In this document: piece by piece, positions 1 through 64,000 of the stretch
How positions within the stretch are numbered: position 1 is the first letter of the stretch
Layout of the letters: every line of letters begins with the position of its first letter
NCBI GenBank assembly: GCA_965216785.1
Contig: OZ244197.1
Location: 2,112,001 to 2,176,000 of the forward strand
Direction of reading: 5' to 3'
DNA: 64,000 nt
Origin: Thermodesulfobacteriota bacterium
Lineage (GTDB): Bacteria > Desulfobacterota_D > UBA1144 > Nemesobacterales > UBA2774
Made by a program: the position numbers and the translations under genes
Notes under the pieces: model-generated
Told to the model about the DNA's origin: nothing
The model's database searches: none
What the model saw: the letters and a program-made list of their open reading frames with translations, nothing else

Positions 1-782
1 GCCCTACGGTAGTGCTGCTTACTCCCGGGTATTACAACTCGGCGTATTTCGAGCACTCTTTTCTGGCGCAGCAGATGGGTATTGAGCTTGTGGAGGGCAA
101 TGATCTCGTGGTCTCGGACGGCTATGTGTACATGCGCACCACGAAGGGGTTTCAGAAGGTGGACGTCATCTACAGAAGGGTAGATGACGATTTTTTAGAT
201 CCCGAGGTGTTTAGAAAGGACTCGATGCTGGGAGTGCCCGGGATTATGCAGGTTTATAAGTCGGGCAGAGTGGCTATTGTAAACGCAATCGGCACAGGGG
301 TGGCGGACGATAAGATCATTTACGCATACGTGCCTGAGATTATTAAATATTACACGGGGGAAGACGCGGTGCTTCCGAACGTGCCCACTTACGTATGTTG
401 GGACGAGAAACAGAGAGCGCACGTGCTCGAGAACCTTAAAGACCTGGTGGTAAAGCCCGCGAACGAGTCCGGGGGGTATGGGATAATGATCGGGCCCAAG
501 GCGAGCCGGAGGGAAATAGAGAGCTTCCGTAAGAAGATCGAGGCTGACCCCAGGAACTATATCGCCCAGCCCACAGTGTCTCTTTCAAGGGTACCGGTGC
601 TCGCGGGAGGGCGGTTCGAAGGAAGGCACGTGGACCTGCGTCCATACACGCTGTACGGTGAAGACATATACGTGATGCCGGGGGGGCTTACCAGGGTAGC
701 TCTCAGGAAGGGGTCGCTGATAGTAAACTCCTCAAGGGGTGGAGGCTCTAAAGACACATGGGTTCTGGGGGATGAGCCCTAG
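1..782 (+). CDS. Circularly permuted type 2 ATP-grasp protein (5' part outside window)
   Basis: [32 protein letters not shown] motifs; frame open from the window start; operon context. Confidence 0.93.
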
Positions 783-835
783 GCGTTAAAATTTCGGTAA
801 AATAAAACAAATCTAGCAATAATCAGAGTGAAAAA

Positions 836-1816
836 ATGCTGAGCAGAGTAGCAAATTCGATATACTGGATGAGCCGCTATATAGAGCGCGCGGAGAACGT
901 GGCCAGGTTTATACGAGTAAACCTGAACCTGATGCTCGAGATGCCCATGGGCGAGTGGGAGCAGTGGGAGCCGCTCGTAATAACCTCAGGGGACCATGAT
1001 GATTTTAAGGAGCGCTACGGAGAGCCGACTAAGGAAAACGTGCTCCGCTTCCTGACCTTCGACATTGAGAACCCGAACTCCATACTCTCGACCCTGAACA
1101 AAGTAAGGGAGAACGCAAGATCTATCAGGGAAGTGATTACCTCTGAAATGTGGGAGCAGATAAATCATTTTTATCTGATGGTGCAGGACGCCTCTGTAAA
1201 CGGGGGAGCTACGGAGATGCCCGAGGACTTTTACTCACGCGTGATACAAGAGAGCCACCTGTTCGCGGGTATTTCGGACGCTACGATGAATAGGGGAGAG
1301 GACTGGCACTTCGCCCGCATGGGCAGACTCATAGAAAGGGCGGATAAAACTTCGAGGATAATAGATGTGAAATACTACATACTGCTTCCGGGGCCTGAGT
1401 ATGTGGGGACGCCGATAGACAACATAGAGTGGGCCGCGCTGCTTAAGTCCGCGAGCGCGCTCGATATGTACAGGAAAAAATTTCACCGCATATCGCCGGA
1501 GAACGTGACCTCGTTCCTTATTCTGGACAGGGACTTCCCACGCTCGATTCTATACTGTATTATTCGCTCCGAGCTATCGCTCCACGCAATAACGGGCTCG
1601 CCCATAGGCACGTTTCAGAACGAGGCCGAGAGGATGCTCGGCAGACTGCACGCGGAGCTCAACTACACAGTGATAGATGAGATAATATTGGACGGACTTC
1701 ACGAGTACCTGGACAATTTTCAAACCGAGCTGAACCTGGTCGGGGACTCGATTAGAGAAACGTTCTTTTCCATGCGCCCTATAGCACAGGCGCAGCAACG
1801 AGGAGGAAATGAATGA
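836..1816 (+). CDS. Alpha-E domain protein
   Basis: MLSRVA..YWMSRYIERAEN and GRLIERAD ER motifs, FPRS motif. Confidence 0.93.
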   Translation: MLSRVANSIYWMSRYIERAENVARFIRVNLNLMLEMPMGEWEQWEPLVITSGDHDDFKERYGEPTKENVLRFLTFDIENPNSILSTLNKVRENARSIREVITSEMWEQINHFYLMVQDASVNGGATEMPEDFYSRVIQESHLFAGISDATMNRGEDWHFARMGRLIERADKTSRIIDVKYYILLPGPEYVGTPIDNIEWAALLKSASALDMYRKKFHRISPENVTSFLILDRDFPRSILYCIIRSELSLHAITGSPIGTFQNEAERMLGRLHAELNYTVIDEIILDGLHEYLDNFQTELNLVGDSIRETFFSMRPIAQAQQRGGNE

Positions 1817-2556
1817 CTTTTTGCGCGGCAATGAAAGTGAAAAGCGGACTTGTGGGTATTGCCGATACCCTGGTGACCACGGGGACGGAGGGTATAACGG
1901 CAAGGAAGGTGACCATACACCAGTACGGGGACCGCTCTTTGTTTTTAATGACTTCGGGGCTCCGCTCTGTAAGGGACAAGGCGCTTACGTACTTTGACGA
2001 GGTGCTTGAGGAAAGTGAGGGGAAATTCGATAAGCTCTATAAGGCGGTAAACGCCTTCGCGGCCCAGGTGCGCCGAGTAGCGGAGGAGGACAAGGGAGCG
2101 CTTGAGGAAGCAGGGTTTCACTTTAACCTTTACTCCATTATAGGCGGCCAGTTGGAGAACGACACGGAGCACAAGCTCTACATGCTCTACCCTCAGGCCA
2201 ACTGGGTGGAGGTGAGCCAGGGCACCCCTTATTACCTGATCGGTGAATCGAGTTACGGAAAGCCGATAATGGACCGGGCGCTCGACTATAATTTGAATAT
2301 GGAGACCGCGCTCCAGATCGGCTACCTTGCTTTTGACGCCACCAGGACAAGCGCCATAGACGTCGACTATCCGATAGACGTCGTGCTGTACAAGGCTGAT
2401 ACCTATGATATTGTCGAGCACCGTTACGACAGCGACCAGCTGAGAGGAATCTCAAAATGGTGGCAGGACACGTTGAGGGAAGCAATACGCAATCTGCCCA
2501 ACGGTTGGGAAAAGGAAGTGTTCGGCAAGTTAAACGGGCATATAAACGATAAGTGA
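1813..2556 (+). CDS. Proteasome-type (Anbu-like) NTN-hydrolase
   Basis: N-terminal Thr after Met (MTFC), IGES.YGKPI.DR motif; overlaps the alpha-E stop. Confidence 0.88.
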   Translation: MTFCAAMKVKSGLVGIADTLVTTGTEGITARKVTIHQYGDRSLFLMTSGLRSVRDKALTYFDEVLEESEGKFDKLYKAVNAFAAQVRRVAEEDKGALEEAGFHFNLYSIIGGQLENDTEHKLYMLYPQANWVEVSQGTPYYLIGESSYGKPIMDRALDYNLNMETALQIGYLAFDATRTSAIDVDYPIDVVLYKADTYDIVEHRYDSDQLRGISKWWQDTLREAIRNLPNGWEKEVFGKLNGHINDK

Positions 2557-2557
2557 T

Positions 2558-3403
2558 ATGAAATTTAAAATCAGACACCTGACCACATACACCTTTAGCG
2601 ATATGGTCTTTTTAGATCCGCACACAGTAAGGCTAAGGCCCAAGAGCGACAGCACTCAGCGCGTGGAGAGCTTCGATATCACCATTGACCCCGAGCCCAT
2701 AGGCATTACAAATTCAATTGACCTATCGGGGAACGATACGCTTTCTCTGTGGTTCAGAGGCCTCCACGACCATCTGACAATAACATCCTCCTCAGAGGTA
2801 CAGACGCTTAGAACAAACCCCTATGACTTCATTATAACGGATAACAGAGTGGCAGAGGTGCCGGCCCGTTACGGTAAATCATATGTTGAAGAGCTCAGGC
2901 CGTATAAGAAAAACTATGAGGAAATTGCCGATGTGCTCAGAAATTACATCACCGAGGTGATGAACGAGTCAGGAAGCGAGACGCTTTCGTTTCTGGCGCA
3001 GTTGTGCTCGTCTATACATAGGGATTTTAAACATATGCACAGGCCGGAGGGCCTGCCCAGAGACCCCAGGGAAACTTTTTATTTAAAGGAGGGGGCGTGC
3101 AGAGACCTGGCTGCTCTGTTCATGGAAGGAGCTAAATCGCAGGGGTTGGCCTCAAGGTTTGTCAGCGGGTATAAGGAGGATGAGTTTTTAGAGGGCGCGA
3201 GTCATCTCCATGCCTGGGCCGAAGTGTATCTGCCGGGCGGAGGTTGGCGTGGGTATGACCCGACCACGGGGCTGATGGTAGCGGACTCTCACGTTGCCCT
3301 TGCCTCGGGCGTGTCCGCGGCGGATGCCGCCCCGGTTACAGGCTCTTACCGAGGGGACGGAATCAGCTCGACCCTAAATTTCGAGATCGATATCACCACT
3401 TAA
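2558..3403 (+). CDS. Transglutaminase family protein
   Basis: GACRD, RFVSGY, HAWAEVYLPG.GW.GYDPT catalytic motifs. Confidence 0.92.
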   Translation: MKFKIRHLTTYTFSDMVFLDPHTVRLRPKSDSTQRVESFDITIDPEPIGITNSIDLSGNDTLSLWFRGLHDHLTITSSSEVQTLRTNPYDFIITDNRVAEVPARYGKSYVEELRPYKKNYEEIADVLRNYITEVMNESGSETLSFLAQLCSSIHRDFKHMHRPEGLPRDPRETFYLKEGACRDLAALFMEGAKSQGLASRFVSGYKEDEFLEGASHLHAWAEVYLPGGGWRGYDPTTGLMVADSHVALASGVSAADAAPVTGSYRGDGISSTLNFEIDITT

Positions 3404-3480
3404 ACACATATTGTATTTCAGCCCTTCAGGTTTTAAAATAGGGTCATAAAGACTTCGCATTTTATGTAGGAGGGTTTGAT

Positions 3481-3738
3481 ATGAGATACGTGTCCAGAGT
3501 TTTTGCTACCGTAATTATTACCTTTTCTGTTTTTCTCCTAAGCTCACCGCTTGCTTTAAATGCCGAGGAGATTGAGCAGGCGCCCGTAGACACTGATATT
3601 TCTAATATATGCACACTGAGCGACTGTAATCCCGCAAAACCCTGCGCCGAGAAGGGTGAGAGCTGCTATACGATAAACGGCGCATTTTACTGCTGTATAG
3701 AACCGCCTTCCGGCGGGGCCGAGGCAGTCGGGGATTAA
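3481..3738 (+). CDS. Small secreted Cys-rich protein
   Basis: AGGAGG RBS, signal peptide, six Cys in a C-C-C-C-CC pattern. Confidence 0.65.
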   Translation: MRYVSRVFATVIITFSVFLLSSPLALNAEEIEQAPVDTDISNICTLSDCNPAKPCAEKGESCYTINGAFYCCIEPPSGGAEAVGD

Positions 3739-3822
3739 TGACTATGGGTGAGCGGGTTAAAATAGTGCCGGGATTGTTTGAGATTGCCGCGGCTCATTCG
3801 GAGCCTCGCAAAGACAGGTTAT

Positions 3823-3870
3823 AAAAAAGCTCAAAAGCCCGGCAGTTGTTAGCCGCAGGGCTTTTGAGTT
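3823..3870 (-). terminator. Intrinsic terminator of the 91-aa gene
   Basis: CTCAAAAGCCC...GGGCTTTTGAG stem followed by a T-run on the minus strand. Confidence 0.8.
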
Positions 3871-3923
3871 AGAGGAGGATGGATGATTGGCGTATTTTTT
3901 TTCTTTCAACACGCTCTCACTCA

Positions 3924-4199
3924 TTAAGACTGAGGAGCTGAGTTGTTAAGCTTCTGTACGACAAAAGAGTCAGCAGCGCTCGATGCAACGTGACCGCCCT
4001 TGCTGCCCTTATCAGAGCTGAGCTTCTGTACTGCGAGTGAGTCGCCAGCACCGGTGGCTACGTAGCCGCCGCGGATATTGTCGCTAACTTCGTTTGATTC
4101 TACCGGAACACTTACACCAAAAGCGTTAATCTCTGCCTGTGAAGCAACCGGAAAACTAAGACCTACTGCTAAGATTGATGCTAAAAGTAACTTTGTCAT
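3924..4199 (-). CDS. Small secreted protein with two GG(Y/H)VA..D...VQKL repeats
   Basis: AAGGAGG RBS, signal peptide; paralogues at 15762 and 8789. Confidence 0.85.
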   Translation of the reverse strand: MTKLLLASILAVGLSFPVASQAEINAFGVSVPVESNEVSDNIRGGYVATGAGDSLAVQKLSSDKGSKGGHVASSAADSFVVQKLNNSAPQS

Positions 4200-4230
4200 T
4201 TTACTGCCTCCTTAACTGTGTTTGTCTAGT

Positions 4231-4248
4231 TAGTTGCAGTTGCAACGA
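4231..4248. promoter_or_regulatory. TAGTTGCA-N2-TGCAAC palindromic box
   Basis: Matches boxes at 16069, 9098, 22654 and 22690. Confidence 0.55.
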
Positions 4249-4353
4249 GAAAGGATTCAGGAAAATAGGATAAATTTTTCAGAAAAGCGCAGATGATGTT
4301 GTAAGTGTGTCTAAATATTGGGGAATTATTTTTTTTCTGGAATGAAGAAATAT

Positions 4354-4430
4354 GGATTCCCGATTAAGACTTTCGGGAATGACCATATTATCTCCCCCAC
4401 CTCAATCCTCCCCCGTCAAGGGGGAGGAAG
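4354..4430. repeat. REP-like palindromes (GGATTCCCG..CGGGAATGAC and CCCCCACCT..TCCTCCCCC..GGGGGAGGA); relatives at 16193-16269, 42807-42843, 56379-56413, 57529-57568
   Basis: Short interspersed hairpins recurring across the window. Confidence 0.8.
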
Positions 4431-4456
4431 CTAGTGTATCACCCTTCTACGGGTTT

Positions 4457-5734
4457 CTACCTGAGCTCTTGTCTGAACGTCTCCTTTGCTCCTACGACGG
4501 ATAGCAGCGATATGACTGCGGCAATCGATAGGTATATGCCGGGGGCGTTGATATTCCCGGTGGATGAAATTAGGTAGGAGGCGACTAGAGGGGCTGAGCC
4601 CCCGAATACTGAAAACCCTATGACATTACCCATGGAAATGCCGCTCATCCTGACATGGGTGGGGAAAGACTCTGCCATAAAGGGGGCGAAAGCGCCCGCG
4701 AAAACGACCATAAACAGCCCGCCCGCGAGCTGCACTACTATCTTTAGCGCCAGGCTGTCGCCTGCGAATACGTTGAATATTAAAATACCCACGAGTATCT
4801 CGCCCGCGCAGCCTATGATGAGCGAGGGCTTTCTGCCGATCCTGTCCGAAAGGTAGCCGCCAAACGGTATAAACACTGTGGTGATCGCGAGTATGGTGGT
4901 GTTTAAATTAAGTATAGTGGAGAGGTCCATGCCGCCGTAGCGCGTGCCGAACGTGATGATGTAGACGAAAATTAGATAGAAAGATACGGCGAACATGATA
5001 GTAGCGCCCAGGACTGTGAGTATGGGCCGCCAGTACAGTCTGAGCGATTCGCCGAGCGGGGAGCTTGTGACCCGGCCTTTTGTCTGAATCTCTTTGAATT
5101 TTTCTGATTCCTGTACGATTTTTCTCAAGAATATAGCTGCGAGTCCGGTTACGAGACCGAGAAGGAACGGTATGCGCCAGCCGTAGCTCATGAGCGCTTC
5201 TGTGGACATCGAGCTTGATACCAAACCGCAGACCGCCGAGGCAAGCAGTATTCCCGTAGTAGTGCTGAACAGCGACATGCTGCCGTAGAGGCCCCTTAGG
5301 TTAGGGGGCGCGATCTCCGCGAATAGCGATATGGTGGCCGAGCGCTCGCCCCCGACAGAGAGGGCCTGAGCGAAGCGGAGCACAATGAGCAGCACGGTAG
5401 CCGCTATTCCAATGTCGGCATAAGTTGGCAGTAGTCCAATTAAAACGGTTGGGAACGTCATCAACACGAGTGTGAGCAAGAAGGCGTTCTTGCGTCCGAA
5501 ACGATCGCCCAGGCTGGAAATCATCACAGAGCCCAGAGGCCGTACCAGGAAGCTGAGGGCGAAGATGAGGAAAGTCGAAAGAATAGACATCGTTTCGTCC
5601 GCAAACGGGAAGAAGAGCTTTGAGAGAATTACGGCGTAGAAACCGAAGATGGAAAAATCGAACCACTCGAGGATAATCGCGAGCGAACCTGCTATCAGGG
5701 TTCTTTTGTGTGGGAGTTTGTTTGGTTGGGACAT
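4457..5734 (-). CDS. MFS transporter, MHS/ProP-like (start revised to MSQPNK)
   Basis: LEWFDFSIFG, GDRFGRK, SDRIGRK motifs; ~12 TM segments. Confidence 0.9.
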   Translation of the reverse strand: MSQPNKLPHKRTLIAGSLAIILEWFDFSIFGFYAVILSKLFFPFADETMSILSTFLIFALSFLVRPLGSVMISSLGDRFGRKNAFLLTLVLMTFPTVLIGLLPTYADIGIAATVLLIVLRFAQALSVGGERSATISLFAEIAPPNLRGLYGSMSLFSTTTGILLASAVCGLVSSSMSTEALMSYGWRIPFLLGLVTGLAAIFLRKIVQESEKFKEIQTKGRVTSSPLGESLRLYWRPILTVLGATIMFAVSFYLIFVYIITFGTRYGGMDLSTILNLNTTILAITTVFIPFGGYLSDRIGRKPSLIIGCAGEILVGILIFNVFAGDSLALKIVVQLAGGLFMVVFAGAFAPFMAESFPTHVRMSGISMGNVIGFSVFGGSAPLVASYLISSTGNINAPGIYLSIAAVISLLSVVGAKETFRQELR

Positions 5735-6000
5735 GGGGGAATCGGGGAGCTTTTTGGGAAGTGAGTATAGTATGCGGGGTAAAAAGTTGCAACCTGATAC
5801 TGAGGGATTGACACGTATGGAGTATTCACCCTTCGATATTCTCAGGGTGAGCGGGTGTATTTCGTACCTTGATTGTGAGTGATTGCCTAGGCTACTTTGG
5901 AGCCTCAAAATGGCAGTAGCCGCGCTTGGTTGCAAATAGCTATGGGATTTTTTATAATTCAAGGAGCGTCTATAGCACGCACACTACTTTGGAGGGTGAG

Positions 6001-6408
6001 ATGCCTAATACAAAACTGATAATAAGTCTGGTAGCCGGGGTATTTATATTTATATCACTTGCGGGATGCGGCGGCGCTAAAGCGCCTGTGGTCGAGATAG
6101 ACCGTCCTGACTACATCGGCTGCTACAGAGACAAGGGCGACGCCGGCGGCGCGTGGGGAAGAGATCTGGACAAGTATTTCTACAACAGCAACAACATGAC
6201 AATACCCCAGTGCATACAGGACTGTAAGGCGCTCGGATATAAGTACGCAGGCCTGCAGTCGCAAAACCAGTGCTTTTGCGGAGACAGTTACGGCAAGTAC
6301 GGTCTGGCGGAAGGTGAGTGCACAAAGCGGTGTATTGGGGATAAGGAAATGATCTGCGGGGGTACGTGGGCGAATAGTATCTATGAGACAGGGTTTGTGG
6401 GGGAGTAG
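6001..6408 (+). CDS. WSC-domain lipoprotein
   Basis: Lipobox SLAGC; YIGCY.D, MT...C...C...GYKYAGLQ...QCFCG, C...C.GD....CGG pattern; GGAGG RBS before 6001. Confidence 0.85.
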   Translation: MPNTKLIISLVAGVFIFISLAGCGGAKAPVVEIDRPDYIGCYRDKGDAGGAWGRDLDKYFYNSNNMTIPQCIQDCKALGYKYAGLQSQNQCFCGDSYGKYGLAEGECTKRCIGDKEMICGGTWANSIYETGFVGE

Positions 6409-6561
6409 CTATTTTTAGGGATTGATGTATTCATACTCCCCCTTTCGCAAAGGGGAGGAATTGTTAAGGACAGAAAATAAAAAAAGGCGCTAAGGGTATC
6501 CTCCTTTTATCTCTAAAGAAACCCCCTAACGCCTTTACAAAACTTTTTGATTATATCTGAG

Positions 6562-8598
6562 CTATCTGTTTTGTCTTGTAATTCTCCTTACCAATATAAG
6601 AGCCGGTATTAATAGATATAGCGGTATAAACCCTGCTGGGCCTGCTCCGGCGGGGGCCAGGGAGCAGTTTCCGCTGCCGCCTCCGGATACGTCTAACTGG
6701 TTAGGGACGCCGTCATTGTCCGCGTCTTTTTCCTCAAGCGGGATGCCGCCTCTATTACCATCGAATATATCCAATAGACCGTCGTTATTTTCATCCAGAG
6801 TAGCATCGGGAAGACCGTCTCCGTCAGTTTCGAATCCGCCGTTTTCCTCAAAGTCCGTCCCGCCCTCGTTGTCTGAGTCCGTATCTACGAAGTCCTGAGT
6901 GCCGTCCCCGTCCGTGTCAGGAGACCTTAATTCAAGCCCTCCCTGATCTGGGTCCACGGCGTCGGCGAGACCGTCGCCGTCAGTATCGGTAGTGTCGTCC
7001 ACACGTCCGTCTCCGTCTTGATCGAGGTCTCCCGCTCTTGCTTCCACGATATCCGTGAGACCGTCGTTATCCGAGTCAAGATCGAACATGTTCGGCACAC
7101 CGTCCATGTCCGGGTCGTTAAGCGGCCCGGTCTCTCTGGTAGATGCCGTAACGCCGGAGAGTGTCTCGTTGTCGTTTGTTATGCCGTCACCGTCAGCGTC
7201 AGCATCGCCCTGGCTCTGGACGCCGTCGCCGTCAGAATCGTCGGGGCAGAAATTGACGGTATAGTTGGTTACAGATCCGGATTTGGCCTCACACATGAAT
7301 AGCTTTATCGCGTCGTCAAACGGGAACGCATATGACGTAGGGCTCGCTGTGTTGAACGGGTCTACTGCGGGCTCGGCGTTGGTGCCCCATAGTGAGTTGT
7401 TGCCCGCTATGCAAGCGCCCATGGAGCCACCGTTCGGATAACCGGGCGCCCACGACGGGCATCCGCAGCAGTTGGGGTCCGTAACCCCCGTAGTGAAACA
7501 AGAGCCTGCGTTAACACCCGTGCATCCCCAAAGGTCGCCTTTTGTGGTAGCGCTGTCCGAGCCGCTTGCCGGGACCGCGGTGTCGCAGTCGCCGCCCAGC
7601 ACGGCGCCGCCACTGTCTTCACAAAAACCTGAGTTCCCACAGTTAAAAGTATAGGGTGGTCCGCAGTCGCCGTCAGCGCTGCATGATTTCCTGCAGAATT
7701 TCTGGGGCGCGAAGCAGCCAACGTATGTAGACCCCTGGTTCTGATCGTTAGTTGCCTGGAGCTCGGATGAACAGCTGCTCTGTGAGACTGCCAATCCGCC
7801 GCTCGCCCAGGTTGAGTTTGCGAGAACCGACTGTGTTAATCCGACCGGGGCGCATCCCCCTGTGTCGGTACACCCGGGGCTCCCGCAGAAAAACGGGTTA
7901 ACACACTTATTGAGAGTAGGATCGCATTTCCATTTGTAGCCAAAGCCGAAAAGAGGGTAGCAGTCTGTGTCCTGTGAGCATGTAGAGGTAGATTTACCCG
8001 GCAGGTTGCCTGTGAATATGCAGTTGCCGTTACCCGTGCAATCATAGGTGGAAGAGTCTGGAATAATCTCGACGGATACGTTGCCGCCGTCTACCATGCT
8101 CACGTCGTAGCTGTCCTGACCGCTGGATACGACAGTGAGCTCTGCAAGGGTTGCGGGAGGCAAGCCCGTCTGCGTGCAGTCAAGGGCGAAAACTCCGCTG
8201 CCGTTAACACAGCCGCCTGTGTCGCAGCAGTTGGCGATCATATAATCATTGCCGTTTACTTTTACTGTCTGGTCGTCGCATACGTTTTTTGCGTTAAAGC
8301 TGCATCCTGTGCGAGCCCAGAACCTGCCGCTGGTCCAATTGAGAGGCACTAGTACCGTTGCCGACTGTCCCTGGGTCATCTCCCAGCCCCCGAGGGTCGT
8401 TACCGCCTGACCGCCTATGGTTACTGATTGAACCGTGGGGTTCGCGCCTACCCAGATCGTTTCCGAGCAGTTGTTATTAATGGTGATGGTGTGTGTACTT
8501 TGGGCGTGAACCTCGGCTCCGCCGGAGAAAAGCATGAGCGCCATGAATGAAGACAGGAACAGTAGTGAGCTCAGTCTGGTGATGTTTGTAAAGGTCAT
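6562..8598 (-). CDS. Thaumatin-like (GH152) surface protein with Asp-rich Ca-binding repeats and a C-terminal Cys/TM/basic sorting tail
   Basis: NNCSETIW, SGRFWARTGC, PPATLAE, YDVSMVDG, SYAFPFDD, YTVNFCP; DxDxDG repeats; GGGSGNCSL..TM..RR. Confidence 0.85.
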   Translation of the reverse strand: MTFTNITRLSSLLFLSSFMALMLFSGGAEVHAQSTHTITINNNCSETIWVGANPTVQSVTIGGQAVTTLGGWEMTQGQSATVLVPLNWTSGRFWARTGCSFNAKNVCDDQTVKVNGNDYMIANCCDTGGCVNGSGVFALDCTQTGLPPATLAELTVVSSGQDSYDVSMVDGGNVSVEIIPDSSTYDCTGNGNCIFTGNLPGKSTSTCSQDTDCYPLFGFGYKWKCDPTLNKCVNPFFCGSPGCTDTGGCAPVGLTQSVLANSTWASGGLAVSQSSCSSELQATNDQNQGSTYVGCFAPQKFCRKSCSADGDCGPPYTFNCGNSGFCEDSGGAVLGGDCDTAVPASGSDSATTKGDLWGCTGVNAGSCFTTGVTDPNCCGCPSWAPGYPNGGSMGACIAGNNSLWGTNAEPAVDPFNTASPTSYAFPFDDAIKLFMCEAKSGSVTNYTVNFCPDDSDGDGVQSQGDADADGDGITNDNETLSGVTASTRETGPLNDPDMDGVPNMFDLDSDNDGLTDIVEARAGDLDQDGDGRVDDTTDTDGDGLADAVDPDQGGLELRSPDTDGDGTQDFVDTDSDNEGGTDFEENGGFETDGDGLPDATLDENNDGLLDIFDGNRGGIPLEEKDADNDGVPNQLDVSGGGSGNCSLAPAGAGPAGFIPLYLLIPALILVRRITRQNR

Positions 8599-8688
8599 TA
8601 ACCCCCTCCTTATATGTTGTACTAGTTCATTATATTATAACCCCATATTTATTTATAGTACGTAAGAAGAGGGGGGAGTGGATTAACG

Positions 8689-8716
8689 GAGATTGCTTCG
8701 CTATGCTCGCAATGAC
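8689..8716. repeat. REP-like GAGATTGCTTCG...CTCGCAATGAC; copies at 3780-3815, 9431-9458, 15628-15655, 21570-21605, 39482-39517
   Basis: Six intergenic copies with conserved ends and a variable loop. Confidence 0.85.
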
Positions 8717-8788
8717 AATATAGGCAAAAAGCCCGGGGGTGGTCAGCCGCCGGGCTTTTTGGGATGGAGGATGGATATATGGCTGTAT

Positions 8789-9064
8789 TTATATTAAATC
8801 TTCAAAATCAATGGGGACGCCGAGAGCGTAAAAATAGTCGCGGTCGTCCTGTGAGCGGACCTGGTCTAAGTAGCCGGGTTTACTCGTTTTCTGAACGGTG
8901 AATGTATCCAGAAAGTCTAGAGCTACATAGCCCCCGTTAATGTCCTCGGTGACTTGTGTTTTCTCAAGAGGCATATCTACCCCGAATACGCTGTCTTCCG
9001 CGTGTGAAGTGAAGTGAAAGCTAAGTACCGCTGCCAGTGCTGCTGATATAAGTAATGTTTTCAT
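8789..9064 (-). CDS. Small secreted protein, divergent paralogue of the 91-aa pair
   Basis: Signal peptide; FGV..P and GGYVA....DTFTVQK motifs. Confidence 0.8.
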   Translation of the reverse strand: MKTLLISAALAAVLSFHFTSHAEDSVFGVDMPLEKTQVTEDINGGYVALDFLDTFTVQKTSKPGYLDQVRSQDDRDYFYALGVPIDFEDLI

Positions 9065-9187
9065 AATGCTGCCTCCCGAATTTCGTTTACGTAATATTAG
9101 TTGTTATTGCAACGAAAAGGATTCGGGGATTTTTTTGGTTTACCTTAAGAAGAGAGTGTTATAGTGCTAGAATGGCTTAGTAATTTA

Positions 9188-9374
9188 TTTCTTCTTTTGT
9201 ATGATCACACACGAAGTGTGAATTACTAAAAGATTACAAAAATCACCGCCTTTACATAAATGACGCTAAAATGAATGTAGTTGTATGATCCTTATAATTC
9301 TGCCCACACCCCGTATAAGGTTTTTCACGCCATTCTAATTAACTTTCTTTACGCTATTTATGTATGTCGGAAAC
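9188..9374. repeat. Modular structured interspersed element, copy A
   Basis: Homologous to 28472-28635, 57690-58077, 59552-59830. Confidence 0.88.
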
Positions 9375-9464
9375 TATTCACTCTTCGATAGGCTCAGAGT
9401 GATTGGGGTTTATTAGTGCCAAGTTTGTCGGAGATTGCTTCGCTATGCTCGCAATGACTGCAAT

Positions 9465-9788
9465 TCAGTGTTTTATGACCGAGTCGTCCGGGATGGAGTG
9501 GGGAGATTCTTCCTCGGTCTGGGTGATTTCGATCTCGCCTTTTTCTCTTTCTATAAGCTCGAAGTTCCTGCCGAAGAACCTGTCGGCGAAATATAGTATC
9601 TCCTCTTCCGTCGCGTTGATAATGATCTTCGCCAGCGTTTCGGTCTCTCCGATCTCAAGGGGCTTGATGACGTAGGGGTTCTTTTTGTCCGGGAATACTC
9701 TTGTGATGTAGGAATTGAGCTTTCTCGTGTATTCGAGAAGCTCATCCTTTGGGACTGATATCACGAAGAAATAGTCTTTGGTTTCCAT
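9465..9788 (-). CDS. Hypothetical protein
   Basis: 107-aa ORF with protein-like composition. Confidence 0.6.
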   Translation of the reverse strand: METKDYFFVISVPKDELLEYTRKLNSYITRVFPDKKNPYVIKPLEIGETETLAKIIINATEEEILYFADRFFGRNFELIEREKGEIEITQTEEESPHSIPDDSVIKH

Positions 9789-9928
9789 ATAAACACCCCT
9801 ATATATGATTATACGGAATCCTATGCTATATCAAGAGCTTTTAGCTCGTACAAGAAAAAATTGGAATTATAAAGCCCCTTAGTTAGCTTATACATACTTT
9901 TCTTATGAAGGAGCGAGTATAACGGCTG

Positions 9929-10399
9929 ATGACCAAGCGTGAAGACATAGAGAGAGAATGGCTGGCGCAGCGGGAGAAATGGGGGCTCGAAGACTGGGAG
10001 CTTAAGCTTTCGTACCAGAGGCGTCACCTGGGATACTGCAGGCCCATGAGGAAAACCATATCCGTGTCTTTACGATATATGGAGAGAAACCCCTTTCACA
10101 TAATGAAGGACACGCTGCTGCACGAGATCGCGCACGCGGTGCATTTTCTCGAGACAGGGAAGACGGGCCACGATAACGGATGGAAAGAGGTGGCAACGAG
10201 GGTAGGGTGCGCTCCGCAGAGGTGCGCTTCAGTCAAAGGGCTGATAGTGCCCGAAGGCAAGTACACAGGGGAGTGCCGCTCCTGCGGCAAAACGGTACAG
10301 TTCTATAGAAAAGTCAAAAGGACCTATTCGTGCAGCTCATGCAGCCCGAGGCGCTACGACCCGAAATATAAGCTTCACATTACAGCAAATAACGTTTAG
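9929..10399 (+). CDS. SprT-like zinc metalloprotease with zinc ribbon
   Basis: LLHEIAHA, GH..GWK, C-terminal CxxC/CxxC. Confidence 0.88.
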   Translation: MTKREDIEREWLAQREKWGLEDWELKLSYQRRHLGYCRPMRKTISVSLRYMERNPFHIMKDTLLHEIAHAVHFLETGKTGHDNGWKEVATRVGCAPQRCASVKGLIVPEGKYTGECRSCGKTVQFYRKVKRTYSCSSCSPRRYDPKYKLHITANNV

Positions 10400-10539
10400 C
10401 GTACTTTCCTTTGGGTAATACACACAAAAACTAACCGGCAATAATCGCAATGGTGGTTAGATATGCTAACTAACTTGCTATAATAAATATAGACGGTTAT
10501 AATAAATCCTGCTAAACCATTTCTACAACGGAGTCTCGA

Positions 10540-11145
10540 TTGGCTGAGCGCGGGCCTAAATTTATATTTGAAGGCAACGACGTTTGCCTCGATTTTATAA
10601 ATACCAAGGGAAGAAGTATTGACCTATTGGGGAATTGCGGTGATCTGGCGGATTGGCTGGCCGAAGCGGGCTGTATTGACCCCGGAACGGCGGAGCGGAT
10701 ACTTTCGGTAACTGATAGTGAAGGCGTTGAGATGCTAGAGAAGGTCAGGGAATTCCGTAGTAAGCTAAAGGATGTGGTTCGGGTGATTTCAGAGGGGAAG
10801 CCTTTGCGTCGATCGCTCATCGAGCCAGTCAACGAGATACTGAAGAAAGATAGTGCCTATTCGAACCTGATTCTGATTGACGGGAAACCAAGACTGATCT
10901 CTCATTGCTCATCCGCGATATTAGATCCCCGGCTGCCCATAGCGCAAGCCGCGGCTGAGCTGCTGACAAATAAAGACCACTCGCTTATAAGGAAATGCTC
11001 TAATCCTGAATGTGTTTTATATTTTTATGATGAGAGTAAGAACCACGCCCGCAGGTGGTGCAGTATGCAAAGGTGTGGCAACCGAATGAAAGCGGCCCTT
11101 CATTACAGGAGGAATAAGAGCGGGGGTTCGGCAGGCCCGGTATGA
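10540..11145 (+). CDS. ABATE/CGNR zinc-finger protein
   Basis: CLDFINT; CSNPEC...FYDES....RRWCSMQRCGNRMK. Confidence 0.92.
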   Translation: MAERGPKFIFEGNDVCLDFINTKGRSIDLLGNCGDLADWLAEAGCIDPGTAERILSVTDSEGVEMLEKVREFRSKLKDVVRVISEGKPLRRSLIEPVNEILKKDSAYSNLILIDGKPRLISHCSSAILDPRLPIAQAAAELLTNKDHSLIRKCSNPECVLYFYDESKNHARRWCSMQRCGNRMKAALHYRRNKSGGSAGPV

Positions 11146-11171
11146 ATCTTAAGCTTGGTTTTAACGCTGGC

Positions 11172-12050
11172 TTATGAAATCATTTCAAGCCACTCAGAGA
11201 CGGCGCGGCCAATCTCTTCCGGGCAGTCTTCCTGAATGAAGTGAATGCCAGCAACGGAGACTTCTTTTTGATTTTTCCAGGTGCGTACATAGTCTTTGAG
11301 CTCGCCCCTGAGGAGCGCTCCGGGTTTTGCCTCGATGAAGAGCTTTGGAAGATCGTTTACCGCCATCCAGTCGCTGTACTCCTTTACAATTAAAGCAACA
11401 TCCGCGGGCACACCGTCAAATGGTATCTCGCGCGGCCAGGTGAGAGTGGGGCGGCGGTCCTCTCCGGGAGTCTGGTAAGGGCGGCGGTATACCGCCATTT
11501 CATTATCTGTGAGCTTGCGCATGATGGCCCCCGGCAGTATGTTCTCAATAAAAAAATTATTCTTAAGTATGATCTCTTCGCCCGCGGGGGACCTGAATGC
11601 TTCGAATATGGGGCGCACTTCCTGGGGGAATTGTGACCAGTCCAGCGGCAGAACGAACGCTTCCATATAGGCAATGCCGCGGACCTTGTCCGGACTGCGC
11701 CTGGCCCAGTCAAACCCGAGCGCCGAGCCCCAGTCGTGGATGACGAGAGTGACATTTCTCTCGACCCCCAATGAATCTAGGAAGCCGTCAAGATATTCTC
11801 TGTGCTCCACCAGCCGGTAGCTACCGGGACCGGGATTGTCGAGCTTGTCGGAATCGCCCATGCCAATGAGGTCCGGGGCGATACACCTGCCCTGAGCGCT
11901 TAGGAGCGGCATTACGTTGCGCCAAAGGTATGATGATGTCGGGTTACCGTGCAGAAATACTATAGGGTCTCCTTCCCCCATCTCCACATAGGCCATGGCT
12001 TTCCCTTTGACCTGAACCTTTTTCTTGGGGTGCTCTGTTTCTGAAATCAT
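11172..12050 (-). CDS. dhaA: Haloalkane dehalogenase
   Basis: FLHGNPTSSYLWRN, IHDWGSALG, GIHFIQED. Confidence 0.9.
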   Translation of the reverse strand: MISETEHPKKKVQVKGKAMAYVEMGEGDPIVFLHGNPTSSYLWRNVMPLLSAQGRCIAPDLIGMGDSDKLDNPGPGSYRLVEHREYLDGFLDSLGVERNVTLVIHDWGSALGFDWARRSPDKVRGIAYMEAFVLPLDWSQFPQEVRPIFEAFRSPAGEEIILKNNFFIENILPGAIMRKLTDNEMAVYRRPYQTPGEDRRPTLTWPREIPFDGVPADVALIVKEYSDWMAVNDLPKLFIEAKPGALLRGELKDYVRTWKNQKEVSVAGIHFIQEDCPEEIGRAVSEWLEMIS

Positions 12051-12302
12051 AGTGCTTTTTGCCTCCAGACTGCCTCTCTTTGTGTTTATTGCTGAGATTA
12101 GCCTATAACACGGCGCATATCAATCATAAAATAAGCGACTTAAAGCGGGTTGTTCTGTTAGTATAGATGTTTAATACTAAGTGGGCGATGTAAATTATAT
12201 ACCTTATATTGTGCCCTATATTATTGACTTAAGGCTCTTAAAAGAGTAAAAATTTTATATGGATTCTCTTTTTATAGGTGGTTTTTAGACAGGCCCGGGC
12301 TA

Positions 12303-13097
12303 ATGTATAAAGAACTGAAAAAGAAAGTGCACCAGATTCTCGAGCCGCGTGATAAGGCTCCTTTGGCATCACAGATATTCGTCATATTCATTATGGCTTT
12401 GATTGTGCTCAATGTTATCGCGATTATTCTTGACACCGTCGAGAGCTTTCATTCCGTATACGGTCGTTTTTTCAGAGTGTTTAACTTTTTCTCGGTCATG
12501 GTATTTACGGTCGAGTATTTGCTTCGCGTATGGTCTTGTACCGAGGAAAAAAAGTACAGTAACCCCATTTGGGGGAGACTCCTTTTTATTGTCACCCCGC
12601 TCGCGCTGATTGACCTGATTGCGATACTGCCGTTTTACATACCGATGGTAACCAACGTTGACCTCAGGTTCTTAAGGGCGCTCCGCCTGTTCAGGATATT
12701 CAAGATGACCAGGTATTCCTCGAGGTTCAAGGTATTTATGGACGTCCTGAGGGATAAGAGGGAGGAGATATTAATATCTCTTATGCTCGTGATAGTACTT
12801 CTTATTATCTCGGCGAGCCTTATGTATTACGCGGAAAATAAAGTACAGCCTGAGGAGTTTTCGAACATACCAGAGGCCATGTGGTGGGCTGTGGTCACGC
12901 TTACCACCGTTGGGTACGGTGAAGTGATACCCGCTACCTCATTCGGAAGGGTGCTTGCGGGATGTGTGGCTGTGCTTGGAATATCTCTCTTCGCTATCCC
13001 CGCAGGTATTATCGCTTCAGGGTTTGTAGAGCAGTTTCAGAAAAGGCACAGGAAAAAAGCGGATTACTGCCCGCACTGCGGTAAGCCGATTGAGTAG
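12303..13097 (+). CDS. 6-TM voltage-gated-type potassium channel
   Basis: S4-like RFLRALRLFRIFK; TTVGYG filter. Confidence 0.92.
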   Translation: MYKELKKKVHQILEPRDKAPLASQIFVIFIMALIVLNVIAIILDTVESFHSVYGRFFRVFNFFSVMVFTVEYLLRVWSCTEEKKYSNPIWGRLLFIVTPLALIDLIAILPFYIPMVTNVDLRFLRALRLFRIFKMTRYSSRFKVFMDVLRDKREEILISLMLVIVLLIISASLMYYAENKVQPEEFSNIPEAMWWAVVTLTTVGYGEVIPATSFGRVLAGCVAVLGISLFAIPAGIIASGFVEQFQKRHRKKADYCPHCGKPIE

Positions 13098-13101
13098 ATA
13101 T

Positions 13102-13126
13102 AAAAAAGGGAGCCGAAGCTCCCTTT
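13102..13126. terminator. Bidirectional terminator; same hairpin at 14364-14389
   Basis: AAAAAAGGGAGC-CGAA-GCTCCCTTT. Confidence 0.85.
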
Positions 13127-13163
13127 GATGTATTTGATTTGTACTGTTTAAGTTAGTCTCTGG

Positions 13164-14222
13164 TTAAGCCGTTACCTTTCTTCTTCGGAGAGCTAGTAAT
13201 CCGATTATTCCCAGCACACCTGCCATGGCTATCAGTCCCCATTCCGAGAGGGTAGGTATGGGGTTAGGCTGGAGAAGCTCCAGTGCCAGTCCGTAGGGGT
13301 TGGTCAAGTTGGACAGCTCAACCCGCACATCAGAGCCGTCGAACCTGGCGCTTCGGATCTCCCCGCGCCCGTAATCGGTCCACCAGATTCGCTGACTGAT
13401 CGGGTCGATTTCGATGTCCCAGTAACCGGTGCTGGGATCGTTTATGAGCTGTGTCTCAACGTTGTTCACAATGTCATAGGAGAAGAGCGCCCCCCCTGTT
13501 CCAGGCGACCGGAAATCGTGTGAGGTTAAGAAGATTGTCTGGGTAACCGGATCGAGCGCGTAGCCCCGACCTCGCCCGTCGACGTGGGGTGTCAGCTGAG
13601 TTTGCGCCACCCCGGCGGTGGTCATCCTGTTCACTGACCCGTCCGGGGGAGTTGACATGACGCCGACGTCGCCCCAGTAGATTAAGTTATTTACTAAGTC
13701 GACTGCAATACCCGAGTAAAACCATCCCGGCCCGACGCCATTTCCTGAGAGAAAGATCGTGTAGTTACCGCCGGTATAATCCACGACGGAAACCTCGCGG
13801 CCATCGTAGCTTACCGCCCTTGTGAAGTAGATGAGTTGATTGGCCTGATCCAACGCTAGCTGGTGCACCGCGTCCCCCGTATTAAATACGGTCGCAAGAC
13901 CGGTCCCGTCACTGTTAACCTGATTTATCGAGCCACCACCCCCAACGCGAATGGGCCCCCAGTCGGCGAAATACAGAATGCCCGTGTTAGTGTCAAGATC
14001 GACGTCCTGGAGACGTGAAAAGTTTTGCGCCAGAACCTGGGTCGCACCGTTGCGCAGATTGGTTACCGAAAGCGTAGCGTTGTCCCGGTCGGTCCAGAAG
14101 ACCCTCTTTACGGCTGCCGTTGCACTCTGGGTCGCCAGCAAGGTTCCCGCAAGCACAGCGATAACAACTAGCAGTTTACAGATAACCTTATAACCAGGTA
14201 TTTTGCTCAGCTTATTTGCCAT
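13164..14222 (-). CDS. IPTL-CTERM surface protein with YWTD-like beta-propeller
   Basis: FWTD/YFAD/YWGD/WWTD repeats; IPTLSEWGLI..TM..RRRK tail. Confidence 0.85.
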   Translation of the reverse strand: MANKLSKIPGYKVICKLLVVIAVLAGTLLATQSATAAVKRVFWTDRDNATLSVTNLRNGATQVLAQNFSRLQDVDLDTNTGILYFADWGPIRVGGGGSINQVNSDGTGLATVFNTGDAVHQLALDQANQLIYFTRAVSYDGREVSVVDYTGGNYTIFLSGNGVGPGWFYSGIAVDLVNNLIYWGDVGVMSTPPDGSVNRMTTAGVAQTQLTPHVDGRGRGYALDPVTQTIFLTSHDFRSPGTGGALFSYDIVNNVETQLINDPSTGYWDIEIDPISQRIWWTDYGRGEIRSARFDGSDVRVELSNLTNPYGLALELLQPNPIPTLSEWGLIAMAGVLGIIGLLALRRRKVTA

Positions 14223-14412
14223 CTGCTCTGTCCTCCTAAATAAGAAATTGTGGGTCTTATTATACTATAAGTAGAAAGAAACTAATAGTTGTACGCTATT
14301 GTTGTCCTGTACCCCTTTTGTCAAGCTCGGGTTAAGTTGGAGTTATTAATAGTAAATCCAAGCAAAAAAGGGAGCCGAAGCTCCCTTTTAGGTTATTTTT
14401 AATGCTTGTAAG

Positions 14413-15477
14413 CTATGCGAATATCTTTTTTCTGCGAGCCGCTAAAATACCCGCTATTCCTAAAATTCCAGCCATGGTTAAGAGCCCCCATTCTGACAGC
14501 GTTGGGATGGGGCGTGTAACTCTAACAGGTTGTAGGTCACATACGAAAAGTTCAAACTCGTTCCATTCATAAAGCAAGTTATTAATAGTGATTGAACCTT
14601 CTTCCGGATCCATGGCAAATATCTGAGAACATAGAAAGCCAGCCGCTTCCTCCGGCACGTCCATTTCGAATACCAGGGTATCATAGCCGTCCCCGCCGGA
14701 AATAATGCCCAGTATTTCAGCCCCTGTGCCAACTTTGACTGTGTCATTATCATCATGGGCATTGATAGCCTCTCTATTAGCCGCGTTTCTTCCATCAATG
14801 GTCGCATTACTTATAGATATAAGGTCATCATCTTCGTCAGTACGAATAGGCTGATCGATAGGTTCTGTTTGAGTAATTCTGCCGCCGGTTATGATTATAG
14901 TTTCATTACCTTCGTTTGTTTGAAGGCCGCCATCATCACATGTAAGCTCACCGCCGTTTATATATATCTCATCACTCCCATCCCTAGTATTTATACATTC
15001 GTCACTAGCTGTAATTATTCCATCGTCAATTGTAATCTTTGCTGCTCCCGGGTTAGAGTTTCTGACGCCGTGCTCGCACAGTAAGCTGCCTTTTACCATA
15101 TGGAACTCATCATTGCCGGACCCGAGCTCTATACAATCGGTGCCCGGATCGTTTCCGGATACAGTGCCTCCATTCATTTGAACCTTGTCGTCACCGTCGC
15201 GAGTATGTACAACTTCATCTCCTCCGGCTGAAATGTCCGAGCCGTCCTGAATAGTTACGTCATCAGCCAGGTCGGTTGTCTCAAGCCCATTGTTGTCGGT
15301 CCCGCTGCAACTCACTATCTCACCGCCAGAGGGTGTCATGCCTGTCACAACGCACTGGGCATATGCAGATTGACCGACAAGAAAAAATGATATTGAAAGA
15401 ATAATTGCTACTGCAAAAAGGTTAGATGTTTTAGGGTAAGACAATAGTACTCTAAAAAGAGTATTTATAGATTTCAT
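14413..15477 (-). CDS. IPTL-CTERM surface protein with Gly/Asp-rich beta-roll repeats (paralogue of 40389)
   Basis: G.D.I.I.GG repeats; IPTLSEWG tail; AAGGAGG RBS before MKSIN. Confidence 0.85.
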   Translation of the reverse strand: MKSINTLFRVLLSYPKTSNLFAVAIILSISFFLVGQSAYAQCVVTGMTPSGGEIVSCSGTDNNGLETTDLADDVTIQDGSDISAGGDEVVHTRDGDDKVQMNGGTVSGNDPGTDCIELGSGNDEFHMVKGSLLCEHGVRNSNPGAAKITIDDGIITASDECINTRDGSDEIYINGGELTCDDGGLQTNEGNETIIITGGRITQTEPIDQPIRTDEDDDLISISNATIDGRNAANREAINAHDDNDTVKVGTGAEILGIISGGDGYDTLVFEMDVPEEAAGFLCSQIFAMDPEEGSITINNLLYEWNEFELFVCDLQPVRVTRPIPTLSEWGLLTMAGILGIAGILAARRKKIFA

Positions 15478-15593
15478 CTGTGCTATCCTCCTTAAGGAAT
15501 GAATGCTTAACAAAATCTTACTATACATTAATCATTATTAATAGGGATTAGAGGAATTTCAAGTATATATAGTTCACCCTTATGACAGGCTCA

Positions 15594-16286
15594 GGGTGAG
15601 CGGGTTAAAATAACGCAAAGATTGTTTGAGGTTGCTTCGCTTTGCTCGCAATGACGGTAATAAAAAGCTCAAAAGCCGGGCAGGTGTTAACCGCTCGGCT
15701 TTTGAGTTAGAGGAGGATGGATGATTGGCGTATTTATTTACTTTCAACGCGCTCTCACTCATTAAGACTGAGGAGCCGAGTTGTTAAGCTTCTGCACGAC
15801 AAAAGAGTCAGCAGCGCTTGATGCCACGTGTCCGCCCTTACTGTCTTTATCTGAGCTAAGGGTCTGGATTACAAGCGTGTCGCTTGCTCCGGTGGCTACG
15901 TAGCCGCCTCTGATATTGTCGCTAACTTCGTTTGATTCTACCGGAACACTTACACCAAAAGCGTTAATCTCTGCCTGTGAAGCAACCGGAAAACTAAGAC
16001 CTACTGCTAAGATTGATGCTAAAAGTAACTTTGTCATTTTACTGCCTCCTTAACTGTGTTTGTCTAGTTAGTTGCAACTGCAACGAGAAAGGATTCAAAA
16101 ATTGTACGGGGATTTTGGAAATAATGGCTAATAATGTTGTAAGTGCCTCTAAATACAGAGGTATTATTTTTTTGGGGAAAGAAAAAAGATTTGGATTCCC
16201 GATTAAGACTTTCGGGAATGACCATATTATCTCCCCCACCTCAATCCTCCCCCGTCAAGGGGGAGGAAGCTAGTGTATCACCCTTC
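15594..16286. repeat. ~700 bp segmental duplication, copy 2
   Basis: Matches 3746-4447. Confidence 0.95.
15762..16037 (-). CDS. Small secreted protein (near-identical to 3924-4199)
   Basis: Same length; differences confined to the first internal repeat and linker. Confidence 0.85.
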   Translation of the reverse strand: MTKLLLASILAVGLSFPVASQAEINAFGVSVPVESNEVSDNIRGGYVATGASDTLVIQTLSSDKDSKGGHVASSAADSFVVQKLNNSAPQS

Positions 16287-17336
16287 GTCTTCGGGGTCGA
16301 ATTCGGGGTCTGGCGTGTCGGGCATCAAGTGAGCGTACTGGGCTTGCATGTCCTGATTCATGAAGGTTACTATCTTTTTAACAGCCATTGTCATCGGAAC
16401 GCCGAGGATGGCTCCTACAGCGCCAAGTACCCATCCCCAGAAAAGCAGGGATAAGAAAACAAGGAGCACAGACATATTGAACTCCTGGCCCAGATAGCGG
16501 GGTTTTATGACGTTATCGATAATGGAATTTATGACCACATAACCTACTATGACCAAGACGCTGTGTATCCAGCCGAACTCAATTAGAGCGATCAGGGCCG
16601 GGGGCAAGAGGCTCAATATGAACCCTAAATTTGGTATGAAGCTGAAGAAGAAGGATAGGAACGCCCAGATGACGGCAAAATCAACGCCTAGTATTAAGAG
16701 CAGTATGAAATTGCACACTGCCGCCATAAGACCTGTGACCGCGTTTATGGATACGTATTTTTTAAGATCGTTAGATATGTAGCTGAACCTGTTTTGCCAC
16801 GAGTCCTCGTCAAATTCGCCCTTGTCCGCTTTGATCGTTAGGTTAGCGATCTCGATGAGTATGAATATCATAAGGATTAGGACAAAGAATACGTTTCCGA
16901 GTGTTGAGAACAGGTTCTCTATAAAGCCTGTACCGAATGTGATGATCTTATCGGGGCTGAACATGTCGAGCTGCTTTATATCTCCAATTTTGATCCCGTG
17001 CGCTGCCAGTGTTTCGAGCGAGGACTGGTAGAGCTCTGTAATACGGGTCTGGTATTCGGGGGCTTTGTCGGCCATGTTGTTGCCGGCCACTCCCAGAACT
17101 GCCGAGAGCCCCGCCGCGACTATGAGCACTACGAGTATGGTAGCGATAAGCGATATGGCCTTGGGCCAGCCTCTCTTGATCTGCCATATGAGAATGGGCG
17201 AGATACTTACGGCCAGAAGGAGCGCCACTAGGAAAATATTCAGAACGGAGGCGATCTCGCGCATGCCCGCTACAATAACTACTATCGACGCCGCGGCCAG
17301 CAGCGGGTGGATTTTGTGTTTGTGTTCGGTTCTCAT
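16278..17336 (-). CDS. AI-2E family transporter
   Basis: Multi-TM; FIPNLG, N.IKP...G, FWGWVLG.VGAILGVP. Confidence 0.9.
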   Translation of the reverse strand: MRTEHKHKIHPLLAAASIVVIVAGMREIASVLNIFLVALLLAVSISPILIWQIKRGWPKAISLIATILVVLIVAAGLSAVLGVAGNNMADKAPEYQTRITELYQSSLETLAAHGIKIGDIKQLDMFSPDKIITFGTGFIENLFSTLGNVFFVLILMIFILIEIANLTIKADKGEFDEDSWQNRFSYISNDLKKYVSINAVTGLMAAVCNFILLLILGVDFAVIWAFLSFFFSFIPNLGFILSLLPPALIALIEFGWIHSVLVIVGYVVINSIIDNVIKPRYLGQEFNMSVLLVFLSLLFWGWVLGAVGAILGVPMTMAVKKIVTFMNQDMQAQYAHLMPDTPDPEFDPEDEG

Positions 17337-17532
17337 ACTAAGTTTCTTTAAGCTCCACTCTTAACGGCCTTATCGTAGCACAATATTAGAGGAAATTAAA
17401 CCTGCGGGGCCGTTTTCGCGCCCAGGTACTACTCAAGTAATTCTACATCCGGTTCTGTATCCGTGGGTCCTCTAATTGCCCAAAGTGCCGGGCTTTACGA
17501 ACCCTTAATGATATTTCGGGTATCATTCGGGT

Positions 17533-19137
17533 ATGGCTAATTCGACTGAGCCTTCGGGAAGAGTTGCTTTGGGCGCGGTAGAGATCGAGAAGAAATCAAA
17601 AAAAGTTACGGGCCGCTGGGTTCTTACCGCAACCATACTGGGGGCGAGCATGGCCTATATCGACGGCACCGCTATAAACGTCGCTCTCCCGGCCCTGCAG
17701 GAGCATTTAGGCGCTTCACTGGTGGACGTTCAGTGGGTAATCGAGGCTTACTCGCTGTTTCTTGCCTCGCTCATACTCGTGGGAGGGGCGCTCGGGGACC
17801 GCTACGGCAGAAAGCTCATATACGGGATCGGCATTGTGCTGTTCGCCTGCTCTTCCATACTGTGCGGCATAGCGGAGGACGTGGGTCAGCTGATACTGTT
17901 CCGGGCCGTACAGGGCGTGGGCGGAGCGCTTCTGATTCCTGGGAGCCTGGCGATTATCACGGTGTATTTCGATGAGTCGGAGCGGGGAAGGGCTATAGGC
18001 ACGTGGTCTGCTTTCTCCGCGATTACCACGGCGCTCGGACCGGTGCTCGGCGGATGGCTGATCGAGAACGTTTCCTGGAGATGGATATTCTTCATTAACA
18101 TCCCGATTGCCGTCATAGTGGTGACGATACTTTTCCTCAGAGTGCCCGAGAGCAGAGGGGAGACGGCCAACTGCAAGATAGATTACTTTGGCGCGGTGCT
18201 CGCGACGCTCGGGCTCGGCGGGCTGGTATACGGTTTTATAGAGTCCTCTAACCTTGGGTTCGGTAGCCCCTTTGTCTACGGCTCGATAGCACTGGGCGCG
18301 GCCGCTCTGGTTGCGTTCATAGTTGTCGAAGGTATTGTGGACGCGCCGATGATGCCGCTTAAGATTTACAGATCTAATACGTTCAGCGGCGCTAACTTAG
18401 TTACGCTTCTTGTATATTTTGCACTCGGAGGCGGGTTCTTTTTTATGCCCTTTGCCCTAATACAGGTTTTCGGTTACACAGCTACCCAAGCTGGCGCCGC
18501 GTTTTTGCCGATTATTGCCGCTCTGTTTTTTCTCTCTCGCTGGTCAGGGAACCTTACCGACCGTTACGGACCGAGAATTCCTATTATTGTGGGCTCTGTC
18601 ATAGGCGCCGCGGGCTATGTGCTGACAATACTCTACGGCAGGGAAGGGAACTATTTTCTGACATTTTTCCCCGGGATACTGGTGGTCGGTATCGGCCTGG
18701 GTGTGAGTGTTACCCCGCTTACTACGGCTGTAATGAACGCAGTTGGAGTGAGCCTCTCGGGAACTGCTTCCGGGGTGAACAATACTGTATCCAGAGTCGC
18801 GAGCCTGCTGGCGATCGCGGTGCTGGGTATCGTAATACTCCATACTTTCAACGCCCATCTGGACGCTTCGATGGACGCAGGCTCGGTGCCCGAAGCGGCG
18901 CGGAGCGCAATTGACAGCGAGCGCATAAATATGGCCGCCGCCCAGGTGCCTGTGATAGTGGGTGAGGAAATGAAGACGGCTCTTGAAGAAATGATAAAGC
19001 AGTCCTACATCAAAGGATTTCACATGGTGCTTTACGTAGCGGCTGCTCTATCGCTGCTGGGCGCTCTGCTGGCGTGGCTTACGATCGGGGGCAGGGAGCC
19101 CGACGCTCTGATTGAAGCTGAAAAGTGCGAGACGTAA
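17533..19137 (+). CDS. DHA2-family 14-TM MFS efflux transporter
   Basis: DGTAINVALP, GDRYGRK, WRWIFFINIP. Confidence 0.92.
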   Translation: MANSTEPSGRVALGAVEIEKKSKKVTGRWVLTATILGASMAYIDGTAINVALPALQEHLGASLVDVQWVIEAYSLFLASLILVGGALGDRYGRKLIYGIGIVLFACSSILCGIAEDVGQLILFRAVQGVGGALLIPGSLAIITVYFDESERGRAIGTWSAFSAITTALGPVLGGWLIENVSWRWIFFINIPIAVIVVTILFLRVPESRGETANCKIDYFGAVLATLGLGGLVYGFIESSNLGFGSPFVYGSIALGAAALVAFIVVEGIVDAPMMPLKIYRSNTFSGANLVTLLVYFALGGGFFFMPFALIQVFGYTATQAGAAFLPIIAALFFLSRWSGNLTDRYGPRIPIIVGSVIGAAGYVLTILYGREGNYFLTFFPGILVVGIGLGVSVTPLTTAVMNAVGVSLSGTASGVNNTVSRVASLLAIAVLGIVILHTFNAHLDASMDAGSVPEAARSAIDSERINMAAAQVPVIVGEEMKTALEEMIKQSYIKGFHMVLYVAAALSLLGALLAWLTIGGREPDALIEAEKCET

Positions 19138-19208
19138 CGCGCGGCTCTATCGCGCCGTGGTATTATAAATAAACCGGAGTGAGCCGGAATAAATTTCAGG
19201 GGGATAAT

Positions 19209-19589
19209 ATGACAGACGTGGATAATGACAAAGTAAAACAGGAAGTGCTGGAGAGAAGCGGTAAGTTCATCGCAAGCTTTAACGACGGGGATGTGGACGC
19301 GTGCATAGGGGCTTATAAGAGCGACGCCGTTATGAACGCCAAGCCCTTCGGGACTTTTACGGGTATAGAGGAGATTGACGCGTTTTGGAGGCCTTTTATG
19401 GCTACAGGCCCGGGGGAGCTTGAGTACAGTAACGTCGAGCTTGATGTTATTGACCAGAATACAGTACACCTGTCGGCTGACTGGAAAATGAATGTTGGCA
19501 GAGGGATTATCACCAAAGAAAGGTGGGTCAGGATGCCCGAGGGCTGGTTCCTTGAGCAGGACGACTTTGAGCTGCAGGAGCAGTTCTAG
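19209..19589 (+). CDS. SnoaL/NTF2-like protein
   Basis: F..SFN.GD.D.....Y..DA pattern; GGGGG RBS before ATG 19209. Confidence 0.75.
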   Translation: MTDVDNDKVKQEVLERSGKFIASFNDGDVDACIGAYKSDAVMNAKPFGTFTGIEEIDAFWRPFMATGPGELEYSNVELDVIDQNTVHLSADWKMNVGRGIITKERWVRMPEGWFLEQDDFELQEQF

Positions 19590-19618
19590 GCGTCTTCTGA
19601 GGTTGTAGCTTTATTCAT

Positions 19619-21127
19619 ATGACAAAGAGAGCGGAAAAACGCGGCTCGGGGCGGGTCATATACGCTGCGATGGCTATAATCGCTGTATTGTGCGTTGTCG
19701 CCGCGGTCCTGCTGTACAATGTTTCAAAGTTTAAACACGAAGCGGCAGAAATCCCCCCGGCTGGGGAGATGGAAATAGATAAAGCCGGAGCGGCCGAGCG
19801 GCTCGCGGGCGCCCTCCGCTTTCAGACCGTATCTCATCAGGACCCGGAAAGATTTGCGCCAGAGGAGTTTCTGGCGCTTCAAAATTATCTTGAGCGGAAC
19901 TTCCCGCAGACCCATAAAACTCTATCAAAGGAAACAGTCAGCGACTACAGTCTTGTGTATAAATGGCAGGGCAGTGACGAGTCTAAAAAGCCCATTATGC
20001 TGATGGGTCATCAGGACGTTGTACCCGTGATCGAGGGTACGGAAGAGGAGTGGACGTACCCTCCGTTTCAGGGGGTAGTGGCTGACGGTTACATTTGGGG
20101 CAGGGGGGCGCTTGATAACAAGTCCGGCGTGACGGGGATACTGGAGGCGGTCGAGATGCTCGCCGGCGAGGGTTTTGCGCCTGAACGGACAGTTTACATC
20201 ACCTTCGGTCACGATGAGGAAGTGAGCGGTAAGAACGGGGCGATTAAGATGGCGGAGCTCTTTGCGTCCAGAGGAGTGGAGTTTGAATATGTACTGGACG
20301 AGGGCGGGTTCATAACGATCGACATGATATCCGGGGTACAGGGGCCTGTGGCGCTCATAGGGATTGCAGAAAAGGGCTACCTGACGCTAGAGCTTACGGT
20401 GGAGTCCGAGGGAGGGCACTCCTCTATACCCCCGCCGAACACGGCGGCGGGAATACTGAGCAGGGCAGTGGTGAAGCTCGAAGAAAACCCCTTTCCCCCG
20501 AGGCTCGACGGCGCGGCGTATGAGATGTTTATGAACGTAGCCCCAGCCATGCCTTTTGTTAACCGCATGGCGCTTGCGAATCTCTGGCTTACTAAGCCCC
20601 TGGTGATGGGGGAGATTACGGATAACAAATACTCAAACGCTATGGTACGCACAACTACAGCCGCCACAATGTTAAAGGGAAGTGATAAAGAGAACGTACT
20701 GCCTATACTCGCTACAGCGGTGGTGAATTTCCGCATCCTGCCCGGTGATAGCGCGGAGGGGGTAATTAGAAAAGTGGAGAGGATCATTGACGATCCGCGA
20801 GTTAAAGTACGTACGCTCGGGAAAGTGAGCGAGCCTTCCAAGGTGTCGGATACGGACACGCCGTTTTACAGAGCGCTTAAGAAATCTATCCTTCAGGCTT
20901 CGCCCGAAAACCCGCCCATAGTCGCGCCCTATCTTCTGATGGCCGCGACTGATTCGAGGCACTATAAAGCGCTCGCCGGCAACACGTACCGGTTCCTCGG
21001 ATATACCCTGCCCCCTGAAGACATGAAGGGGTTTCACGGGACGGACGAGAGGCTTGCAACAGATGAGTACGTGCGTGCAATTAAGACCTATTACCTACTA
21101 CTTAAGAATTTAAACAAAGGCTCTTAG
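19619..21127 (+). CDS. M20 family peptidase (PM20D1/CPS-like), N-terminal TM anchor
   Basis: GHQDVVP, GRGALDNK, GHDEE, DEGG, GGHSS, FHG.DER. Confidence 0.92.
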   Translation: MTKRAEKRGSGRVIYAAMAIIAVLCVVAAVLLYNVSKFKHEAAEIPPAGEMEIDKAGAAERLAGALRFQTVSHQDPERFAPEEFLALQNYLERNFPQTHKTLSKETVSDYSLVYKWQGSDESKKPIMLMGHQDVVPVIEGTEEEWTYPPFQGVVADGYIWGRGALDNKSGVTGILEAVEMLAGEGFAPERTVYITFGHDEEVSGKNGAIKMAELFASRGVEFEYVLDEGGFITIDMISGVQGPVALIGIAEKGYLTLELTVESEGGHSSIPPPNTAAGILSRAVVKLEENPFPPRLDGAAYEMFMNVAPAMPFVNRMALANLWLTKPLVMGEITDNKYSNAMVRTTTAATMLKGSDKENVLPILATAVVNFRILPGDSAEGVIRKVERIIDDPRVKVRTLGKVSEPSKVSDTDTPFYRALKKSILQASPENPPIVAPYLLMAATDSRHYKALAGNTYRFLGYTLPPEDMKGFHGTDERLATDEYVRAIKTYYLLLKNLNKGS

Positions 21128-21216
21128 ACTAAGAGACTTTCAAGATTCTATAAAAGCATTGGCACCTGGCTCCTTTCTATAGTACTATGGGAAGTACTAC
21201 TCAGGAGGTGCATGAT

Positions 21217-21546
21217 ATGAGGTCTCTAATGTTCTCTGTAATTTTATTACTCGTCGTGGCCGGTTTTCTGGGTTCTGCGTGCGGTAAAGACGAGCCTGAA
21301 ACTCTGAAGCCGGGAATTTGCGGCACGATTGCGGAAATCACATGTCCTGAGGGGCAGTTCTGTGAATTCGAGCAAGGTAATTGCGGCGTAGCCGACCTTG
21401 AGGGCTTTTGTTTAGAGAAGCCAGGGAATTGCACCCAGGATTACGTACCTGTTTGCGGCTGTGACGGTAAGACGTACGGGAACGACTGCAATAGGCAGAT
21501 TGCAGGTGTGCAGAAAGACCACGACGGTGAGTGCGCGAAGAAGTAG
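21217..21546 (+). CDS. Kazal-type inhibitor domain lipoprotein
   Basis: Lipobox GSAC; CTQDYVPVCGCDGKTYGNDC. Confidence 0.85.
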   Translation: MRSLMFSVILLLVVAGFLGSACGKDEPETLKPGICGTIAEITCPEGQFCEFEQGNCGVADLEGFCLEKPGNCTQDYVPVCGCDGKTYGNDCNRQIAGVQKDHDGECAKK

Positions 21547-21731
21547 GATAAAATTGTGCTGGGTTATTGGGGATTGCCGCAGTCGCTGTGCTCCTTCGCA
21601 ATGACAGCTTTTGACTAATTTCTCTCAATCTCCCTTTGCAAAAGGGAGAAGTCCGGTGTTTGACGCTTCGTTTTACCCGGGGTGTTTTGATTAAATAGTG
21701 CCTGGATTGCCGGAAATTATATTTCCATCAA

Positions 21732-22022
21732 TTACTGATATTCCGGCGGTAGCTGCTCATTCGCGAGGCATTCCACCGGGCATTTCGATAGTGAAAGCAG
21801 ATCCACGATCTCGGTTTCCTGGCAGGTGATGGGGTCGCTTGTGAACGTTACCTTGTCGGCAACCTGTATGTCGGCGCAATCGGCGAGCTTCTTATAGGGT
21901 TTTTGGCCTATGAGAATGTAGGGGCCTTTAATAGCTGTAACTGTATATTCTGACTGGTCTTGGGCAAAGGAGCTTACGGATAGGGCTGAAATCAGAAAAA
22001 GCGCTGCTAGTAATGTTTTCAC
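21732..22022 (-). CDS. Small secreted hypothetical protein
   Basis: GGAGG RBS, signal peptide, 4 Cys. Confidence 0.7.
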   Translation of the reverse strand: MKTLLAALFLISALSVSSFAQDQSEYTVTAIKGPYILIGQKPYKKLADCADIQVADKVTFTSDPITCQETEIVDLLSLSKCPVECLANEQLPPEYQ

Positions 22023-22144
22023 GTGCGTATCCTCCGGTTACTGAGCTTTTAGGGATTATACTCAAATCTCCGTACAAGCTCAATCTAATATTACCAAGCG
22101 CTATTATGTGGTACTAATGATATTGAGCCTATGGAAGCGCAGTG

Positions 22145-22618
22145 CTAAGCCGAGTCTCTAAGCCCGCTTGCCTGTATGCGCTCTATAAAATTCCTGAACT
22201 CGTTCAGCTCTTTTTTGTTGTACTTGCAGAGAAAATTCTCTCTTACCACTTTTTCATAGACCTGCCACATCTGCCGGCGGAGCTTTTTGCCCTTCTCCGT
22301 AATGCAGGCGAACACTCCCCTGCCGTCCATGGGGCATTGCGAGCGGCTTACCAGGCCTTCCTTCTCCAGTCTCTGGACCAGTCTGGTTACGTTGTGTTTG
22401 TCGAGAATAACTTTCTTGCCGATATCGTTCAGTCTCAGGCTCCCGTCCTCCGCGCTTTCGAGCTCCCAGAGTATGTCGTACCAGCTAAGCTGGGGGAATC
22501 CGGCTTTCTTTAGCTCTTCTTCCACTCTATCCAGTAAGTGCTGCTGGGCTTTTACGAGCCCAATCCACGCCTGTGTCTCAGTCTCCGTCCATTTTGCCGT
22601 GCTGCTTTTCTTCTTCAT
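22145..22618 (-). CDS. MarR family regulator (start revised to MKKKSS)
   Basis: WYDIL..L, VTRLV.RLEKEGLV.R....DGRG motif; AAGGAGG RBS. Confidence 0.92.
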   Translation of the reverse strand: MKKKSSTAKWTETETQAWIGLVKAQQHLLDRVEEELKKAGFPQLSWYDILWELESAEDGSLRLNDIGKKVILDKHNVTRLVQRLEKEGLVSRSQCPMDGRGVFACITEKGKKLRRQMWQVYEKVVRENFLCKYNKKELNEFRNFIERIQASGLRDSA

Positions 22619-22653
22619 GTACGCCCTCCTTACCGCTAATATAATACATCTAG

Positions 22654-22707
22654 GTTGCAATTGCAACTAGTTTGTGCTATTCTCCTATATAGTTGCACTT
22701 GCAACTA
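22654..22707. promoter_or_regulatory. Two palindromic operators GTTGCA-N2-TGCAAC in the divergent promoter
   Basis: GTTGCAATTGCAAC (22654-22667) and TAGTTGCACTTGCAACTA (22690-22707). Confidence 0.8.
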
Positions 22708-22744
22708 GTATGGATTCAAAAATATTCTAAGGAGGTTTTCTCAC

Positions 22745-23077
22745 ATGAGAAGAATTACAAGAGACGAGCTGAGGGACAAGCTTGAGAGCGGGCACGCGTT
22801 TACATTGGTAGAGGCGCTGCCCGAGAAATACTGGCAGAGCACTCACCTGCCGGGCGCGCTGCAGATGGACTATACGGAGGTAAGGGAGAGGGCGCAAAGC
22901 GTGCTGCCGGACAAAAACGCTCCGGTTGTTGTGTACTGCGCGAGCAGGGAGTGCAAAAACTCATCCAAGGCCGCACGCGCGCTAGAGTCGCTCGGGTACA
23001 GCGATGTTTATGAGTATGAAGAAGGTAAAGAGCACTGGATGCAGGCTGGATTGCCGGTAGAGTCGGAGGAGGGATAA
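22745..23077 (+). CDS. Rhodanese-like domain protein
   Basis: HLPGA, VVVYC, Y..GK..W..AGLP. Confidence 0.9.
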   Translation: MRRITRDELRDKLESGHAFTLVEALPEKYWQSTHLPGALQMDYTEVRERAQSVLPDKNAPVVVYCASRECKNSSKAARALESLGYSDVYEYEEGKEHWMQAGLPVESEEG

Positions 23078-23533
23078 ATGTTAGAGAAACTTTTAAGTAC
23101 TAATCCAAGTAATACGGCCGCGCTCGCGGCCCGGGTGTTCCTCGGGGTTGTGATACTGCCGCACGGGCTTCAGAAGCTCCTCGGCATGTTCGGAGGGTAC
23201 GGGTTTTCGGCTACGGTGGAATATTTTTCGGGCATGGGTATCCCTAGTCTGATAGGGGCGCTAATCGTGCTGGGTGAGTCGCTTGGCGCGCTCTTTTTGA
23301 TCCTTGGGTTTCTGAGCCGGCTATCGGCAGCGGGCATCGGGATAATTATGATCGGGGCTATAGTGACGGTTCACGGGCAGAACGGGTTTTTTATGAACTG
23401 GTTCGGCACTCAGGCGGGGGAGGGGTATGAGTATCACCTGCTCGCTCTCGGGCTCGCGGCCTCGCTCGTAATAAGCGGAGGAGGCAGGTTGTCCTTTGAC
23501 AATCTCATAGCTGATCGGCTTGGGAGACAGTGA
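23078..23533 (+). CDS. DoxX family membrane protein
   Basis: HG.QKL.G.FGGYG, GEGYEYHLL. Confidence 0.92.
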   Translation: MLEKLLSTNPSNTAALAARVFLGVVILPHGLQKLLGMFGGYGFSATVEYFSGMGIPSLIGALIVLGESLGALFLILGFLSRLSAAGIGIIMIGAIVTVHGQNGFFMNWFGTQAGEGYEYHLLALGLAASLVISGGGRLSFDNLIADRLGRQ

Positions 23534-23649
23534 GCGGGAAAAAGGGTTGTATATAGAATGTCATAATATCTGACAGCGCGGATTTTCCGGCCGGCTATCG
23601 GGTTTGATATTATCTATTAATATCAATGTCTTATAGATGACTTGCCTGC

Positions 23650-23665
23650 TGGCACAGGTGTTGCA
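23650..23665 (+). promoter_or_regulatory. Sigma-54 promoter
   Basis: TGGCAC-N5-TTGCA upstream of 23724. Confidence 0.8.
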
Positions 23666-23723
23666 ATATATTAAAATAGGGTATCGGTAGGATACTCAAA
23701 TACAGGGTACGGGGGTATTTGAT

Positions 23724-24002
23724 ATGTCAAAATTTGTTGCGGTACATCCAGTAGATCCTCCGGTTAGAATGGAGGATGTAGGTCCAGTGGCGAAGAAAGC
23801 AAAAGCGGGACTTAGCACAGACGCTTACTGGGTAAAGAGCTGGCTTATGTTGAACGACTCGGGAGAGGTCACGGCTATTTACTGTGAGTGGGACGGTAAG
23901 GACAAAGAAGCCGTCAAGAACGCTCTCGAAACCACCATTCCCGAGCTGCCGTTCTCTGAGCTCTCGCAGATGGCGGAGATTCAAAGTGAAGACTTCAGGT
24001 AG
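23724..24002 (+). CDS. Small ferredoxin-like-fold protein (DUF4242/SCO4226-like)
   Basis: F.AVH..W..S....IYCEW....EAV pattern. Confidence 0.65.
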   Translation: MSKFVAVHPVDPPVRMEDVGPVAKKAKAGLSTDAYWVKSWLMLNDSGEVTAIYCEWDGKDKEAVKNALETTIPELPFSELSQMAEIQSEDFR

Positions 24003-24056
24003 TTAACTCTAAGGGCGGGCGGCGTAAGCGCCGCCCGCCCGGTTATATCGATCCAA

Positions 24057-25484
24057 TCATTTAAATATTACGATCGCGGTCAGCGCCAGAAGGTATATGC
24101 CGATCGCAGCCTCAAAGCCTACGAATATCCTTGACCAGCCGACGGGTTTATACTGCACGGGGGTGAGTCTGAAAAACTCCAGCCACTGCCTTGGCTTGAT
24201 TGCGCCGTAGCCGAAGGTGGCCAGCGAGAGCAGACTGAAATAAACGCAGTTTACAAGCCCAGCGCCACTGTCGAATCCAAGCGGCTCCGGGCTGGCCGCG
24301 GCGCCGCCTATCTCTTCCATAATATATGATTTTCTCTCTGCCTTGGGATTACCAGTCTCGGTAACGTAATAAGTCTTTTTAGTCTCATCGCCCTTACTTA
24401 CAAGATAGATTCCCGAGCGTCCGGGAAGTACTGTCTGGAGTGTGTAAATGAGCCCGAATACCAGGATTACGCCGGCGCAGAAAGGGATGAGCCTGAGAGG
24501 TCTTGAGCCGTAGCCGTAAGTCCAGCCAAGGAAAACTTCCCTTAGCATTTTAATCGGCTGGGGGGAGAGCTTTGTTTTAACCACGTTTTCCCTGTAGTGG
24601 AACTCGCTTATGACCTCTTCGTGAAAATGCAGTTTGTAGAGGTTCTTAAGGTCTCTGTAGCGGATGAGCGCGTCTTCGAGGCGGCCATCGAGCTCGTCAT
24701 TAATAATGTAGGGGTTTTGGGCAAGCTCGCTGCCCCATATTATCTGTGACATGTTGCGTGTGCCCTTAAAGTCTATGTCCCACATCTGCCGGGGCTCGAG
24801 CACGGCTCCTGACAGATCGGCGCCGACTAGATTCGCCCCGCTAAGGACCGCGCCGTAGAGCTCCGCGCCTGTGAGATCCGTATAACTGAGATCAGCATCG
24901 GTAAAATTGCCCCCTGTGAGCACCGCGCCCCGCAGATCGGCATGAGCGAGGTTAGCTCCTTTAAGCCTCGCGCCCGTAAAGAGGGCGCCTCTCATATCGG
25001 ACGAGCGCAGATCGGCCTCGTCAAGCACGGCGTCCGCGAGCACAGCGTTTGTGAGGATGGACTCTGTGAGATCGGCTTTCCACAAATTTGTCAGGCTGAG
25101 CATAGCGCCCTGTAGATTGGTATCGGACAAATTGGCCTCCTCAAGGTCCGTACCGTCGAAATTTGCCCATTTTAGGTTCGCGTGGCTAAGGTCCGCTTTG
25201 TTAAGGTCTACATTGCTAAGATCGATCGCTCTCAGATCAAAGCGGTCAGTTGTATTGTCCCAGTCCTCGGTTTCCACGAAGTATGGCATTGGGAGATTAT
25301 TCTGGAGCGCGTAGATAACCTCGTTTACTTCTTCAATGCTCCATCGCCGGGCAAGCTCGAAAGCCTCTTTTACGGATTGCTCTTCCCCGCTGGCTTCTTT
25401 ACTTTCTTCCTGAGCGTGGGAGTGCGGGGTGAATAAGACAAATAGTATGGTAATGAGCAGAGGGAGGAGTTTTGCCGGTCTCAT
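24057..25484 (-). CDS. Pentapeptide-repeat protein with C-terminal 2-TM channel-like domain
   Basis: Long A(D/N)L.. repeat tract; GYG.RP; YFS..S.ATFGYG; signal peptide. Confidence 0.85.
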   Translation of the reverse strand: MRPAKLLPLLITILFVLFTPHSHAQEESKEASGEEQSVKEAFELARRWSIEEVNEVIYALQNNLPMPYFVETEDWDNTTDRFDLRAIDLSNVDLNKADLSHANLKWANFDGTDLEEANLSDTNLQGAMLSLTNLWKADLTESILTNAVLADAVLDEADLRSSDMRGALFTGARLKGANLAHADLRGAVLTGGNFTDADLSYTDLTGAELYGAVLSGANLVGADLSGAVLEPRQMWDIDFKGTRNMSQIIWGSELAQNPYIINDELDGRLEDALIRYRDLKNLYKLHFHEEVISEFHYRENVVKTKLSPQPIKMLREVFLGWTYGYGSRPLRLIPFCAGVILVFGLIYTLQTVLPGRSGIYLVSKGDETKKTYYVTETGNPKAERKSYIMEEIGGAAASPEPLGFDSGAGLVNCVYFSLLSLATFGYGAIKPRQWLEFFRLTPVQYKPVGWSRIFVGFEAAIGIYLLALTAIVIFK

Positions 25485-25639
25485 GATATTAGGAGATTAT
25501 TTAACTCGGGTGAGTAATGCAAGGCGCGGCGCGCGGGAGAGAGCGGCGGTTTCAACTGAGCCGCTATTGTATAATCGCTGATTACTACGTGAATCCGGAT
25601 AGTTCCACTCTGAAATGTGTGCTACACTTTAATATAAAC

Positions 25640-26119
25640 ATGGTTCAAGGCGGATATGTGAGATTTTCAAAGACAGGCCTATTCACATCATTCATACTAC
25701 TACTTTTATTCACCGCTATTTCTTTAGCTGAGGATTTTATTGAAGACCTGATCGATCCCCGTGACCGCATGGAGCGGAGACCTGAAGTCCCTATTGGATA
25801 TGATTTTGAAGACGTTATATTCAACAGGGATTACTTTTATACTGTAACGGAAGGGACAATACAGTTCCGAAACTCCAACAGCGGCCCCTGGAAGTCTCTC
25901 GACCTGAAACTCGGAGTGGCAAAGCCCGGCGACCAAACCCTTAAGGAAGTACCCGCGGAGGATTCCTGGGAGAATGAAGTCGCGCCGGCGACTGTGGAAG
26001 CCCGTCCGTCCGGGCAGTCTTCGGACGGTGTAAGAGAGCAGATAACCAAACCTGAGAAAAAGAAAACCAGGGAAGATGTGCTGCGTGAGCTTCAGCGTAA
26101 GGTTGAGGGCGGGGGGTAG
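25640..26119 (+). CDS. Secreted hypothetical protein (start 25640 or 25658)
   Basis: Signal-peptide-like segment then a charged domain. Confidence 0.6.
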   Translation: MVQGGYVRFSKTGLFTSFILLLLFTAISLAEDFIEDLIDPRDRMERRPEVPIGYDFEDVIFNRDYFYTVTEGTIQFRNSNSGPWKSLDLKLGVAKPGDQTLKEVPAEDSWENEVAPATVEARPSGQSSDGVREQITKPEKKKTREDVLRELQRKVEGGG

Positions 26120-26300
26120 AGACCGGGATGACAAATACTGCAAGAGATAAAACAAAACCCGGCCACACAACATTTTGCGTGAACGGGTTTTTCATATGTT
26201 AGGAACTAGTAGTGCGCATCTGGGACAAACGTCATCTCTCAACCTGAGTATCTTAAACTTTAGAACACCAAATAAGCTTTTAGTAGTTCCGTTTATTTTA

Positions 26301-27011
26301 TTATAGCTGTTTAGAAGATTGTACCCTCGTAATAAGTTTTTTTCTATGGTCGCCGTGTTTTTTATCAACCGTCTTGGCGTGCCACTTGTTAAATTGCTCT
26401 TTGTCCTGAGCGCGCGCGAGCGGCTCGCGCCCTTTCCAGTCATCCGATATCTCGGAAGCTTCTAGAATTTCAATAAATTCCGTCCTTGCTTTTTCCGGGT
26501 CGTCCTCGTTCTTTAGGCTCACCAGCCTTCCGATGAGCTCGTACAGCCTCCAGTTCTCCGAGTTGCCCGGCTCTTTAACCGCTATTGTGAGTATCTCGAT
26601 GCTTTCATTCAGGCTGTCCGTCTTGAACGTAAGAGTCTCTTCGTCCTCGATCTCTATTTCCCTTAGCGCCAGGTGCTCGTAGATCGTTCCGCTCTTACCC
26701 TTATTGAATGTTACATTAGGGTTCTTTACGACAGTTTCCTGCCAGTCCTCCACCTTTAGAGTCTGCGAGTTGTGGGGGGCAACGCGGTAGCGGTGCTTAA
26801 ACACTTTGGGGTGGGGCCAGTGAACGACGCCCGAGTTCTTGTTAACTATCATATTGGTGTCTGACCATACCTCGGGCGAAGGCGTCGCGACTACCTTCTT
26901 GGCCTCTTTGTTGTCGGCAAAGGCAAACGGCGCCCCAGCGCTGTAGACCTTTATCAGACCTGCAGCTCCAACCGACTTTACCAATACGCTAAGAAATTGT
27001 CTTCTTTTCAT
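26301..27011 (-). CDS. Hypothetical protein with twin-arginine signal
   Basis: MKRRQFL..AFA. Confidence 0.7.
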   Translation of the reverse strand: MKRRQFLSVLVKSVGAAGLIKVYSAGAPFAFADNKEAKKVVATPSPEVWSDTNMIVNKNSGVVHWPHPKVFKHRYRVAPHNSQTLKVEDWQETVVKNPNVTFNKGKSGTIYEHLALREIEIEDEETLTFKTDSLNESIEILTIAVKEPGNSENWRLYELIGRLVSLKNEDDPEKARTEFIEILEASEISDDWKGREPLARAQDKEQFNKWHAKTVDKKHGDHRKKLITRVQSSKQL

Positions 27012-27286
27012 CTGTCCACTCTAATATCCGCTAAACCCTTTTCATATATTAATATGATGAGAATTGTGAAGTCAAGAATTTTTTAAAATAGGGGATTTTA
27101 AGTTTTTACCGTTTAGTTAATTCTCACTATATCCGTGCGTACTATGAAGGGGAAGATTGTATTTGTGTAATATAACCCGAATGGGTTTGTTTATATTACA
27201 CAGAATCTGTAGTCAATCTTCTGTGTTTGATGAGTGTTTTATCGTAACCCTCCCAAAAGACTGGATAAAGCAAAATTAGATCAATT

Positions 27287-27302
27287 TGGCACGGGGGTTG
27301 CA
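27287..27302 (+). promoter_or_regulatory. Sigma-54 promoter
   Basis: TGGCAC-GGGGG-TTGCA upstream of 27402. Confidence 0.8.
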
Positions 27303-27401
27303 TTATGAATTGCCAACGGGGCAGAGGCAAGCGTTTTACAGCGATGCCCGCAGGTATAAATACTTAATTCCCCGTAAAAAACAGCAGGAGGTAACAGCTT
27401 T

Positions 27402-27728
27402 ATGAGAATTTCAATTCTTTCATTATTTTTAGCTTTAGCAGTTGTGGTGGCGGGTCCTCTCGCGTTCGCCGGCTCAGACGTTATAGAAGAGCAGGTCACG
27501 GAGCAGGAAACAGCGCCAGGGCCAGAGGCTCTTGAAGAAGTAGCGGACACTACAGCTGAAGAAACACAGACTGTCGTTCAGGAAAAAGTAGACGAGACGC
27601 AGGAAGCGATCGTAGTGGAAGCCGCGGCTGAAGACTGCGCCAACGGGGCTGACGACGACGGCGATGAGAAAGTGGATTGCGACGACTCTGACTGCGCCGG
27701 AGACCCTGGATGTAAAAGCGGTTATTAA
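27402..27728 (+). CDS. Acidic secreted protein with C.NG.DDDGD...DC.D.DC Ca-binding motif
   Basis: AGGAGG RBS, signal peptide, motif. Confidence 0.8.
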   Translation: MRISILSLFLALAVVVAGPLAFAGSDVIEEQVTEQETAPGPEALEEVADTTAEETQTVVQEKVDETQEAIVVEAAAEDCANGADDDGDEKVDCDDSDCAGDPGCKSGY

Positions 27729-27878
27729 TACTCTTAATGTGATTTATTGCTGATACATGGAATAGAGTAGCAAAGGGATTGTCTGGTTAATGAAGCATTC
27801 CTACTCTTCCATCATCCTCAATACCCCGGGCCGCCTAAATGCGGTCCGGGGCTTTTTTTATCTACCCTAGTTTTTTCG

Positions 27879-28313
27879 TCAATCCATCTTAACTGTAACT
27901 CCGGAAGCCCCTAAAGAGACAGAGATACCTTCGCTTGTGGACTTAACTCTCATATAAACATTATTTTGGTTCTTCATGACCACGCCGCCTACGCCGCCGC
28001 CGAGTGTGATGCCGTAGTCCCCGGCTACGTATGTGCCGGCAAACTGCTCTATGTCAAAAAGGTCGTACACCTCTCCGACTGCCGAGACTTTTGATACCCC
28101 GACGCCGCCCACTTTAAGGCCGCTTATTTTGAACGGATAGTTCTCGCCCTCGAACTGAAGGTTACCTTTGCCCCAGCCGCCGCCGATGATGAGCGCGAAC
28201 TCCTTTTCCTCAATCTCTACCGTGCCCGAGGGGACTTTCTCTTCAGCGCCTGCCTGGAACGCTACGAGCGTGATGATTACCGCCAAGAAAAACTTAGTTG
28301 CTTCCCTGATCAT
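27879..28313 (-). CDS. Secreted DUF1134/EipA-like protein
   Basis: GG.WG.G.L, GEVY.L....F.GTY, M.NQ..V pattern; AAGGAGG RBS before MIREA. Confidence 0.7.
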   Translation of the reverse strand: MIREATKFFLAVIITLVAFQAGAEEKVPSGTVEIEEKEFALIIGGGWGKGNLQFEGENYPFKISGLKVGGVGVSKVSAVGEVYDLFDIEQFAGTYVAGDYGITLGGGVGGVVMKNQNNVYMRVKSTSEGISVSLGASGVTVKMD

Positions 28314-28471
28314 GTAGTGCCTCCTTGTATTTGTTATCCGCAATTGTACACGGTTTAATCCGCCGCCAGCAAATCGCCTAGCGGTTGATATTATTTCTAA
28401 CATACAATTGGGGTGTTATGAGTGTGTTTTTCAGGAGAATGTCAAATTGTAGATGACTATTATTCTTCCTT

Positions 28472-28635
28472 CTCTTCTTTTGAGTGATCAAAAGAAGCAA
28501 AAATCACCGTCTAGGCAGAAATGACGCTAAAAATTAATTATTCTGGCTAAACCTTATAATTCCACCCCATCCCGTATAAGGTTTTTAACGCCATCCTAAT
28601 TAATTTTCTAAACGCTATTTCTGCATGCCGGAAAC
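28472..28635. repeat. Modular structured interspersed element, copy B (minimal form)
   Basis: Homology to copies A, C, D. Confidence 0.85.
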
Positions 28636-28671
28636 AAGTCACCCTTCGCAGAGCTTCGGGTGATTAAGATA

Positions 28672-29562
28672 TCAAACCGGCCGGGCTTGTTTTCTCCTGA
28701 GAGCAACAAACGCGATTATGCCTATCACACCAGCCATAGCTATAAGTCCCCATTCGCTGAGCGTCGGTATCGGGCGCGGCGCGATCTGGTTTAGGAAAGT
28801 ACATTCGGCTACGGAATTGCCGTTAAGACAGGATATTGAGACGCCGTCCGCGAGTAAGCTCATGTCTACATCACCGGAGATGAGCTCGCAAGAGATTGAA
28901 AGCTCCCATCCGAGCGGTACGTCTTCTGTCACGGTAACGGTATTGCCCTCGGAGATAAATAGCTGCTCTAGAGGGTTCTGAGGATCCGATAGCGTGAATA
29001 CCCCGCTACCGTTTCCGCCGAGAGTGAACTCGAATAAAGTATTGTCCGGAGGCAGCGCGTCATTAACAATATCAATCTGGCAGGACGGCTCGTATTCAAT
29101 AATGCATGAACGGTTGGAATTGCAGCTTTCGTCATTCCACTCGTCGCTTGTCTCAAGACAGTTTTCACAACCCTCTTCACCGTTACAGCCGGAATCGTTG
29201 GGCTCGCCATCTGCCCAGGCGGTAAAGATAAACGGCTCGCCTGTTATCCATTCCCAATCTTCGTCGGGTTGGGCCGCGCCTTCTGCCTGCATTCCGCCTA
29301 ACCAACCGGAGCAGCCAAGATCTTGGTTAATGAAGTTTTGTTCCCCGGCATCGGTAACAGTTGCAAGGTGGCCCCGCATATTCATAAAGACCTGATCGGA
29401 CGCGAAGTCCCTCGCGTCAAACCAGTCGCCGCATCCATCAACACACTCGTAATAATGCCCGTTCGCGGGATTCAGTATAGGCGGCATATTGAAACCCGCA
29501 AATGCGGGCGCCGAGATAAGAAGAACAAATAAAAAGGTAAATATCTTAAATATTCTTTGCAT
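28672..29562 (-). CDS. IPTL-CTERM protein with C-type lectin domain
   Basis: GHLATV, WLGG, W.WITGE, W..GEPND, ENC, WND..C; IPTLSEWG tail. Confidence 0.88.
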   Translation of the reverse strand: MQRIFKIFTFLFVLLISAPAFAGFNMPPILNPANGHYYECVDGCGDWFDARDFASDQVFMNMRGHLATVTDAGEQNFINQDLGCSGWLGGMQAEGAAQPDEDWEWITGEPFIFTAWADGEPNDSGCNGEEGCENCLETSDEWNDESCNSNRSCIIEYEPSCQIDIVNDALPPDNTLFEFTLGGNGSGVFTLSDPQNPLEQLFISEGNTVTVTEDVPLGWELSISCELISGDVDMSLLADGVSISCLNGNSVAECTFLNQIAPRPIPTLSEWGLIAMAGVIGIIAFVALRRKQARPV

Positions 29563-29730
29563 TATATCCCCCTTCAAAATTAACGATATCTTTAAACACT
29601 ATACAACAATCTTAAATGTTTAGTCAAGACGTTAGGCATCTTTTGACGCGCCGCTTTATACTGTGGGGATAATGTTAAAATTTGGATTCTGAATAGATCG
29701 TGGAGCGGACTACGGCACAAGGTTCTGCTA

Positions 29731-29848
29731 TGACATTTTATTTGCAGAGCTCTTTTGAGTAATCCTGATGCCTTCTTCCGGGTCGGCATTTGACCGTCTT
29801 GCCGGCGCTCGCTTCTGTCACGGACTTGTTGAAGGCTCCTGGATATAA
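29731..29848 (-). pseudogene. Internally deleted remnant of a paralogue of 30863-31315
   Basis: DNA matches two distant parts of that gene (30856-30935 and 31157-31195) joined directly. Confidence 0.75.
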
Positions 29849-30697
29849 TTAAGCTGTTACCTTTCTTCTTCGGATAGCCACTAGAGCTACTATTCCCAAT
29901 ACTACCGCCATAGCTATAAGACCCCATTCGGAAACCGTCGGAACATTTCTTGCCACAGGCTCAAGACAATTTATAGCGGCAACTTCCTGAGCCGAGAGCG
30001 CTATGTCGTAGACCTGTAAACAAGCGACCGATCCAGGTGAGTTTTCAGAATTATCTGTTACGTCATCGTCACGGAAAAAAATGAGAAAATCGTCATCGCT
30101 TATGACAGCAAAGTCCGAATCGTCTTGGAATGAAAACTGCTGTACACCATTTACATAGCCGACAACGGTTCCGCCAGCATCTCGAGTAAGAACGACCTGT
30201 ACATATACACCGTCGTTAAAAACAATGTCCGTACCAGATGCTTCATCATAAAATGTCAAAACGCCGTCAGTAATTGTAGTTTCTTCTTCGTCTTCTTCAG
30301 CATACAAACCCATGTCAATAACAAGGTTTTTAAAGTCTATAATCTTTTGAAAACTATCAAGAGATAAATCGCTGAACTCAAATAACGCAACTATTGTATA
30401 CACATTGTTAGATATGACTCCAGTGGTAGCCAATCTTAAACCTTCGCCGAAATTGAATCTGAAAACCTGCCGGTTTTCTCCGTTTACAGTGTCAAAAGCA
30501 AATTGACCGGCACCCAAGTCTACAAGGGGAGGGGCCGGGGGTGTAGAGCTTTGAAGTGTATTTTGAAATTGATAGTCACCCGTTAGCTCGGCATGGCTTG
30601 AAGATGTTAAGCCAACAAAAAATAATCCCATTGTAATTATAAATATGACTGACGTAGCTTTTGAAAGCTTCACAAAAAGCTTATTTAATCTAATCAT
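29849..30697 (-). CDS. IPTL-CTERM protein with LamG/concanavalin-like domain
   Basis: VVLTRD....GYVNG, QVYDIALSAQEV; VPTVSEWG tail. Confidence 0.82.
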   Translation of the reverse strand: MIRLNKLFVKLSKATSVIFIITMGLFFVGLTSSSHAELTGDYQFQNTLQSSTPPAPPLVDLGAGQFAFDTVNGENRQVFRFNFGEGLRLATTGVISNNVYTIVALFEFSDLSLDSFQKIIDFKNLVIDMGLYAEEDEEETTITDGVLTFYDEASGTDIVFNDGVYVQVVLTRDAGGTVVGYVNGVQQFSFQDDSDFAVISDDDFLIFFRDDDVTDNSENSPGSVACLQVYDIALSAQEVAAINCLEPVARNVPTVSEWGLIAMAVVLGIVALVAIRRRKVTA

Positions 30698-30862
30698 TTT
30701 TTCTCCTTAGAATGAAAGTATAACCATTCTTAAATAACAAGATTTTGAAGATTATTCTACTACAAGCTGAGAGAAATTAATAGATATTATCGTCAGGGCT
30801 GAGCGCGCGAAGAGTAATAGGAATTAAATAAAGAGATTCTTTACTTTGAAAAGAATGACAAT

Positions 30863-31315
30863 TTATTTGCAGGGTTTATTTGAGTAATCCTGATGTCCTC
30901 TTCCGGGCCAGCACTTGACCGTCTTTGCGGCGCTCTCGATGAGCCAAGCGCCTTGCTCTGCTCTTTTTAACTTAAGAAAAAATTTCTCACCCATTACCGA
31001 GTCGTCCAAAAGTCCCTCGTTTGTAATGGTAACTGCGGTCTTGTCAGGGGACTCAGCGCTGACATTTTTTCTCTCTATAGTTTGGGTAAGGCCCTCGAAG
31101 GGGCCTGTGAACCTGAGCGAGACAGCAACGGGGTCTGAAGTCCACTTCTCGGCGCCCGCTTCGGTCACGGACTTGTTGAAAGCGCCTGGGTCTAACGTAA
31201 TGTAGCTGGCTTGGGCGCTACCCGCTTTCCCGGTATCTTCGGCGAAGGCAATACTGTGGGAAATTAAAAGAATTAAGACCGCGGCTGCTACGCTCAAATA
31301 TCTGTTTGTCATCAC
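30863..31315 (-). CDS. Secreted hypothetical protein
   Basis: Signal peptide; GLLDDSV, CWPGRGHQDYS..PC. Confidence 0.8.
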   Translation of the reverse strand: MMTNRYLSVAAAVLILLISHSIAFAEDTGKAGSAQASYITLDPGAFNKSVTEAGAEKWTSDPVAVSLRFTGPFEGLTQTIERKNVSAESPDKTAVTITNEGLLDDSVMGEKFFLKLKRAEQGAWLIESAAKTVKCWPGRGHQDYSNKPCK

Positions 31316-31363
31316 AATATAATAGCACAGATACTATATATAACCGCGTTGTCCCGAAGCTTT

Positions 31364-32032
31364 CTACCTGAACACGTTGAATACGCTGCAGGATACCTTG
31401 CCGATAACCATGTTGGGATCAAAGTCCTTCCACATGACTCTGGAGGTCGGGTAGTTCTTGTTATAGGGAATGAGGCTGAGGCCCTGGGGCTCAGAGTAGC
31501 ACTCCCTTACTATGTTTCCCTCGTGAGGGATCTTCAGGGCGTAAAGGCTCCCGGAAACGATGTTCTTCACGCCCGTGTCAATGACGGCTTTAGAGCCGTT
31601 CATAAGGAGCTTCTCCATAGAATCGCCGTTTACCTGCACTACGAGCGAGCTTTCGGTGTAGAGCTCTCTGGGGATGACCGCCGTGTCTACGGGCTCTGTC
31701 TTGGAGAGTTCTTCCGCGGAAGCCCCGGCAGCCAGAGAGAATACGTTTACCTTGATGAAATTACCGTGATGAGAGTCGTCTTTTTTCCCCGAGGAGTCGG
31801 TAATCTTAAGGGTTTGAGAAGACTGAAAGGGGTCGCGCTTAAGTATGTCGAGCGATATATTGTCTCTTTCGCACAGCACGGTAACCTGATCAAAGAACGG
31901 GAAGGCGTTTCGCTGTTTCGCGTTTGAGAGCGCGCCTCTTCCTACACCCAGCGCGTCTGCTACCTGATAGTCCTTTGTAAAACCCTTAATGGCTTTTATT
32001 GTTTCTATTATCTCTTCGACTGTCTTTCTCAT
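31364..32032 (-). CDS. Phage CI/LexA-like repressor (HTH + S24)
   Basis: VADALGV..GALSN HTH; AG site; V.GDSM; the expected catalytic VK appears as VR. Confidence 0.85.
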   Translation of the reverse strand: MRKTVEEIIETIKAIKGFTKDYQVADALGVGRGALSNAKQRNAFPFFDQVTVLCERDNISLDILKRDPFQSSQTLKITDSSGKKDDSHHGNFIKVNVFSLAAGASAEELSKTEPVDTAVIPRELYTESSLVVQVNGDSMEKLLMNGSKAVIDTGVKNIVSGSLYALKIPHEGNIVRECYSEPQGLSLIPYNKNYPTSRVMWKDFDPNMVIGKVSCSVFNVFR

Positions 32033-32088
32033 TTATTTTCCTCCCTTGCCGTTGCGGCGGAAATCGACAGAGTTGTTTTTACTAAAAA

Positions 32089-32210
32089 GCATACTTGCCA
32101 TAATGCACATGTTGTGCTTTAATATAATTACTAACTCCACAATATGTGTATATATCTTCATGGTGCACATTATAATGCACGTATGATGTGATTGCAAGTG
32201 GAATATGTGA
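32089..32210. promoter_or_regulatory. Divergent promoter/operator region with CACA-N3-TGTG boxes
   Basis: GCACATGTTGTGC lies in the spacer of TTGCCA-N17-TTTAAT; second box CACAATATGTG. Confidence 0.55.
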
Positions 32211-32239
32211 AAAATTAAAATTAGGGTCGGAGGTACATT

Positions 32240-32473
32240 ATGAGTGAAGGAAGATTTAGAGTGTCGGGGGAGCTTTTCAAGGGGATACTTACACAAATGG
32301 ATACACTATCAAGAAAACAGCTTATGCAGCTTCAAGAGGAGGGGAAGGGGGTCGTGCCCGAGCTCTGTTCACCCGCTTTCTATCACGTCGTGCTGGTACT
32401 GGAAGACCTGGCAAAAGTAGAGCTTGTGAACCGAGACCTGATGGATGATCAAAGCCCGGACAGCCGCCAGTAG
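32240..32473 (+). CDS. Small hypothetical protein divergent from the repressor
   Basis: GGAGGT RBS; cro-like position. Confidence 0.65.
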   Translation: MSEGRFRVSGELFKGILTQMDTLSRKQLMQLQEEGKGVVPELCSPAFYHVVLVLEDLAKVELVNRDLMDDQSPDSRQ

Positions 32474-32526
32474 CAGCTTTAGCGGCGGGGCCTCTTTTCG
32501 GTTACAGGTGTAGTTGCGTGCTAAAG

Positions 32527-33336
32527 CTATGAATTTGCTATTAGGGCTACCGGTCTTACAGGAGATCCTGTACCGCCTTTTATTTTCAGCGGCGAAGCAA
32601 AGAAAATGAACTCTTTATGTCCCGAGCTCACAAGCGGCTCGAGGTTGAGATTCTCGAAAATGTATATGCCTGCCCGGACTATAAGCAGAACATGACCGGG
32701 GCCATTGCAATCAAGCTCGCGGTCGTATTCCGTAGGCTCGTCCCATCCGAAGTTGTCGGCCCCAACCGCCAGCACTTTTTTCCCCGCGATCACGCGGGAG
32801 GCAGAGGCTCCGACGCCGGGACAATCTAGGAAGCGCTCGCGGTCGTGCCAGAAACGGTAGCTCCCGAGGTTTACCAGCACGACGCTGCCGGGATGTATGG
32901 TAAGCCCGTCTTTTCTGCAGCACTGCTCAATATCCTCCGGAGTAACCCTGTATTTGGGCTCGAGTGACTCCACACCCTTAAGAGCCGCTATGTCGAGAAG
33001 AATGCCCGGGGCTAGTACTATGGGAAGGTGCTCAGCTCCGTTTACAGTGAAGCCGCCCTTGGTCTCGGTCTCTTCAGTCACCGCCGCGCCGCCGTACATT
33101 ACTCCTTTCTCTGCCTGATGGCTGAGTGCGTCCATGTGAGTGCCCGAGTGCTCGTTCCCGCTATAATTGCCCCAGGCGCTCGTGCGCGTACCCTGTTTTC
33201 GAGCGTCGGTATCTTCGTGCCTGTGGGCAATCTCATAGCCGTATACAGGTTTGTGCCCGGCCATTTCAGGCATTCCTACCACTCGGGTGTGCTCGAGGTC
33301 AAGAATCTTAAATTGCGTTAAGTCGGGCAGCGCCAT
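32527..33336 (-). CDS. Cyclase family protein (kynurenine formamidase-like)
   Basis: HSGTHMDALSH, ENL.L, GGTGSPVRP. Confidence 0.92.
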   Translation of the reverse strand: MALPDLTQFKILDLEHTRVVGMPEMAGHKPVYGYEIAHRHEDTDARKQGTRTSAWGNYSGNEHSGTHMDALSHQAEKGVMYGGAAVTEETETKGGFTVNGAEHLPIVLAPGILLDIAALKGVESLEPKYRVTPEDIEQCCRKDGLTIHPGSVVLVNLGSYRFWHDRERFLDCPGVGASASRVIAGKKVLAVGADNFGWDEPTEYDRELDCNGPGHVLLIVRAGIYIFENLNLEPLVSSGHKEFIFFASPLKIKGGTGSPVRPVALIANS

Positions 33337-33494
33337 TGTTGTCCTCCGAAGGGTCTTATTTATACTATAATATATAGAACTTTACGGGATATATATCAAC
33401 CAAGGCTCATATGGAGATAGCAAAATAGCTATTCACCGTCTATAATATCAAAGCCGGAATTGAAGAGGACATTCTTAAGCTAAGAGGGAACTGA

Positions 33495-33956
33495 ATGAAT
33501 AAAAATTTTACATACGCGGCGCTTTTGATTGTGGCAATCGGGTTGATCGGGATATATGTGCTAGACATCAGGAAGTCTGAAGATGCGGACACCCAGGTTA
33601 ATGTCAGTTCCGATAACCTTCAGAATGAGCAGGCAAGTACAGAGGGAGATGTGATAAACGTAGACGAAGAGATTGAGCGGACGAAACACCTTCAGGCGGG
33701 AAGGAAGGAGATAATGGACGGGATGCTGGAGGGCGGGCTTGCCTCAAGAATCGAGAACCCCTCGGGCTCTCCCTTTATATATGTGATGGAACCCTTTTAT
33801 CTGTTGTCTACAGACGAGCAGGTCTCTCTTTTGAACGTCATTTTATACTACTATATGACAGAGGACAGAGACTCTGACGTGCTCACAATATTCAGCGACG
33901 AGACCGGGCAGGAGATCGGCACTTACACCCCCTCGGGGCTCCTGATGGGAGAGTAG
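33495..33956 (+). CDS. Membrane-anchored hypothetical protein
   Basis: N-terminal TM, RBS. Confidence 0.7.
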   Translation: MNKNFTYAALLIVAIGLIGIYVLDIRKSEDADTQVNVSSDNLQNEQASTEGDVINVDEEIERTKHLQAGRKEIMDGMLEGGLASRIENPSGSPFIYVMEPFYLLSTDEQVSLLNVILYYYMTEDRDSDVLTIFSDETGQEIGTYTPSGLLMGE

Positions 33957-34067
33957 GGGATTTTGTACAGTTAGACTTACGTAAGCCCGCGGCGCGCACT
34001 TTCAAGGAACGGTTTGTAAATTCATAATATATTGATATTGCCCTCGTAAATAGTATATAATCAGCAT

Positions 34068-34820
34068 ATGGATACCTTCTGCAGCTTTGATAATACGGAA
34101 CTTGCGTATGTGGATTCGGGCGGAGAAGGGGAGGCCATGATACTGCTGCACGGCTTTACTGCAAGCTCTAAGCTGAACTGGGTCGATACGGGTGTCTACA
34201 AAGCTCTCAAACAGAGCGGAAGAAGAGTCATTATGCTCGACGCCAGAGGGCACGGAGACTCTGAAAAACCTCACAACTCATACTCTTACTGGAACCGCGC
34301 GATGGCAAAGGACGTAAATTCTCTCGGGGAGCACCTGAGTTTGTATGAGTACGATCTGATGGGATATTCCATGGGCGCTAAGACCGCTATTGAGGCCGAG
34401 CTCATGTATTCGGGCATAAGGAGCCTGATATTGGTTGGGCTCTCGATTTATGAAGACGGATGGACGCTCGGGAGTGATGAGCGTGAGGCGAGAGTGCGCA
34501 ACATGCTCGAAGAATATCCTGAGGAGCCGGATGCTTACAGGATTAGCGCGGATGAAACAGGTGGGGATAGAGAGGCATTCGCCGCAAGACTCGAGGGCGC
34601 CATTTTCCCGGAGTTCATCCAGGACGATCTGAAGAAGATACACCTGCCGATACTGATCATAAACGGCGAGAACGACTACAGCGCGGTGGAAGCCGCTTCA
34701 TATTTCCCCAGTGCCAGGGGCGTTACTATAGAGGGTGACCACCTGAGCGTGCTGACAAACGAGCGTTTGAGCCGCGAGGCGCTGACGTTTCTGGATTTGT
34801 TTGAGGGTGAGGTGTCGTGA
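34068..34820 (+). CDS. Alpha/beta hydrolase
   Basis: LLHGF, DARGHGDS, GYSMG. Confidence 0.92.
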   Translation: MDTFCSFDNTELAYVDSGGEGEAMILLHGFTASSKLNWVDTGVYKALKQSGRRVIMLDARGHGDSEKPHNSYSYWNRAMAKDVNSLGEHLSLYEYDLMGYSMGAKTAIEAELMYSGIRSLILVGLSIYEDGWTLGSDEREARVRNMLEEYPEEPDAYRISADETGGDREAFAARLEGAIFPEFIQDDLKKIHLPILIINGENDYSAVEAASYFPSARGVTIEGDHLSVLTNERLSREALTFLDLFEGEVS

Positions 34821-34912
34821 CACCTCTCTGATATATCCCACAGAAAAAAGAACTCTTTTATGGCTTCACCCCTCGACAGACGGCTCCATCGGAGCCTCGG
34901 GGCGGCTTAGAA

Positions 34913-35572
34913 TTAATTCGCCTCGGCTTTTTCTTCCTCACCTTTTTCTTCTTGTGTACTTTCTTCCGCTGGCTCGTCGGGGATGCTCTTTAAGAAAGTT
35001 ATGGTCAGGTAGCAGTTCTCACCGTCGCCTCTGAACACGAGCTGAATGTCTGAGCCCGGGTAGTTCCACTGGGACCCGTAAATAAGGCTGCCGTCACATA
35101 CCGCCTGACCTTTGTTCTCGGGGTCGATTTGCGCGGAAGGGTTCATCTCTACAATCTTGTCAATTGCGGGAGGGCCCTTAGCTTCTACCATTCTTTCTTT
35201 TAGCTGCTCGTACGCTTGTATATACTCGTTCTTATCCTCATATTCTTTAAGGAAGTAATAACCTCCGCGGATCAGCTTGTCGTTCTGGAATTTGTAATTA
35301 GCCTGTGCCTGCAGCTCGCCAATAAACGTACGGTATTCGATCGAATTCTCATTGTCGAAAATAAGCTTGCTGCGCTCGCTTGCCATTACCTCTTCTTTTG
35401 ACATTCCCCAGCGGGCTTTTCTGAAATCAAACTCGGGTCTTTTCGTATGATCGACTCCTTCTTGAGCGCCGTCATTCTGAGCATTTTCCTCTGCCCCCTG
35501 CTCGCCGCCCGAGCACGCGAATATGAAAATCGAAAGCGCGATAACTGATAAAAATCTTATGTAAGTTTTCAA
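34913..35572 (-). CDS. Lipoprotein (paralogue of 38163)
   Basis: Lipobox IFAC; DFR...WGMSK..V motif. Confidence 0.8.
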   Translation of the reverse strand: MKTYIRFLSVIALSIFIFACSGGEQGAEENAQNDGAQEGVDHTKRPEFDFRKARWGMSKEEVMASERSKLIFDNENSIEYRTFIGELQAQANYKFQNDKLIRGGYYFLKEYEDKNEYIQAYEQLKERMVEAKGPPAIDKIVEMNPSAQIDPENKGQAVCDGSLIYGSQWNYPGSDIQLVFRGDGENCYLTITFLKSIPDEPAEESTQEEKGEEEKAEAN

Positions 35573-35944
35573 ATTTTTCTCCTCCCGGATTTGTAAGGCT
35601 CAATTTAATAGGTGCTATATTTTACCTAACTTTTTCCGAAATCAACCGCTGAATTTAACGTCGCGAATAAAAATGTAGCTGTGGAACACATAACTTAGCC
35701 TCACAGCTCCTTGGATTTAAAGCAGTAAGCTGAGGATTTAAGCTAAGAGTCAAAAAAACTATATTATAAAAAGTTATTAAACCTAACCGTAAATTTTGCT
35801 GTGACTGTTAGTAATGAAAAATATGATGCTCGGAGCAAAGTCCTAACCCTTTGCAATATAACAATGTTTGGAAGTAAGAATTTTAATTTTCAGCACTTGT
35901 GTGATTAATGATTGATAATTATGATGAATTGTGATAACATAATA

Positions 35945-36143
35945 GCAGATGATGGTAGGCGGAGGGAAAGGGCTCCAGGTAGTTATGCATTTTACCTGAC
36001 CCTTTGCTTCCTTGTCAGCAGCCGGTTCTTCATTATTTTGTGAAGCACGAAAGTGAAGAGCTTAAGCTTATTAATAAGAAAAAAATATTATCCCCTTCTC
36101 AAGCCTTCCTTTCTCCGTTAAATCGGAGGGGAGGGCTTTTTTT
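35945..36143 (+). ncRNA. Candidate sRNA 1
   Basis: TTGATA-N17-TAACAT upstream, two long hairpins, shared 3' module and terminator. Confidence 0.5.
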
Positions 36144-36216
36144 ATATCGAAAAGATATCATTGTAAAGCTCAAAATAAATAATGACAAATAAATAGAATT
36201 TATGCTATAATGACAA

Positions 36217-36486
36217 TATCTGACGGCTACGTGAGAAGCAGCCCAAAGGCGATTAAAGAACATAAATTTATTTGTTGCTAAATCTCATCTGTGAGGGGAT
36301 AGTAGGGTTTGGTTAGGGGAGTAGTCTCTTTTTTTTAAAGAAGTCTCCTTTAATCTTTAATTATAAGCAGAGAAGCAACTTACTTAGATCGGCGGTTTTA
36401 GAGAGTGGAATAGAAAGGACCAACGTTTTATATCCCCTTCTCAAGCCTTCCTCTCTTCGTTAACCCGGAGGGGGGAGGGTTTTTTT
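36217..36486 (+). ncRNA. Candidate sRNA 2
   Basis: Extended -10 TGCTATAAT at 36203-36211; shared 3' module and terminator; no credible ORF. Confidence 0.5.
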
Positions 36487-36519
36487 ATTTGTGAGCGCTC
36501 AATATATATGATCTCTGTA

Positions 36520-36632
36520 TTTTGATTAATTCCCCCGGATCGTGCTTCGCACTCCCGTCCGTCCCCACTGCCTCTGTCTCCTGATTTTATACCTGCCCCG
36601 GCATCGCTGTGAAGCGCTCGCCTCTGTCCCCA
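36520..36632 (-). repeat. GGGGAC..GA/GAT hairpin repeat units downstream of the 36633 gene
   Basis: Reverse complement matches the arrays at 49444 and 52797. Confidence 0.85.
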
Positions 36633-36941
36633 TTAAGGCTCGTCGCGGAACATGTAGGGGGTTTTGCCGGTGGTGCATTCCTCAAAGAATTTAATAATGT
36701 TCTTTTCATACAGGTGCAGAAACCTCGTCAGTATCTCGAAGCGTCTCGCGGTAAGCTTGGTTTTGCAGAGCACTTCGAGCTCGCCCCCGTTCTTGACCTC
36801 TCCGTAAAGCTCGGCCAAAGCCTCGCCGGGCTCCATCCTGTGGCTCACATGGAACCAGCAGTTGATGTCGCCGTTTATTATGACATTTATATCGTCTATG
36901 ACGAGTATAATCTCACCAAGCGTAATTGAGTTGTTTTCCAT
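36633..36941 (-). CDS. Hypothetical protein
   Basis: ORF from MENNS; protein-like composition. Confidence 0.6.
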   Translation of the reverse strand: MENNSITLGEIILVIDDINVIINGDINCWFHVSHRMEPGEALAELYGEVKNGGELEVLCKTKLTARRFEILTRFLHLYEKNIIKFFEECTTGKTPYMFRDEP

Positions 36942-37114
36942 CCCTTCATTGACCCTGATTAAAAGTTGCTGCACTCAGCCCTGTACGACCAACATAAATA
37001 TATATCAGCCATATGGGAATATCTACGCTTGGGGGTTATAAGCTGCGGGGCAAACGGGCGCCTATGGTGTCGGAGCTTTCGGAGACCTCCGGGGTGTGGT
37101 GAAAAAATATCTTC

Positions 37115-37297
37115 TTATTCGTTTCCGGGCTCATTTAGCTCGGGGTTTGCCTGCTCGACCAGCTCGGTGTCGGCTGAGTCCTGAAGCGCCAGAAAGTAGA
37201 CGCACATGACTACAACTCCAAGAATAATAAGAAGGATAAACGCTTTTTTTCTTCCTCTTCCAGTATGAGTGGTTCTGTGTTTCTTGCTGTGCTTCAT
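37115..37297 (-). CDS. Small single-TM protein
   Basis: Basic N-terminus, TM, acidic tail. Confidence 0.55.
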   Translation of the reverse strand: MKHSKKHRTTHTGRGRKKAFILLIILGVVVMCVYFLALQDSADTELVEQANPELNEPGNE

Positions 37298-37412
37298 CTA
37301 CATCCTTCCTGTGCTGTAAATAGATTTAGTGCGATTACTATATCTAAAAATATGGGAAATCCATATTCTTCTTTTATACGATTCCGGCTGTCCGAACAGT
37401 AGCCGGCAACTG

Positions 37413-38066
37413 CTATTGAGGCGGGTCGGGCGGCGCTTCGTTTTCGCTCTTTAACCTTACGAGATTAATGTCCTTAACGCAGTCAGACACGGCTGGGTAG
37501 GTGTTGTTATGCTTGTCCTTACAGTAATTCTTAATGCACCATTCGTTTCCCTCGCACTGTGTTATGACAAGTTTCGCGAGGTTTGTGTAGATTGTTTCCG
37601 AGCAGTAGGAAGTCCACTCCGGATCGGGAGCGCCCTGGTAGCCTGATGAGCACTTTTCATGTACGCAGACCATGTCCTCGCCGCATAGGGCTGAAATGTC
37701 GTTAATGCGCCTCTGCTTTATCTGAAACTCCTCTATATCTTCCTGCCTCTTCTGCTCAAGCTCAGCCTGCTGCTCCTCGATGGCGCTGTCACGTTTGTTC
37801 TTTGCTAATGCAGTTGCTCCGGGCCTGTCGGTAAGAAGCTCTTCCCAGAAATACACCGTGACCGGGTTGCCCTCGGGCCCGTTTTCCGAATGCGCGCTCT
37901 TTACCCATACGCGTCCCGAGCGTGCGTCAATTTTGTGAACCGTAGATCCGTCCGATGAGACGTTTAGAGAGTAGCGGTTGCCCAGGGGGCCTGAGGCGAA
38001 TATTATGTAGCCGATTACTATGCCCACGATAATACCGATTAAGTAGGGTATGAAGTTTTTATGCAT
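37413..38066 (-). CDS. Membrane-anchored protein with Cys-rich C-terminal repeats
   Basis: N-terminal TM; two C....C...C...C modules. Confidence 0.7.
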   Translation of the reverse strand: MHKNFIPYLIGIIVGIVIGYIIFASGPLGNRYSLNVSSDGSTVHKIDARSGRVWVKSAHSENGPEGNPVTVYFWEELLTDRPGATALAKNKRDSAIEEQQAELEQKRQEDIEEFQIKQRRINDISALCGEDMVCVHEKCSSGYQGAPDPEWTSYCSETIYTNLAKLVITQCEGNEWCIKNYCKDKHNNTYPAVSDCVKDINLVRLKSENEAPPDPPQ

Positions 38067-38162
38067 ATCCCGGTCCTGGAGTTGTATTGCTCTTCTTCCT
38101 TATTAACTTACAACACTTTACCTGATTTATGGAAAAAAATGCAGGAGCCGTAATCGGGTTCT

Positions 38163-38861
38163 TTACAGCACTTCGTGCAGCTGGTCGCGGAGTACGGGGT
38201 CGATCTCTACGTCCGTACTCTCGTAGAAAATAGAAAGGTTGCAGTCAAGCTCGGAGCTGAATTTCTTTTTGTCGAGCTCAAGCGATACGTTCGTCTTCTT
38301 TCCGTCGGTAGGCCAAATGTGCTTGAGTACGTATTCCCCTCCGCATATATCCTTAGGGGTCTCATAGGGGTTGGGTCTGGGCGTTTCTCCGGTGGGGTAT
38401 TCGGCCACTCCCCGGGCGGGCACGCCGATGGTCTCAGACACTTTCCTGGACTTGTCTTTAAAGAGCTCGATATAATCCTCGGGCTCGGGCAGGCTCTCGC
38501 GAAGGTGTATGACGGCCATCCCGAGTTTGCCTTTGCCGAATACGTAAAGGAGATCGTATTCGTAATGAATCGGAGTCACAACAGGATCACCGTTCTCTAG
38601 AACCTTCTCCTCCGCGTCCTCCGCCGGGACCTCGGGGCCGGCTATCTGAGTGCGTCCGCTCAGGTCGAGCATATCGCCCGTGATCCTGTATGTAAGAACG
38701 TTGTCTCCTTCCTTCACAAGCTCCGCGGTCTCTTTTTGCTTAACGTCTCTTTTGGACATGCCCCACTTTACTTCCCTGAAATCCGGTTTGTCCCAGAGCC
38801 CGCAGCCGCTTAGCGAGGAGAGGGTGAATATTAGCAATGTGAGCGCTGTAAGTTTTTTCAT
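38163..38861 (-). CDS. Lipoprotein (paralogue of 34913)
   Basis: Lipobox LSGC; DFREVKWGMSK. Confidence 0.8.
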   Translation of the reverse strand: MKKLTALTLLIFTLSSLSGCGLWDKPDFREVKWGMSKRDVKQKETAELVKEGDNVLTYRITGDMLDLSGRTQIAGPEVPAEDAEEKVLENGDPVVTPIHYEYDLLYVFGKGKLGMAVIHLRESLPEPEDYIELFKDKSRKVSETIGVPARGVAEYPTGETPRPNPYETPKDICGGEYVLKHIWPTDGKKTNVSLELDKKKFSSELDCNLSIFYESTDVEIDPVLRDQLHEVL

Positions 38862-39127
38862 AACTCATCCCAGGCCGGGTATAAAACAACAAATATTTTA
38901 TGGAAGATTCGGGGATGATGCAAGAAGCTGAATCAAGATTCACAATGGATATGTCAAATAGCCTATAATAATAGGGTGTTACCACAGATATATAATGTAA
39001 AATAAGAGGTTCCGGCTTCAAGGTAATCGAACAACAAAAGGGTTGTTAAATGCGGATACGTAAGAGTATAATAGGGAATAGTTAAATGGCGGATGATGTA
39101 TTAAAACACCTAAAAAGAGGGATCGAT

Positions 39128-39379
39128 ATGCTGTTTCATATTACGCAGACTCATACTCCGGACGACTGTCCGGTAGGCTCGGGGGGCTCGAGCACGCTGT
39201 ATAACCCAGAGGCCGAGGGCGCGGTGCTAAAGGCTATGTACGGGGCGTTTAGCGAGCACGTTATTTTTTACATTGTAGAGGCCGACAGCTTTAAAGCCGT
39301 AAACCAGTTTCTGCTGCCGGGGTTTAAGCACTGCACGTGCACAGTGACGCCTGTGGCCGAAGAGGCTCTGGCAAAATAG
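39128..39379 (+). CDS. Small ferredoxin-like-fold hypothetical protein
   Basis: HTPDDCP, H..FYIVEAD...V..F pattern. Confidence 0.65.
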   Translation: MLFHITQTHTPDDCPVGSGGSSTLYNPEAEGAVLKAMYGAFSEHVIFYIVEADSFKAVNQFLLPGFKHCTCTVTPVAEEALAK

Positions 39380-39529
39380 CTGTAATAGTTGAAGGGGTAA
39401 TTTATAGCGTTAAGAAAACCCCCGTTCATACTTAGACTTGCTCAGCATGAACGGGGTTATAGTTTTAGTTGATAACTGCAAGAGATTGCTTCGGTCACGG
39501 TGTTCCCCCGCAATGACGATATATGTTGA

Positions 39530-40141
39530 CTAATCGTCATCTCTTTTATACGTGATCTCCATCTGGCGGAATTCCTTGCCGTCCGCGCCCGAGGTGTAAA
39601 GCTCGTAGGTGTGGTTGTCATTATCGATAATAGTCGTTACGCCCCTGTACGTTCTATCTTCCCCTGTCATAGCATCTGTATAGCTTCCGGTTTCGGTTAG
39701 CTGCTTCTTTTCAGCATCGTAGCTGCCGGTGCCGGTCATCATTCCGGTGCCCATCGAGTCGATCCAGACGTTCGTATACACTTTTTTTACGTTATCATAG
39801 CCCATGATGCCGAGTCCCTCGAATTTCTGGCCCATCGATGTGCCATCGACGTCGGCCTCGATGAAGCGGCCGCCCATGATCCATTTTACCTCGTTCTCAC
39901 CTGTCGAGACGGCAGGCTCCGTGCCGGGCGCGTTCCACCATTTTACTGTGTAGTCCCAGTCGCCTACAAAATGATCGAGCACCTTATGTGCGTCTCCAGG
40001 AGTCGAATACTCATGCCACTTGGCCATCATCTCTTTTTCCGCGTCACTCATCTTTTTCTCGTCCGCCGAGGCCTGGTGGAGCGGTACTAGTGCGGAAATA
40101 ACCATCGTTACTGCAACTGCCAGAGTAAGAAACATTTTCAT
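39530..40141 (-). CDS. DUF1579 family secreted protein
   Basis: PG.AH..L...VG.W, GGRF, GYDN..K.Y...WIDSMGT. Confidence 0.88.
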   Translation of the reverse strand: MKMFLTLAVAVTMVISALVPLHQASADEKKMSDAEKEMMAKWHEYSTPGDAHKVLDHFVGDWDYTVKWWNAPGTEPAVSTGENEVKWIMGGRFIEADVDGTSMGQKFEGLGIMGYDNVKKVYTNVWIDSMGTGMMTGTGSYDAEKKQLTETGSYTDAMTGEDRTYRGVTTIIDNDNHTYELYTSGADGKEFRQMEITYKRDDD

Positions 40142-40388
40142 GATAATCCTCCTGCTTCGTTTTTTTATTAGTGAAAAGAATAACAGATAAAGACGGAGAT
40201 GAAACATATTTTTTTGAATATGAAATTATAAGAAAAAGTAGTCTGAATTTTTGTTGCACTTGCTAGTTTTGATTGTTGATGAGGGGCTATGATTAGACAT
40301 CACAAAAGAATTGTAATAAGGAACTATGATTTTTATCAATTTTAAAGTAAAATTGCATTTAGTCTTAGTTTAGAAGCAGGAGGCAAAA

Positions 40389-41411
40389 ATGAGAACATTT
40401 CTAATAGCAGGCTTGGTAACTGTAGCTTTTAGTTTTGGTTTGAGTCAAGTTGCGAGCGCGGTTTGCGTGCAGAACGGCAATACGCCCGAGGGTGGAAACA
40501 TAATCAACTGCCCGGGGCCGGTTCAGAACAGCCCGCTTAACACCGTAACCGTGCCTGGCACAACAAATCTGGCCGATGAAGTGAATATTCCCGAAGGCGG
40601 CGGACTTGATGTTGGTGCAGGCAGTGCCGTTGTAACAGATGACGGCAATGACAGGGTTACTACAAGCGGGGATGTAACAGGAGACGAAAGTGCTATCTTT
40701 ACGGGGCCTGGTGCTGATACAATTACTGTAAATGGGGGGAACTTGATTGCTGGTAGCCAACAGGCAATATGGTCAGGTGTGGGTGCAGATATAATCACGA
40801 TCAATGGAGGCTTTCTGGAGGGAGAAAATTCCCAAGCTATATTCTCTGATAGCGGAGATGACTTGATTACCGTAAATGCGGGCACCTTGGTAAGTGGTGG
40901 GAGTCAAGCCATGTTTACATCTGGCGGGAACGATATGGTTATCATAAACGGCGGTGTTCTCGATGCTTCCAATACTGATACTCAAATTATTTTTACAAGC
41001 AGTGAAAATGACACAGTCATATTAAACGGTGGTACTTATCTAAAGGGTAGTGATCAGGCCATCTTTTTGGGATCTCAAAATGACACTCTGACCTTTGGCG
41101 GAGATATTGACCTGGACGGATATGTTAATTGCGGCTCAGATTTCGATACTATCGTTTTTGCGATGGAAGTGCCGGAGGAAGCTGTGGGATTCTTCTCATC
41201 TAGAATCAACGGTGCCGACCCTGCTGGAGACAGCGTCGTTATTAACGATATTACCTATGAGTGGCAATTCTGCGAGCTGCTGGTGGCGGACCTTAACGGC
41301 GTCCGGGTAGCGAGACCGATACCTACGCTTTCCGAGTGGGGGCTGATCGCGATGGCGGGAGTGCTGGGGATAGTAGGGCTCATGGCTGTGAGAAGGAGAG
41401 TGGCTGCTTAG
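40389..41411 (+). CDS. IPTL-CTERM protein with Gly/Asp beta-roll repeats
   Basis: G.D.ITVNGG repeats; IPTLSEWG tail. Confidence 0.88.
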   Translation: MRTFLIAGLVTVAFSFGLSQVASAVCVQNGNTPEGGNIINCPGPVQNSPLNTVTVPGTTNLADEVNIPEGGGLDVGAGSAVVTDDGNDRVTTSGDVTGDESAIFTGPGADTITVNGGNLIAGSQQAIWSGVGADIITINGGFLEGENSQAIFSDSGDDLITVNAGTLVSGGSQAMFTSGGNDMVIINGGVLDASNTDTQIIFTSSENDTVILNGGTYLKGSDQAIFLGSQNDTLTFGGDIDLDGYVNCGSDFDTIVFAMEVPEEAVGFFSSRINGADPAGDSVVINDITYEWQFCELLVADLNGVRVARPIPTLSEWGLIAMAGVLGIVGLMAVRRRVAA

Positions 41412-41500
41412 CGGGAAATAGGATTAAAAGATTAGATCCGAACATCTGTTAGAATTTATGATAGTTAAAGCTTTATAGTAAACTGATTAATGGAGTGACG

Positions 41501-41980
41501 ATGAAAAACTTTAGCCTAGTTTTATTAATTGCAGCTCTGTTCATACCAACTTACAGTTACGGATATGCTCAAGCGCCTCCTCCTCCTTGCCCGTGCGATA
41601 CAGAAGAATTGCCAGGTGGTCTGACGGGTGATGAAATCATTGATATAGTCTGTCCCAATGGAAAGCTTGGAGTGGATAGTGAGTTCGTTCTGATACCCGA
41701 AGAGGTAAGAGTTTCCTTAGCTAGCGCGCCGAGTACAACGTACCGTACAGACGAACCCAATGTCGATGATTTCTTTTGTGAAATAAATACTGATGGAGTC
41801 TTACCCATAACATTAGAAATCACTGAGCAACAATATGAACTATGCAGAGCGCGCCTGATCATCGGCTGTGGATTGAACATGAAGCCAGTTCCTACGCTGT
41901 CTGAGTGGGGGCTGATCGCGATGGCGGGAGTGCTGGGGATTGTGGGACTCCTGGCTGTGAGAAGAAGGGCCGTTGCTTGA
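41501..41980 (+). CDS. Small IPTL-CTERM protein
   Basis: Signal peptide, Cys-containing domain, VPTLSEWG tail. Confidence 0.85.
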   Translation: MKNFSLVLLIAALFIPTYSYGYAQAPPPPCPCDTEELPGGLTGDEIIDIVCPNGKLGVDSEFVLIPEEVRVSLASAPSTTYRTDEPNVDDFFCEINTDGVLPITLEITEQQYELCRARLIIGCGLNMKPVPTLSEWGLIAMAGVLGIVGLLAVRRRAVA

Positions 41981-42049
41981 TTGAACTAGCTTGCCTATAA
42001 CAATGTTGTAAAGGGGCCGCACCCGCAGCCCCTTTGGATTTTCTAAAAT

Positions 42050-42595
42050 TTAACCGAAGAAGAAGTCGTTATCGTTATATTTATCAAGCGATGTGAAATG
42101 CACCCTTTGGTCAAGCTCGGGGTAGGTGGCCCTTTCTTCTTCAGTCTGGCTCAACTGATAAGCTGAGCACTTGCCTACGGTTATGATCCTCCCGGGATCC
42201 ACTCCTTCAGAGACAATGTACTCCTTGACCTGATCGGCGCGCACCTGGGCAAGTCCGTGCATAGCTGCCTCTGCCTTACTGCAGTATCCCTCAATTACCA
42301 CATAGGCTTCGGGGTTCTTCCTCAGCGTCTCGGCGTTGTCCAAGAGCACGGGCTCGGCATCGACTCTTATCCGGGCGCTGCCGCGGTCAAAGAATACGTC
42401 GCGCATCTTTTCAGTGGCGGCAGTCCTCTCAGCGGTGGGGAACAGTCCTGCAAGCATGGACGGCTCAACTTCTACGGCCTGCATCACAAGGGGGCTTATG
42501 ACCGATGAGGCTATTATGCAAAAACATGTAAATAACGGTAGTACTATATCTCTAATCAAAACGCCAATATTAATATTGCTCATAATGTAATTCAC
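42050..42595 (-). CDS. OmpA-like peptidoglycan-binding domain protein
   Basis: VFFD..SA, IEGY, LA..RA..VK.Y....GV...RI. Confidence 0.85.
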   Translation of the reverse strand: MNYIMSNINIGVLIRDIVLPLFTCFCIIASSVISPLVMQAVEVEPSMLAGLFPTAERTAATEKMRDVFFDRGSARIRVDAEPVLLDNAETLRKNPEAYVVIEGYCSKAEAAMHGLAQVRADQVKEYIVSEGVDPGRIITVGKCSAYQLSQTEEERATYPELDQRVHFTSLDKYNDNDFFFG

Positions 42596-42634
42596 CTCGT
42601 TTTATGGATTTTTACAGCGATATTCGCTCTAAAG

Positions 42635-42650
42635 TGCAATAGGCATGCCA
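42635..42650 (-). promoter_or_regulatory. Sigma-54 promoter
   Basis: TGGCAT-GCCTA-TTGCA on the minus strand upstream of the OmpA-like gene. Confidence 0.7.
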
Positions 42651-42990
42651 CTTATGGCATATTTCAGTCATATTGGTGACTTACGATATTTCGGACTGAA
42701 ATTAGTACGAATAATACAGGGAGAAAGTTTTAATTAGAACATGGCTAGGTGAGGAATATGGCACAGTTGGAGTACTTTACGATGTGAGGTGAGGAATCCA
42801 TTTCTCACCCCCATCCTAGCCTTCCCCCATCGAGGGGGAAGGGATATAAAAAAGAAAATAGACGAGAAATAAAATTTTAGTTTGTATATTGGAATTACAA
42901 TTTTCATTCCATACGAGATTTTTGTTGTTTCGGGTACACCGGAAATTTATACTTATTCGCGGTTCGATAGAAAACTAAACGGAGGCCCGT

Positions 42991-43509
42991 ATGTTACTCA
43001 GAAACACGCTCGCAATTATCATCATGTTAGGACTCGCTTTGTCCTTCAATATAAAGCCGTCACTTGCAAACGGCTCCCCCCAGTGGGTTACAGGTGAAGT
43101 AGCCTCGATAGTGGAGACGGGGGATTCAGGCCTGATAAGCCTTAAGCTTTCAAGGGGCGAGGTGCTCAGCGTTACATCTAAGTCCGCGCTACTTAAGGGG
43201 GTTAAAGTCGGGGACATCGTAACGGTACAGATAGTCGAGGGTAGGGTGCGCATAATACAGGTTGCCGAGAGTGCGCCCGAGCCGACTCCGAAACCAGAGA
43301 AAGAGAAAAAAGTTCAGTGGGTAACGGGCGAGCTTGTCTCGATTGAAAGGGGCGCGGATAGCAGCCTCCTGAGTATTAAGATGTGGGACGGGACTGTTTT
43401 TAACGTTGCCGCATCGAACGATAGGATCGGCAGCATAGAAGTCGGGGATTCTGTAATCGCCAAAGTTGTTGACGGATGGGCGGAGTCGGTAAGTAAAAAG
43501 GGGAAGTAA
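42991..43509 (+). CDS. Secreted protein with two tandem OB-fold-like repeats
   Basis: QWVTGE..SI...VGD.V..V.G twice, with a Pro/Glu linker. Confidence 0.75.
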   Translation: MLLRNTLAIIIMLGLALSFNIKPSLANGSPQWVTGEVASIVETGDSGLISLKLSRGEVLSVTSKSALLKGVKVGDIVTVQIVEGRVRIIQVAESAPEPTPKPEKEKKVQWVTGELVSIERGADSSLLSIKMWDGTVFNVAASNDRIGSIEVGDSVIAKVVDGWAESVSKKGK

Positions 43510-43556
43510 CGTTTTTTATAATTTAGCTAGCCATGATCCCCGGTAGCGGCTAGTGG

Positions 43557-44162
43557 TTAAACTTGCCGGTATGGGTACTCTAGCTCTTTTGCCGTGGCTT
43601 GGGCTACCTCTTCGCCGTAGTGAATGGTGACAATCCGGAGCGCCATGTCTATACCCGAGGATATGCCGGCTGAAGTGATGACATTGCCGTCCTCCACGTA
43701 GCGCACGTTCTCAACGACTTCAACTTCGGGAAGCATCTCGCGCATACGCTCTACGGACATCCAGTGGGTAGTGGCTTTTTTGCCGTTCAGAAGCCCGGCT
43801 TTGCCAAGAAGAATGGCCCCGGTGCATACGGAAGCAAGGGTTTTTACTCTCTTTGCCTGGGTGCGGATGAAGTGGAGCAGTACGTGATTACTGTGGGCTT
43901 CGCGCTCGCCTATGCCTCCGGGGACGATGAGTATGTCGAGCGGAGGGCTGTAATGGATTGTATGGTGCGGCGAGACCTTCATTCCACCCGACGCGTAAAC
44001 TGGACGGGGGTATTCTGAAATCAGCTGCACGTTGAAAGGTGAAGGATCTGTGAGCGACGGCTTGTCCGGCAGCCGGGTAGTGCTGAAAACATCGAACGGG
44101 CCGGCGAAGTCCAGAACCTGCATGCCGTTAAATATGAGTATTCCTACAGTGAGGTTTTCCAT
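43557..44162 (-). CDS. DJ-1/PfpI family protein
   Basis: LDFAGP, VPGG.G, SVCTGA, ATTHW, TSAGIS.GIDM. Confidence 0.93.
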   Translation of the reverse strand: MENLTVGILIFNGMQVLDFAGPFDVFSTTRLPDKPSLTDPSPFNVQLISEYPRPVYASGGMKVSPHHTIHYSPPLDILIVPGGIGEREAHSNHVLLHFIRTQAKRVKTLASVCTGAILLGKAGLLNGKKATTHWMSVERMREMLPEVEVVENVRYVEDGNVITSAGISSGIDMALRIVTIHYGEEVAQATAKELEYPYRQV

Positions 44163-44293
44163 GTTGTGTCGGTTTCCAAAGCAGGATAACAGATTCAGCG
44201 ATTGACGGATACAGTATACCTATATTATTCCGGGACTCTAGAGAGTTGCCGGATAAGGTCACTACATACTATGTGAAGAATAGAGCTTAAGCG

Positions 44294-45034
44294 CTACGCC
44301 TTGAGCGCGTTTCTTCTTCTCTGCGCGTAGATGAGCCCGATTATGCCGAGCGCCGCGACCATGGCGATCATACCCCACTCTGACATGGTCGGGATGGGTC
44401 TTGGTCCGGTGCCGAAATATACGACCGACACGCCCGGGAAAATCCCTGAATCAGTACCAATTTCAGGGGTTATTCTAATGGAAGAAATAGGCTCTCCGGA
44501 TGAAATCCCGAGGAAAACATTAAAAGCGCTTGTCGCATCTACTGTGGTTGATCCTATCGCCATGTCATTTGGGGCGAATATTTCGACCAGTAGAGTTTGG
44601 GAGCACGCAGGGCCACCTTTAGCTGTACACCCAATATTTAAACCGACTACATTATATTTTTCTTTCAGGAAGTCCACAATGAAAATGCCTATAGCATTAT
44701 CAACCAATGAATTATACGCATTAGCGAGTCCTGGGAAATTGGCCCCGTACAGCCTTAAGCCCCCGAATGAGCCACTGAATCGAAGACCCTGCTTTATGAC
44801 TCCGGGTGAGACACAATCATTGTTACTCTCTGTGGTAAACGGGGAGGGGCAAACTTTTGTTTGGCCAGGACTAATACTTGCCGCTGAAAAATCCTGCACC
44901 TTCAGGCCCGGGTATTCGGCCATAAACGCCGCTTTATCGTTAGTCAGCTCATAATTGCCGGAAAATGCCTGTACGGATGTGAGTAGTAAAACAAAAAGTG
45001 GTAATACAGCAATAGTCGTTATTGTTCTTAACAT
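44294..45034 (-). CDS. IPTL-CTERM protein (paralogue of 54331)
   Basis: IPTMSEWG tail; shared C.SP......C..PG.I..G..F block. Confidence 0.85.
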   Translation of the reverse strand: MLRTITTIAVLPLFVLLLTSVQAFSGNYELTNDKAAFMAEYPGLKVQDFSAASISPGQTKVCPSPFTTESNNDCVSPGVIKQGLRFSGSFGGLRLYGANFPGLANAYNSLVDNAIGIFIVDFLKEKYNVVGLNIGCTAKGGPACSQTLLVEIFAPNDMAIGSTTVDATSAFNVFLGISSGEPISSIRITPEIGTDSGIFPGVSVVYFGTGPRPIPTMSEWGMIAMVAALGIIGLIYAQRRRNALKA

Positions 45035-45149
45035 TCTTATTCCTCCTTTAGGTCGGTACCGATTACTGATTGGAAAATAGTAATATTGATAAAGATTAGT
45101 GCCAATTTAACACATATCGTAATAATAATCAATCATTTCGGGATGGAAC

Positions 45150-46703
45150 TTAAGACTCGTTCTCGGCCATTTGCTTAAGGGTCACGCGGTCTACCTTGCC
45201 GGTGGGATTGAGCGGTACCTCTTCCAGGAATATTATTTCCTCGGGCGCTCTGTAGCCTATTCTGTCACGCGCGAAGAAGATGAGCTCTGTCGCGGTGGGA
45301 TTCTCTGCGCCTTCTTTTATACTGACGTATGCCCTTACTTTCTCGCCGTGCATAAGGTCGTTAATTCCGATTACTCCCGCGCTCTCAACGGCCTGGTGCT
45401 CTAGGAGAGTTTCCTCTACTTCCTGGGGAGATATGTTAGAGCCGTCGTGCACGATGATCTGCTTTTTGCGGCCCCTGAACCAGAGGTAGCCGTCTTCATC
45501 CGCCTTTACCATGTCGCCCGAGTCGAACCATCCGTCTACTATAACCTCTTGGGTAGCTTCCGGGCGCTCCCAGTAGCCGGTCATAATGCTGGCGGTTTTT
45601 ACCCAATTTGTCCCTTCAATTCCGGCCGGGACTTCATTGCCGTCATTGTCCTTTATCTTCATGACGTATCCGGGAATAGGTCTTCCTATGGAGCCTTGCT
45701 TTATGAGTCCGGAAGGGGGGTTCATGGTGCCGAGCCCCATTTCGGTAGAGCCGTACCCCTCGTCGATGACAAGGCCCGTGAGCTCTTTGAACTCGCGCTC
45801 AAGCTCGAGGGGCACTTTATCGGCACCGGCGCGCATGAGTCTAAGGCTCTTGAAATCGTCCTTCTTCGCGTCGTGGTCCCTTACTACCCGGAAGAGGGCG
45901 GCGGGGATCATCGTAAGTACGGTAGGCCTCTCGCTGCGCATAAGCTGGAGCAGCTCGTCAGGCTCGGTGTTTGTGGGCACAAGCGCTCTGCAGCCAAGGG
46001 ACATAGCGCTGAGCGAGAACAAAAATCCCCCGAGGTGGGAGTGTGAGGAGTCCGCCACCATTACGTCTTCATGCGTAAGCTCAAACCCCTGCGCGCAGCT
46101 CGCGAACATATACTCGAGCGACCCGTGGGTATGCGTCACGCCCTTTGACGGACCCGTGCTGCCTGAAGTAAAGAATATAACGGTAGGCCAATCGGGCGCT
46201 GGGGAGGGAAGCGATACCCCGCCCGGCTCATTTTCCAGGAGGCTTTCAAACCGGACGTACGGCTCGTCTTCCGCCTCAATGCTGATGATGCCCAGGTGGA
46301 GGTTCCGTATTATCTCGCTCTCATCGGCGTGGTGAAGCCTTTCGTCGTGGACAAGGATAGTTTTTGCCCCGGAAACGTTGAGGGCGTGCTCTATCTGGGG
46401 GGTGTGGTAACGGTAATTGAGCGGTACCGCCACGAGCCCTGCTTTGAAGCACGCGAGGTAGTGGATGAGAAGCGCGGGGCGGTTGGGCATGAGCGAGGCG
46501 ATGCGGTCGCCTGGCTCAAGGCCGTGAGCAAGATAATTACCTGAGAGATTATTGCTTGCCTCCTCGACCTCGCGCCATGTGCGGCTCTCATCAAGCGACA
46601 CCAGGGCCGGGTCGTCCGGTCTGGTCTCCAGACCGCGCTTTAGTATGTTGAGTACAGCGACAGTTTCTTTTAGATCATCTCCGTAAATCGGCATTTCGCT
46701 CAC
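45150..46703 (-). CDS. Class I adenylate-forming enzyme (acyl-CoA ligase)
   Basis: FTSGSTG.SKGV, GYGSTE, SGD, GR.K, P..PTGKV. Confidence 0.93.
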   Translation of the reverse strand: MSEMPIYGDDLKETVAVLNILKRGLETRPDDPALVSLDESRTWREVEEASNNLSGNYLAHGLEPGDRIASLMPNRPALLIHYLACFKAGLVAVPLNYRYHTPQIEHALNVSGAKTILVHDERLHHADESEIIRNLHLGIISIEAEDEPYVRFESLLENEPGGVSLPSPAPDWPTVIFFTSGSTGPSKGVTHTHGSLEYMFASCAQGFELTHEDVMVADSSHSHLGGFLFSLSAMSLGCRALVPTNTEPDELLQLMRSERPTVLTMIPAALFRVVRDHDAKKDDFKSLRLMRAGADKVPLELEREFKELTGLVIDEGYGSTEMGLGTMNPPSGLIKQGSIGRPIPGYVMKIKDNDGNEVPAGIEGTNWVKTASIMTGYWERPEATQEVIVDGWFDSGDMVKADEDGYLWFRGRKKQIIVHDGSNISPQEVEETLLEHQAVESAGVIGINDLMHGEKVRAYVSIKEGAENPTATELIFFARDRIGYRAPEEIIFLEEVPLNPTGKVDRVTLKQMAENES

Positions 46704-46874
46704 CTACCAGGTCGTTCGCCATGCTACTTTTATACACCATAGTCATGTGAAGTTCAAAATCCCCGCCGGGGAGGGTGGGCTATACGTCTTGCAGTGTCCT
46801 ATTCCGTTACGGAATCAGAAAGATTGTGGGGGGAAGAATTTCGATAGGTAGATGGCTAAATTAGTTTCCGGAAA

Positions 46875-47162
46875 TTATTTCTCAATGGCTCTTAGCACTG
46901 TTTTTGCGTCTGTATCTATTATCTTTAATAAGGTCTGAGCCGGGCCTTGGGGGACTCGTTTTCCTTGCTCCCATTGCCTCAAAGTTGAGAGCGGTATGGA
47001 GAATGATTCTGAAAACTCCCGCTGAGTCATTTTTGTTTTTTTTCTGATCCCGGCTACGTCCATGGCTGTGTATCTCCAAACCCTTGCGCCGGTCTTTTTG
47101 CCCTTTTTCCATTCAATCGCTTCCTGAGCACCTTTTTTGATTGATTCGAATCTTTCAGTCAT
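46875..47162 (-). CDS. XRE-HTH antitoxin (HigA-like)
   Basis: TQ.EF....TLRQWEQG.R.P.GPA..LL. Confidence 0.88.
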   Translation of the reverse strand: MTERFESIKKGAQEAIEWKKGKKTGARVWRYTAMDVAGIRKKTKMTQREFSESFSIPLSTLRQWEQGKRVPQGPAQTLLKIIDTDAKTVLRAIEK

Positions 47163-47164
47163 TG

Positions 47165-47503
47165 TTAACTCCCTTTTAAAATTGTAGCAAGCTTTGAAAG
47201 CTCGTTTCTTTCGGCTTTGGTCAAATTATCTTTCTCGCCCTTACCGAATATATCTACTATGTGAACTTCTTGGTCCCTAGTTACAAAAAAATGTATCACA
47301 CGAACCCCACCGCTTTTTCCTCTACCACTTATACCCGCATACCTTAGTTTTCTAAAGCCCCCTGTGCCTTGAAGTAAGTTTCCTGATTTTGGGTGAGCAG
47401 CAAGTATGTTGGCTATTTCCTCCATATGTGCTTCATTTAACAGTTTCCCCGCTCTTTTTAAATAGTTCGGGTGTTCGATAACTGTTACGAGAAACTTTTT
47501 CAA
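47165..47503 (-). CDS. RelE/HigB-2 family toxin
   Basis: GTGG.RKLR....GKSGG.RVI..F..K.EK.NLT.AE. Confidence 0.9.
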   Translation of the reverse strand: MKKFLVTVIEHPNYLKRAGKLLNEAHMEEIANILAAHPKSGNLLQGTGGFRKLRYAGISGRGKSGGVRVIHFFVTRDQEVHIVDIFGKGEKDNLTKAERNELSKLATILKGS

Positions 47504-47587
47504 TTATTAGAGTACCTCAGTGAGTTACTTTTTGCAATAGACATATATTAAGTGGTGGTTTATAGAATGCTTTCGTGAGTTATCCCC

Positions 47588-48235
47588 TCACACGTTCTGG
47601 AAGATCCAGCGGACGCGTCCGACGACGAGGTTCTCGCTCATGTCGTCGAGCGGTATGGAGTAGTCCTCGACCATCTTGTTGTCGCTTCGGATGATGATCT
47701 CGTTTGGTTTTATCTCAAGGCGCTTAACTACGTAGCCCTCGTAAGGCAGATGCAGGCAGTAGATGGCGCTGCTGACCACCTTTTTATCGTTCGAGTCGAA
47801 TCCAACATAGGCGCCGTTTACGATGGTCGGGTACATGGAGTCACCCTCTACCTTAAAGCCGTTCGTGAAATTGCGCACAAGCTTTGAGGGAAGGGTGACG
47901 CGCTCTATGGGCTCTGCCTCTTGGTTCTCCAGCGGGTTCCCCGCGCCTGCAAGCTCCCATATCTTGATCTCTAGCAGGTCGCCGCTCCCGCCCATGACGT
48001 TTGAGATGTCCGGGAGGAACATATCGCCCTGGCCCCGGCGAAGCCACCTGGGACTGACGTTATATATCTTCTCGATGACCTTAAGGAAGTGATCGGGCGG
48101 ACTTGTGCGTCCTGCTTCCCAGCTGAGGATGGTGTTGAGCGATTTGCCCACGCCCCTGCCGAATTCTTCCTGCGTCAGGTCGAGTGCTTCTCTTATAAGT
48201 TTTATTCTTCGTGCTATTTCAATATTGTGAACCAC
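47588..48235 (-). CDS. Phage CI-like repressor (XRE HTH + S24 peptidase); start GTG 48235 or 48253
   Basis: LTQEEF..WE.G; AG site; VEGDSMYP, VVKRL. Confidence 0.93.
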   Translation of the reverse strand: MVHNIEIARRIKLIREALDLTQEEFGRGVGKSLNTILSWEAGRTSPPDHFLKVIEKIYNVSPRWLRRGQGDMFLPDISNVMGGSGDLLEIKIWELAGAGNPLENQEAEPIERVTLPSKLVRNFTNGFKVEGDSMYPTIVNGAYVGFDSNDKKVVSSAIYCLHLPYEGYVVKRLEIKPNEIIIRSDNKMVEDYSIPLDDMSENLVVGRVRWIFQNV

Positions 48236-48350
48236 TTTGGCCCCCTTTTTCACAAATCTGTGAAATAATGTGTTGACATATTCCCAATTCTGTGATTATA
48301 TTATACATAAAGAATATGACATTGACAATACTAATACACAATATTGTGAA
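48217..48350. promoter_or_regulatory. Lambda-like immunity region: four TCACA-N4-TGTGA-type operators and a rightward promoter
   Basis: TTTCACAAATCTGTGAAA (48248-48265) plus variants at 48217, 48281, 48335; TTGACA at 48273 with AT-rich -10. Confidence 0.75.
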
Positions 48351-48485
48351 TTGCAAGTCTTTTTCTGGGAAATACAAAGGATGAGCTTAACTACTAAAAG
48401 AGAAAATATCCAGCAGAGGGGAAAAGATTTCACCCCCACCTTTAATACTCTTCCTTTAAGAGGAAGAAAAAAGGATAACGGCGGG

Positions 48486-48953
48486 ATGATTAAAAAAGGG
48501 GATAAACAGATCATGGGAAGAATCGAGCATATAACGACACAGCAGATAATAGGGGAATGGGGGAGCATAGACAAGTTCGCGTTATCGCATGGGGTGAGCC
48601 CGGCTTCGACGAAGATGGTGATATATGTGGACGGGGCAAAGAGCAGGCCGGTAGAGGAGGCTATGAGGAAGTACGGCTATTTGAATTTGCTCCGTTTTGA
48701 GAAGGAACTGAGGAAAAGGGGTCAGACCTTCTCGGGCTATCTTGCGGAGGACGGGCTTAATCCTGTGGAGTTGATTGAGACGCTGAGGATGAAGGACGCG
48801 CACCCGGAGGTGGTGTCGGGACTGAAAAGGGACGGCATCTGGGGGCTACTGGAAAGGGGACAGGGGCGAGTGCACCGCAGCGATGACCTTGGGGACAGGC
48901 CGGAGCGCAAAGCGCGATCGGGGAGCAGGAATAAAGTTAGAGCGAGGGCATAA
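48486..48953 (+). CDS. Cro/Ner-like DNA-binding protein, possibly two HTHs
   Basis: Divergent from CI; GSIDKFALSHGVS HTH-like segment; C-terminus reads through hairpin repeats. Confidence 0.6.
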   Translation: MIKKGDKQIMGRIEHITTQQIIGEWGSIDKFALSHGVSPASTKMVIYVDGAKSRPVEEAMRKYGYLNLLRFEKELRKRGQTFSGYLAEDGLNPVELIETLRMKDAHPEVVSGLKRDGIWGLLERGQGRVHRSDDLGDRPERKARSGSRNKVRARA

Positions 48954-49028
48954 TGCAGGATGACAACAAAAAGAAAATGACAAGTTTGGTTGAAATTTTT
49001 GGAAGAAATACAAGTCAGGAGGTCGGAA

Positions 49029-49283
49029 ATGAAGTTATCTAAATTTTTTAAGTATGGGAGCTATTTTGTTTTGATTTTTGGCTTTTTGTATGTTTCATGG
49101 CACCTGGGCAGGGCTTTTGAGAAAGACGGGGCCTGGGGAGATGCGGCGGCGGTCAGGACGGTTGCCGCGTGCCCGGAGGTAGATGAGCTGAAGCGGGTCT
49201 ACGAAGAGGTGCTCAGGGAGCTTGAGGAGCCCACGCCGAAGTCTGAGTGGAACACCAGGTATATGGAGTTTACGAAAAGATAG
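49029..49283 (+). CDS. Small single-TM protein
   Basis: AGGAGGT RBS; one TM. Confidence 0.65.
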   Translation: MKLSKFFKYGSYFVLIFGFLYVSWHLGRAFEKDGAWGDAAAVRTVAACPEVDELKRVYEEVLRELEEPTPKSEWNTRYMEFTKR

Positions 49284-49284
49284 G

Positions 49285-49440
49285 GGTTGGATCCGTGTAT
49301 CCGACTGCACCCGGTTTCCCCGCACTATTCCATCCTTCTTGGTAAACGGGAAACCGGGGCTGCACTCCTACAGAAACGGTCCCGGCCGCTTAACGCTTTG
49401 CGGCTGCCTATCCGCAGAAAAGGCCGGGACTTCTTTTTTG
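49285..49440 (+). terminator. Three-hairpin structure ending in a terminator-like stem
   Basis: GGTTGGAT/ATCCGACT; CCCGGTTTCCC/GGGAAACCGGG; GTCCCGGCC/GGCCGGGAC-TTCTTTTTT. Confidence 0.65.
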
Positions 49441-49443
49441 GTG

Positions 49444-49640
49444 GGGGCAAAGGCGAGCGCAGTACAGCGATGCCGGGGAGTTAATCAAAAATGGGGACGG
49501 AGGCGAGCGTTTTAGTGCGATGCCGGGGAGTTAATCAAAAATGGGGACAGAGGCGAGCGTTTTAGTGCGATGCCGGGGAGTTAATCAAAAATGGGGACAG
49601 AGGCGAGCGTTTTAGTGCGATGCCGGGGTATTAATCAGAA
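49444..49640 (+). repeat. Four 50-bp tandem hairpin units
   Basis: AGGCGAGCG at 49451, 49501, 49551, 49601. Confidence 0.95.
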
Positions 49641-49657
49641 GCGGGAAAGGGATAAAA

Positions 49658-50749
49658 ATGGGACGATTGAGACAGAAACAGGAGATCTGGGGCGAAGTGC
49701 TGACTGACAAGGGATATATGAGAGTGCCGAGGGCGCTGAGGCTCAAAAGGGCCGAGCTTGGGATAAGCAATAATGAATATGCAATATTGCTTGACTATCT
49801 GGACTATTACACTTACTGCGGCGGCCAAAACCCCTACGGGCACCTGGCTCAGGTGAACGGGGTGAGCGAGAGGACTGTGCAGAATACGCTCGGCAAGCTG
49901 GCGCAGAAAGGGCTGATCGGGAGGATCGTGAAAAAACACCCCAGCGGAAGGACCAAGGGGGTCGTTTTCACTATTGAGCCGCTGCTCATAAAGCTTAAGG
50001 GTAGGGTGAAAGATCTTTCACCTACAGAGGGTGAAAAAAACTTCACCTACGAGGGGGAAGAAACCTTCACCCCTAATACTAGAGAAGTAGGTAACAAGAG
50101 TAGAGATAGTAAAAAAAGCTCTCCCGAAGCCCTGCCTGCGGGAGAAGCTGCGGCTAAGCATTCTTATTCGAATGATACTTTAGGGAACTCACTCAGAGAA
50201 ACGAGAGAGCTATATGCCTTGTCGGACGCTGAGACTGGTCCTGAAAACCAAAAGGCCCGGGGACGTAAGAGGAAGAGTAATTCAAAAGACCCTTACAACT
50301 CGACCAGGTGGTACAACGAAGTGTTTTCGGAGATTTACAAAGAGGCTTCGGGGCAGCCCGTGCTGACGGGGGGAAGGGAGTACGGGGCGGCCAGGACCTA
50401 CTTTTCAAGGCTAAGGGAGCTGAACCCTTTGCTCGGCGCAGAGGAGATATACGAGCGGGCAAGTGACGGGGCGCGCTTTATGCTCGAGTCGCAGCTAAGG
50501 GGAGGGGTGTTCGGGTGGATGCACTGCCCGCCCGACATATGCATGCTGTCGGGTCAGGCTCAGGCCGTTGACTATCATTTGAGGAAAACGGTTATAGCGG
50601 GCACGGCAGAGCAGAAAGACTCAAAACCAAAGCAAGTGAAAATTTCCGGAGCCAGAGAGCTCGGGGAAAAGGAGGCTTATTATGCGTCAGAAGAGATCAC
50701 AAGAATTTACGGGGAGCTCAAGGGGCTTCGGGGAGCCAAGGGGCAGTGA
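49658..50749 (+). CDS. Phage-type replication initiator with DnaD-like N-terminal wHTH
   Basis: GY..VP..L....ELG.S..E..ILL..LA...GVSERTVQ..L..L..KGLI.R..F.IEPL..KL; internal iterons. Confidence 0.7.
   Translation: MGRLRQKQEIWGEVLTDKGYMRVPRALRLKRAELGISNNEYAILLDYLDYYTYCGGQNPYGHLAQVNGVSERTVQNTLGKLAQKGLIGRIVKKHPSGRTKGVVFTIEPLLIKLKGRVKDLSPTEGEKNFTYEGEETFTPNTREVGNKSRDSKKSSPEALPAGEAAAKHSYSNDTLGNSLRETRELYALSDAETGPENQKARGRKRKSNSKDPYNSTRWYNEVFSEIYKEASGQPVLTGGREYGAARTYFSRLRELNPLLGAEEIYERASDGARFMLESQLRGGVFGWMHCPPDICMLSGQAQAVDYHLRKTVIAGTAEQKDSKPKQVKISGARELGEKEAYYASEEITRIYGELKGLRGAKGQ
50005..50071. repeat. Three palindromic iterons GG(T/G)GAA-N6-TTCACC (putative ori)
   Basis: Units at 50005, 50030, 50054 followed by an A-rich tract. 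Confidence 0.7.
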
Positions 50750-51560
50750 GCGGCAGGTGTCGGAGTTTTTAAGGCGCGGGCAGCGGGCGTACCCGGAGAT
50801 ACGGCGCCGCGATAAAAGGCTTTTGGAAGAGGCGCTTGATTTTCTCTTGAGCGCCGAGGGAATAAATGACCCCGAGGGGACGCTTAAGTCGCTCTTTCAT
50901 GTGTATGAGGAGATAGACCCGTACGCGGATTATATAAAGCCCGGAGAGAGGGAGTTTTTCCCGGCACATAAGCGCGAGCGGACGCTCGAGCGGTTCCTGG
51001 AGGGATTTAAGTACATTTACTACATCCTGCTCAGGGCCCAGGAGAGGCTTTATCTCGCCAATACGTTTGGAGTGTTCTGGGAGCGCTGCGCCGAGTATCT
51101 TCAAAAGTGCGGTTACAAGAACAAGTATATAGATGGCGTATGTGGTAAGGATTCTCTATTTTACAGGCAGAGCTTTAATTACTGGCGGAGTGAGTTTAAG
51201 GACGAAGAAGAGGGGTTTTTGGTGATGTTCGCCTACTTTAAGGCTTGTTTCGGGATAGAGGGGAACGACGTTTACTGCTCGGTCGCGAACAGCCGAGAGA
51301 CTACGTATGACTGGAGGCGTATGAAGGCTTGTTTTGAGAAGCTACGGGACTCTGCAGTAAAAGAGACTGTAGTGCCAGCGCCAAAGTACGAAGAGTGGTC
51401 TGAGAAAAACAAAAGGATGATCCGGCAGAGGATAGAGGCCTACAAGAGGGAGCGCAGCGAGGAGATAAGAAAATCTGAGCAGGTGCTTGAAAATATCAGG
51501 ATACGAAACGAGAAAGAGGGGCATGGGCAGTTTGCGGCGGCAGGCAGCGCACATGGTTAG
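50682..51560 (+). CDS. Hypothetical protein in the helicase-loader position
   Basis: GGAGG RBS, overlaps the initiator end; no Walker motif seen. Confidence 0.7.
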   Translation: MRQKRSQEFTGSSRGFGEPRGSERQVSEFLRRGQRAYPEIRRRDKRLLEEALDFLLSAEGINDPEGTLKSLFHVYEEIDPYADYIKPGEREFFPAHKRERTLERFLEGFKYIYYILLRAQERLYLANTFGVFWERCAEYLQKCGYKNKYIDGVCGKDSLFYRQSFNYWRSEFKDEEEGFLVMFAYFKACFGIEGNDVYCSVANSRETTYDWRRMKACFEKLRDSAVKETVVPAPKYEEWSEKNKRMIRQRIEAYKRERSEEIRKSEQVLENIRIRNEKEGHGQFAAAGSAHG

Positions 51561-51771
51561 AGAGATTTTCGGGGTTTCGGAGCGTATAATATGCAGCGGT
51601 AACGGGGAGTTGCGGCTATTTTTGAAAATAATAGGTTAATTGTGAAAAGTTCGGGTATAATATTATATTAGCAGTTACTGTATCCGAATTGTCCTGAGAA
51701 TAGAAAAGGGCGGCTCGGCTGACAAGTTGTTAAGCTGAAGTCAGGATATGAAGCCAAGGTAAGGTAAAAAC

Positions 51772-52041
51772 ATGAGAGCAAACTATTATCACGAGCGTCT
51801 GGGTATTACATTTCGTATCATAGGTCTTCTTTTTGAGGACGAGAGGTACGAAATCTATCATGCCCGGAACAAAAAGTATGACCGGGACCTGATTCTCCAC
51901 TTTCCTAAGACCGGAGAAGGCCGGAAGTACAACGTCCCTAAGGTGAACTTCGAGAGGCTTGCAGCCGGGACGACGAGCAAGCCGCCAAAAGAAGTCAATC
52001 TGCCGTGGGATAACAAGTCCGAGAGGGCTAAAGGGCACTAA
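51772..52041 (+). CDS. Hypothetical protein
   Basis: AAGGT RBS, 89 aa. Confidence 0.6.
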   Translation: MRANYYHERLGITFRIIGLLFEDERYEIYHARNKKYDRDLILHFPKTGEGRKYNVPKVNFERLAAGTTSKPPKEVNLPWDNKSERAKGH

Positions 52042-52538
52042 GCACGCACGGGGATAGAGGCGGTCCTTTGACTGCACGCTCACCCTGATCGGGGGATTTC
52101 TGCGATGCGGGAGAAGGGATAAAGTCAGGGGCTAAGGCAAACCCTGTCGATTGCATCCGCTTGTGCCTGACCACAAATAAACTTGTTTCTGTAGAGTGAA
52201 TGAAGGGGTGTTTTTTATCCTAGCCGGGAGGGCTTTGCTTTTTCAGCCTGAAGACCGCGGGACCGGGAGCATATAAGCCCGGGGGCTGTAGCCGCTGCGG
52301 GGAGGGGAAAGCGCCCGGGATCGGGAGTTCTTATTTGGGTATGTTCAGAATGGTACTCCAAGGCGGAGCTGCGTCCGATCTTCCCGATGGCATGAAGCAG
52401 GTGGAAGCATACGGTAGAGCAAAGGTGTGAAGTATTTGTCGTTTTGGAGTACAGATAGGCGCTGTAACAGTTGATGTAGGAGTCGAGTCGAACGAGGGCC
52501 GGTTGTTTTAGGGTAAGCACTTATTGAAGGAGGGGATT

Positions 52539-53459
52539 ATGACTTATGACTTCGAGTCTCTCAGCTGTCCGATGTGCGGCGGGGAGCTTATATATTCTGA
52601 GGGTACGCACGACCTTTGCTGCGCAAAGAACAAGTACGAGCTTTCGAGTATGGAAATGGGCAGGGGCGGCCCTTCGACTGCGCACTGTGTGCGCGCTCAG
52701 GGTGAGCGGGGGATTTCTGCGATGCCGGGGAGGGAAAGAAGGAAGGATGAGATCCCGGATCGAGTCCGGGATGACAAAGAAGAGAGGGATAAATTTGGGG
52801 ACAGAGGCGAGCGCAGTGCAGCGATGCCCGCAGGAATAAAATCAGGGGACAGAGGCGAGCGTTTTAGTGCGATGCCTGCAGGTATAAAATCAGGGGACGG
52901 AGGCGAGCGCAGTGCAGCGATGCCGGGGAATGAATTAAACAAAATCGGCAGAGCGCTTCATGAGCCCGGGGCAGGATACGGGAGCGCGGGAAGTAATGGT
53001 GAGACACAGGGTGAATCGAGCGCCCCAAATTCCGGGTCTACACAAGAGACGCATGTTGGAATGAGTAGGCCGCATGCGAGCAAAAGTGATTTGAATAAAT
53101 CGAGTGGATGCTTATTCGCCGTCTCTTTTACCGAGAGCGGGAGGCACGGGACCCTGTGGAGCATCAGGACTGTGCACGGGGGCACGAATTATTTTTCGCT
53201 CATGAGACTAATGGACAAGATTGAGAAGCGCCAGAGGAGGGGCGAGCCTCTTGCCGCGAACGTCCCCAACCTGCCCAGGAAGGTGGAGCGCTCTAAAGAG
53301 TGTAAGCTGGCCTTCCGCTACAGCCTCGAGGTCGAGGACCTGTATTCAATTAAATACAGCTCGGAGACAGTGGACAAGCTGGCCATGTACTACGGGCTGA
53401 CTGAGCCCGACATCAGGCACATTCAGGCCGCGGAGATCGGGGGAGATCAGGGGACATGA
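52539..53459 (+). CDS. Hypothetical protein: CxxC N-terminus, repeat-derived linker, C-terminal domain (may be two genes, second from 53061)
   Basis: AGGAGG RBS; CPMCGG; in-frame repeats. Confidence 0.5.
   Translation: MTYDFESLSCPMCGGELIYSEGTHDLCCAKNKYELSSMEMGRGGPSTAHCVRAQGERGISAMPGRERRKDEIPDRVRDDKEERDKFGDRGERSAAMPAGIKSGDRGERFSAMPAGIKSGDGGERSAAMPGNELNKIGRALHEPGAGYGSAGSNGETQGESSAPNSGSTQETHVGMSRPHASKSDLNKSSGCLFAVSFTESGRHGTLWSIRTVHGGTNYFSLMRLMDKIEKRQRRGEPLAANVPNLPRKVERSKECKLAFRYSLEVEDLYSIKYSSETVDKLAMYYGLTEPDIRHIQAAEIGGDQGT
52749..52775. repeat. REP-like GAGATCCCG..CGGGATGAC; copies at 55772-55799, 56256-56304, 57589-57615, 58111-58138
   Basis: Recurrent hairpin with GATGAC end. Confidence 0.8.
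52797..52928 (+). repeat. Three 48-bp tandem hairpin units
   Basis: GGGGAC at 52797, 52845, 52893; same core as the 50-bp array. Confidence 0.93.
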
Positions 53460-53599
53460 AGCAAAAGAGAGCGTGGGCGGATACCATCTGCTTAGAGTGC
53501 AAATAGAGCGGTTATTCAGGGTGATTAGTAGTCATGAATTGTATGGATAAAGCCCGTGGATATGTCATAATACTTATATAAACAAACGAGTGAGGAGAC

Positions 53600-54187
53600 G
53601 TGATGAAGAGAACCTACACCTTATATATAGCGGCGGTAATGATGACACTCAGCATATTCTCGTTTGGTTGTAATAAGCAGGGCTCGGATCCTGTTTCGGA
53701 GTCCGCGGCGGATCAGCTGGCTAAAGGGCAGGCGCTTGTGGAGGAGTGGAAATGCAATTACTGCCATTCACCGGAGGTTATGGGTCCTGAGGGTAAGGCA
53801 ATCCCCGATCCGGACAGGCTGCTTTCGGGACATCCGGCGGACGAGGAGATCCCGGAAATACCCGATATGATTATGACATCGCCCGAGTACATGGAGTTTT
53901 TGGACAACCTTGACTCTACAGTGTGGGCGACCGACAACAAGATTGTGTTCACGGCCAACCTGACTCCGGACGACGAGACGGGGATCGGCGCCTGGACTGA
54001 GGAAATGTTCATTGCCACCATACGCTCGGGCCAGCACCGGGGGGTGGGCAAGAGGCTCAAGTACCCGATGCCGTGGCAGGAGCTCGCGGAGCTTGACGAC
54101 GCGGAGCTTGCGGCCATATACGTATACCTACAGAGCGTTGAGCCTGTAAGTAATAAAGTCCCTGAGTCGATAGTTCTTTTTAAGTAA
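53600..54187 (+). CDS. c-type cytochrome lipoprotein
   Basis: Lipobox SFGC; CNYCH; ANLTPD.ETGIG.W; PMPW. Confidence 0.9.
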   Translation: MMKRTYTLYIAAVMMTLSIFSFGCNKQGSDPVSESAADQLAKGQALVEEWKCNYCHSPEVMGPEGKAIPDPDRLLSGHPADEEIPEIPDMIMTSPEYMEFLDNLDSTVWATDNKIVFTANLTPDDETGIGAWTEEMFIATIRSGQHRGVGKRLKYPMPWQELAELDDAELAAIYVYLQSVEPVSNKVPESIVLFK

Positions 54188-54330
54188 CGCGGTGAAATCC
54201 GGAATGGGCGGAGTATAGACTTTTACGGCTTCGGGACACCGGAAAGTATTTCCGTAGAGAAAAATGAGTGTTGCAAATTTTTAATAATTACAGTACATTT
54301 GTGTTAATAGTTAATGCAAGGAGTGTGCAT

Positions 54331-55086
54331 ATGAAGATGAGCGGTTATAAGCCATCTCTTTTAAGCGCAGTTTTAATTATCGCGGTTTTACTTGTATTGC
54401 CGTTGACCCCGGCTTTCGCACAGGTTGACTTTACCCCGAGCGAGGGGGAGTTTGTTCTGGCAAATCCACAGGTTCTGGAGCAGAATTTTCAGTCGGGCAA
54501 TGTGGCTCCGGGGGAGCTTGAGAGCTGTGACTCGCCAGTGAACCTTGACTCGGACGGTGATTGCTTTAACCCGGGAGATATATTCCCCGGTATTCAGTTT
54601 GACTCTATTCCCCCGGGAGATATGAACCTCGCGGGCAGTTTCTGGAGCGCGAACCAAAACCCTATGAACGCTCTTACGCCGGACGGCTCCACTCAGTCTA
54701 TGGAGATCACTTTCCCGGATAACGCTATAAACGCCGCCGGGCTTACCTTGGGCTGCCTGGATGACAATGGCGGTTGTATTGGCGACCTGGTGGGTGTTGA
54801 CGTATTCGGGGCGGGCGGCGAGCTATTGGGCTCGACTCAAGCTTTTGTATCGAGTCAGTTTAATACGTTTGTAGGAATTACGTCCGTGGAGATTATAGAA
54901 AGAATAGTGATTAGCGACGCAAACCCGCAGACAGTGAGCTTTAGAGGACTGAGCAGAGTGCTGTACCCGCTGCAGGATGAAGTTGATATTCCGACTCTGA
55001 GCGAGTGGGGGCTGATTGCGACAGTGCTGGGGCTGGGAATTATAGGGCTCTTTGCTATACGCAGAAGGGCTGCTGCCAGAACATAA
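54331..55086 (+). CDS. IPTL-CTERM protein
   Basis: Signal peptide; IPTLSEWG tail. Confidence 0.85.
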   Translation: MKMSGYKPSLLSAVLIIAVLLVLPLTPAFAQVDFTPSEGEFVLANPQVLEQNFQSGNVAPGELESCDSPVNLDSDGDCFNPGDIFPGIQFDSIPPGDMNLAGSFWSANQNPMNALTPDGSTQSMEITFPDNAINAAGLTLGCLDDNGGCIGDLVGVDVFGAGGELLGSTQAFVSSQFNTFVGITSVEIIERIVISDANPQTVSFRGLSRVLYPLQDEVDIPTLSEWGLIATVLGLGIIGLFAIRRRAAART

Positions 55087-55208
55087 GATAAGAATAGCAA
55101 GATAGTATATACCTAATATAGAATATTAACAGAGCCTCTTCCCCCACTACCGGGGAAGGGGCTTTTTTGTGTATAATGTGCGTAGTAAAATGAATGAAGG
55201 AGCACGGT

Positions 55209-55742
55209 ATGAAAAAATTCATCACATTTTCAATAGTAACGATGTTTCTGATAGCCTCGCCGCTTGGCGCGGTGGCCGCATTTGCCCAGGAGGCTGAGGT
55301 AGCTGAAGAAACAGAGGCCGCGGCGGACCCCGAAAAGGAAGCGGTCAATAAAGCGCTGGGCCAGTTCTATATGGCGCTAAACCAGTTGTTCAAAGGCGAC
55401 GTGGAGCCGATGAAAAAGGTGTGGTCACACGCAGAGGACGTAACGTATATGCCTCCTGACGGCACATATCTCATAGGCTGGGACGAGACTATTAAGTCGT
55501 GGCAAGAGCAGGCGGCAATGAAGCTTGGCGGAGTGATAAGGCCTGTAGAGCTCAATTACCAGATTGGTGACACGATTGCGGTCGTGCAAAATTACGAGGT
55601 CGGAGAGAATTTTGCAAATGGCGAACGGGATACTGTGAAAATACGGGCTACCAATGTATTCAGGAAGGAAGACGGCCAGTGGAAGATGGTATCGCACCAT
55701 ACGGACGTGCTGCCGTTTTTAGAAAAGGAAGAGAAAAAGTAG
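55209..55742 (+). CDS. Secreted SnoaL/NTF2-like protein
   Basis: Signal peptide; FY.ALN, IRATNVFRKEDG.WKM..HH. Confidence 0.88.
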   Translation: MKKFITFSIVTMFLIASPLGAVAAFAQEAEVAEETEAAADPEKEAVNKALGQFYMALNQLFKGDVEPMKKVWSHAEDVTYMPPDGTYLIGWDETIKSWQEQAAMKLGGVIRPVELNYQIGDTIAVVQNYEVGENFANGERDTVKIRATNVFRKEDGQWKMVSHHTDVLPFLEKEEKK

Positions 55743-55819
55743 GGGCTTTATCTATAAGCAGGGTAAAAGATGAGGGCCCGGACCACGCTCCGGGATGACA
55801 AAAATGCGGGAGGGAGATT

Positions 55820-56221
55820 ATGGATATAAAGGAAGCGGTAGAAGAGTATTTCAGGGCGCTTAACGCAATGTTCGCGGGAGACGCTGAGCATATTAAGCAC
55901 CTGTGGTCGCACAGCGCCGACGCGGTATTCTATGGTCCTGACGCCAGCACGCTTACCGGTTGGGAAGCTGTGGAGACGCTCATCGATCAGCACGCGGCGA
56001 TGAACATCGGGGGGTTTGTAGAGCCTTCCGGCATTCACTACGTCGAAGGCGGCGAGCTGACGGTAGTTTATAGCAATGTGAAGGGCCATCATCATATTGG
56101 CGGTAAGCAGCAGCCCGTGGACATCCGCGCTTCCATGGTGTTCCGCGAGGAAAGCGGGGAGTGGAAGGTGGTTGCTCTACAGACGGACATACTGCCGTTT
56201 ATTTTGCCGCTGGGTGATTAG
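55820..56221 (+). CDS. SnoaL/NTF2-like protein
   Basis: Paralogue of both neighbours. Confidence 0.85.
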   Translation: MDIKEAVEEYFRALNAMFAGDAEHIKHLWSHSADAVFYGPDASTLTGWEAVETLIDQHAAMNIGGFVEPSGIHYVEGGELTVVYSNVKGHHHIGGKQQPVDIRASMVFREESGEWKVVALQTDILPFILPLGD

Positions 56222-56439
56222 GCGTATCTGAGATAAAAAAGTATAAGAAACAGATGAGATCCTGAATAGATCCGGATCAAGCCCGGGACATGGTTCAGGA
56301 TGACCACCCTTCGCTTCCGACTTCGCAAATGCATCGTCGAGACAAGAAAGCTTCGGGTGGCAAGCAATAAGGTATCACACCCATCCTAACCTTCCCCCCT
56401 CAAGGGGGAAGGAATTGAAGATTGAAAAGGAGAAGCGAA

Positions 56440-56832
56440 ATGCATATAAATGAAGCGATAGATCAGTTTTACGGGGCTTTGAACGCACTGATCGGGGGAA
56501 ACATAGAGCCGATGAAGGAGATATGGCTGCATGAGGATTACGTTACGTACCTTGACCCCACGGGGGCATATCTTGTCGGCTGGGACAAGGTGCTCGAGAG
56601 CTGGCAGAAGCAGGCGGACATGCACATAGACGGGGACGTGCACCATGAGAAGCTGCAGGTGATGGTGGAGGGGACCATGGCGGTCGCTCACAACTACGAG
56701 ATCGGGAATACGGAGATAGAAGGGAAGCGGGAGCATGTGTTCATACGCGCCACGAACGTGTTCCTTAAAAAAGACGGCAAATGGAAAATGATCTCACACC
56801 ACGTTGACCATATGAAGATGCTTGGGGGGTAG
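56440..56832 (+). CDS. SnoaL/NTF2-like protein
   Basis: IRATNVF.K.DGKWKMISHH. Confidence 0.88.
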   Translation: MHINEAIDQFYGALNALIGGNIEPMKEIWLHEDYVTYLDPTGAYLVGWDKVLESWQKQADMHIDGDVHHEKLQVMVEGTMAVAHNYEIGNTEIEGKREHVFIRATNVFLKKDGKWKMISHHVDHMKMLGG

Positions 56833-56860
56833 GGGGGGTGCATTAACGTGATGCAAATTC

Positions 56861-57637
56861 TCAATGCCCGCTGTAGCGGCTTTTTTGGGCGGCGGGGATT
56901 GGGGTAACGGGTTTGCAGGTGCGTGCTTCATCGACGGTTCTTTTCATGGTTTCGAGGTTTACCTGGGCTTTTTGGTAGTAAATCGGCAATAGGCCTTCGG
57001 ATTCCCACTTCTCAGCTTCTTCGCAGGGTATGCTCTTCTTAGTCCTTTTCCCGCCTTTTAATACCTTATTGTAATAGAGTACGTCGTTTTCGATCTTCGG
57101 GTCATCGTACCAGTCAAAGAACGACAGGCTTTTGGTCGGGAGGTCAATTATCAAAACCCGCTTGTGGTCACGCCCCGTCCACTGGTCCAGGAAAAGCTGC
57201 TCGCCCAAAAGTCCCACGAACTGGTTGGCTCCCCCGAACTCGCCGGCTTTGATGAAGTAGTAAGCTCTTTTCAGATTTAGATTGCAAGGGTCTTGCACTT
57301 CTTCGGTCTTGAAAATGTAGGTGTTCTGGCCTTCAAAGTCCTTGGACCTGACGGAATATATAGTATAGAAGTCATATACATATGCCTTACCGCTCTCACA
57401 GGTCTTTACCTCCGCAGTTTCAGTGCCGGGAATCAGGGGTACTACCTGCTTGTACTGCTGCTCGTAGGAGAGTGCGGAGGCTGTGGTGAGAAATAAGAAT
57501 GTAAGGAAAATTGATAATGTTATTAAATCCCCCCCCACCTTTAATCCTCCCCCCGCGGGGGGGAGGAGATTAGAAAAAGACAAAAAATGAGATCCCGAAA
57601 CAAGTTCAGGATGACAAGATAAGGATAGTTTTTTCAT
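56861..57637 (-). CDS. Secreted hypothetical protein with REP-like DNA in its N-terminus (paralogue of 58813)
   Basis: Shared PLIPGT, GGAN.F.GL....LF.DQ.TG motifs. Confidence 0.75.
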   Translation of the reverse strand: MKKLSLSCHPELVSGSHFLSFSNLLPPAGGGLKVGGDLITLSIFLTFLFLTTASALSYEQQYKQVVPLIPGTETAEVKTCESGKAYVYDFYTIYSVRSKDFEGQNTYIFKTEEVQDPCNLNLKRAYYFIKAGEFGGANQFVGLLGEQLFLDQWTGRDHKRVLIIDLPTKSLSFFDWYDDPKIENDVLYYNKVLKGGKRTKKSIPCEEAEKWESEGLLPIYYQKAQVNLETMKRTVDEARTCKPVTPIPAAQKSRYSGH

Positions 57638-57689
57638 GAGGGAAAAGGATACCCGGCTTCGTAATACTTCGCCTGGCGTAGCAAGATTA

Positions 57690-58077
57690 TTTCTTCTTTT
57701 GCATGATCACACACGAAGTGTGAATTACTAAAAGATTGCAAAAATCATCGCCTGGACACTCACAAAGTGAGTTTTTACAAATGTGACCTAAGGACTTAGT
57801 AAATTTCTGGCTGCGCGGTATATTGTAGAAACCGTTTGTCAGCACGCACAGCGTGTACGCTAAAAATGAATTCTGTAAGCTAAACCTCCACAATTCCGCC
57901 CACACCCCGTGTGAGGTTTTTAACGCGGACACAGAGTGTCCAATCATACGGTTTCTACATGGCTTATGAGTTAGGGTAAGCAGATAAAGTTCTCATGAAC
58001 CTCATGAGGAATGTAGAAACATTATGTCTGCGGGCACTGCCCGCATTTTCTTAACGCTATTTATGTATGTCGGAAGC
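57690..58077. repeat. Modular structured interspersed element, copy C (longest)
   Basis: Core plus three inserted hairpin modules. Confidence 0.85.
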
Positions 58078-58259
58078 TTAAAAGCAAAGACAACGGCAAA
58101 AGAAAATGATGAGATCCCGGATCGGTGTCCGGGATAACAATGTAATGGCTCTATTTTCATTCCGAAAAAAATACCAGAGTTTCCGGTCTTGCAATGTAAG
58201 GGCAATTGTTATTAGAATTGAGGGTATAGTATTGATAATCCAGTCAGCAGGAGGGTGTT

Positions 58260-58781
58260 ATGAGCTTAAGAAAATTACTATTGATGTTACCGTTGCTGCT
58301 GTTTCTTGGGACCACAGCGTGCGATAACGACAACAGCAGTAACGCGCAGGATATGGAGCCTGACCCGGCGCCTGTGCAAGCCAAGACCACTGTAACGGGC
58401 AAGGTGATCCCGCCCGGAAGCGATAGCTGCAATGGAATGTTTCCAGGGTTTATGGACGGGGACGATGTGGAAATCGATGTCAATTCTAACGGAGGACCGT
58501 CCGGAACCGCGACTATTATGGTTAATCAGGGGACAGACGGGATGATAGCGTGCTCGGCTGACGGCGCGGGGCTAGAGATTGTGGATTCGCCGCCAATATC
58601 TAATATTATTTGTGAGGTAATGTCGGTATCGAGCGAGTTTACGGGAGTCAGCAATGGAGACCTGCTTCAATTTGCGGTCTTCTTTTCAGGTGAATCGCCC
58701 GTACAGAAGCAGGCGGTTGTAATTGTCATGGATCAATGCGCTGTTATAGGAATCGAAAACCTTAACGCGAACTCTTCTTAG
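58260..58781 (+). CDS. Lipoprotein
   Basis: AGGAGG RBS; lipobox TTAC. Confidence 0.75.
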   Translation: MSLRKLLLMLPLLLFLGTTACDNDNSSNAQDMEPDPAPVQAKTTVTGKVIPPGSDSCNGMFPGFMDGDDVEIDVNSNGGPSGTATIMVNQGTDGMIACSADGAGLEIVDSPPISNIICEVMSVSSEFTGVSNGDLLQFAVFFSGESPVQKQAVVIVMDQCAVIGIENLNANSS

Positions 58782-58812
58782 AAAACTGGTCAACGAAGAT
58801 TTCTAATATGGA

Positions 58813-59463
58813 TTACTGGCCCGGTCTGCAGCGGTATTTGTCGAGCGCTTCTTTTTTCCCGGTCTCAAGGTTGTAGGCAGTCTGTCGTTGGTAGTGTGTT
58901 CTTAGTCCCTGCATAGCCCAGTCGCCTAGCAGGATGCATTGGTTCCCGGCGTTATAGAACTCACGGGGGTGGACGGTCTCAAAATAGGTGAGGGTACCGT
59001 CAGAGAGCACAGGGTCTGTGTAGTTGGTGAAATACTGCAGTTTTCCACTCTTAAGATCGTATATGGAAAGTCCCCTGTAGGTAGGGCCCGTGCCCTGGTC
59101 GATGAACAGGTAGTCAACGTACAGCCCGGCGAAGAAGTTGGCTCCGCCCAATACGTCGTTGTCGTACGTGTAGAGGGGCTCTCGCGCGGCTGTCTTGCAC
59201 AGCCTGCCGTCTTTCTTGTCCGTATGGTAAACGTTAATGTTCTCCCCGGACAGCTGCTTTGTAGGAATCGTATATATTGTATATTCTTTATATCTATATA
59301 CTGTGCCGTTACCGCACTTTTTGACATGGGGCGTGTCAGTGCCGGGTATGAGCGGGATTAGCTGCGCCGCGTCCTCGGGAAGCTCTGGGTCGGCAGAGCG
59401 GGCGGTGAGCGGGATAATGAATAGTAGTGCAATGACTAGGGTTATATGGGTTATCGTGTTCAT
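58813..59463 (-). CDS. Secreted hypothetical protein
   Basis: Signal peptide; paralogue of 56861. Confidence 0.8.
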   Translation of the reverse strand: MNTITHITLVIALLFIIPLTARSADPELPEDAAQLIPLIPGTDTPHVKKCGNGTVYRYKEYTIYTIPTKQLSGENINVYHTDKKDGRLCKTAAREPLYTYDNDVLGGANFFAGLYVDYLFIDQGTGPTYRGLSIYDLKSGKLQYFTNYTDPVLSDGTLTYFETVHPREFYNAGNQCILLGDWAMQGLRTHYQRQTAYNLETGKKEALDKYRCRPGQ

Positions 59464-59551
59464 TTAAAAAAGGATACGTACAGAGGGGGTAGAATCAAGA
59501 ATCATTTAATGTTTGCACATTATCTTTTAACGATACTCAAATATACAACTT

Positions 59552-59830
59552 TTTCTTCTTTTGAGTGATCACACACGAAGTGTGACTTACTAAAAGATTG
59601 CAAAAATCACCGACTGGACACTCACAAAGTGAGTTTTTAGAAATGTACCTAAATAACGGGGCTAATTTCGGACAGCATAACGTTATGTAGAAATCGAATG
59701 TCTGCACGCACAGCGTGTACGCTAAAAGTTAATTATTCTGGCGGAACCTTATAATTCCTCCCCACCCGGTATAAGGTTCTTAACGCCATTCTAATTAACC
59801 TTCTTAACGCTATTTATGTATGTCGGAAAC
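59552..59830. repeat. Modular structured interspersed element, copy D
   Basis: Core plus two inserted modules. Confidence 0.88.
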
Positions 59831-60182
59831 TTAAACACAAAAGAATAAGAAAAAGGATATAGTGCCAGATCAAGTAAGTTCTTGAGTTATAATGTGCCAA
59901 AAGAAACAAATTTACGTGAGTGTTGCTTTTTTAAATAAATCCGACTAATATAATACTAAATAATAGCAAATTTGTATTTGCGGCGGGAATCGGAAGGCGT
60001 GGAACCCTAAATTCGATTAGCCGTTTCGAAGGGGGATGGCGGATGAACAATCATCCCCTTCAGCACTCTGGAGTTACTGCGCATCATATTGGTGTATCCT
60101 GAAAAAGTTTTTCTTAAACGATTGCATCTCAAAACAAGCTCAATATACTTTGAGTATTAAGATTTTTACTAACGGAGGAACT

Positions 60183-60617
60183 ATGTCACGTTATATTGGA
60201 GTATTATTAATCGCGGTAATCGCGCTCTGTGCCTATAACGCGCACGGAGAGGACGGCGTGTTAACGATTAAACCGGGTGTGTATAAGATTACGGGTAAGA
60301 CTACGACGAATCTGGATGAAAAGCCGCAAGTAAAGACTTCGGAGGTTTGCATACCGGTGTCTGAGATTAGACCGGAGACCATGCTGCCCGATAAAGACAC
60401 ATGCACTATTGATAACATTAAGAGCTCGGAGAATAAAGCGAGTTTTGATCTCCAGTGCAAGGGCCCGGACGGGACTTCCTCGCTCAAGGGTAAGGCCGAG
60501 TACAGCACTGCCCAGGATTCTTTTAAATTTAAATTCAACCTTGACGGCGTTACGTCGGGAAAAGAAATAAAAGTTAACTCAGAGGGAAGCGCTAAGCGCA
60601 CGGGCGACTGTCCATAG
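60183..60617 (+). CDS. DUF3617-like secreted protein 1
   Basis: KPG.Y.IT, CI, C.I.N....N..SFD..C, G.R.GDC; GGAGG RBS. Confidence 0.82.
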   Translation: MSRYIGVLLIAVIALCAYNAHGEDGVLTIKPGVYKITGKTTTNLDEKPQVKTSEVCIPVSEIRPETMLPDKDTCTIDNIKSSENKASFDLQCKGPDGTSSLKGKAEYSTAQDSFKFKFNLDGVTSGKEIKVNSEGSAKRTGDCP

Positions 60618-60740
60618 GGGTGTACGCAGAGGAATATTCAAACTTCGATTCAAAAAACAGCCGTCCAAAAAAAGATTGAATACCGCATCTTAACTGAATA
60701 TACTTTCACACTAAAATTACTATTTGGGAGGAGAATACAA

Positions 60741-61184
60741 ATGAAGCGCCAATGGCGAGTGGCATTTGCCGCAAGTGCTCTATTAATCTTAGCAGGGGTT
60801 ATGTTCCACAGCGATTCCTGGGCTCAAAACGAGCCGAAAATCAAGCCCGGTAAATATGAGATTATGACCAAGATGAGGTCGAGTCTGGATAACGCGCTTT
60901 CCAAAAAGACAATTGAGAGGTGCATAGAGGGCAATACTATAAACCCGCAGTCGTTCCTGCCCGATCAAGAAAGATGCAACCTGACAAACCTGAAAAAAGA
61001 AGGGAATAAATCGAGCTTTGATATGAAGTGCACTTCACCGAACGGTATGGATCTTACCGGGCATATGGAATACACCGTGCAAGAGACTTCTTTTTCCTAT
61101 AAGTTTCAGCTGCAGGCCCCACATAACGGCGGCACGTTTGAGGTAAACTCCGAAGGCGACGCGAAACGGATAGGGGATTGTTAG
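60741..61184 (+). CDS. DUF3617-like secreted protein 2
   Basis: Same pattern. Confidence 0.82.
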   Translation: MKRQWRVAFAASALLILAGVMFHSDSWAQNEPKIKPGKYEIMTKMRSSLDNALSKKTIERCIEGNTINPQSFLPDQERCNLTNLKKEGNKSSFDMKCTSPNGMDLTGHMEYTVQETSFSYKFQLQAPHNGGTFEVNSEGDAKRIGDC

Positions 61185-61247
61185 AAATACCATGTTCCCG
61201 GCAATAGTTAAAGCCGGTTTGTAAACAGATATGAGGGGGTTTTAATA

Positions 61248-61694
61248 ATGTCAAATTACCGAAATATTCTAATTGCCGGAGCTATGCTCCTGTGCTTTAT
61301 GTACGGCTCTTCTTGGGCTGAGGAATATAAAAGTATAAAAATCCAGCCTGGAAACTATGAGTTTACGGAAACAAGCTCGTCCACCCAAAACCCTGATGAA
61401 GTGGTCAAAAAGACAGACAACTGCGTGAAGAACGATGAGATCGAACCCGCGAGCAAGATGGCCGAAAGAGATGGGTGTGAGATAAGTAACTATAAGAGCA
61501 AGGACAACGCGCTCAGTTTTGATTTTGTTTGTAAGAATGTAAAAGCGTCTAGCACCACCAGCGGCTCGATCGAGTACGTCGTGTCGGGTGAAGAAATTTC
61601 CTGGAAAAAGGCTATTAAGACAGAGTTTGAGGAAGGCGGGGATTTTTCAGTGAAATCAGCCGGAAAGGCGGTAAGAAAAGGAAACTGCAGCTAA
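61248..61694 (+). CDS. DUF3617-like secreted protein 3
   Basis: Same pattern. Confidence 0.8.
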   Translation: MSNYRNILIAGAMLLCFMYGSSWAEEYKSIKIQPGNYEFTETSSSTQNPDEVVKKTDNCVKNDEIEPASKMAERDGCEISNYKSKDNALSFDFVCKNVKASSTTSGSIEYVVSGEEISWKKAIKTEFEEGGDFSVKSAGKAVRKGNCS

Positions 61695-61713
61695 ATTTTG
61701 CTGCGCTGAAAGG

Positions 61714-62193
61714 ATGGAGAAGCTAAAAATGAGGAATTTAATGCTAATGACCGCGCTGATTGTGCTGTCACAGCTTGCGTTTACGGACGCGCGGGCCCAA
61801 GACGCCAAGCTGCCGATAACCCCTGGAATGTATACGGTCACGAGCAAAACTAGCTCGAACCTGAATCCCGAACCTAAAGTCAAGATTATAGACATATGTA
61901 TTGATGATAACGTCTTAGACCCGAGCGATTATCTCCCGAGCGTCGCGCAGTGCTCACTGGATAATGTGAAAAAAGACGGGAACAAAGCCAATTTCGATAT
62001 TGCTTGCAAGAGTACGAAGCGATCGGAAGACGGCTCTCCGGGAATGCCGGAGATGAATGGCAAGGGAGACTGCAGCACTACTGATTCCGGGCTTTACTGC
62101 CACTTTCAGATGATCCTGCCGCTGCAGGGTAAGGAGTTTACAATAGATTCCGTAAGAGAGGGGAGGCGTATCGGGGAGTGCCCCGAACTCTAG
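61714..62193 (+). CDS. DUF3617-like secreted protein 4
   Basis: Same pattern, extra Cys pair. Confidence 0.8.
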   Translation: MEKLKMRNLMLMTALIVLSQLAFTDARAQDAKLPITPGMYTVTSKTSSNLNPEPKVKIIDICIDDNVLDPSDYLPSVAQCSLDNVKKDGNKANFDIACKSTKRSEDGSPGMPEMNGKGDCSTTDSGLYCHFQMILPLQGKEFTIDSVREGRRIGECPEL

Positions 62194-62298
62194 CAGCTCG
62201 CTTGATTTAAATTTTCCGCGAATACACTGAAATGGCCGCTTATTTTAAGGTGGTGAAGATCAGCCGCTGAGCTTTCTCGCAATAATTACTTCGGATAT

Positions 62299-62330
62299 AA
62301 AAAAGGGAGCGTTTTAAGCTCCCTTTTTTT
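62299..62330. terminator. Bidirectional intrinsic terminator
   Basis: AAAAAAGGGAGC-N7-GCTCCCTTTTTT. Confidence 0.85.
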
Positions 62331-62426
62331 CTTTTGTTTGGTTTTTATTTCAGCTTTTATAAGCTGTTATTTTGGCTCTTCCTCTCTCCCCTCGCCAATG
62401 AGTAGATTGTCAGTATAAAAGACAAT

Positions 62427-62459
62427 CTAGTCTGGTGGAACGTCACCATAATTTTCCAT
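62427..62459 (-). CDS. Candidate micro-ORF MENYGDVPPD (30 codons to 62367 if TAG is read through)
   Basis: AGGAGGT RBS 6 nt upstream; consensus promoter; own terminator. Confidence 0.45.
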   Translation of the reverse strand: MENYGDVPPD

Positions 62460-62493
62460 TTTTATACCTCCTATTCACCTACCACTTATTAAT

Positions 62494-62523
62494 ATTATAG
62501 GGGATTTCGGGCTCGCCTGTCAA
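62494..62523 (-). promoter_or_regulatory. Consensus sigma-70 promoter
   Basis: TTGACA-N18-TATAAT on the minus strand. Confidence 0.8.
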
Positions 62524-62729
62524 TAGGTTTTATGGGCCCCGGATTAAATGCTTTATCGGTGGAAGGTTATGGCGGAATTCTGTCGGTTTTCCGCTGTAAA
62601 TTGCTTGATTTACGGGCTGAAATCATACTTTGAGCACTTTATATGTACAGGCTTTGACATTGATCGCGGAATTATGAGATAATAGGAATTCGATACATAA
62701 CATACTCTAAAACGGTAGGAGGGTAACAG

Positions 62730-63839
62730 ATGAAAACGATAGCCGCAATCGCGTGGGAGCCGGAGAAAGATCTTGTCATAGATGAAGTGGAACTGGAGGG
62801 TCCTAAAGAGGGCGAAGTGTTATGCCGTATGCACGCAACGGGCGTATGCCATACGGACGCTTATACGCTCTCGGGCATCGACCCGGAAGGAGTATTCCCC
62901 GTGATACTGGGCCATGAGGGGGGAGCTGTTGTAGAGGATGTTGGACCCGGGGTAACCACAATAAAGCCCGGGGACCACGTAGTGCCGCTCTACATTCCCG
63001 AGTGCAGGCAGTGTAAGTACTGTCTTTCGGGAAAAACGAACCTGTGTCAGGCAGTGAGGGACACCCAGGGCAGAGGGCTTATGCCCGACGGTACGACCAG
63101 GTTTTCAAAGGACGGCAAGACTATATATAACTACATGGGTACTTCGACATTCTCAGAGTACTCGGTAATACCCGAAATCTCGCTCGCCGTGGTGAGTAAA
63201 GAGGCGCCGCTGGATAAGGTGTGTCTTTTGGGCTGCGGGATTACTACAGGCATAGGCGCTGTGCTTAACACCGCGAAGGTAAAGCCGGGCTCTACAGTCG
63301 CTGTATTTGGACTCGGCTGCATAGGGCTTTCGGTGATTCAGGGCGCGGTGATGGCCAAGGCGGAGAGGATAATAGCCGTTGACGTGAACGAGGATAAATT
63401 TGAGATCGCGGGCCAGCTGGGCGCGACCGACTTCGTGAACCCAGCGTCATCGTCAGAGCCCGTGCAGAACGTAATCGTAGAGATGACGGACGGAGGGGTG
63501 GATTACTCCTTTGAGTGTGTGGGCGAGGTGGACGTTATGCGCTCCGCCCTTGAGTGCTGTCACAAGGGATGGGGCGAGTCGACGATCATAGGGGTTGCCG
63601 GGGCCGGAAAGGAGATTTCTACGCGTCCTTTTCAGCTCGTTACGGGCAGAGTGTGGAGAGGCACAGCGTTCGGAGGCGTAAAGGGGCGCTCCGAGCTTTC
63701 GGGAATTGTGGACGAGTACATGGACGGGAAGATAATGATCGATGAGCTCGTGAGCTATGAGCTTCCCTTAGAGAAGATAAACGAGGCTTTTCACTTGATG
63801 CACGAGGGAAAGAGCATAAGGAGCGTTATACGTTATTAA
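62730..63839 (+). CDS. frmA: S-(hydroxymethyl)glutathione dehydrogenase / class III ADH
   Basis: [35 protein letters not shown]. Confidence 0.96.
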
Positions 63840-63848
63840 ATTGATGAC

Positions 63849-64000
63849 ATGTATTTGATTGAGCTTATAAAGTCGCATAAATCCTTCGGGGGCAGAGTGG
63901 ATTATTTCTCGCACCCCTCAAAGGCCACGGGGACCGACATGAAGTTCTCGGTGTTCAGGCCTGTTGTAGAGAAGCATAATGACGTGCCGGTGATGTTCTG
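63849..64000 (+). CDS. fghA: S-formylglutathione hydrolase (3' part outside window)
   Basis: MYLIELIKSHKSFGG...H.S...TDMKFSVF.P....VPV; follows frmA. Confidence 0.8.
   Translation, partial: MYLIELIKSHKSFGGRVDYFSHPSKATGTDMKFSVFRPVVEKHNDVPVMF

Follow-up and report, generated by a model that had tools for sequence, protein, structure and literature searches.

A modular, structured intergenic repeat family in Candidatus Dadabacteria and its strand polarity

What kind of sequence is a structured repeat of 160-390 bases that recurs four times, always in the same orientation, within one bacterial contig? The first-pass annotation of the window (the whole stretch of 64,000 nucleotides analysed here) hesitated between a mobile element and a structured RNA. 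The four copies, A to D, are real: all lie on the minus strand, share 80-92% pairwise identity and match each other with E-values down to 1e-51 (Table 1). In copy B, the stem arms are found as they had been described: CTTCTTTTGA (28474) with TCAAAAGAAG (28488), GCAGAAAT (28515) with ATTTCTGC (28617), AAAATTAATTA (28530) with TAATTAATTTT (28597) and AACCTTATA (28550) with TATAAGGTT (28575). The compensatory stem of copy A (TACATAAAT at 9253, ATTTATGTA at 9356) and the variant arm of copy C (TGTGAGGTT at 57910) were also located; the right arm of the middle stem of copy A is a variant that pairs poorly.

Copy B (at 163 nt the smallest form) is laid out as a long hairpin with two nested bulged motifs and a G-rich apical loop, followed by a short 3' hairpin. 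The element starts at its 5' end with CCGACAT and, as had been noted, has no ORF. The reported lack of terminal inverted repeats holds for the element ends, while a short inverted repeat of 5 bp, CCGAC/GTCGG, closes the long hairpin; about 35 conserved bases of the element extend past this closing pair. Other short repeats stand close by: a relative of the palindrome next to copy A adjoins copy B at 28638-28664, and a second type of REP-like hairpin lies at 58111-58139.

Table 1. Copies of the element, their modules and separate neighbouring repeats, in window coordinates.
Feature	Positions	Strand	Description
Copy A	9188..9373	-	Core and small 3' hairpin module; covariance model 97 bits
Copy B	28472..28634	-	Minimal form, 163 nt; covariance model 175 bits
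Copy C	57690..58077	-	Core and all three modules (M1, M2, M3)
Copy D	59552..59830	-	Core and modules M2 and M3
Module M1 in C	57926..58045	-	120 nt; hairpin flanked by two three-base-loop mini-hairpins
Module M2 in C	57756..57856	-	Flanked by two mini-hairpins
Module M2 in D	59618..59718	-	90/90 bases identical to M2 of the copy at 2,772 kb of the source genome (G000); 73% to M2 of C
Module M3 mini-hairpin	9205..9221 (A)	.	cGAAg on + strand; also 57707-57723, 59569-59585
Short palindromic repeat, separate	9376..9403	.	Abuts 5' end of copy A (sequence read directly)
Tagged REP-like hairpin, separate	9431..9458	-	Co-oriented with the element

The fold is maintained by compensatory change. Covariation is strong: when 44 copies are aligned by sequence alone, 32 of the 43 pairs covary, with a score of 0.40 versus 0.06-0.10 for slid partners. 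Folding z-scores, computed against dinucleotide shuffles, reach -5.9 for copy B (0/200 shuffles) and -5.0 for copy C as DNA (0/100), then -3.5 to -4.1 for copy D and only -1.8 to -2.2 for copy A (40 shuffles each). An anchored regular-expression count of the middle stem caught just 14 sequences and its result was not used. Conservation is found at both element ends and in two occurrences of an asymmetric bulged motif (CGTNAA opposite TTAG), whereas the intervening stems turn over. On the minus strand of the window, mismatches are rich in purines (G.T 55 versus A.C 21; G.A 68 versus T.C 16), so this strand is predicted to be the folding one. The RNA fold energy is lower on the folding strand in 126 of 127 copies, and the DNA strand averages (-29.0 versus -26.8) are about 2 kcal/mol apart.

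The covariation, the G.U-rich mismatches on one strand, the lower RNA fold energy of that strand and the conserved internal-loop motifs (two of CGTNAA type in 107/128 copies) all speak for an element acting as RNA, whether as a structured ncRNA scattered over the genome or as a small retro-mobile RNA that an RT copies in trans. However, tolerance of G.T and G.A fits single-stranded DNA too, and the long forms break core stems. Rfam 15 gives no match in the window at the gathering threshold, as the first reading had anticipated; at E-value level the best hits are 0.79 around B and 2.2 around C and D. A search for RNA runs containing the sequence listed none. For the retro-mobile version, RT is absent from six genomes (G000, G013, G005, G007, G022 and G004) and no target duplication is seen.

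The genes nearby also weigh against an ncRNA. The copies do lie, as first observed, shortly before minus-strand genes, with gaps to the next start of 123, 70 (160 to a likelier ATG), 52 and 88 bp, and the N-termini of the four ORFs next to copies A to D are hydrophobic on inspection, while none of these ORFs matches Pfam. The proposed tie to secreted-protein genes nevertheless dissolves in a larger sample: among 198 copies with two neighbours, the four orientation classes relative to the flanking genes count 43/49/39/67, the element showing no preference for gene orientation, and the link seen in the window is a local chance. The 118 neighbours taken from metagenome loci are a miscellany, and those recurring in at least three genomes are phage structural and ordinary genes. 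The element shows no relation to flanking transcription. That it acts as RNA is quite unlikely.

The modules are distributed as first described: the small cGAAg hairpin (M3) is in A, C and D and missing from B, the module of about 100 bp (M2) is carried by C and D, and that of about 115-120 bp (M1) is confined to C among the four copies. Growth by stepwise nested insertion, in contrast, could not be upheld. M1, M2 and M3 assort independently, and both large modules replace stem arms instead of entering loops, M1 taking the place of the 5' arm of the middle stem and M2 that of part of the outer stem's 3' arm. In the source genome, M1 occurs inside four copies of the element and nowhere else, and M2 is identical in two copies that otherwise differ. 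A site occupied by a short form in one genome can have a long form in another, and the site orthologous to copy D in G002 carries a different internal form. The copies are thus mosaics.

The covariance model finds the element in 42/120 genomes of the phylum Ca. Dadabacteria, with copy numbers from 0 to >60; the source genome has 16 copies and one relative about 60 in 160 kb. A pattern scan of named genomes gave eight stretches outside the phylum, of which 0 scored with the covariance model. No match was found in plasmid and phage collections, and the four element loci on viral contigs are all within a GTA-like cluster. The element is an undescribed family that occupies spaces between genes in Dadabacteria, no description of it having been found in the literature searched, which did not extend to subscription papers or bioRxiv supplements. 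Empty sites, whose existence had been put forward as a check, were observed as presence or absence at orthologous sites (G000 versus G001/G002; G013 versus G096/G022). Copies in orthologous phage-gene gaps share 57-79% identity across genera and up to 97% with genome-mates.

Of the two natures first considered, non-autonomous mobile DNA is therefore the better reading, the element being structured, covarying, ORF-less, devoid of an Rfam match and absent from some orthologous sites. Several observations count against it. No clean insertion junction was seen, since empty sites differ by whole repeat trains. Some positions are common to several genera (phage gaps, the dapA-rnhB gap), which could mean selection for function, and part of the cGAAg mini-hairpins are found in the reverse reading direction. 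Apart from these objections, no target-site duplication was found in 57 copies (3-5-mers at every offset; the largest excess above shuffled pairs was 2.2), and in the reads of four DNA runs on window positions 50000-64000 the joints are all explained by other copies, with no clean excision.

A mobilising enzyme was also sought. A linked HUH or GIY-YIG nuclease, which the first-pass annotation had suggested looking for, was not found with PF01797 and PF01541 in 120 genomes, the GIY-YIG search having missed the source genome, where it was insensitive. Other profiles were PF01797, PF00078 and PF00589 in the source genome and PF01548, PF00078 and PF04480 in 33 genomes. Y1 transposase is present in 5/32 family genomes and missing from the other 27 and from the source genome, and no element lies beside any of 12 Y1 loci. 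RT occurs in 8/33 genomes and DUF559 in 17/33. The adjacent recombinase expected for an IS110 bridge RNA was not found, IS110 occurring in 6/33 genomes and the element in none of the six loci. When 74 loci around mobiliser-type and terminase genes were tested with the model, copies appeared only in four terminase loci and one DUF559 locus. None of Y1, IS110, RT or DUF559 sits at element ends, and no nuclease or transposase was found among the 118/128 metagenome neighbours scanned. That, with the profiles used, no Y1, IS110, RT, integron or DUF559 enzyme tracks the element is a further point against mobile DNA.

The arrays are long and co-oriented, with copies 0.3-10 kb apart, and each copy forms a single-strand hairpin that has extrahelical bases and an apex of variable form, as would attC-like sites for recombination in a gene-cassette array; G002 lacks copy B and two genes together. 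However, integron integrase TIGR02249 exceeds its cut-off in 0/5 element-rich relatives (in G000 the search used PF00589), RYYYAAC/GTTRRRY ends were not found, the genes between copies run in both directions, and G013, G096 and G022 keep their genes in syntenic order. A superintegron was rejected on the lack of an integrase over cut-off in these relatives, the synteny and the mixed gene orientation; the attC reading, already largely refuted by synteny, is highly improbable.

A further regularity is polarity. Within the source genome's family (f1), 189/191 examined copies are on the C-rich strand, in segments picked as element-rich and with clustered copies that are not independent, and this placement holds although the folding strand itself is G-rich. 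Outside this family the strand rule fails (5/10 copies), and four copies of G036 sit in weakly negative-skew segments. Neighbouring REP-like repeats share the polarity, with ratios of 99:3, 71:2, 33:3 and 32:0.

Such a bias could arise by purging: insertion would take place in either orientation, and copies whose stronger-folding strand falls on the single-stranded lagging-strand template would then be deleted or selected against. If the G-rich strand is taken as the leading strand, a folding strand on the C-rich strand belongs to the leading-strand template, off the exposed one; in favour of purging, too, several unrelated hairpin repeats have the same polarity. Yet the difference of about 2 kcal/mol between DNA strands is small for a 189:2 bias, and copies of recent expansion, with 96-97% identity, already share a single orientation. 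Purging is unlikely.

On balance, and with a probability slightly better than even, the element is selfish non-autonomous DNA that the replication fork helps to spread, and not a regulatory RNA. By analogy, its mode of working is best read as that of a fork-coupled palindromic repeat like bcr1, BOX and the Neisseria mosaic repeats, a reading suggested by gain and loss at orthologous sites, module assortment, identity between genome-mates, covariation, the strand bias in f1 and the polarity of neighbouring REP-like repeats. A single-stranded copy of the folding strand would have the polarity of the nascent lagging strand; at the fork it would be annealed or joined to the exposed template, which would fix its orientation. 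The bulged motifs are putative binding sites for a trans-acting enzyme. If such single strands annealed in the same way to elements already in place, these would become more alike and trade modules, and fold-back copying between arms may account for block-wise compensatory changes and for the mini-hairpins at module junctions.

The polarity led to another feature of these chromosomes. The elements reverse their orientation at the point where neutral GC skew switches, which is the end of a conserved GTA-like phage cluster: this switch, with opposed element orientation on either side, is at 2,232.4 kb in G000 and 2,254.7 kb in G005, and it lies within about 10 kb of the cluster end in 4/5 genomes. 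The switch-to-dif distances are 318, 222 and 325 kb in the three genomes with both on one contig, and the idea that the cluster sits at dif was rejected.

This arrangement, together with the occupation of the same phage gaps across genera, would suit functional chromosome sites, either a polar replication-fork trap made of opposed arrays or signals for GTA-like particles, that move the fork-meeting point off dif. In element-free G008 the skew changes sign close to dif (471 kb), within the interval 470-540 kb, albeit with coarse sampling (20 kb every 90 kb), which also weakens the point. However, opposed arrays are expected of any replication-oriented repeat and are hence not diagnostic, and G021 shows no orientation flip in the 120 kb examined. 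Furthermore, copy number varies widely down to zero, the phage gaps of G100 contain no element, and the capsid gene is present in only 9/32 family genomes and in 0/4 other element-bearing families. Chromosome sites of this kind are decidedly unlikely. In a still bolder and improbable version, the repeats and a domesticated GTA-like cluster would form a new terminus system of Dadabacteria, hairpin arrays acting as polar fork barriers or particle DNA marks, with forks meeting at the cluster end, 230-330 kb from dif, and fork-coupled renewal of the arrays. No description of a displaced neutral-skew switch fixed at the end of a GTA-like cluster was found in the literature searched.

How CGTC repeats spread without a dedicated transposase is an open question, according to PMC3733652. 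For the spread of REP-like or bcr1-like repeats lacking their own transposase, the present family gives unusually sharp clues: its near-absolute polarity is common to several repeats unrelated to one another, its folding strand is defined, two of its bulged motifs are conserved, and its modules visibly change places. The family also exposed the neutral-skew switch that lies away from dif, where the conserved GTA-like cluster ends. The element remains a well-described new repeat family of an uncultured phylum.

As for known systems, IS200/IS605 derivatives and REP/RAYT use a mechanism with a single-strand hairpin, conserved unpaired bases and replication-tied orientation, all of which the element shares; unlike for them, no cognate Y1 flanked by the repeat was found. 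BOX of Streptococcus pneumoniae has a modular boxA/B/C build, its length variation coming from tandem boxB units, whereas in the element unrelated modules replace stem arms and a candidate IS partner was not found. Both are non-autonomous, structured and variable in length (67-637 bp for BOX, PMC3184786). The ERIC, RUP and Correia MITEs (PMC3184786) are of similar size and form a long imperfect palindrome, but differ from the element, which has neither TIRs at its ends nor a TA or other duplication. Like CGTC-tagged REPs and the Neisseria intergenic mosaic elements (PMC3733652, PMC3184786), the element lies within mosaic intergenic trains of tagged short palindromes and has no dedicated transposase, and its 5' GACAT resembles their GTCAT tag; CGTC REPs are mostly head-head dimers, whereas the trains here run head-to-tail on one strand. 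A REP is a hairpin of 20-40 bp with a GTAG or CGTC tag, and the element, 5-10 times longer, falls outside this class, although the repeats neighbouring it do resemble the REP type.

The repeat bcr1 of the Bacillus cereus group reportedly has a fixed orientation relative to replication. PMC3184786, PMC6199540 and PMC3446304 describe it as about 155 bp long, ORF-less and intergenic; a genome has around a dozen full copies, whose positions are not conserved, compensatory changes maintain its two stem-loops, and no mobiliser is known. Compared by description, the element is like bcr1 in size, compensatory structure and non-conserved positions (PMC3184786). In the same papers, bcr1 has 5-bp TTTAT direct repeats, which the element lacks at its ends, and is described as a cruciform, whereas the element is one long bulged hairpin and a short one, with swappable modules of 22-120 nt.

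The four copies of the element in the window (see the table) are all read on the minus strand, and every stem quoted in the first-pass annotation was recovered there. Compared with shuffled sequences, the minimal copy B (163 nt), C and D have a much stronger fold (z from -3.2 to -6.9), and A a weakly better one (z about -2). The element starts with an invariant CCGACAT (minus strand), which opens a hairpin of about 125 nt with a G-rich apex. This hairpin holds an asymmetric motif twice, nested, with CGTNAA on the 5' arm (in 107 of 128 element copies) and TTAG on the 3' arm (in 114 of 128); variable stems separate the two motif copies. A TGAYTTTTG linker and then a 9-bp hairpin lie 3' of it.

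Coordinates of the element copies and of other features (window positions unless a genome is named)
Feature	Location	Description
Copy A	9188-9373	minus strand
Copy B	28472-28634	minus strand
Copy C	57690-58077	minus strand
Copy D	59552-59830	minus strand
GTA-like cluster (PHROGs)	G021:C1 239-272 kb	loci L028-L030
GTA-like cluster (PHROGs)	G005	loci L110, L205, L206, L208, L209
GTA-like cluster (PHROGs)	G007	locus L031
GTA-like cluster (PHROGs)	G000:C1 2,229-2,233 kb	locus L097
Long ORF series	G005:C1 2,274-2,301 kb	loci L205, L209
Captured piece	L035:17100-17591 (G022:C5)	about 600 bp, AbiEii gene fragment (Pfam E 9e-8)
Duplication	3746-4447, 15594-16286	700 bp, 88% identical; carries a 91-aa secreted-looking ORF
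Diverged third homolog	8789-9064
Tandem intergenic repeats	49442-49640, 52796-52939, 36570-36634, 27318-27360	separate family, about 50 bp
Palindromic repeats	57516-57615	short, in frame, 5' part of ORF 56861-57637
Thaumatin-domain protein	6562-8598	bacterial; C-terminal sorting-like tail (Pfam E 2.7e-21)

The fold is conserved, and the compensatory changes first noticed in the window recur in alignments of further copies: both sides have changed in 32 of 43 pairs of a sequence-only alignment and in 26 of 32 pairs of a model-fitted alignment of 127 distinct copies. In the former, 90.5% of cells pair, a level reached by none of 500 shuffles, and the covariation score is 0.40 for true partners versus 0.06-0.10 for slid ones, controls that overstate significance since the structure was derived from the same sequences and the copies are related. 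The mismatches are asymmetric (G.T 55 vs A.C 21; G.A 68 vs T.C 16); on this basis, it is the minus strand that is predicted to fold, whether as RNA or as DNA. The first-pass annotation had left the choice between a non-autonomous mobile element and an unlisted structured ncRNA. The former is the better reading, as a non-autonomous palindromic repeat. An RNA-based role, with which such a folding strand would also agree, is improbable; the element is indeed unlisted in Rfam, with no gathering-level match within the window and chance-level scores around the copies.

Add-on modules M1 (120 nt), M2 (about 92-100 nt) and M3 (22 nt, a cGAAg mini-hairpin) are confined, in the genome containing the window (G000), to element copies. 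All three occur in copy C and two further copies, M2 and M3 in copy D, M1 and M3 in a copy at 2,247 kb, and M3 alone in copy A. The M2 of copy D is identical to that of the 2,772-kb copy, while the remaining parts of both differ. M1 and M2, each bracketed by mini-hairpins with a three-base loop, take the place of stem arms, so that copy C no longer adopts the core fold. This pattern is mosaic exchange rather than the serial growth by nested hairpin insertion initially proposed. In other genera, inserts sit in the apical loop, and one of these carries a captured AbiEii gene fragment; the orthologous site in the relative G013 is empty.

Set against the related genomes G001 and G002, G000 lacks the element at several sites; at others, one genome carries a short form and its counterpart a long one, and the site orthologous to copy D has a different interior. 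G013, G096 and G022 share a syntenic gene order, and the gaps gain or lose entire trains of hairpin repeats. Copies are also homogenised by lineage: in orthologous gaps of a phage-like cluster, identity is 57-79% across genera and 73-97% with the best genome-mate, and a tree of 117 of 192 copies (those beyond seven per genome dropped unless at a marked site) groups them largely by lineage. At two loci (L079 in G001, L084 in G002), the flanks of a copy map far apart in G000, indicating that rearrangement breakpoints coincide with element sites. Two of the several IPTL-CTERM proteins near the thaumatin-domain gene are missing from G002 together with copy B, and the G002 ortholog of ORF 56861-57637 is without the in-frame palindromic repeats.

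The single 3.12-Mb contig of G000 carries 16 full copies plus one or two fragments; 11 of these lie between 2.08 and 2.25 Mb. The element was detected by BLAST in 25 of 41 genomes. Of 120 genomes of the phylum, a covariance model trained on 44 diverse copies detected it in 42, namely G000, 28 of 32 others of its family (f1), and some from five other families. Candidatus Dadabacteria is among the source names of a linked capsid protein. Outside the phylum, a pattern scan returned eight stretches, none scoring with the covariance model. All 131 metagenome loci of a second scan score with the profile.

The placement upstream of secreted-protein genes, seen in the window, is a local pattern, since all four flanking orientations occur among 198 copies without preference (43/49/39/67); as read from gene layout, 11 of the 16 copies in G000 are followed by the start of a co-oriented gene, and five face a gene end. 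Orientation relative to the chromosome is much stricter. One relative has about 60 copies within 160 kb, every one co-oriented, and the C-rich strand, defined by local GC skew, carries 194 of 201 copies (15 of 16 in G000; 189 of 191 in f1, 5 of 10 outside it), in segments picked for element richness where clustered copies are not independent. Strand polarity is established in f1; it is not clearly followed in G036, from family f7. The folding strand is itself G-rich yet lies on the C-rich strand, so this polarity is not compositional drift. The purging of one orientation could also leave such a bias, but we consider it unlikely. Tagged REP-like repeats near the element have the same polarity in element-rich segments.

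In G000, neutral GC skew peaks at 2,232 kb and dif lies at 2,551 kb; in G007 (C15), the peak is at 658 kb and dif at 333 kb. The sampled skew of G005 becomes positive beyond dnaA (994 kb) and switches to negative at about 2,260 kb, with dif at 2,033 kb. At the end of a GTA-like cluster (within about 10 kb in four of five genomes; not seen in G021), the skew reaches a peak and subsequently flips or collapses, with KOPS polarity and dif located 220-325 kb beyond the switch. In G005 and G013, this peak is at C1 2,255 kb and C10 60 kb, respectively. Element orientation flips across the switch in G000 and G005; no flip was found within the 120 kb examined in G021. In the element-free G008, sampled coarsely, skew changes sign near dif. 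From these switches and flips, the copies behave as replication-oriented and concentrated around an apparent fork-meeting point other than dif.

The cluster encodes terminase, portal, scaffold, capsid, tail and endolysin proteins; the 34 proteins scanned include neither an integrase nor a replication protein. In five genera, its end lies close to one shared ECF sigma gene (21 kb off in G021). Its capsid is 89-92% identical across four genera. The element does not require this cluster, since the capsid gene occurs in 9 of 120 genomes, all among 32 family genomes, and in G100 the cluster gaps are filled by other repeats, the element being absent. That the element is a fork trap or a GTA signal, as its location might suggest, is improbable. 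In three g3 genomes, the terminase gene has an in-frame TGA in common. In G005, long ORFs that begin alike (at least six, two of them matching a tape-measure-like gene of G007) alternate with small antisense genes whose start bears a CxxC motif; this series resembles a polymorphic toxin-immunity array.

A linked HUH or GIY-YIG nuclease was among the checks proposed in the first-pass annotation. Across genomes, the element does not follow the distribution of Y1 transposase, IS110, reverse transcriptase, integron integrase or DUF559. Neither these nor GIY-YIG were found at element ends, and GIY-YIG is too broadly distributed to discriminate element-bearing genomes. We lean slightly towards a joint mechanism in which a single-stranded copy with lagging-strand polarity would insert and convert, coupled to the fork, the bulged motifs would be recognised by a putative trans factor, and block covariation and junction hairpins would originate by fold-back. 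That the copies are attC-like sites is very hard to credit.

The element does not belong to the MITE, REP, REP/RAYT, attC, IS110 or Rfam families, and no description of it was found in the literature searched. It is a real, undescribed repeat family, a variant among non-autonomous palindromic repeats, whose added interest lies in its strict polarity and in the displaced skew terminus marked by its copies. The orientation of bcr1 follows replication. This repeat is about 155 bp long, with compensatory structure, non-conserved positions and 5-bp direct repeats (PMC3184786, PMC6199540, PMC3446304); the latter distinguish it from the element, for which no flanking direct repeat was found at 57 copies. 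The Bordetella BRE repeat is described as not co-oriented with replication (PMC3110155). Mosaic CGTC-repeat regions occur in Neisseria (PMC3733652, PMC3184786), and it is like these regions, bcr1 and BOX that the element works most.

Follow-up and report, generated by a model that had tools for sequence, protein, structure and literature searches.

The window, a stretch of 64,000 nucleotides of a Dadabacteria chromosome, contains a phage-type genetic switch followed by a replication initiator gene and several ORFs of obscure nature, with no phage around them. The question raised by such a locus is whether it is a decayed prophage, which the first-pass annotation regarded as the simpler alternative, a domesticated element amplifying the DNA in which it lies, or a part of a larger system. 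The module itself is real and its first description was mostly right, with the hairpin array, the membership of the TA pair, and the limits of ORF 53061 requiring correction.

Composition of the module

The TA pair at the left end of the locus (Table 1) is present as described, but it does not belong to the module: in 28 stretches searched, the complete pair was met again in G009 alone and the antitoxin by itself in G001, and their G+C content is 0.417 versus 0.52 in the module. The CI-type repressor has the intact AG/Ser/Lys residues ascribed to it, with A102-G103-A104-G105, S139, and K177 invariant in 16 of 16 orthologues, and is 64–83% identical within the family. The operator cluster was found as well, with operator-like 16-mers at 48249, 48281, and 48335 (a weaker one at 48216) around TTGACA at 48273, and is conserved in 17 genomes of six genera. 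These 16-mers form the only pairs no more than 150 nt apart among 44 matches genome-wide, a comparison partly circular in that the consensus was built from the same sites. The ORF named Cro-like is conserved (21 of 32 relatives, 73–86% identity over full-length matches), but its identity as Cro is given by its position only.

Table 1. Features of the locus, with positions in the window
Feature	Position	Strand	dN/dS	Remarks
HTH antitoxin	46875..47162	-		Pfam HTH_3, NCBIfam NadS; accessory, outside conserved module
RelE-like TA toxin	47165..47503	-		Pfam RelE, E 6e-6; accessory
CI-type repressor, predicted RecA*-cleavable	47588..48253	-	0.045 (within genus)	HTH_3 and Peptidase_S24
Operator cluster	48216..48350	.		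3–4 imperfect palindromes and divergent promoter-like sites
cro-position protein	48513..48953	+	0.077	start 48513 from alignment; no library match
Small membrane protein	49029..49283	+	0.21	homologue in complete prophage
Conserved non-coding element	49335..49440	+		short hairpin, invariant GCACTCCT box, long stem; U-tract in this genome
Four copies of 50-bp dispersed repeat	49437..49641	.		genome-wide repeat
Phage O/DnaD-like replication initiator (rep)	49658..50749	+	0.11 (N), 0.09 (C)	wHTH, linker, conserved C-terminal domain
Three iteron-like repeats, 24–25 bp, predicted origin	50002..50075	.		starts 50005/50030/50054
Helical protein 50682	50682..51560	+		overlaps initiator
89-aa lineage-restricted protein (51772)	51772..52041	+	0.057	most conserved of the unknown ORFs
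Four-Cys zinc-ribbon-like protein (52539)	52539..53459	+		helical C-terminus, long variable insert; from alignment; 42 homologues

The non-coding element downstream of the membrane protein gene, a candidate attenuator or terminator, shows compensatory pairs in its long stem among 18 sequences. The terminator reported earlier corresponds to this stem with its U-tract (approximately 49380–49440), but the stem was not flagged by a terminator scan; Rfam gave no match at E≤1 in 46500–54000. The "hairpin array" turned out to be a weakly folding dispersed repeat, present at about 30 sites of the genome (15 clusters at a stricter cut-off), which occupies the place of an ORF of ca. 145 aa found in 12 relatives.

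The DnaD-like character of the initiator is backed by no more than weak hits to DnaD_N (E 0.003) and to a PHROG replication initiator (E 9e-7). The iterons are the only such triple among 13 matches genome-wide, recognisable in 10 of 15 sequences compared and in none of the five of genus g2. Together with the initiator they make up a predicted phage-derived origin fixed in the chromosome, as in the BaGTA-ROR system of Bartonella. A second, weak rep family from 12 stretches was rejected as a part of the module, being a component of a ParA replicon that carries catabolic genes. Protein 50682 is likely a partner of the initiator; its homologue follows rep in two phages that are complete or nearly so, and it is fused to Rep in G012. 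It occurs in 21 of 32 relatives and in none of 28 genomes outside the family. Comparison of its predicted structure (mean pLDDT 72) with PDB and BFVD and by the wide aligner brought up nothing clear, the best Z of 7.1 being to generic helical bundles, and the Atlas look-alikes of 50682 and of a 52539 homologue were all under 0.83.

The 51772 protein has 35 homologues in all. ORF 53061, previously taken for a separate gene, is according to the alignment the C-terminal part of the gene starting near 52539, whose insert holds in this genome three repeat copies (52791–52934). The 52539 product is a candidate late-gene regulator. No structural match speaks for the role of a late activator: the predicted structure of a compact homologue (pLDDT 69) had no clear counterpart (best Z 3.6) that would liken it to the Q-like antiterminator (BrrG) of the BaGTA-ROR replication locus, and a PDB profile search gave E≥0.09 at best.

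Distribution, selection, and descent

In the relatives, the genes for CI, the cro-like protein, the membrane protein, the initiator, 50682, 51772, and 52539 are arranged in the same order, essentially in single copy, among shared flanking genes whose families are common to the module loci across genera. At least part of the module was found in 26 of the 32 genomes of the family (a tally over several searches). Locally it is reduced: Rep of G003 has no wHTH, G005 has a different initiator and no 50682, G013 lacks 52539, and in G008 51772 alone remains. A tandem copy in G019, considered as a trace of active amplification, was dismissed as an old duplication, the copies having diverged (86–94%).

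The median within-genus dN/dS of the module genes is 0.045–0.21, compared with 0.034 for recA, these values being biased low because copies with stops or with less than 75% cover were left out. In the module tree g2, g3, and g5 are monophyletic and branch in the order seen for recA, and the distances at fourfold sites correlate between the module and recA (rho 0.88; Mantel, 0 of 2000); the replication skew at such sites showed too much noise for interpretation. The module is inherited vertically and has co-diversified with its hosts, a pattern expected of gene transfer agents (GTAs; criteria from the available sections of PMC9662315), in place of the patchy horizontal spread of prophages and satellites. 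The integrase and att site reported missing are indeed so: there is no tyrosine integrase match between 2.03 and 2.57 Mb of contig C1 and no serine recombinase nearby, 87 stretches (1.29 Mb) gave no integrase match, and neither a tRNA nor any word of at least 10 nt common to both flanks was found. The locus has neither of the marks of an active temperate prophage or satellite, i.e., integrase and att repeats. Family-wide occurrence, purifying selection, and vertical inheritance support the earlier proposal of a domesticated element and contradict a decayed strain-specific prophage. Strain specificity and neutral evolution, named by the first-pass annotation as arguments against its reading, are not what is seen, the module being family-wide and its dN/dS low.

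The richness of the region in surface genes, also claimed at first, is borne out for predicted exported proteins. The surrounding 200 kb rank first in the genome for predicted exported proteins (fraction of 0.48 versus 0.27, by a crude signal-peptide pattern) and contain nine of the 39 IPTL-CTERM genes, forming a plasticity zone of surface/secreted genes like that of BaGTA-ROR. The coverage peak proposed as a sign of in-situ amplification was not found in four runs, in which the depth of module contigs versus control was 134–141 versus 167–248 (X4), 43–47 versus 52–77 (X1), ca. 6 versus ca. 8–9 (X5), and ca. 10 versus ca. 8–10 (X6); these are per-contig means for uninduced bulk DNA, not copy numbers, from at most three samples, X4 and X1 being one sample, possibly the source sample. 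A stand-alone amplifier role has no support so far.

A virion gene cluster downstream of the module in relatives

The reported absence of virion genes is true of the window, but 69 kb downstream there is a stub of 1.8 kb, comprising mem2, an ORF of 157 aa, terS, and a terL fragment of 72 aa; nothing in this genome matched a portal or a capsid. The truncated terL was missed by Pfam Terminase_6N and found with phrog_38. The stub genes are still intact ORFs, which suggests recent loss, and the deletion ends at a dispersed repeat.

What is new here is an orthologous virion/lysis cluster in the relatives, located on the same strand downstream of the module. The existence of this separate capsid cluster, a search for which had been suggested, makes the analogy with Bartonella closer than originally proposed. 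It has the order terS-terL-portal-scaffold-capsid-tail-endolysin and a size of ca. 33 kb (32.8 kb in G021), and provides a full caudovirus-like particle gene set, absent from this genome. In all four genomes carrying both on one contig, the cluster lies on the strand of rep at a distance of 69, 73, 86, or 110 kb; the host genes between the halves are colinear in G000, G004, G018, G021, and G032, and the span from CI to the lysis genes is 144 kb in G021, a length to be set against the GTA criterion of a head that cannot hold its own genes. As in GTAs, the system is endogenised at several loci, here two, 69–110 kb apart, and has no excision machinery. The capsid protein is 89–92% identical in nine of 32 relatives from four genera, with a dN/dS of 0.028; the capsid tree, weakly resolved, is compatible with the host tree. 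Where present, terminase and portal are under strong purifying selection (one pair each). Six IMG/VR records contain this capsid (90–92% identity), and their stretches examined gave no match to the early module; virus catalogues can thus list such clusters as viral contigs.

The cluster is eroded in G000, G003, G007, and G018, where no fewer than four distinct deletions have occurred, and is intact in members of the G005, G014, and G021 types. Of the 32 relatives, 15 have parts of it, while in the other 17 it was not detected (a tally over several searches, many of the genomes being fragmented). G007 lost the head genes and keeps the tail tube, chaperones, and tape measure (51–83% identity), while in G005 and G032 tape-measure variants stand in tandem, alternating with Cys-rich membrane ORFs on the opposite strand. 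Branch dN/dS is no higher in lineages devoid of head genes, in keeping with a recent loss or with a role independent of particles.

Possible functions and known counterparts

The module appears to be one of the two halves of a system spread over two loci, the other having been deleted in this genome. We give an even chance to its being the early half (switch and replication) of an integrase-less prophage, inherited vertically and selected across the Dadabacteria family, which likely acts as a stress-triggered run-off origin and as the activator of the GTA-like particle cluster 69–110 kb downstream in relatives. What has been observed is the order of the genes, their inheritance and selection, their linkage to the virion cluster, and the deletion of the latter in this genome; run-off replication, packaging, and transfer are proposed steps. 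RecA* would provoke self-cleavage of CI and the opening of the rightward operon. The initiator, probably with 50682, would then start replication at the iteron origin within the unexcised element, so that the flanking DNA is amplified. A late regulator, for which 52539, 51772, and the 157-aa gene preceding terS are candidates, would switch on the particle genes, and fragments of the amplified zone, with its many exported-protein genes, would be packaged into the heads. Since the virion cluster is deleted to a stub here, the packaging step is impossible in this genome and the module is an orphan, perhaps retained owing to the recency of the loss or to a continuing importance of CI repression or immunity. 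The lack of a depth peak, the virion erosion, and the origin-side erosion in G003, G005, G008, G013, and g2 weigh against such a two-locus GTA.

The module could instead serve as SOS switch to a defective phage that forms a PBSX-like killer particle or tailocin active against related strains, with carried DNA being incidental. The tail genes kept by G007 after head loss and the arrays of G005 and G032, resembling a toxin-immunity cassette array, are in its favour, and a precedent exists in PBSX of Bacillus subtilis, a species-wide domesticated phage that is induced by DNA damage (mitomycin), kills relatives, and packages 13-kb host DNA (PMC8347963, available sections). PBSX, however, is one block of ca. 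33 kb and not two halves 69–110 kb apart, an origin 70–110 kb away is needless for a killer tail, capsid as well as terminase and portal are strongly purified where present, and no toxin domain was identified, all of which leaves this explanation unlikely. We consider it distinctly improbable that a grounded prophage is slowly decaying, CI being kept for immunity or silencing of lethal genes and the rest lingering with no benefit from transfer. The diverse virion deletions, the local erosion of rep and iterons, and the existence of related temperate phages agree with it, but not only CI but also rep, 50682, 51772, 52539, and capsid remain at dN/dS≤0.21 at a genus-level dS of 0.2–0.7, and with synonymous divergence saturating across six genera neutral remnants would not survive. 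Just as little credence is given to the particle-independent in-situ amplifier of the first-pass annotation, which would act on the exported-protein zone by raising its dosage or recombination and would have become independent of the virion genes. The wider occurrence of the module than of virion parts is in line with it, and so are the constraint between G000 and G002 (dN 0.010, dS 0.43 for 51772; 0.040 and 0.83 for the C-part of 52539), the failure to find any virion gene in the three g1 genomes, and the synonymous nature of all three strain variants listed for the coding sequences of CI and 50682 beyond the N-terminal part. Yet G001 and G002 are only 80–82% complete, the intact stub ORFs suggest recent loss, depth has no peak, and G003 lost the DNA-binding domain of the initiator as well as the heads.

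The two-locus GTA has its counterpart in Bartonella BaGTA with ROR (brrA-G), where, according to the available sections of PMC6899734 and 10.1101/2024.11.20.624540, an integrase-less phage-derived origin module, vertically inherited, is likewise set apart from the capsid/packaging/lysis cluster, within roughly 80–110 kb, in a zone rich in surface/secreted genes. The likeness is one of layout, the Dadabacteria being an unrelated host lineage with a lambdoid CI/S24 switch and operators, and amplification and transfer being putative here. BaGTA-ROR is described as strictly maintained across its clade (PMC6899734, available sections), whereas the Dadabacteria virion cluster was repeatedly lost. 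Moreover, the Dadabacteria system was possibly split from one prophage and not built from two, because G023 and G008 show homologues of both halves in single elements. Temperate siphophages of the same hosts (the G023:C225 prophage and IMG/VR L080) encode homologues of CI, the C-terminal domain of Rep, and 50682 in the same order (27–42% identity); the complete G023 prophage also has the membrane ORF in its place but, unlike the module, an integrase, a recombinase, and contiguous virion genes of other portal/capsid families. In the literature surveyed, Bartonella is the sole group with established run-off-replication GTAs, and such a GTA has been proposed for one lineage of the gut, Oscillospiraceae (Pelethomonas), with run-off replication hypothesised from remnant phage genes (10.64898/2026.07.08.737213); a particle-fraction peak was found there with no clear GTA cluster, whereas here a clear cluster and its phylogeny come from genomes. 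Among the titles and abstracts listed in searches for Dadabacteria with "gene transfer agent" or "prophage", none dealt with this element.

Tentatively, Dadabacteria may have independently evolved a Bartonella-style targeted GTA from a single prophage pulled apart by ca. 100 kb of exported-protein genes, in which an SOS-type switch would fire run-off replication and the particles would preferentially spread this zone; lineages like the one studied here would be non-producers devoid of particle genes, with the switch and replicon still under selection. If true, this would be a second case, spanning a family of a distant and uncultured lineage and amounting to convergence on an arrangement with the origin upstream, capsids downstream, and variable surface genes between. 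The family would then comprise natural producers and several independent non-producers, which would make the persistence of GTAs despite cheaters testable by comparison.

Anatomy of the module and its surroundings

The window annotation places a RelE-type TA pair ahead of a CI repressor (HTH and S24 domains), followed by a divergent operon whose genes are named here by their start positions in the window; ordinary host genes lie on both sides. Several features read by the first-pass annotation held: AGAG, S139, and K177 of CI are retained in 16 of 16 orthologues, three or four palindromic, predicted operator-like sites surround a conserved TTGACA in 17 genomes, the initiator linker contains three iteron-like repeats (no other such triple occurs genome-wide), and integrase, tRNA, and att-like repeat are all absent near the module. 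The TA pair is likewise present but is accessory to the module, not a constituent of it. The supposed hairpin array proved to be a dispersed 50-bp repeat with copies also inside gene 52539, and ORF 53061, taken for a separate gene, is the tail of 52539. The latter shows, in the alignment, a variable insert flanked by conserved cysteines, four in all.

The dispersed repeat (units of 48-50 bp, about 30 sites in the genome) is inserted in-frame in 52539, is abundant also in the relatives G001 and G002, and breaks short-read assemblies. Upstream of the initiator lies a conserved RNA-like element; it combines an invariant GCACTCCT box with a long stem that covaries, and Rfam gave no match for it. 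Structure work gave no support for a function of 50682 or 52539. In one relative the initiator and 50682 share a single reading frame of 584 aa, either a real fusion or an assembly indel. Two more S24-domain CI-like paralogues lie no more than 65 kb from the module; they share 27% identity with the module CI and, in the S24 part, 54% with one another. The 200 kb around the module have the genome's highest share of predicted exported proteins (0.48 vs 0.27, by a crude pattern) and 9 of the 39 genes for IPTL-CTERM proteins, which are common in the source genome.

Positions of the features and median within-genus dN/dS of the genes (C1, source contig; L, named stretches; G, relatives' genomes)
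Feature	Position	dN/dS	Remarks
Window	C1:2112001-2176000		single-contig genome, 3.12 Mb
CI		0.045
cro-position gene	window 48513	0.077
Membrane ORF	window 49029	0.21
RNA-like element	window 49335-49440
Dispersed repeat	window 49437-49641, 52791-52934
Initiator (rep)	window 49658	0.11 and 0.09
50682	window 50682	0.18
51772	window 51772	0.057
52539	window 52539	0.21	dN/dS of C-part
recA		0.034	for comparison
CI-like paralogues	window 31364-32032; C1:2099191-2099580
IPTL-CTERM surface-protein genes	window 13164-15528, 28672-30697, 40389-41980, 44294-45034, 54268-55086		many genes
Stub	C1:2230072-2231871		membrane ORF, 157-aa ORF, terS, first 72 aa of terL; ends at dispersed repeat
Cys-rich membrane ORF	L062:15992-16600		beside stub
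Depth control	C1 2.77-2.79 Mb
Initiator-50682 frame	L038:256-2010		G012
Compact remnant	L054:9957-15328		G008
Second replicon	L045-L053, L057-L059
IMG/VR records	L109-L114
Tape-measure arrays	L157 (G005:C1:2280000-2299999); L158 (G032:C26)
Tail-only cluster	L159 (G007:C15:662000-681999)

Distribution and descent of the module

At least one orthologous module part occurs in 26 of 32 relatives (a tally over separate gene searches). Both 50682 and the cro-position gene are found in 21 of the 32 family genomes, the former in none of 28 outside the family, and close relatives of 50682 are encoded by records of Candidatus Dadabacteria or related labels. The initiator search matched 28/32 family genomes, its weak matches belonging to a separate replicon (wHTH rep, ParA, thiolase and decarboxylase-like genes) rather than to the module rep. 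Twelve relatives conserve this second replicon, in many cases on small contigs, and its rep has no match in the source assembly. Among the six relatives without the module, G008 is small and near-complete, with a lone 51772 only; the other five are incomplete or fragmented.

The earlier proposal of a domesticated element is supported by this family-wide presence, by purifying selection (pairs with 0.05<dS<1.5, copies with stops or <75% cover left out), and by congruence with recA. A concatenated tree of the 17 genomes with all four genes used recovers every genus and the recA branching order, and fourfold-site distances follow recA in 14 genomes (rho 0.88, Mantel 0 of 2000); dS is similar for module genes and recA. 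The module genes keep one order throughout, and different genera have flanking gene families in common. To judge from gene content, the module is of phage origin: a complete prophage (G023:C225, with integrase, recombinase, terminase, portal, capsid, and tail) encodes homologues of CI, the membrane ORF, the rep C-terminal domain, and 50682, ordered as in the module, and the rep-50682 pair is also present on an IMG/VR contig.

The virion cluster and its loss

A terminase match led to the stub in the source genome. In G021 the same site, by the same EamA genes, continues through terL, portal, scaffold, capsid, tail tube, tape measure, and endolysin, the cluster being 32.8 kb long. The separate GTA-like capsid cluster that the first-pass annotation suggested looking for is present in relatives, with a capsid (dN/dS 0.028) 89-92% identical in 9/32 of them, from four genera; terL, portal, and tube were found in G009. 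In each of the four genomes that have module and virion cluster on one contig, the two share a strand, at distances of 69, 73, 86, and 110 kb. The intervening genes are colinear across five genomes, which represent three genera. No integrase match came from the 87 stretches searched around the two loci, 1.29 Mb in total. Six IMG/VR records, with a capsid 90-92% identical, are virion-cluster pieces; host DNA may have been catalogued here as viral. A separate remnant of about 5.4 kb in G008 comprises CI, a DnaD-like rep, and, directly after rep, a 157-aa homologue and a split terL; since it joins these genes, the gene order suggests that the early module and the virion cluster may once have been contiguous.

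Of the 32 relatives, 15 yielded virion parts and the other 17 yielded none (a tally over separate searches). Some absences may be binning gaps; the G004 contig ends immediately before the site, and remnants in G003 and G018 were seen only once the site itself was retrieved. The deletions differ, leaving the stub in the source genome, a tail without the head in G007, and fragments in G003 and G018. Branch dN/dS of head-less lineages is similar to that of intact ones. The module also erodes, though less than the virion cluster.

Possible functions

A two-locus, GTA-like system is the most likely reading of the analysis, at about an even chance. A PBSX-like killer particle (for PBSX, see the accessible part of PMC8347963) is unlikely, its support coming from two sources. 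The G007 cluster has no head or terminase genes and conserves tail tube, chaperones, and tape measure, so it is possibly a tailocin-like derivative. Tandem variant tape-measure genes with opposite-strand Cys-rich membrane ORFs between them, in G005 and G032, resemble a cassette array of polymorphic toxin-immunity or exclusion type; one such ORF persists beside the source stub. A grounded prophage kept for immunity is more doubtful still, and a particle-independent amplifier equally so. For the in-situ amplification envisaged earlier no depth peak was seen: three of the four runs put the per-contig depth of the module at or below the control, and the remaining run put the two about level. This rules against strong constitutive amplification and bears on nothing beyond it, since BaGTA (Bartonella gene transfer agent) induction is, in the accessible part of PMC6899734, confined to a subpopulation.

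Endogenisation and co-diversification, GTA criteria in the accessible part of PMC9662315, are both found for the two-locus system; its particle genes are missing from the source genome. In BaGTA, as far as the accessible parts of PMC6899734 and 10.1101/2024.11.20.624540 go, ror and bgt genes share one 80-kb segment within a plasticity zone, and the capsid operon is activated by BrrG. The two-locus layout in the relatives resembles that of BaGTA with its run-off replication (ROR) module, but the Dadabacteria system is not strictly maintained; for this reason, and because the likeness is one of layout, it is not classed as BaGTA. An ROR-type GTA has been proposed for one gut lineage of Oscillospiraceae (10.64898/2026.07.08.737213, accessible part). 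None of the titles and abstracts listed by the literature searches deals with the Dadabacteria element.

The steps of a two-locus, GTA-like system can be sketched from the anatomy, the BaGTA analogy, and the established biology of the lambdoid switch. DNA damage would lead to CI cleavage, and replication would start in place, with the initiator acting at the iteron origin. A late regulator would turn on the particle genes, and the amplified flanking DNA would be packaged.
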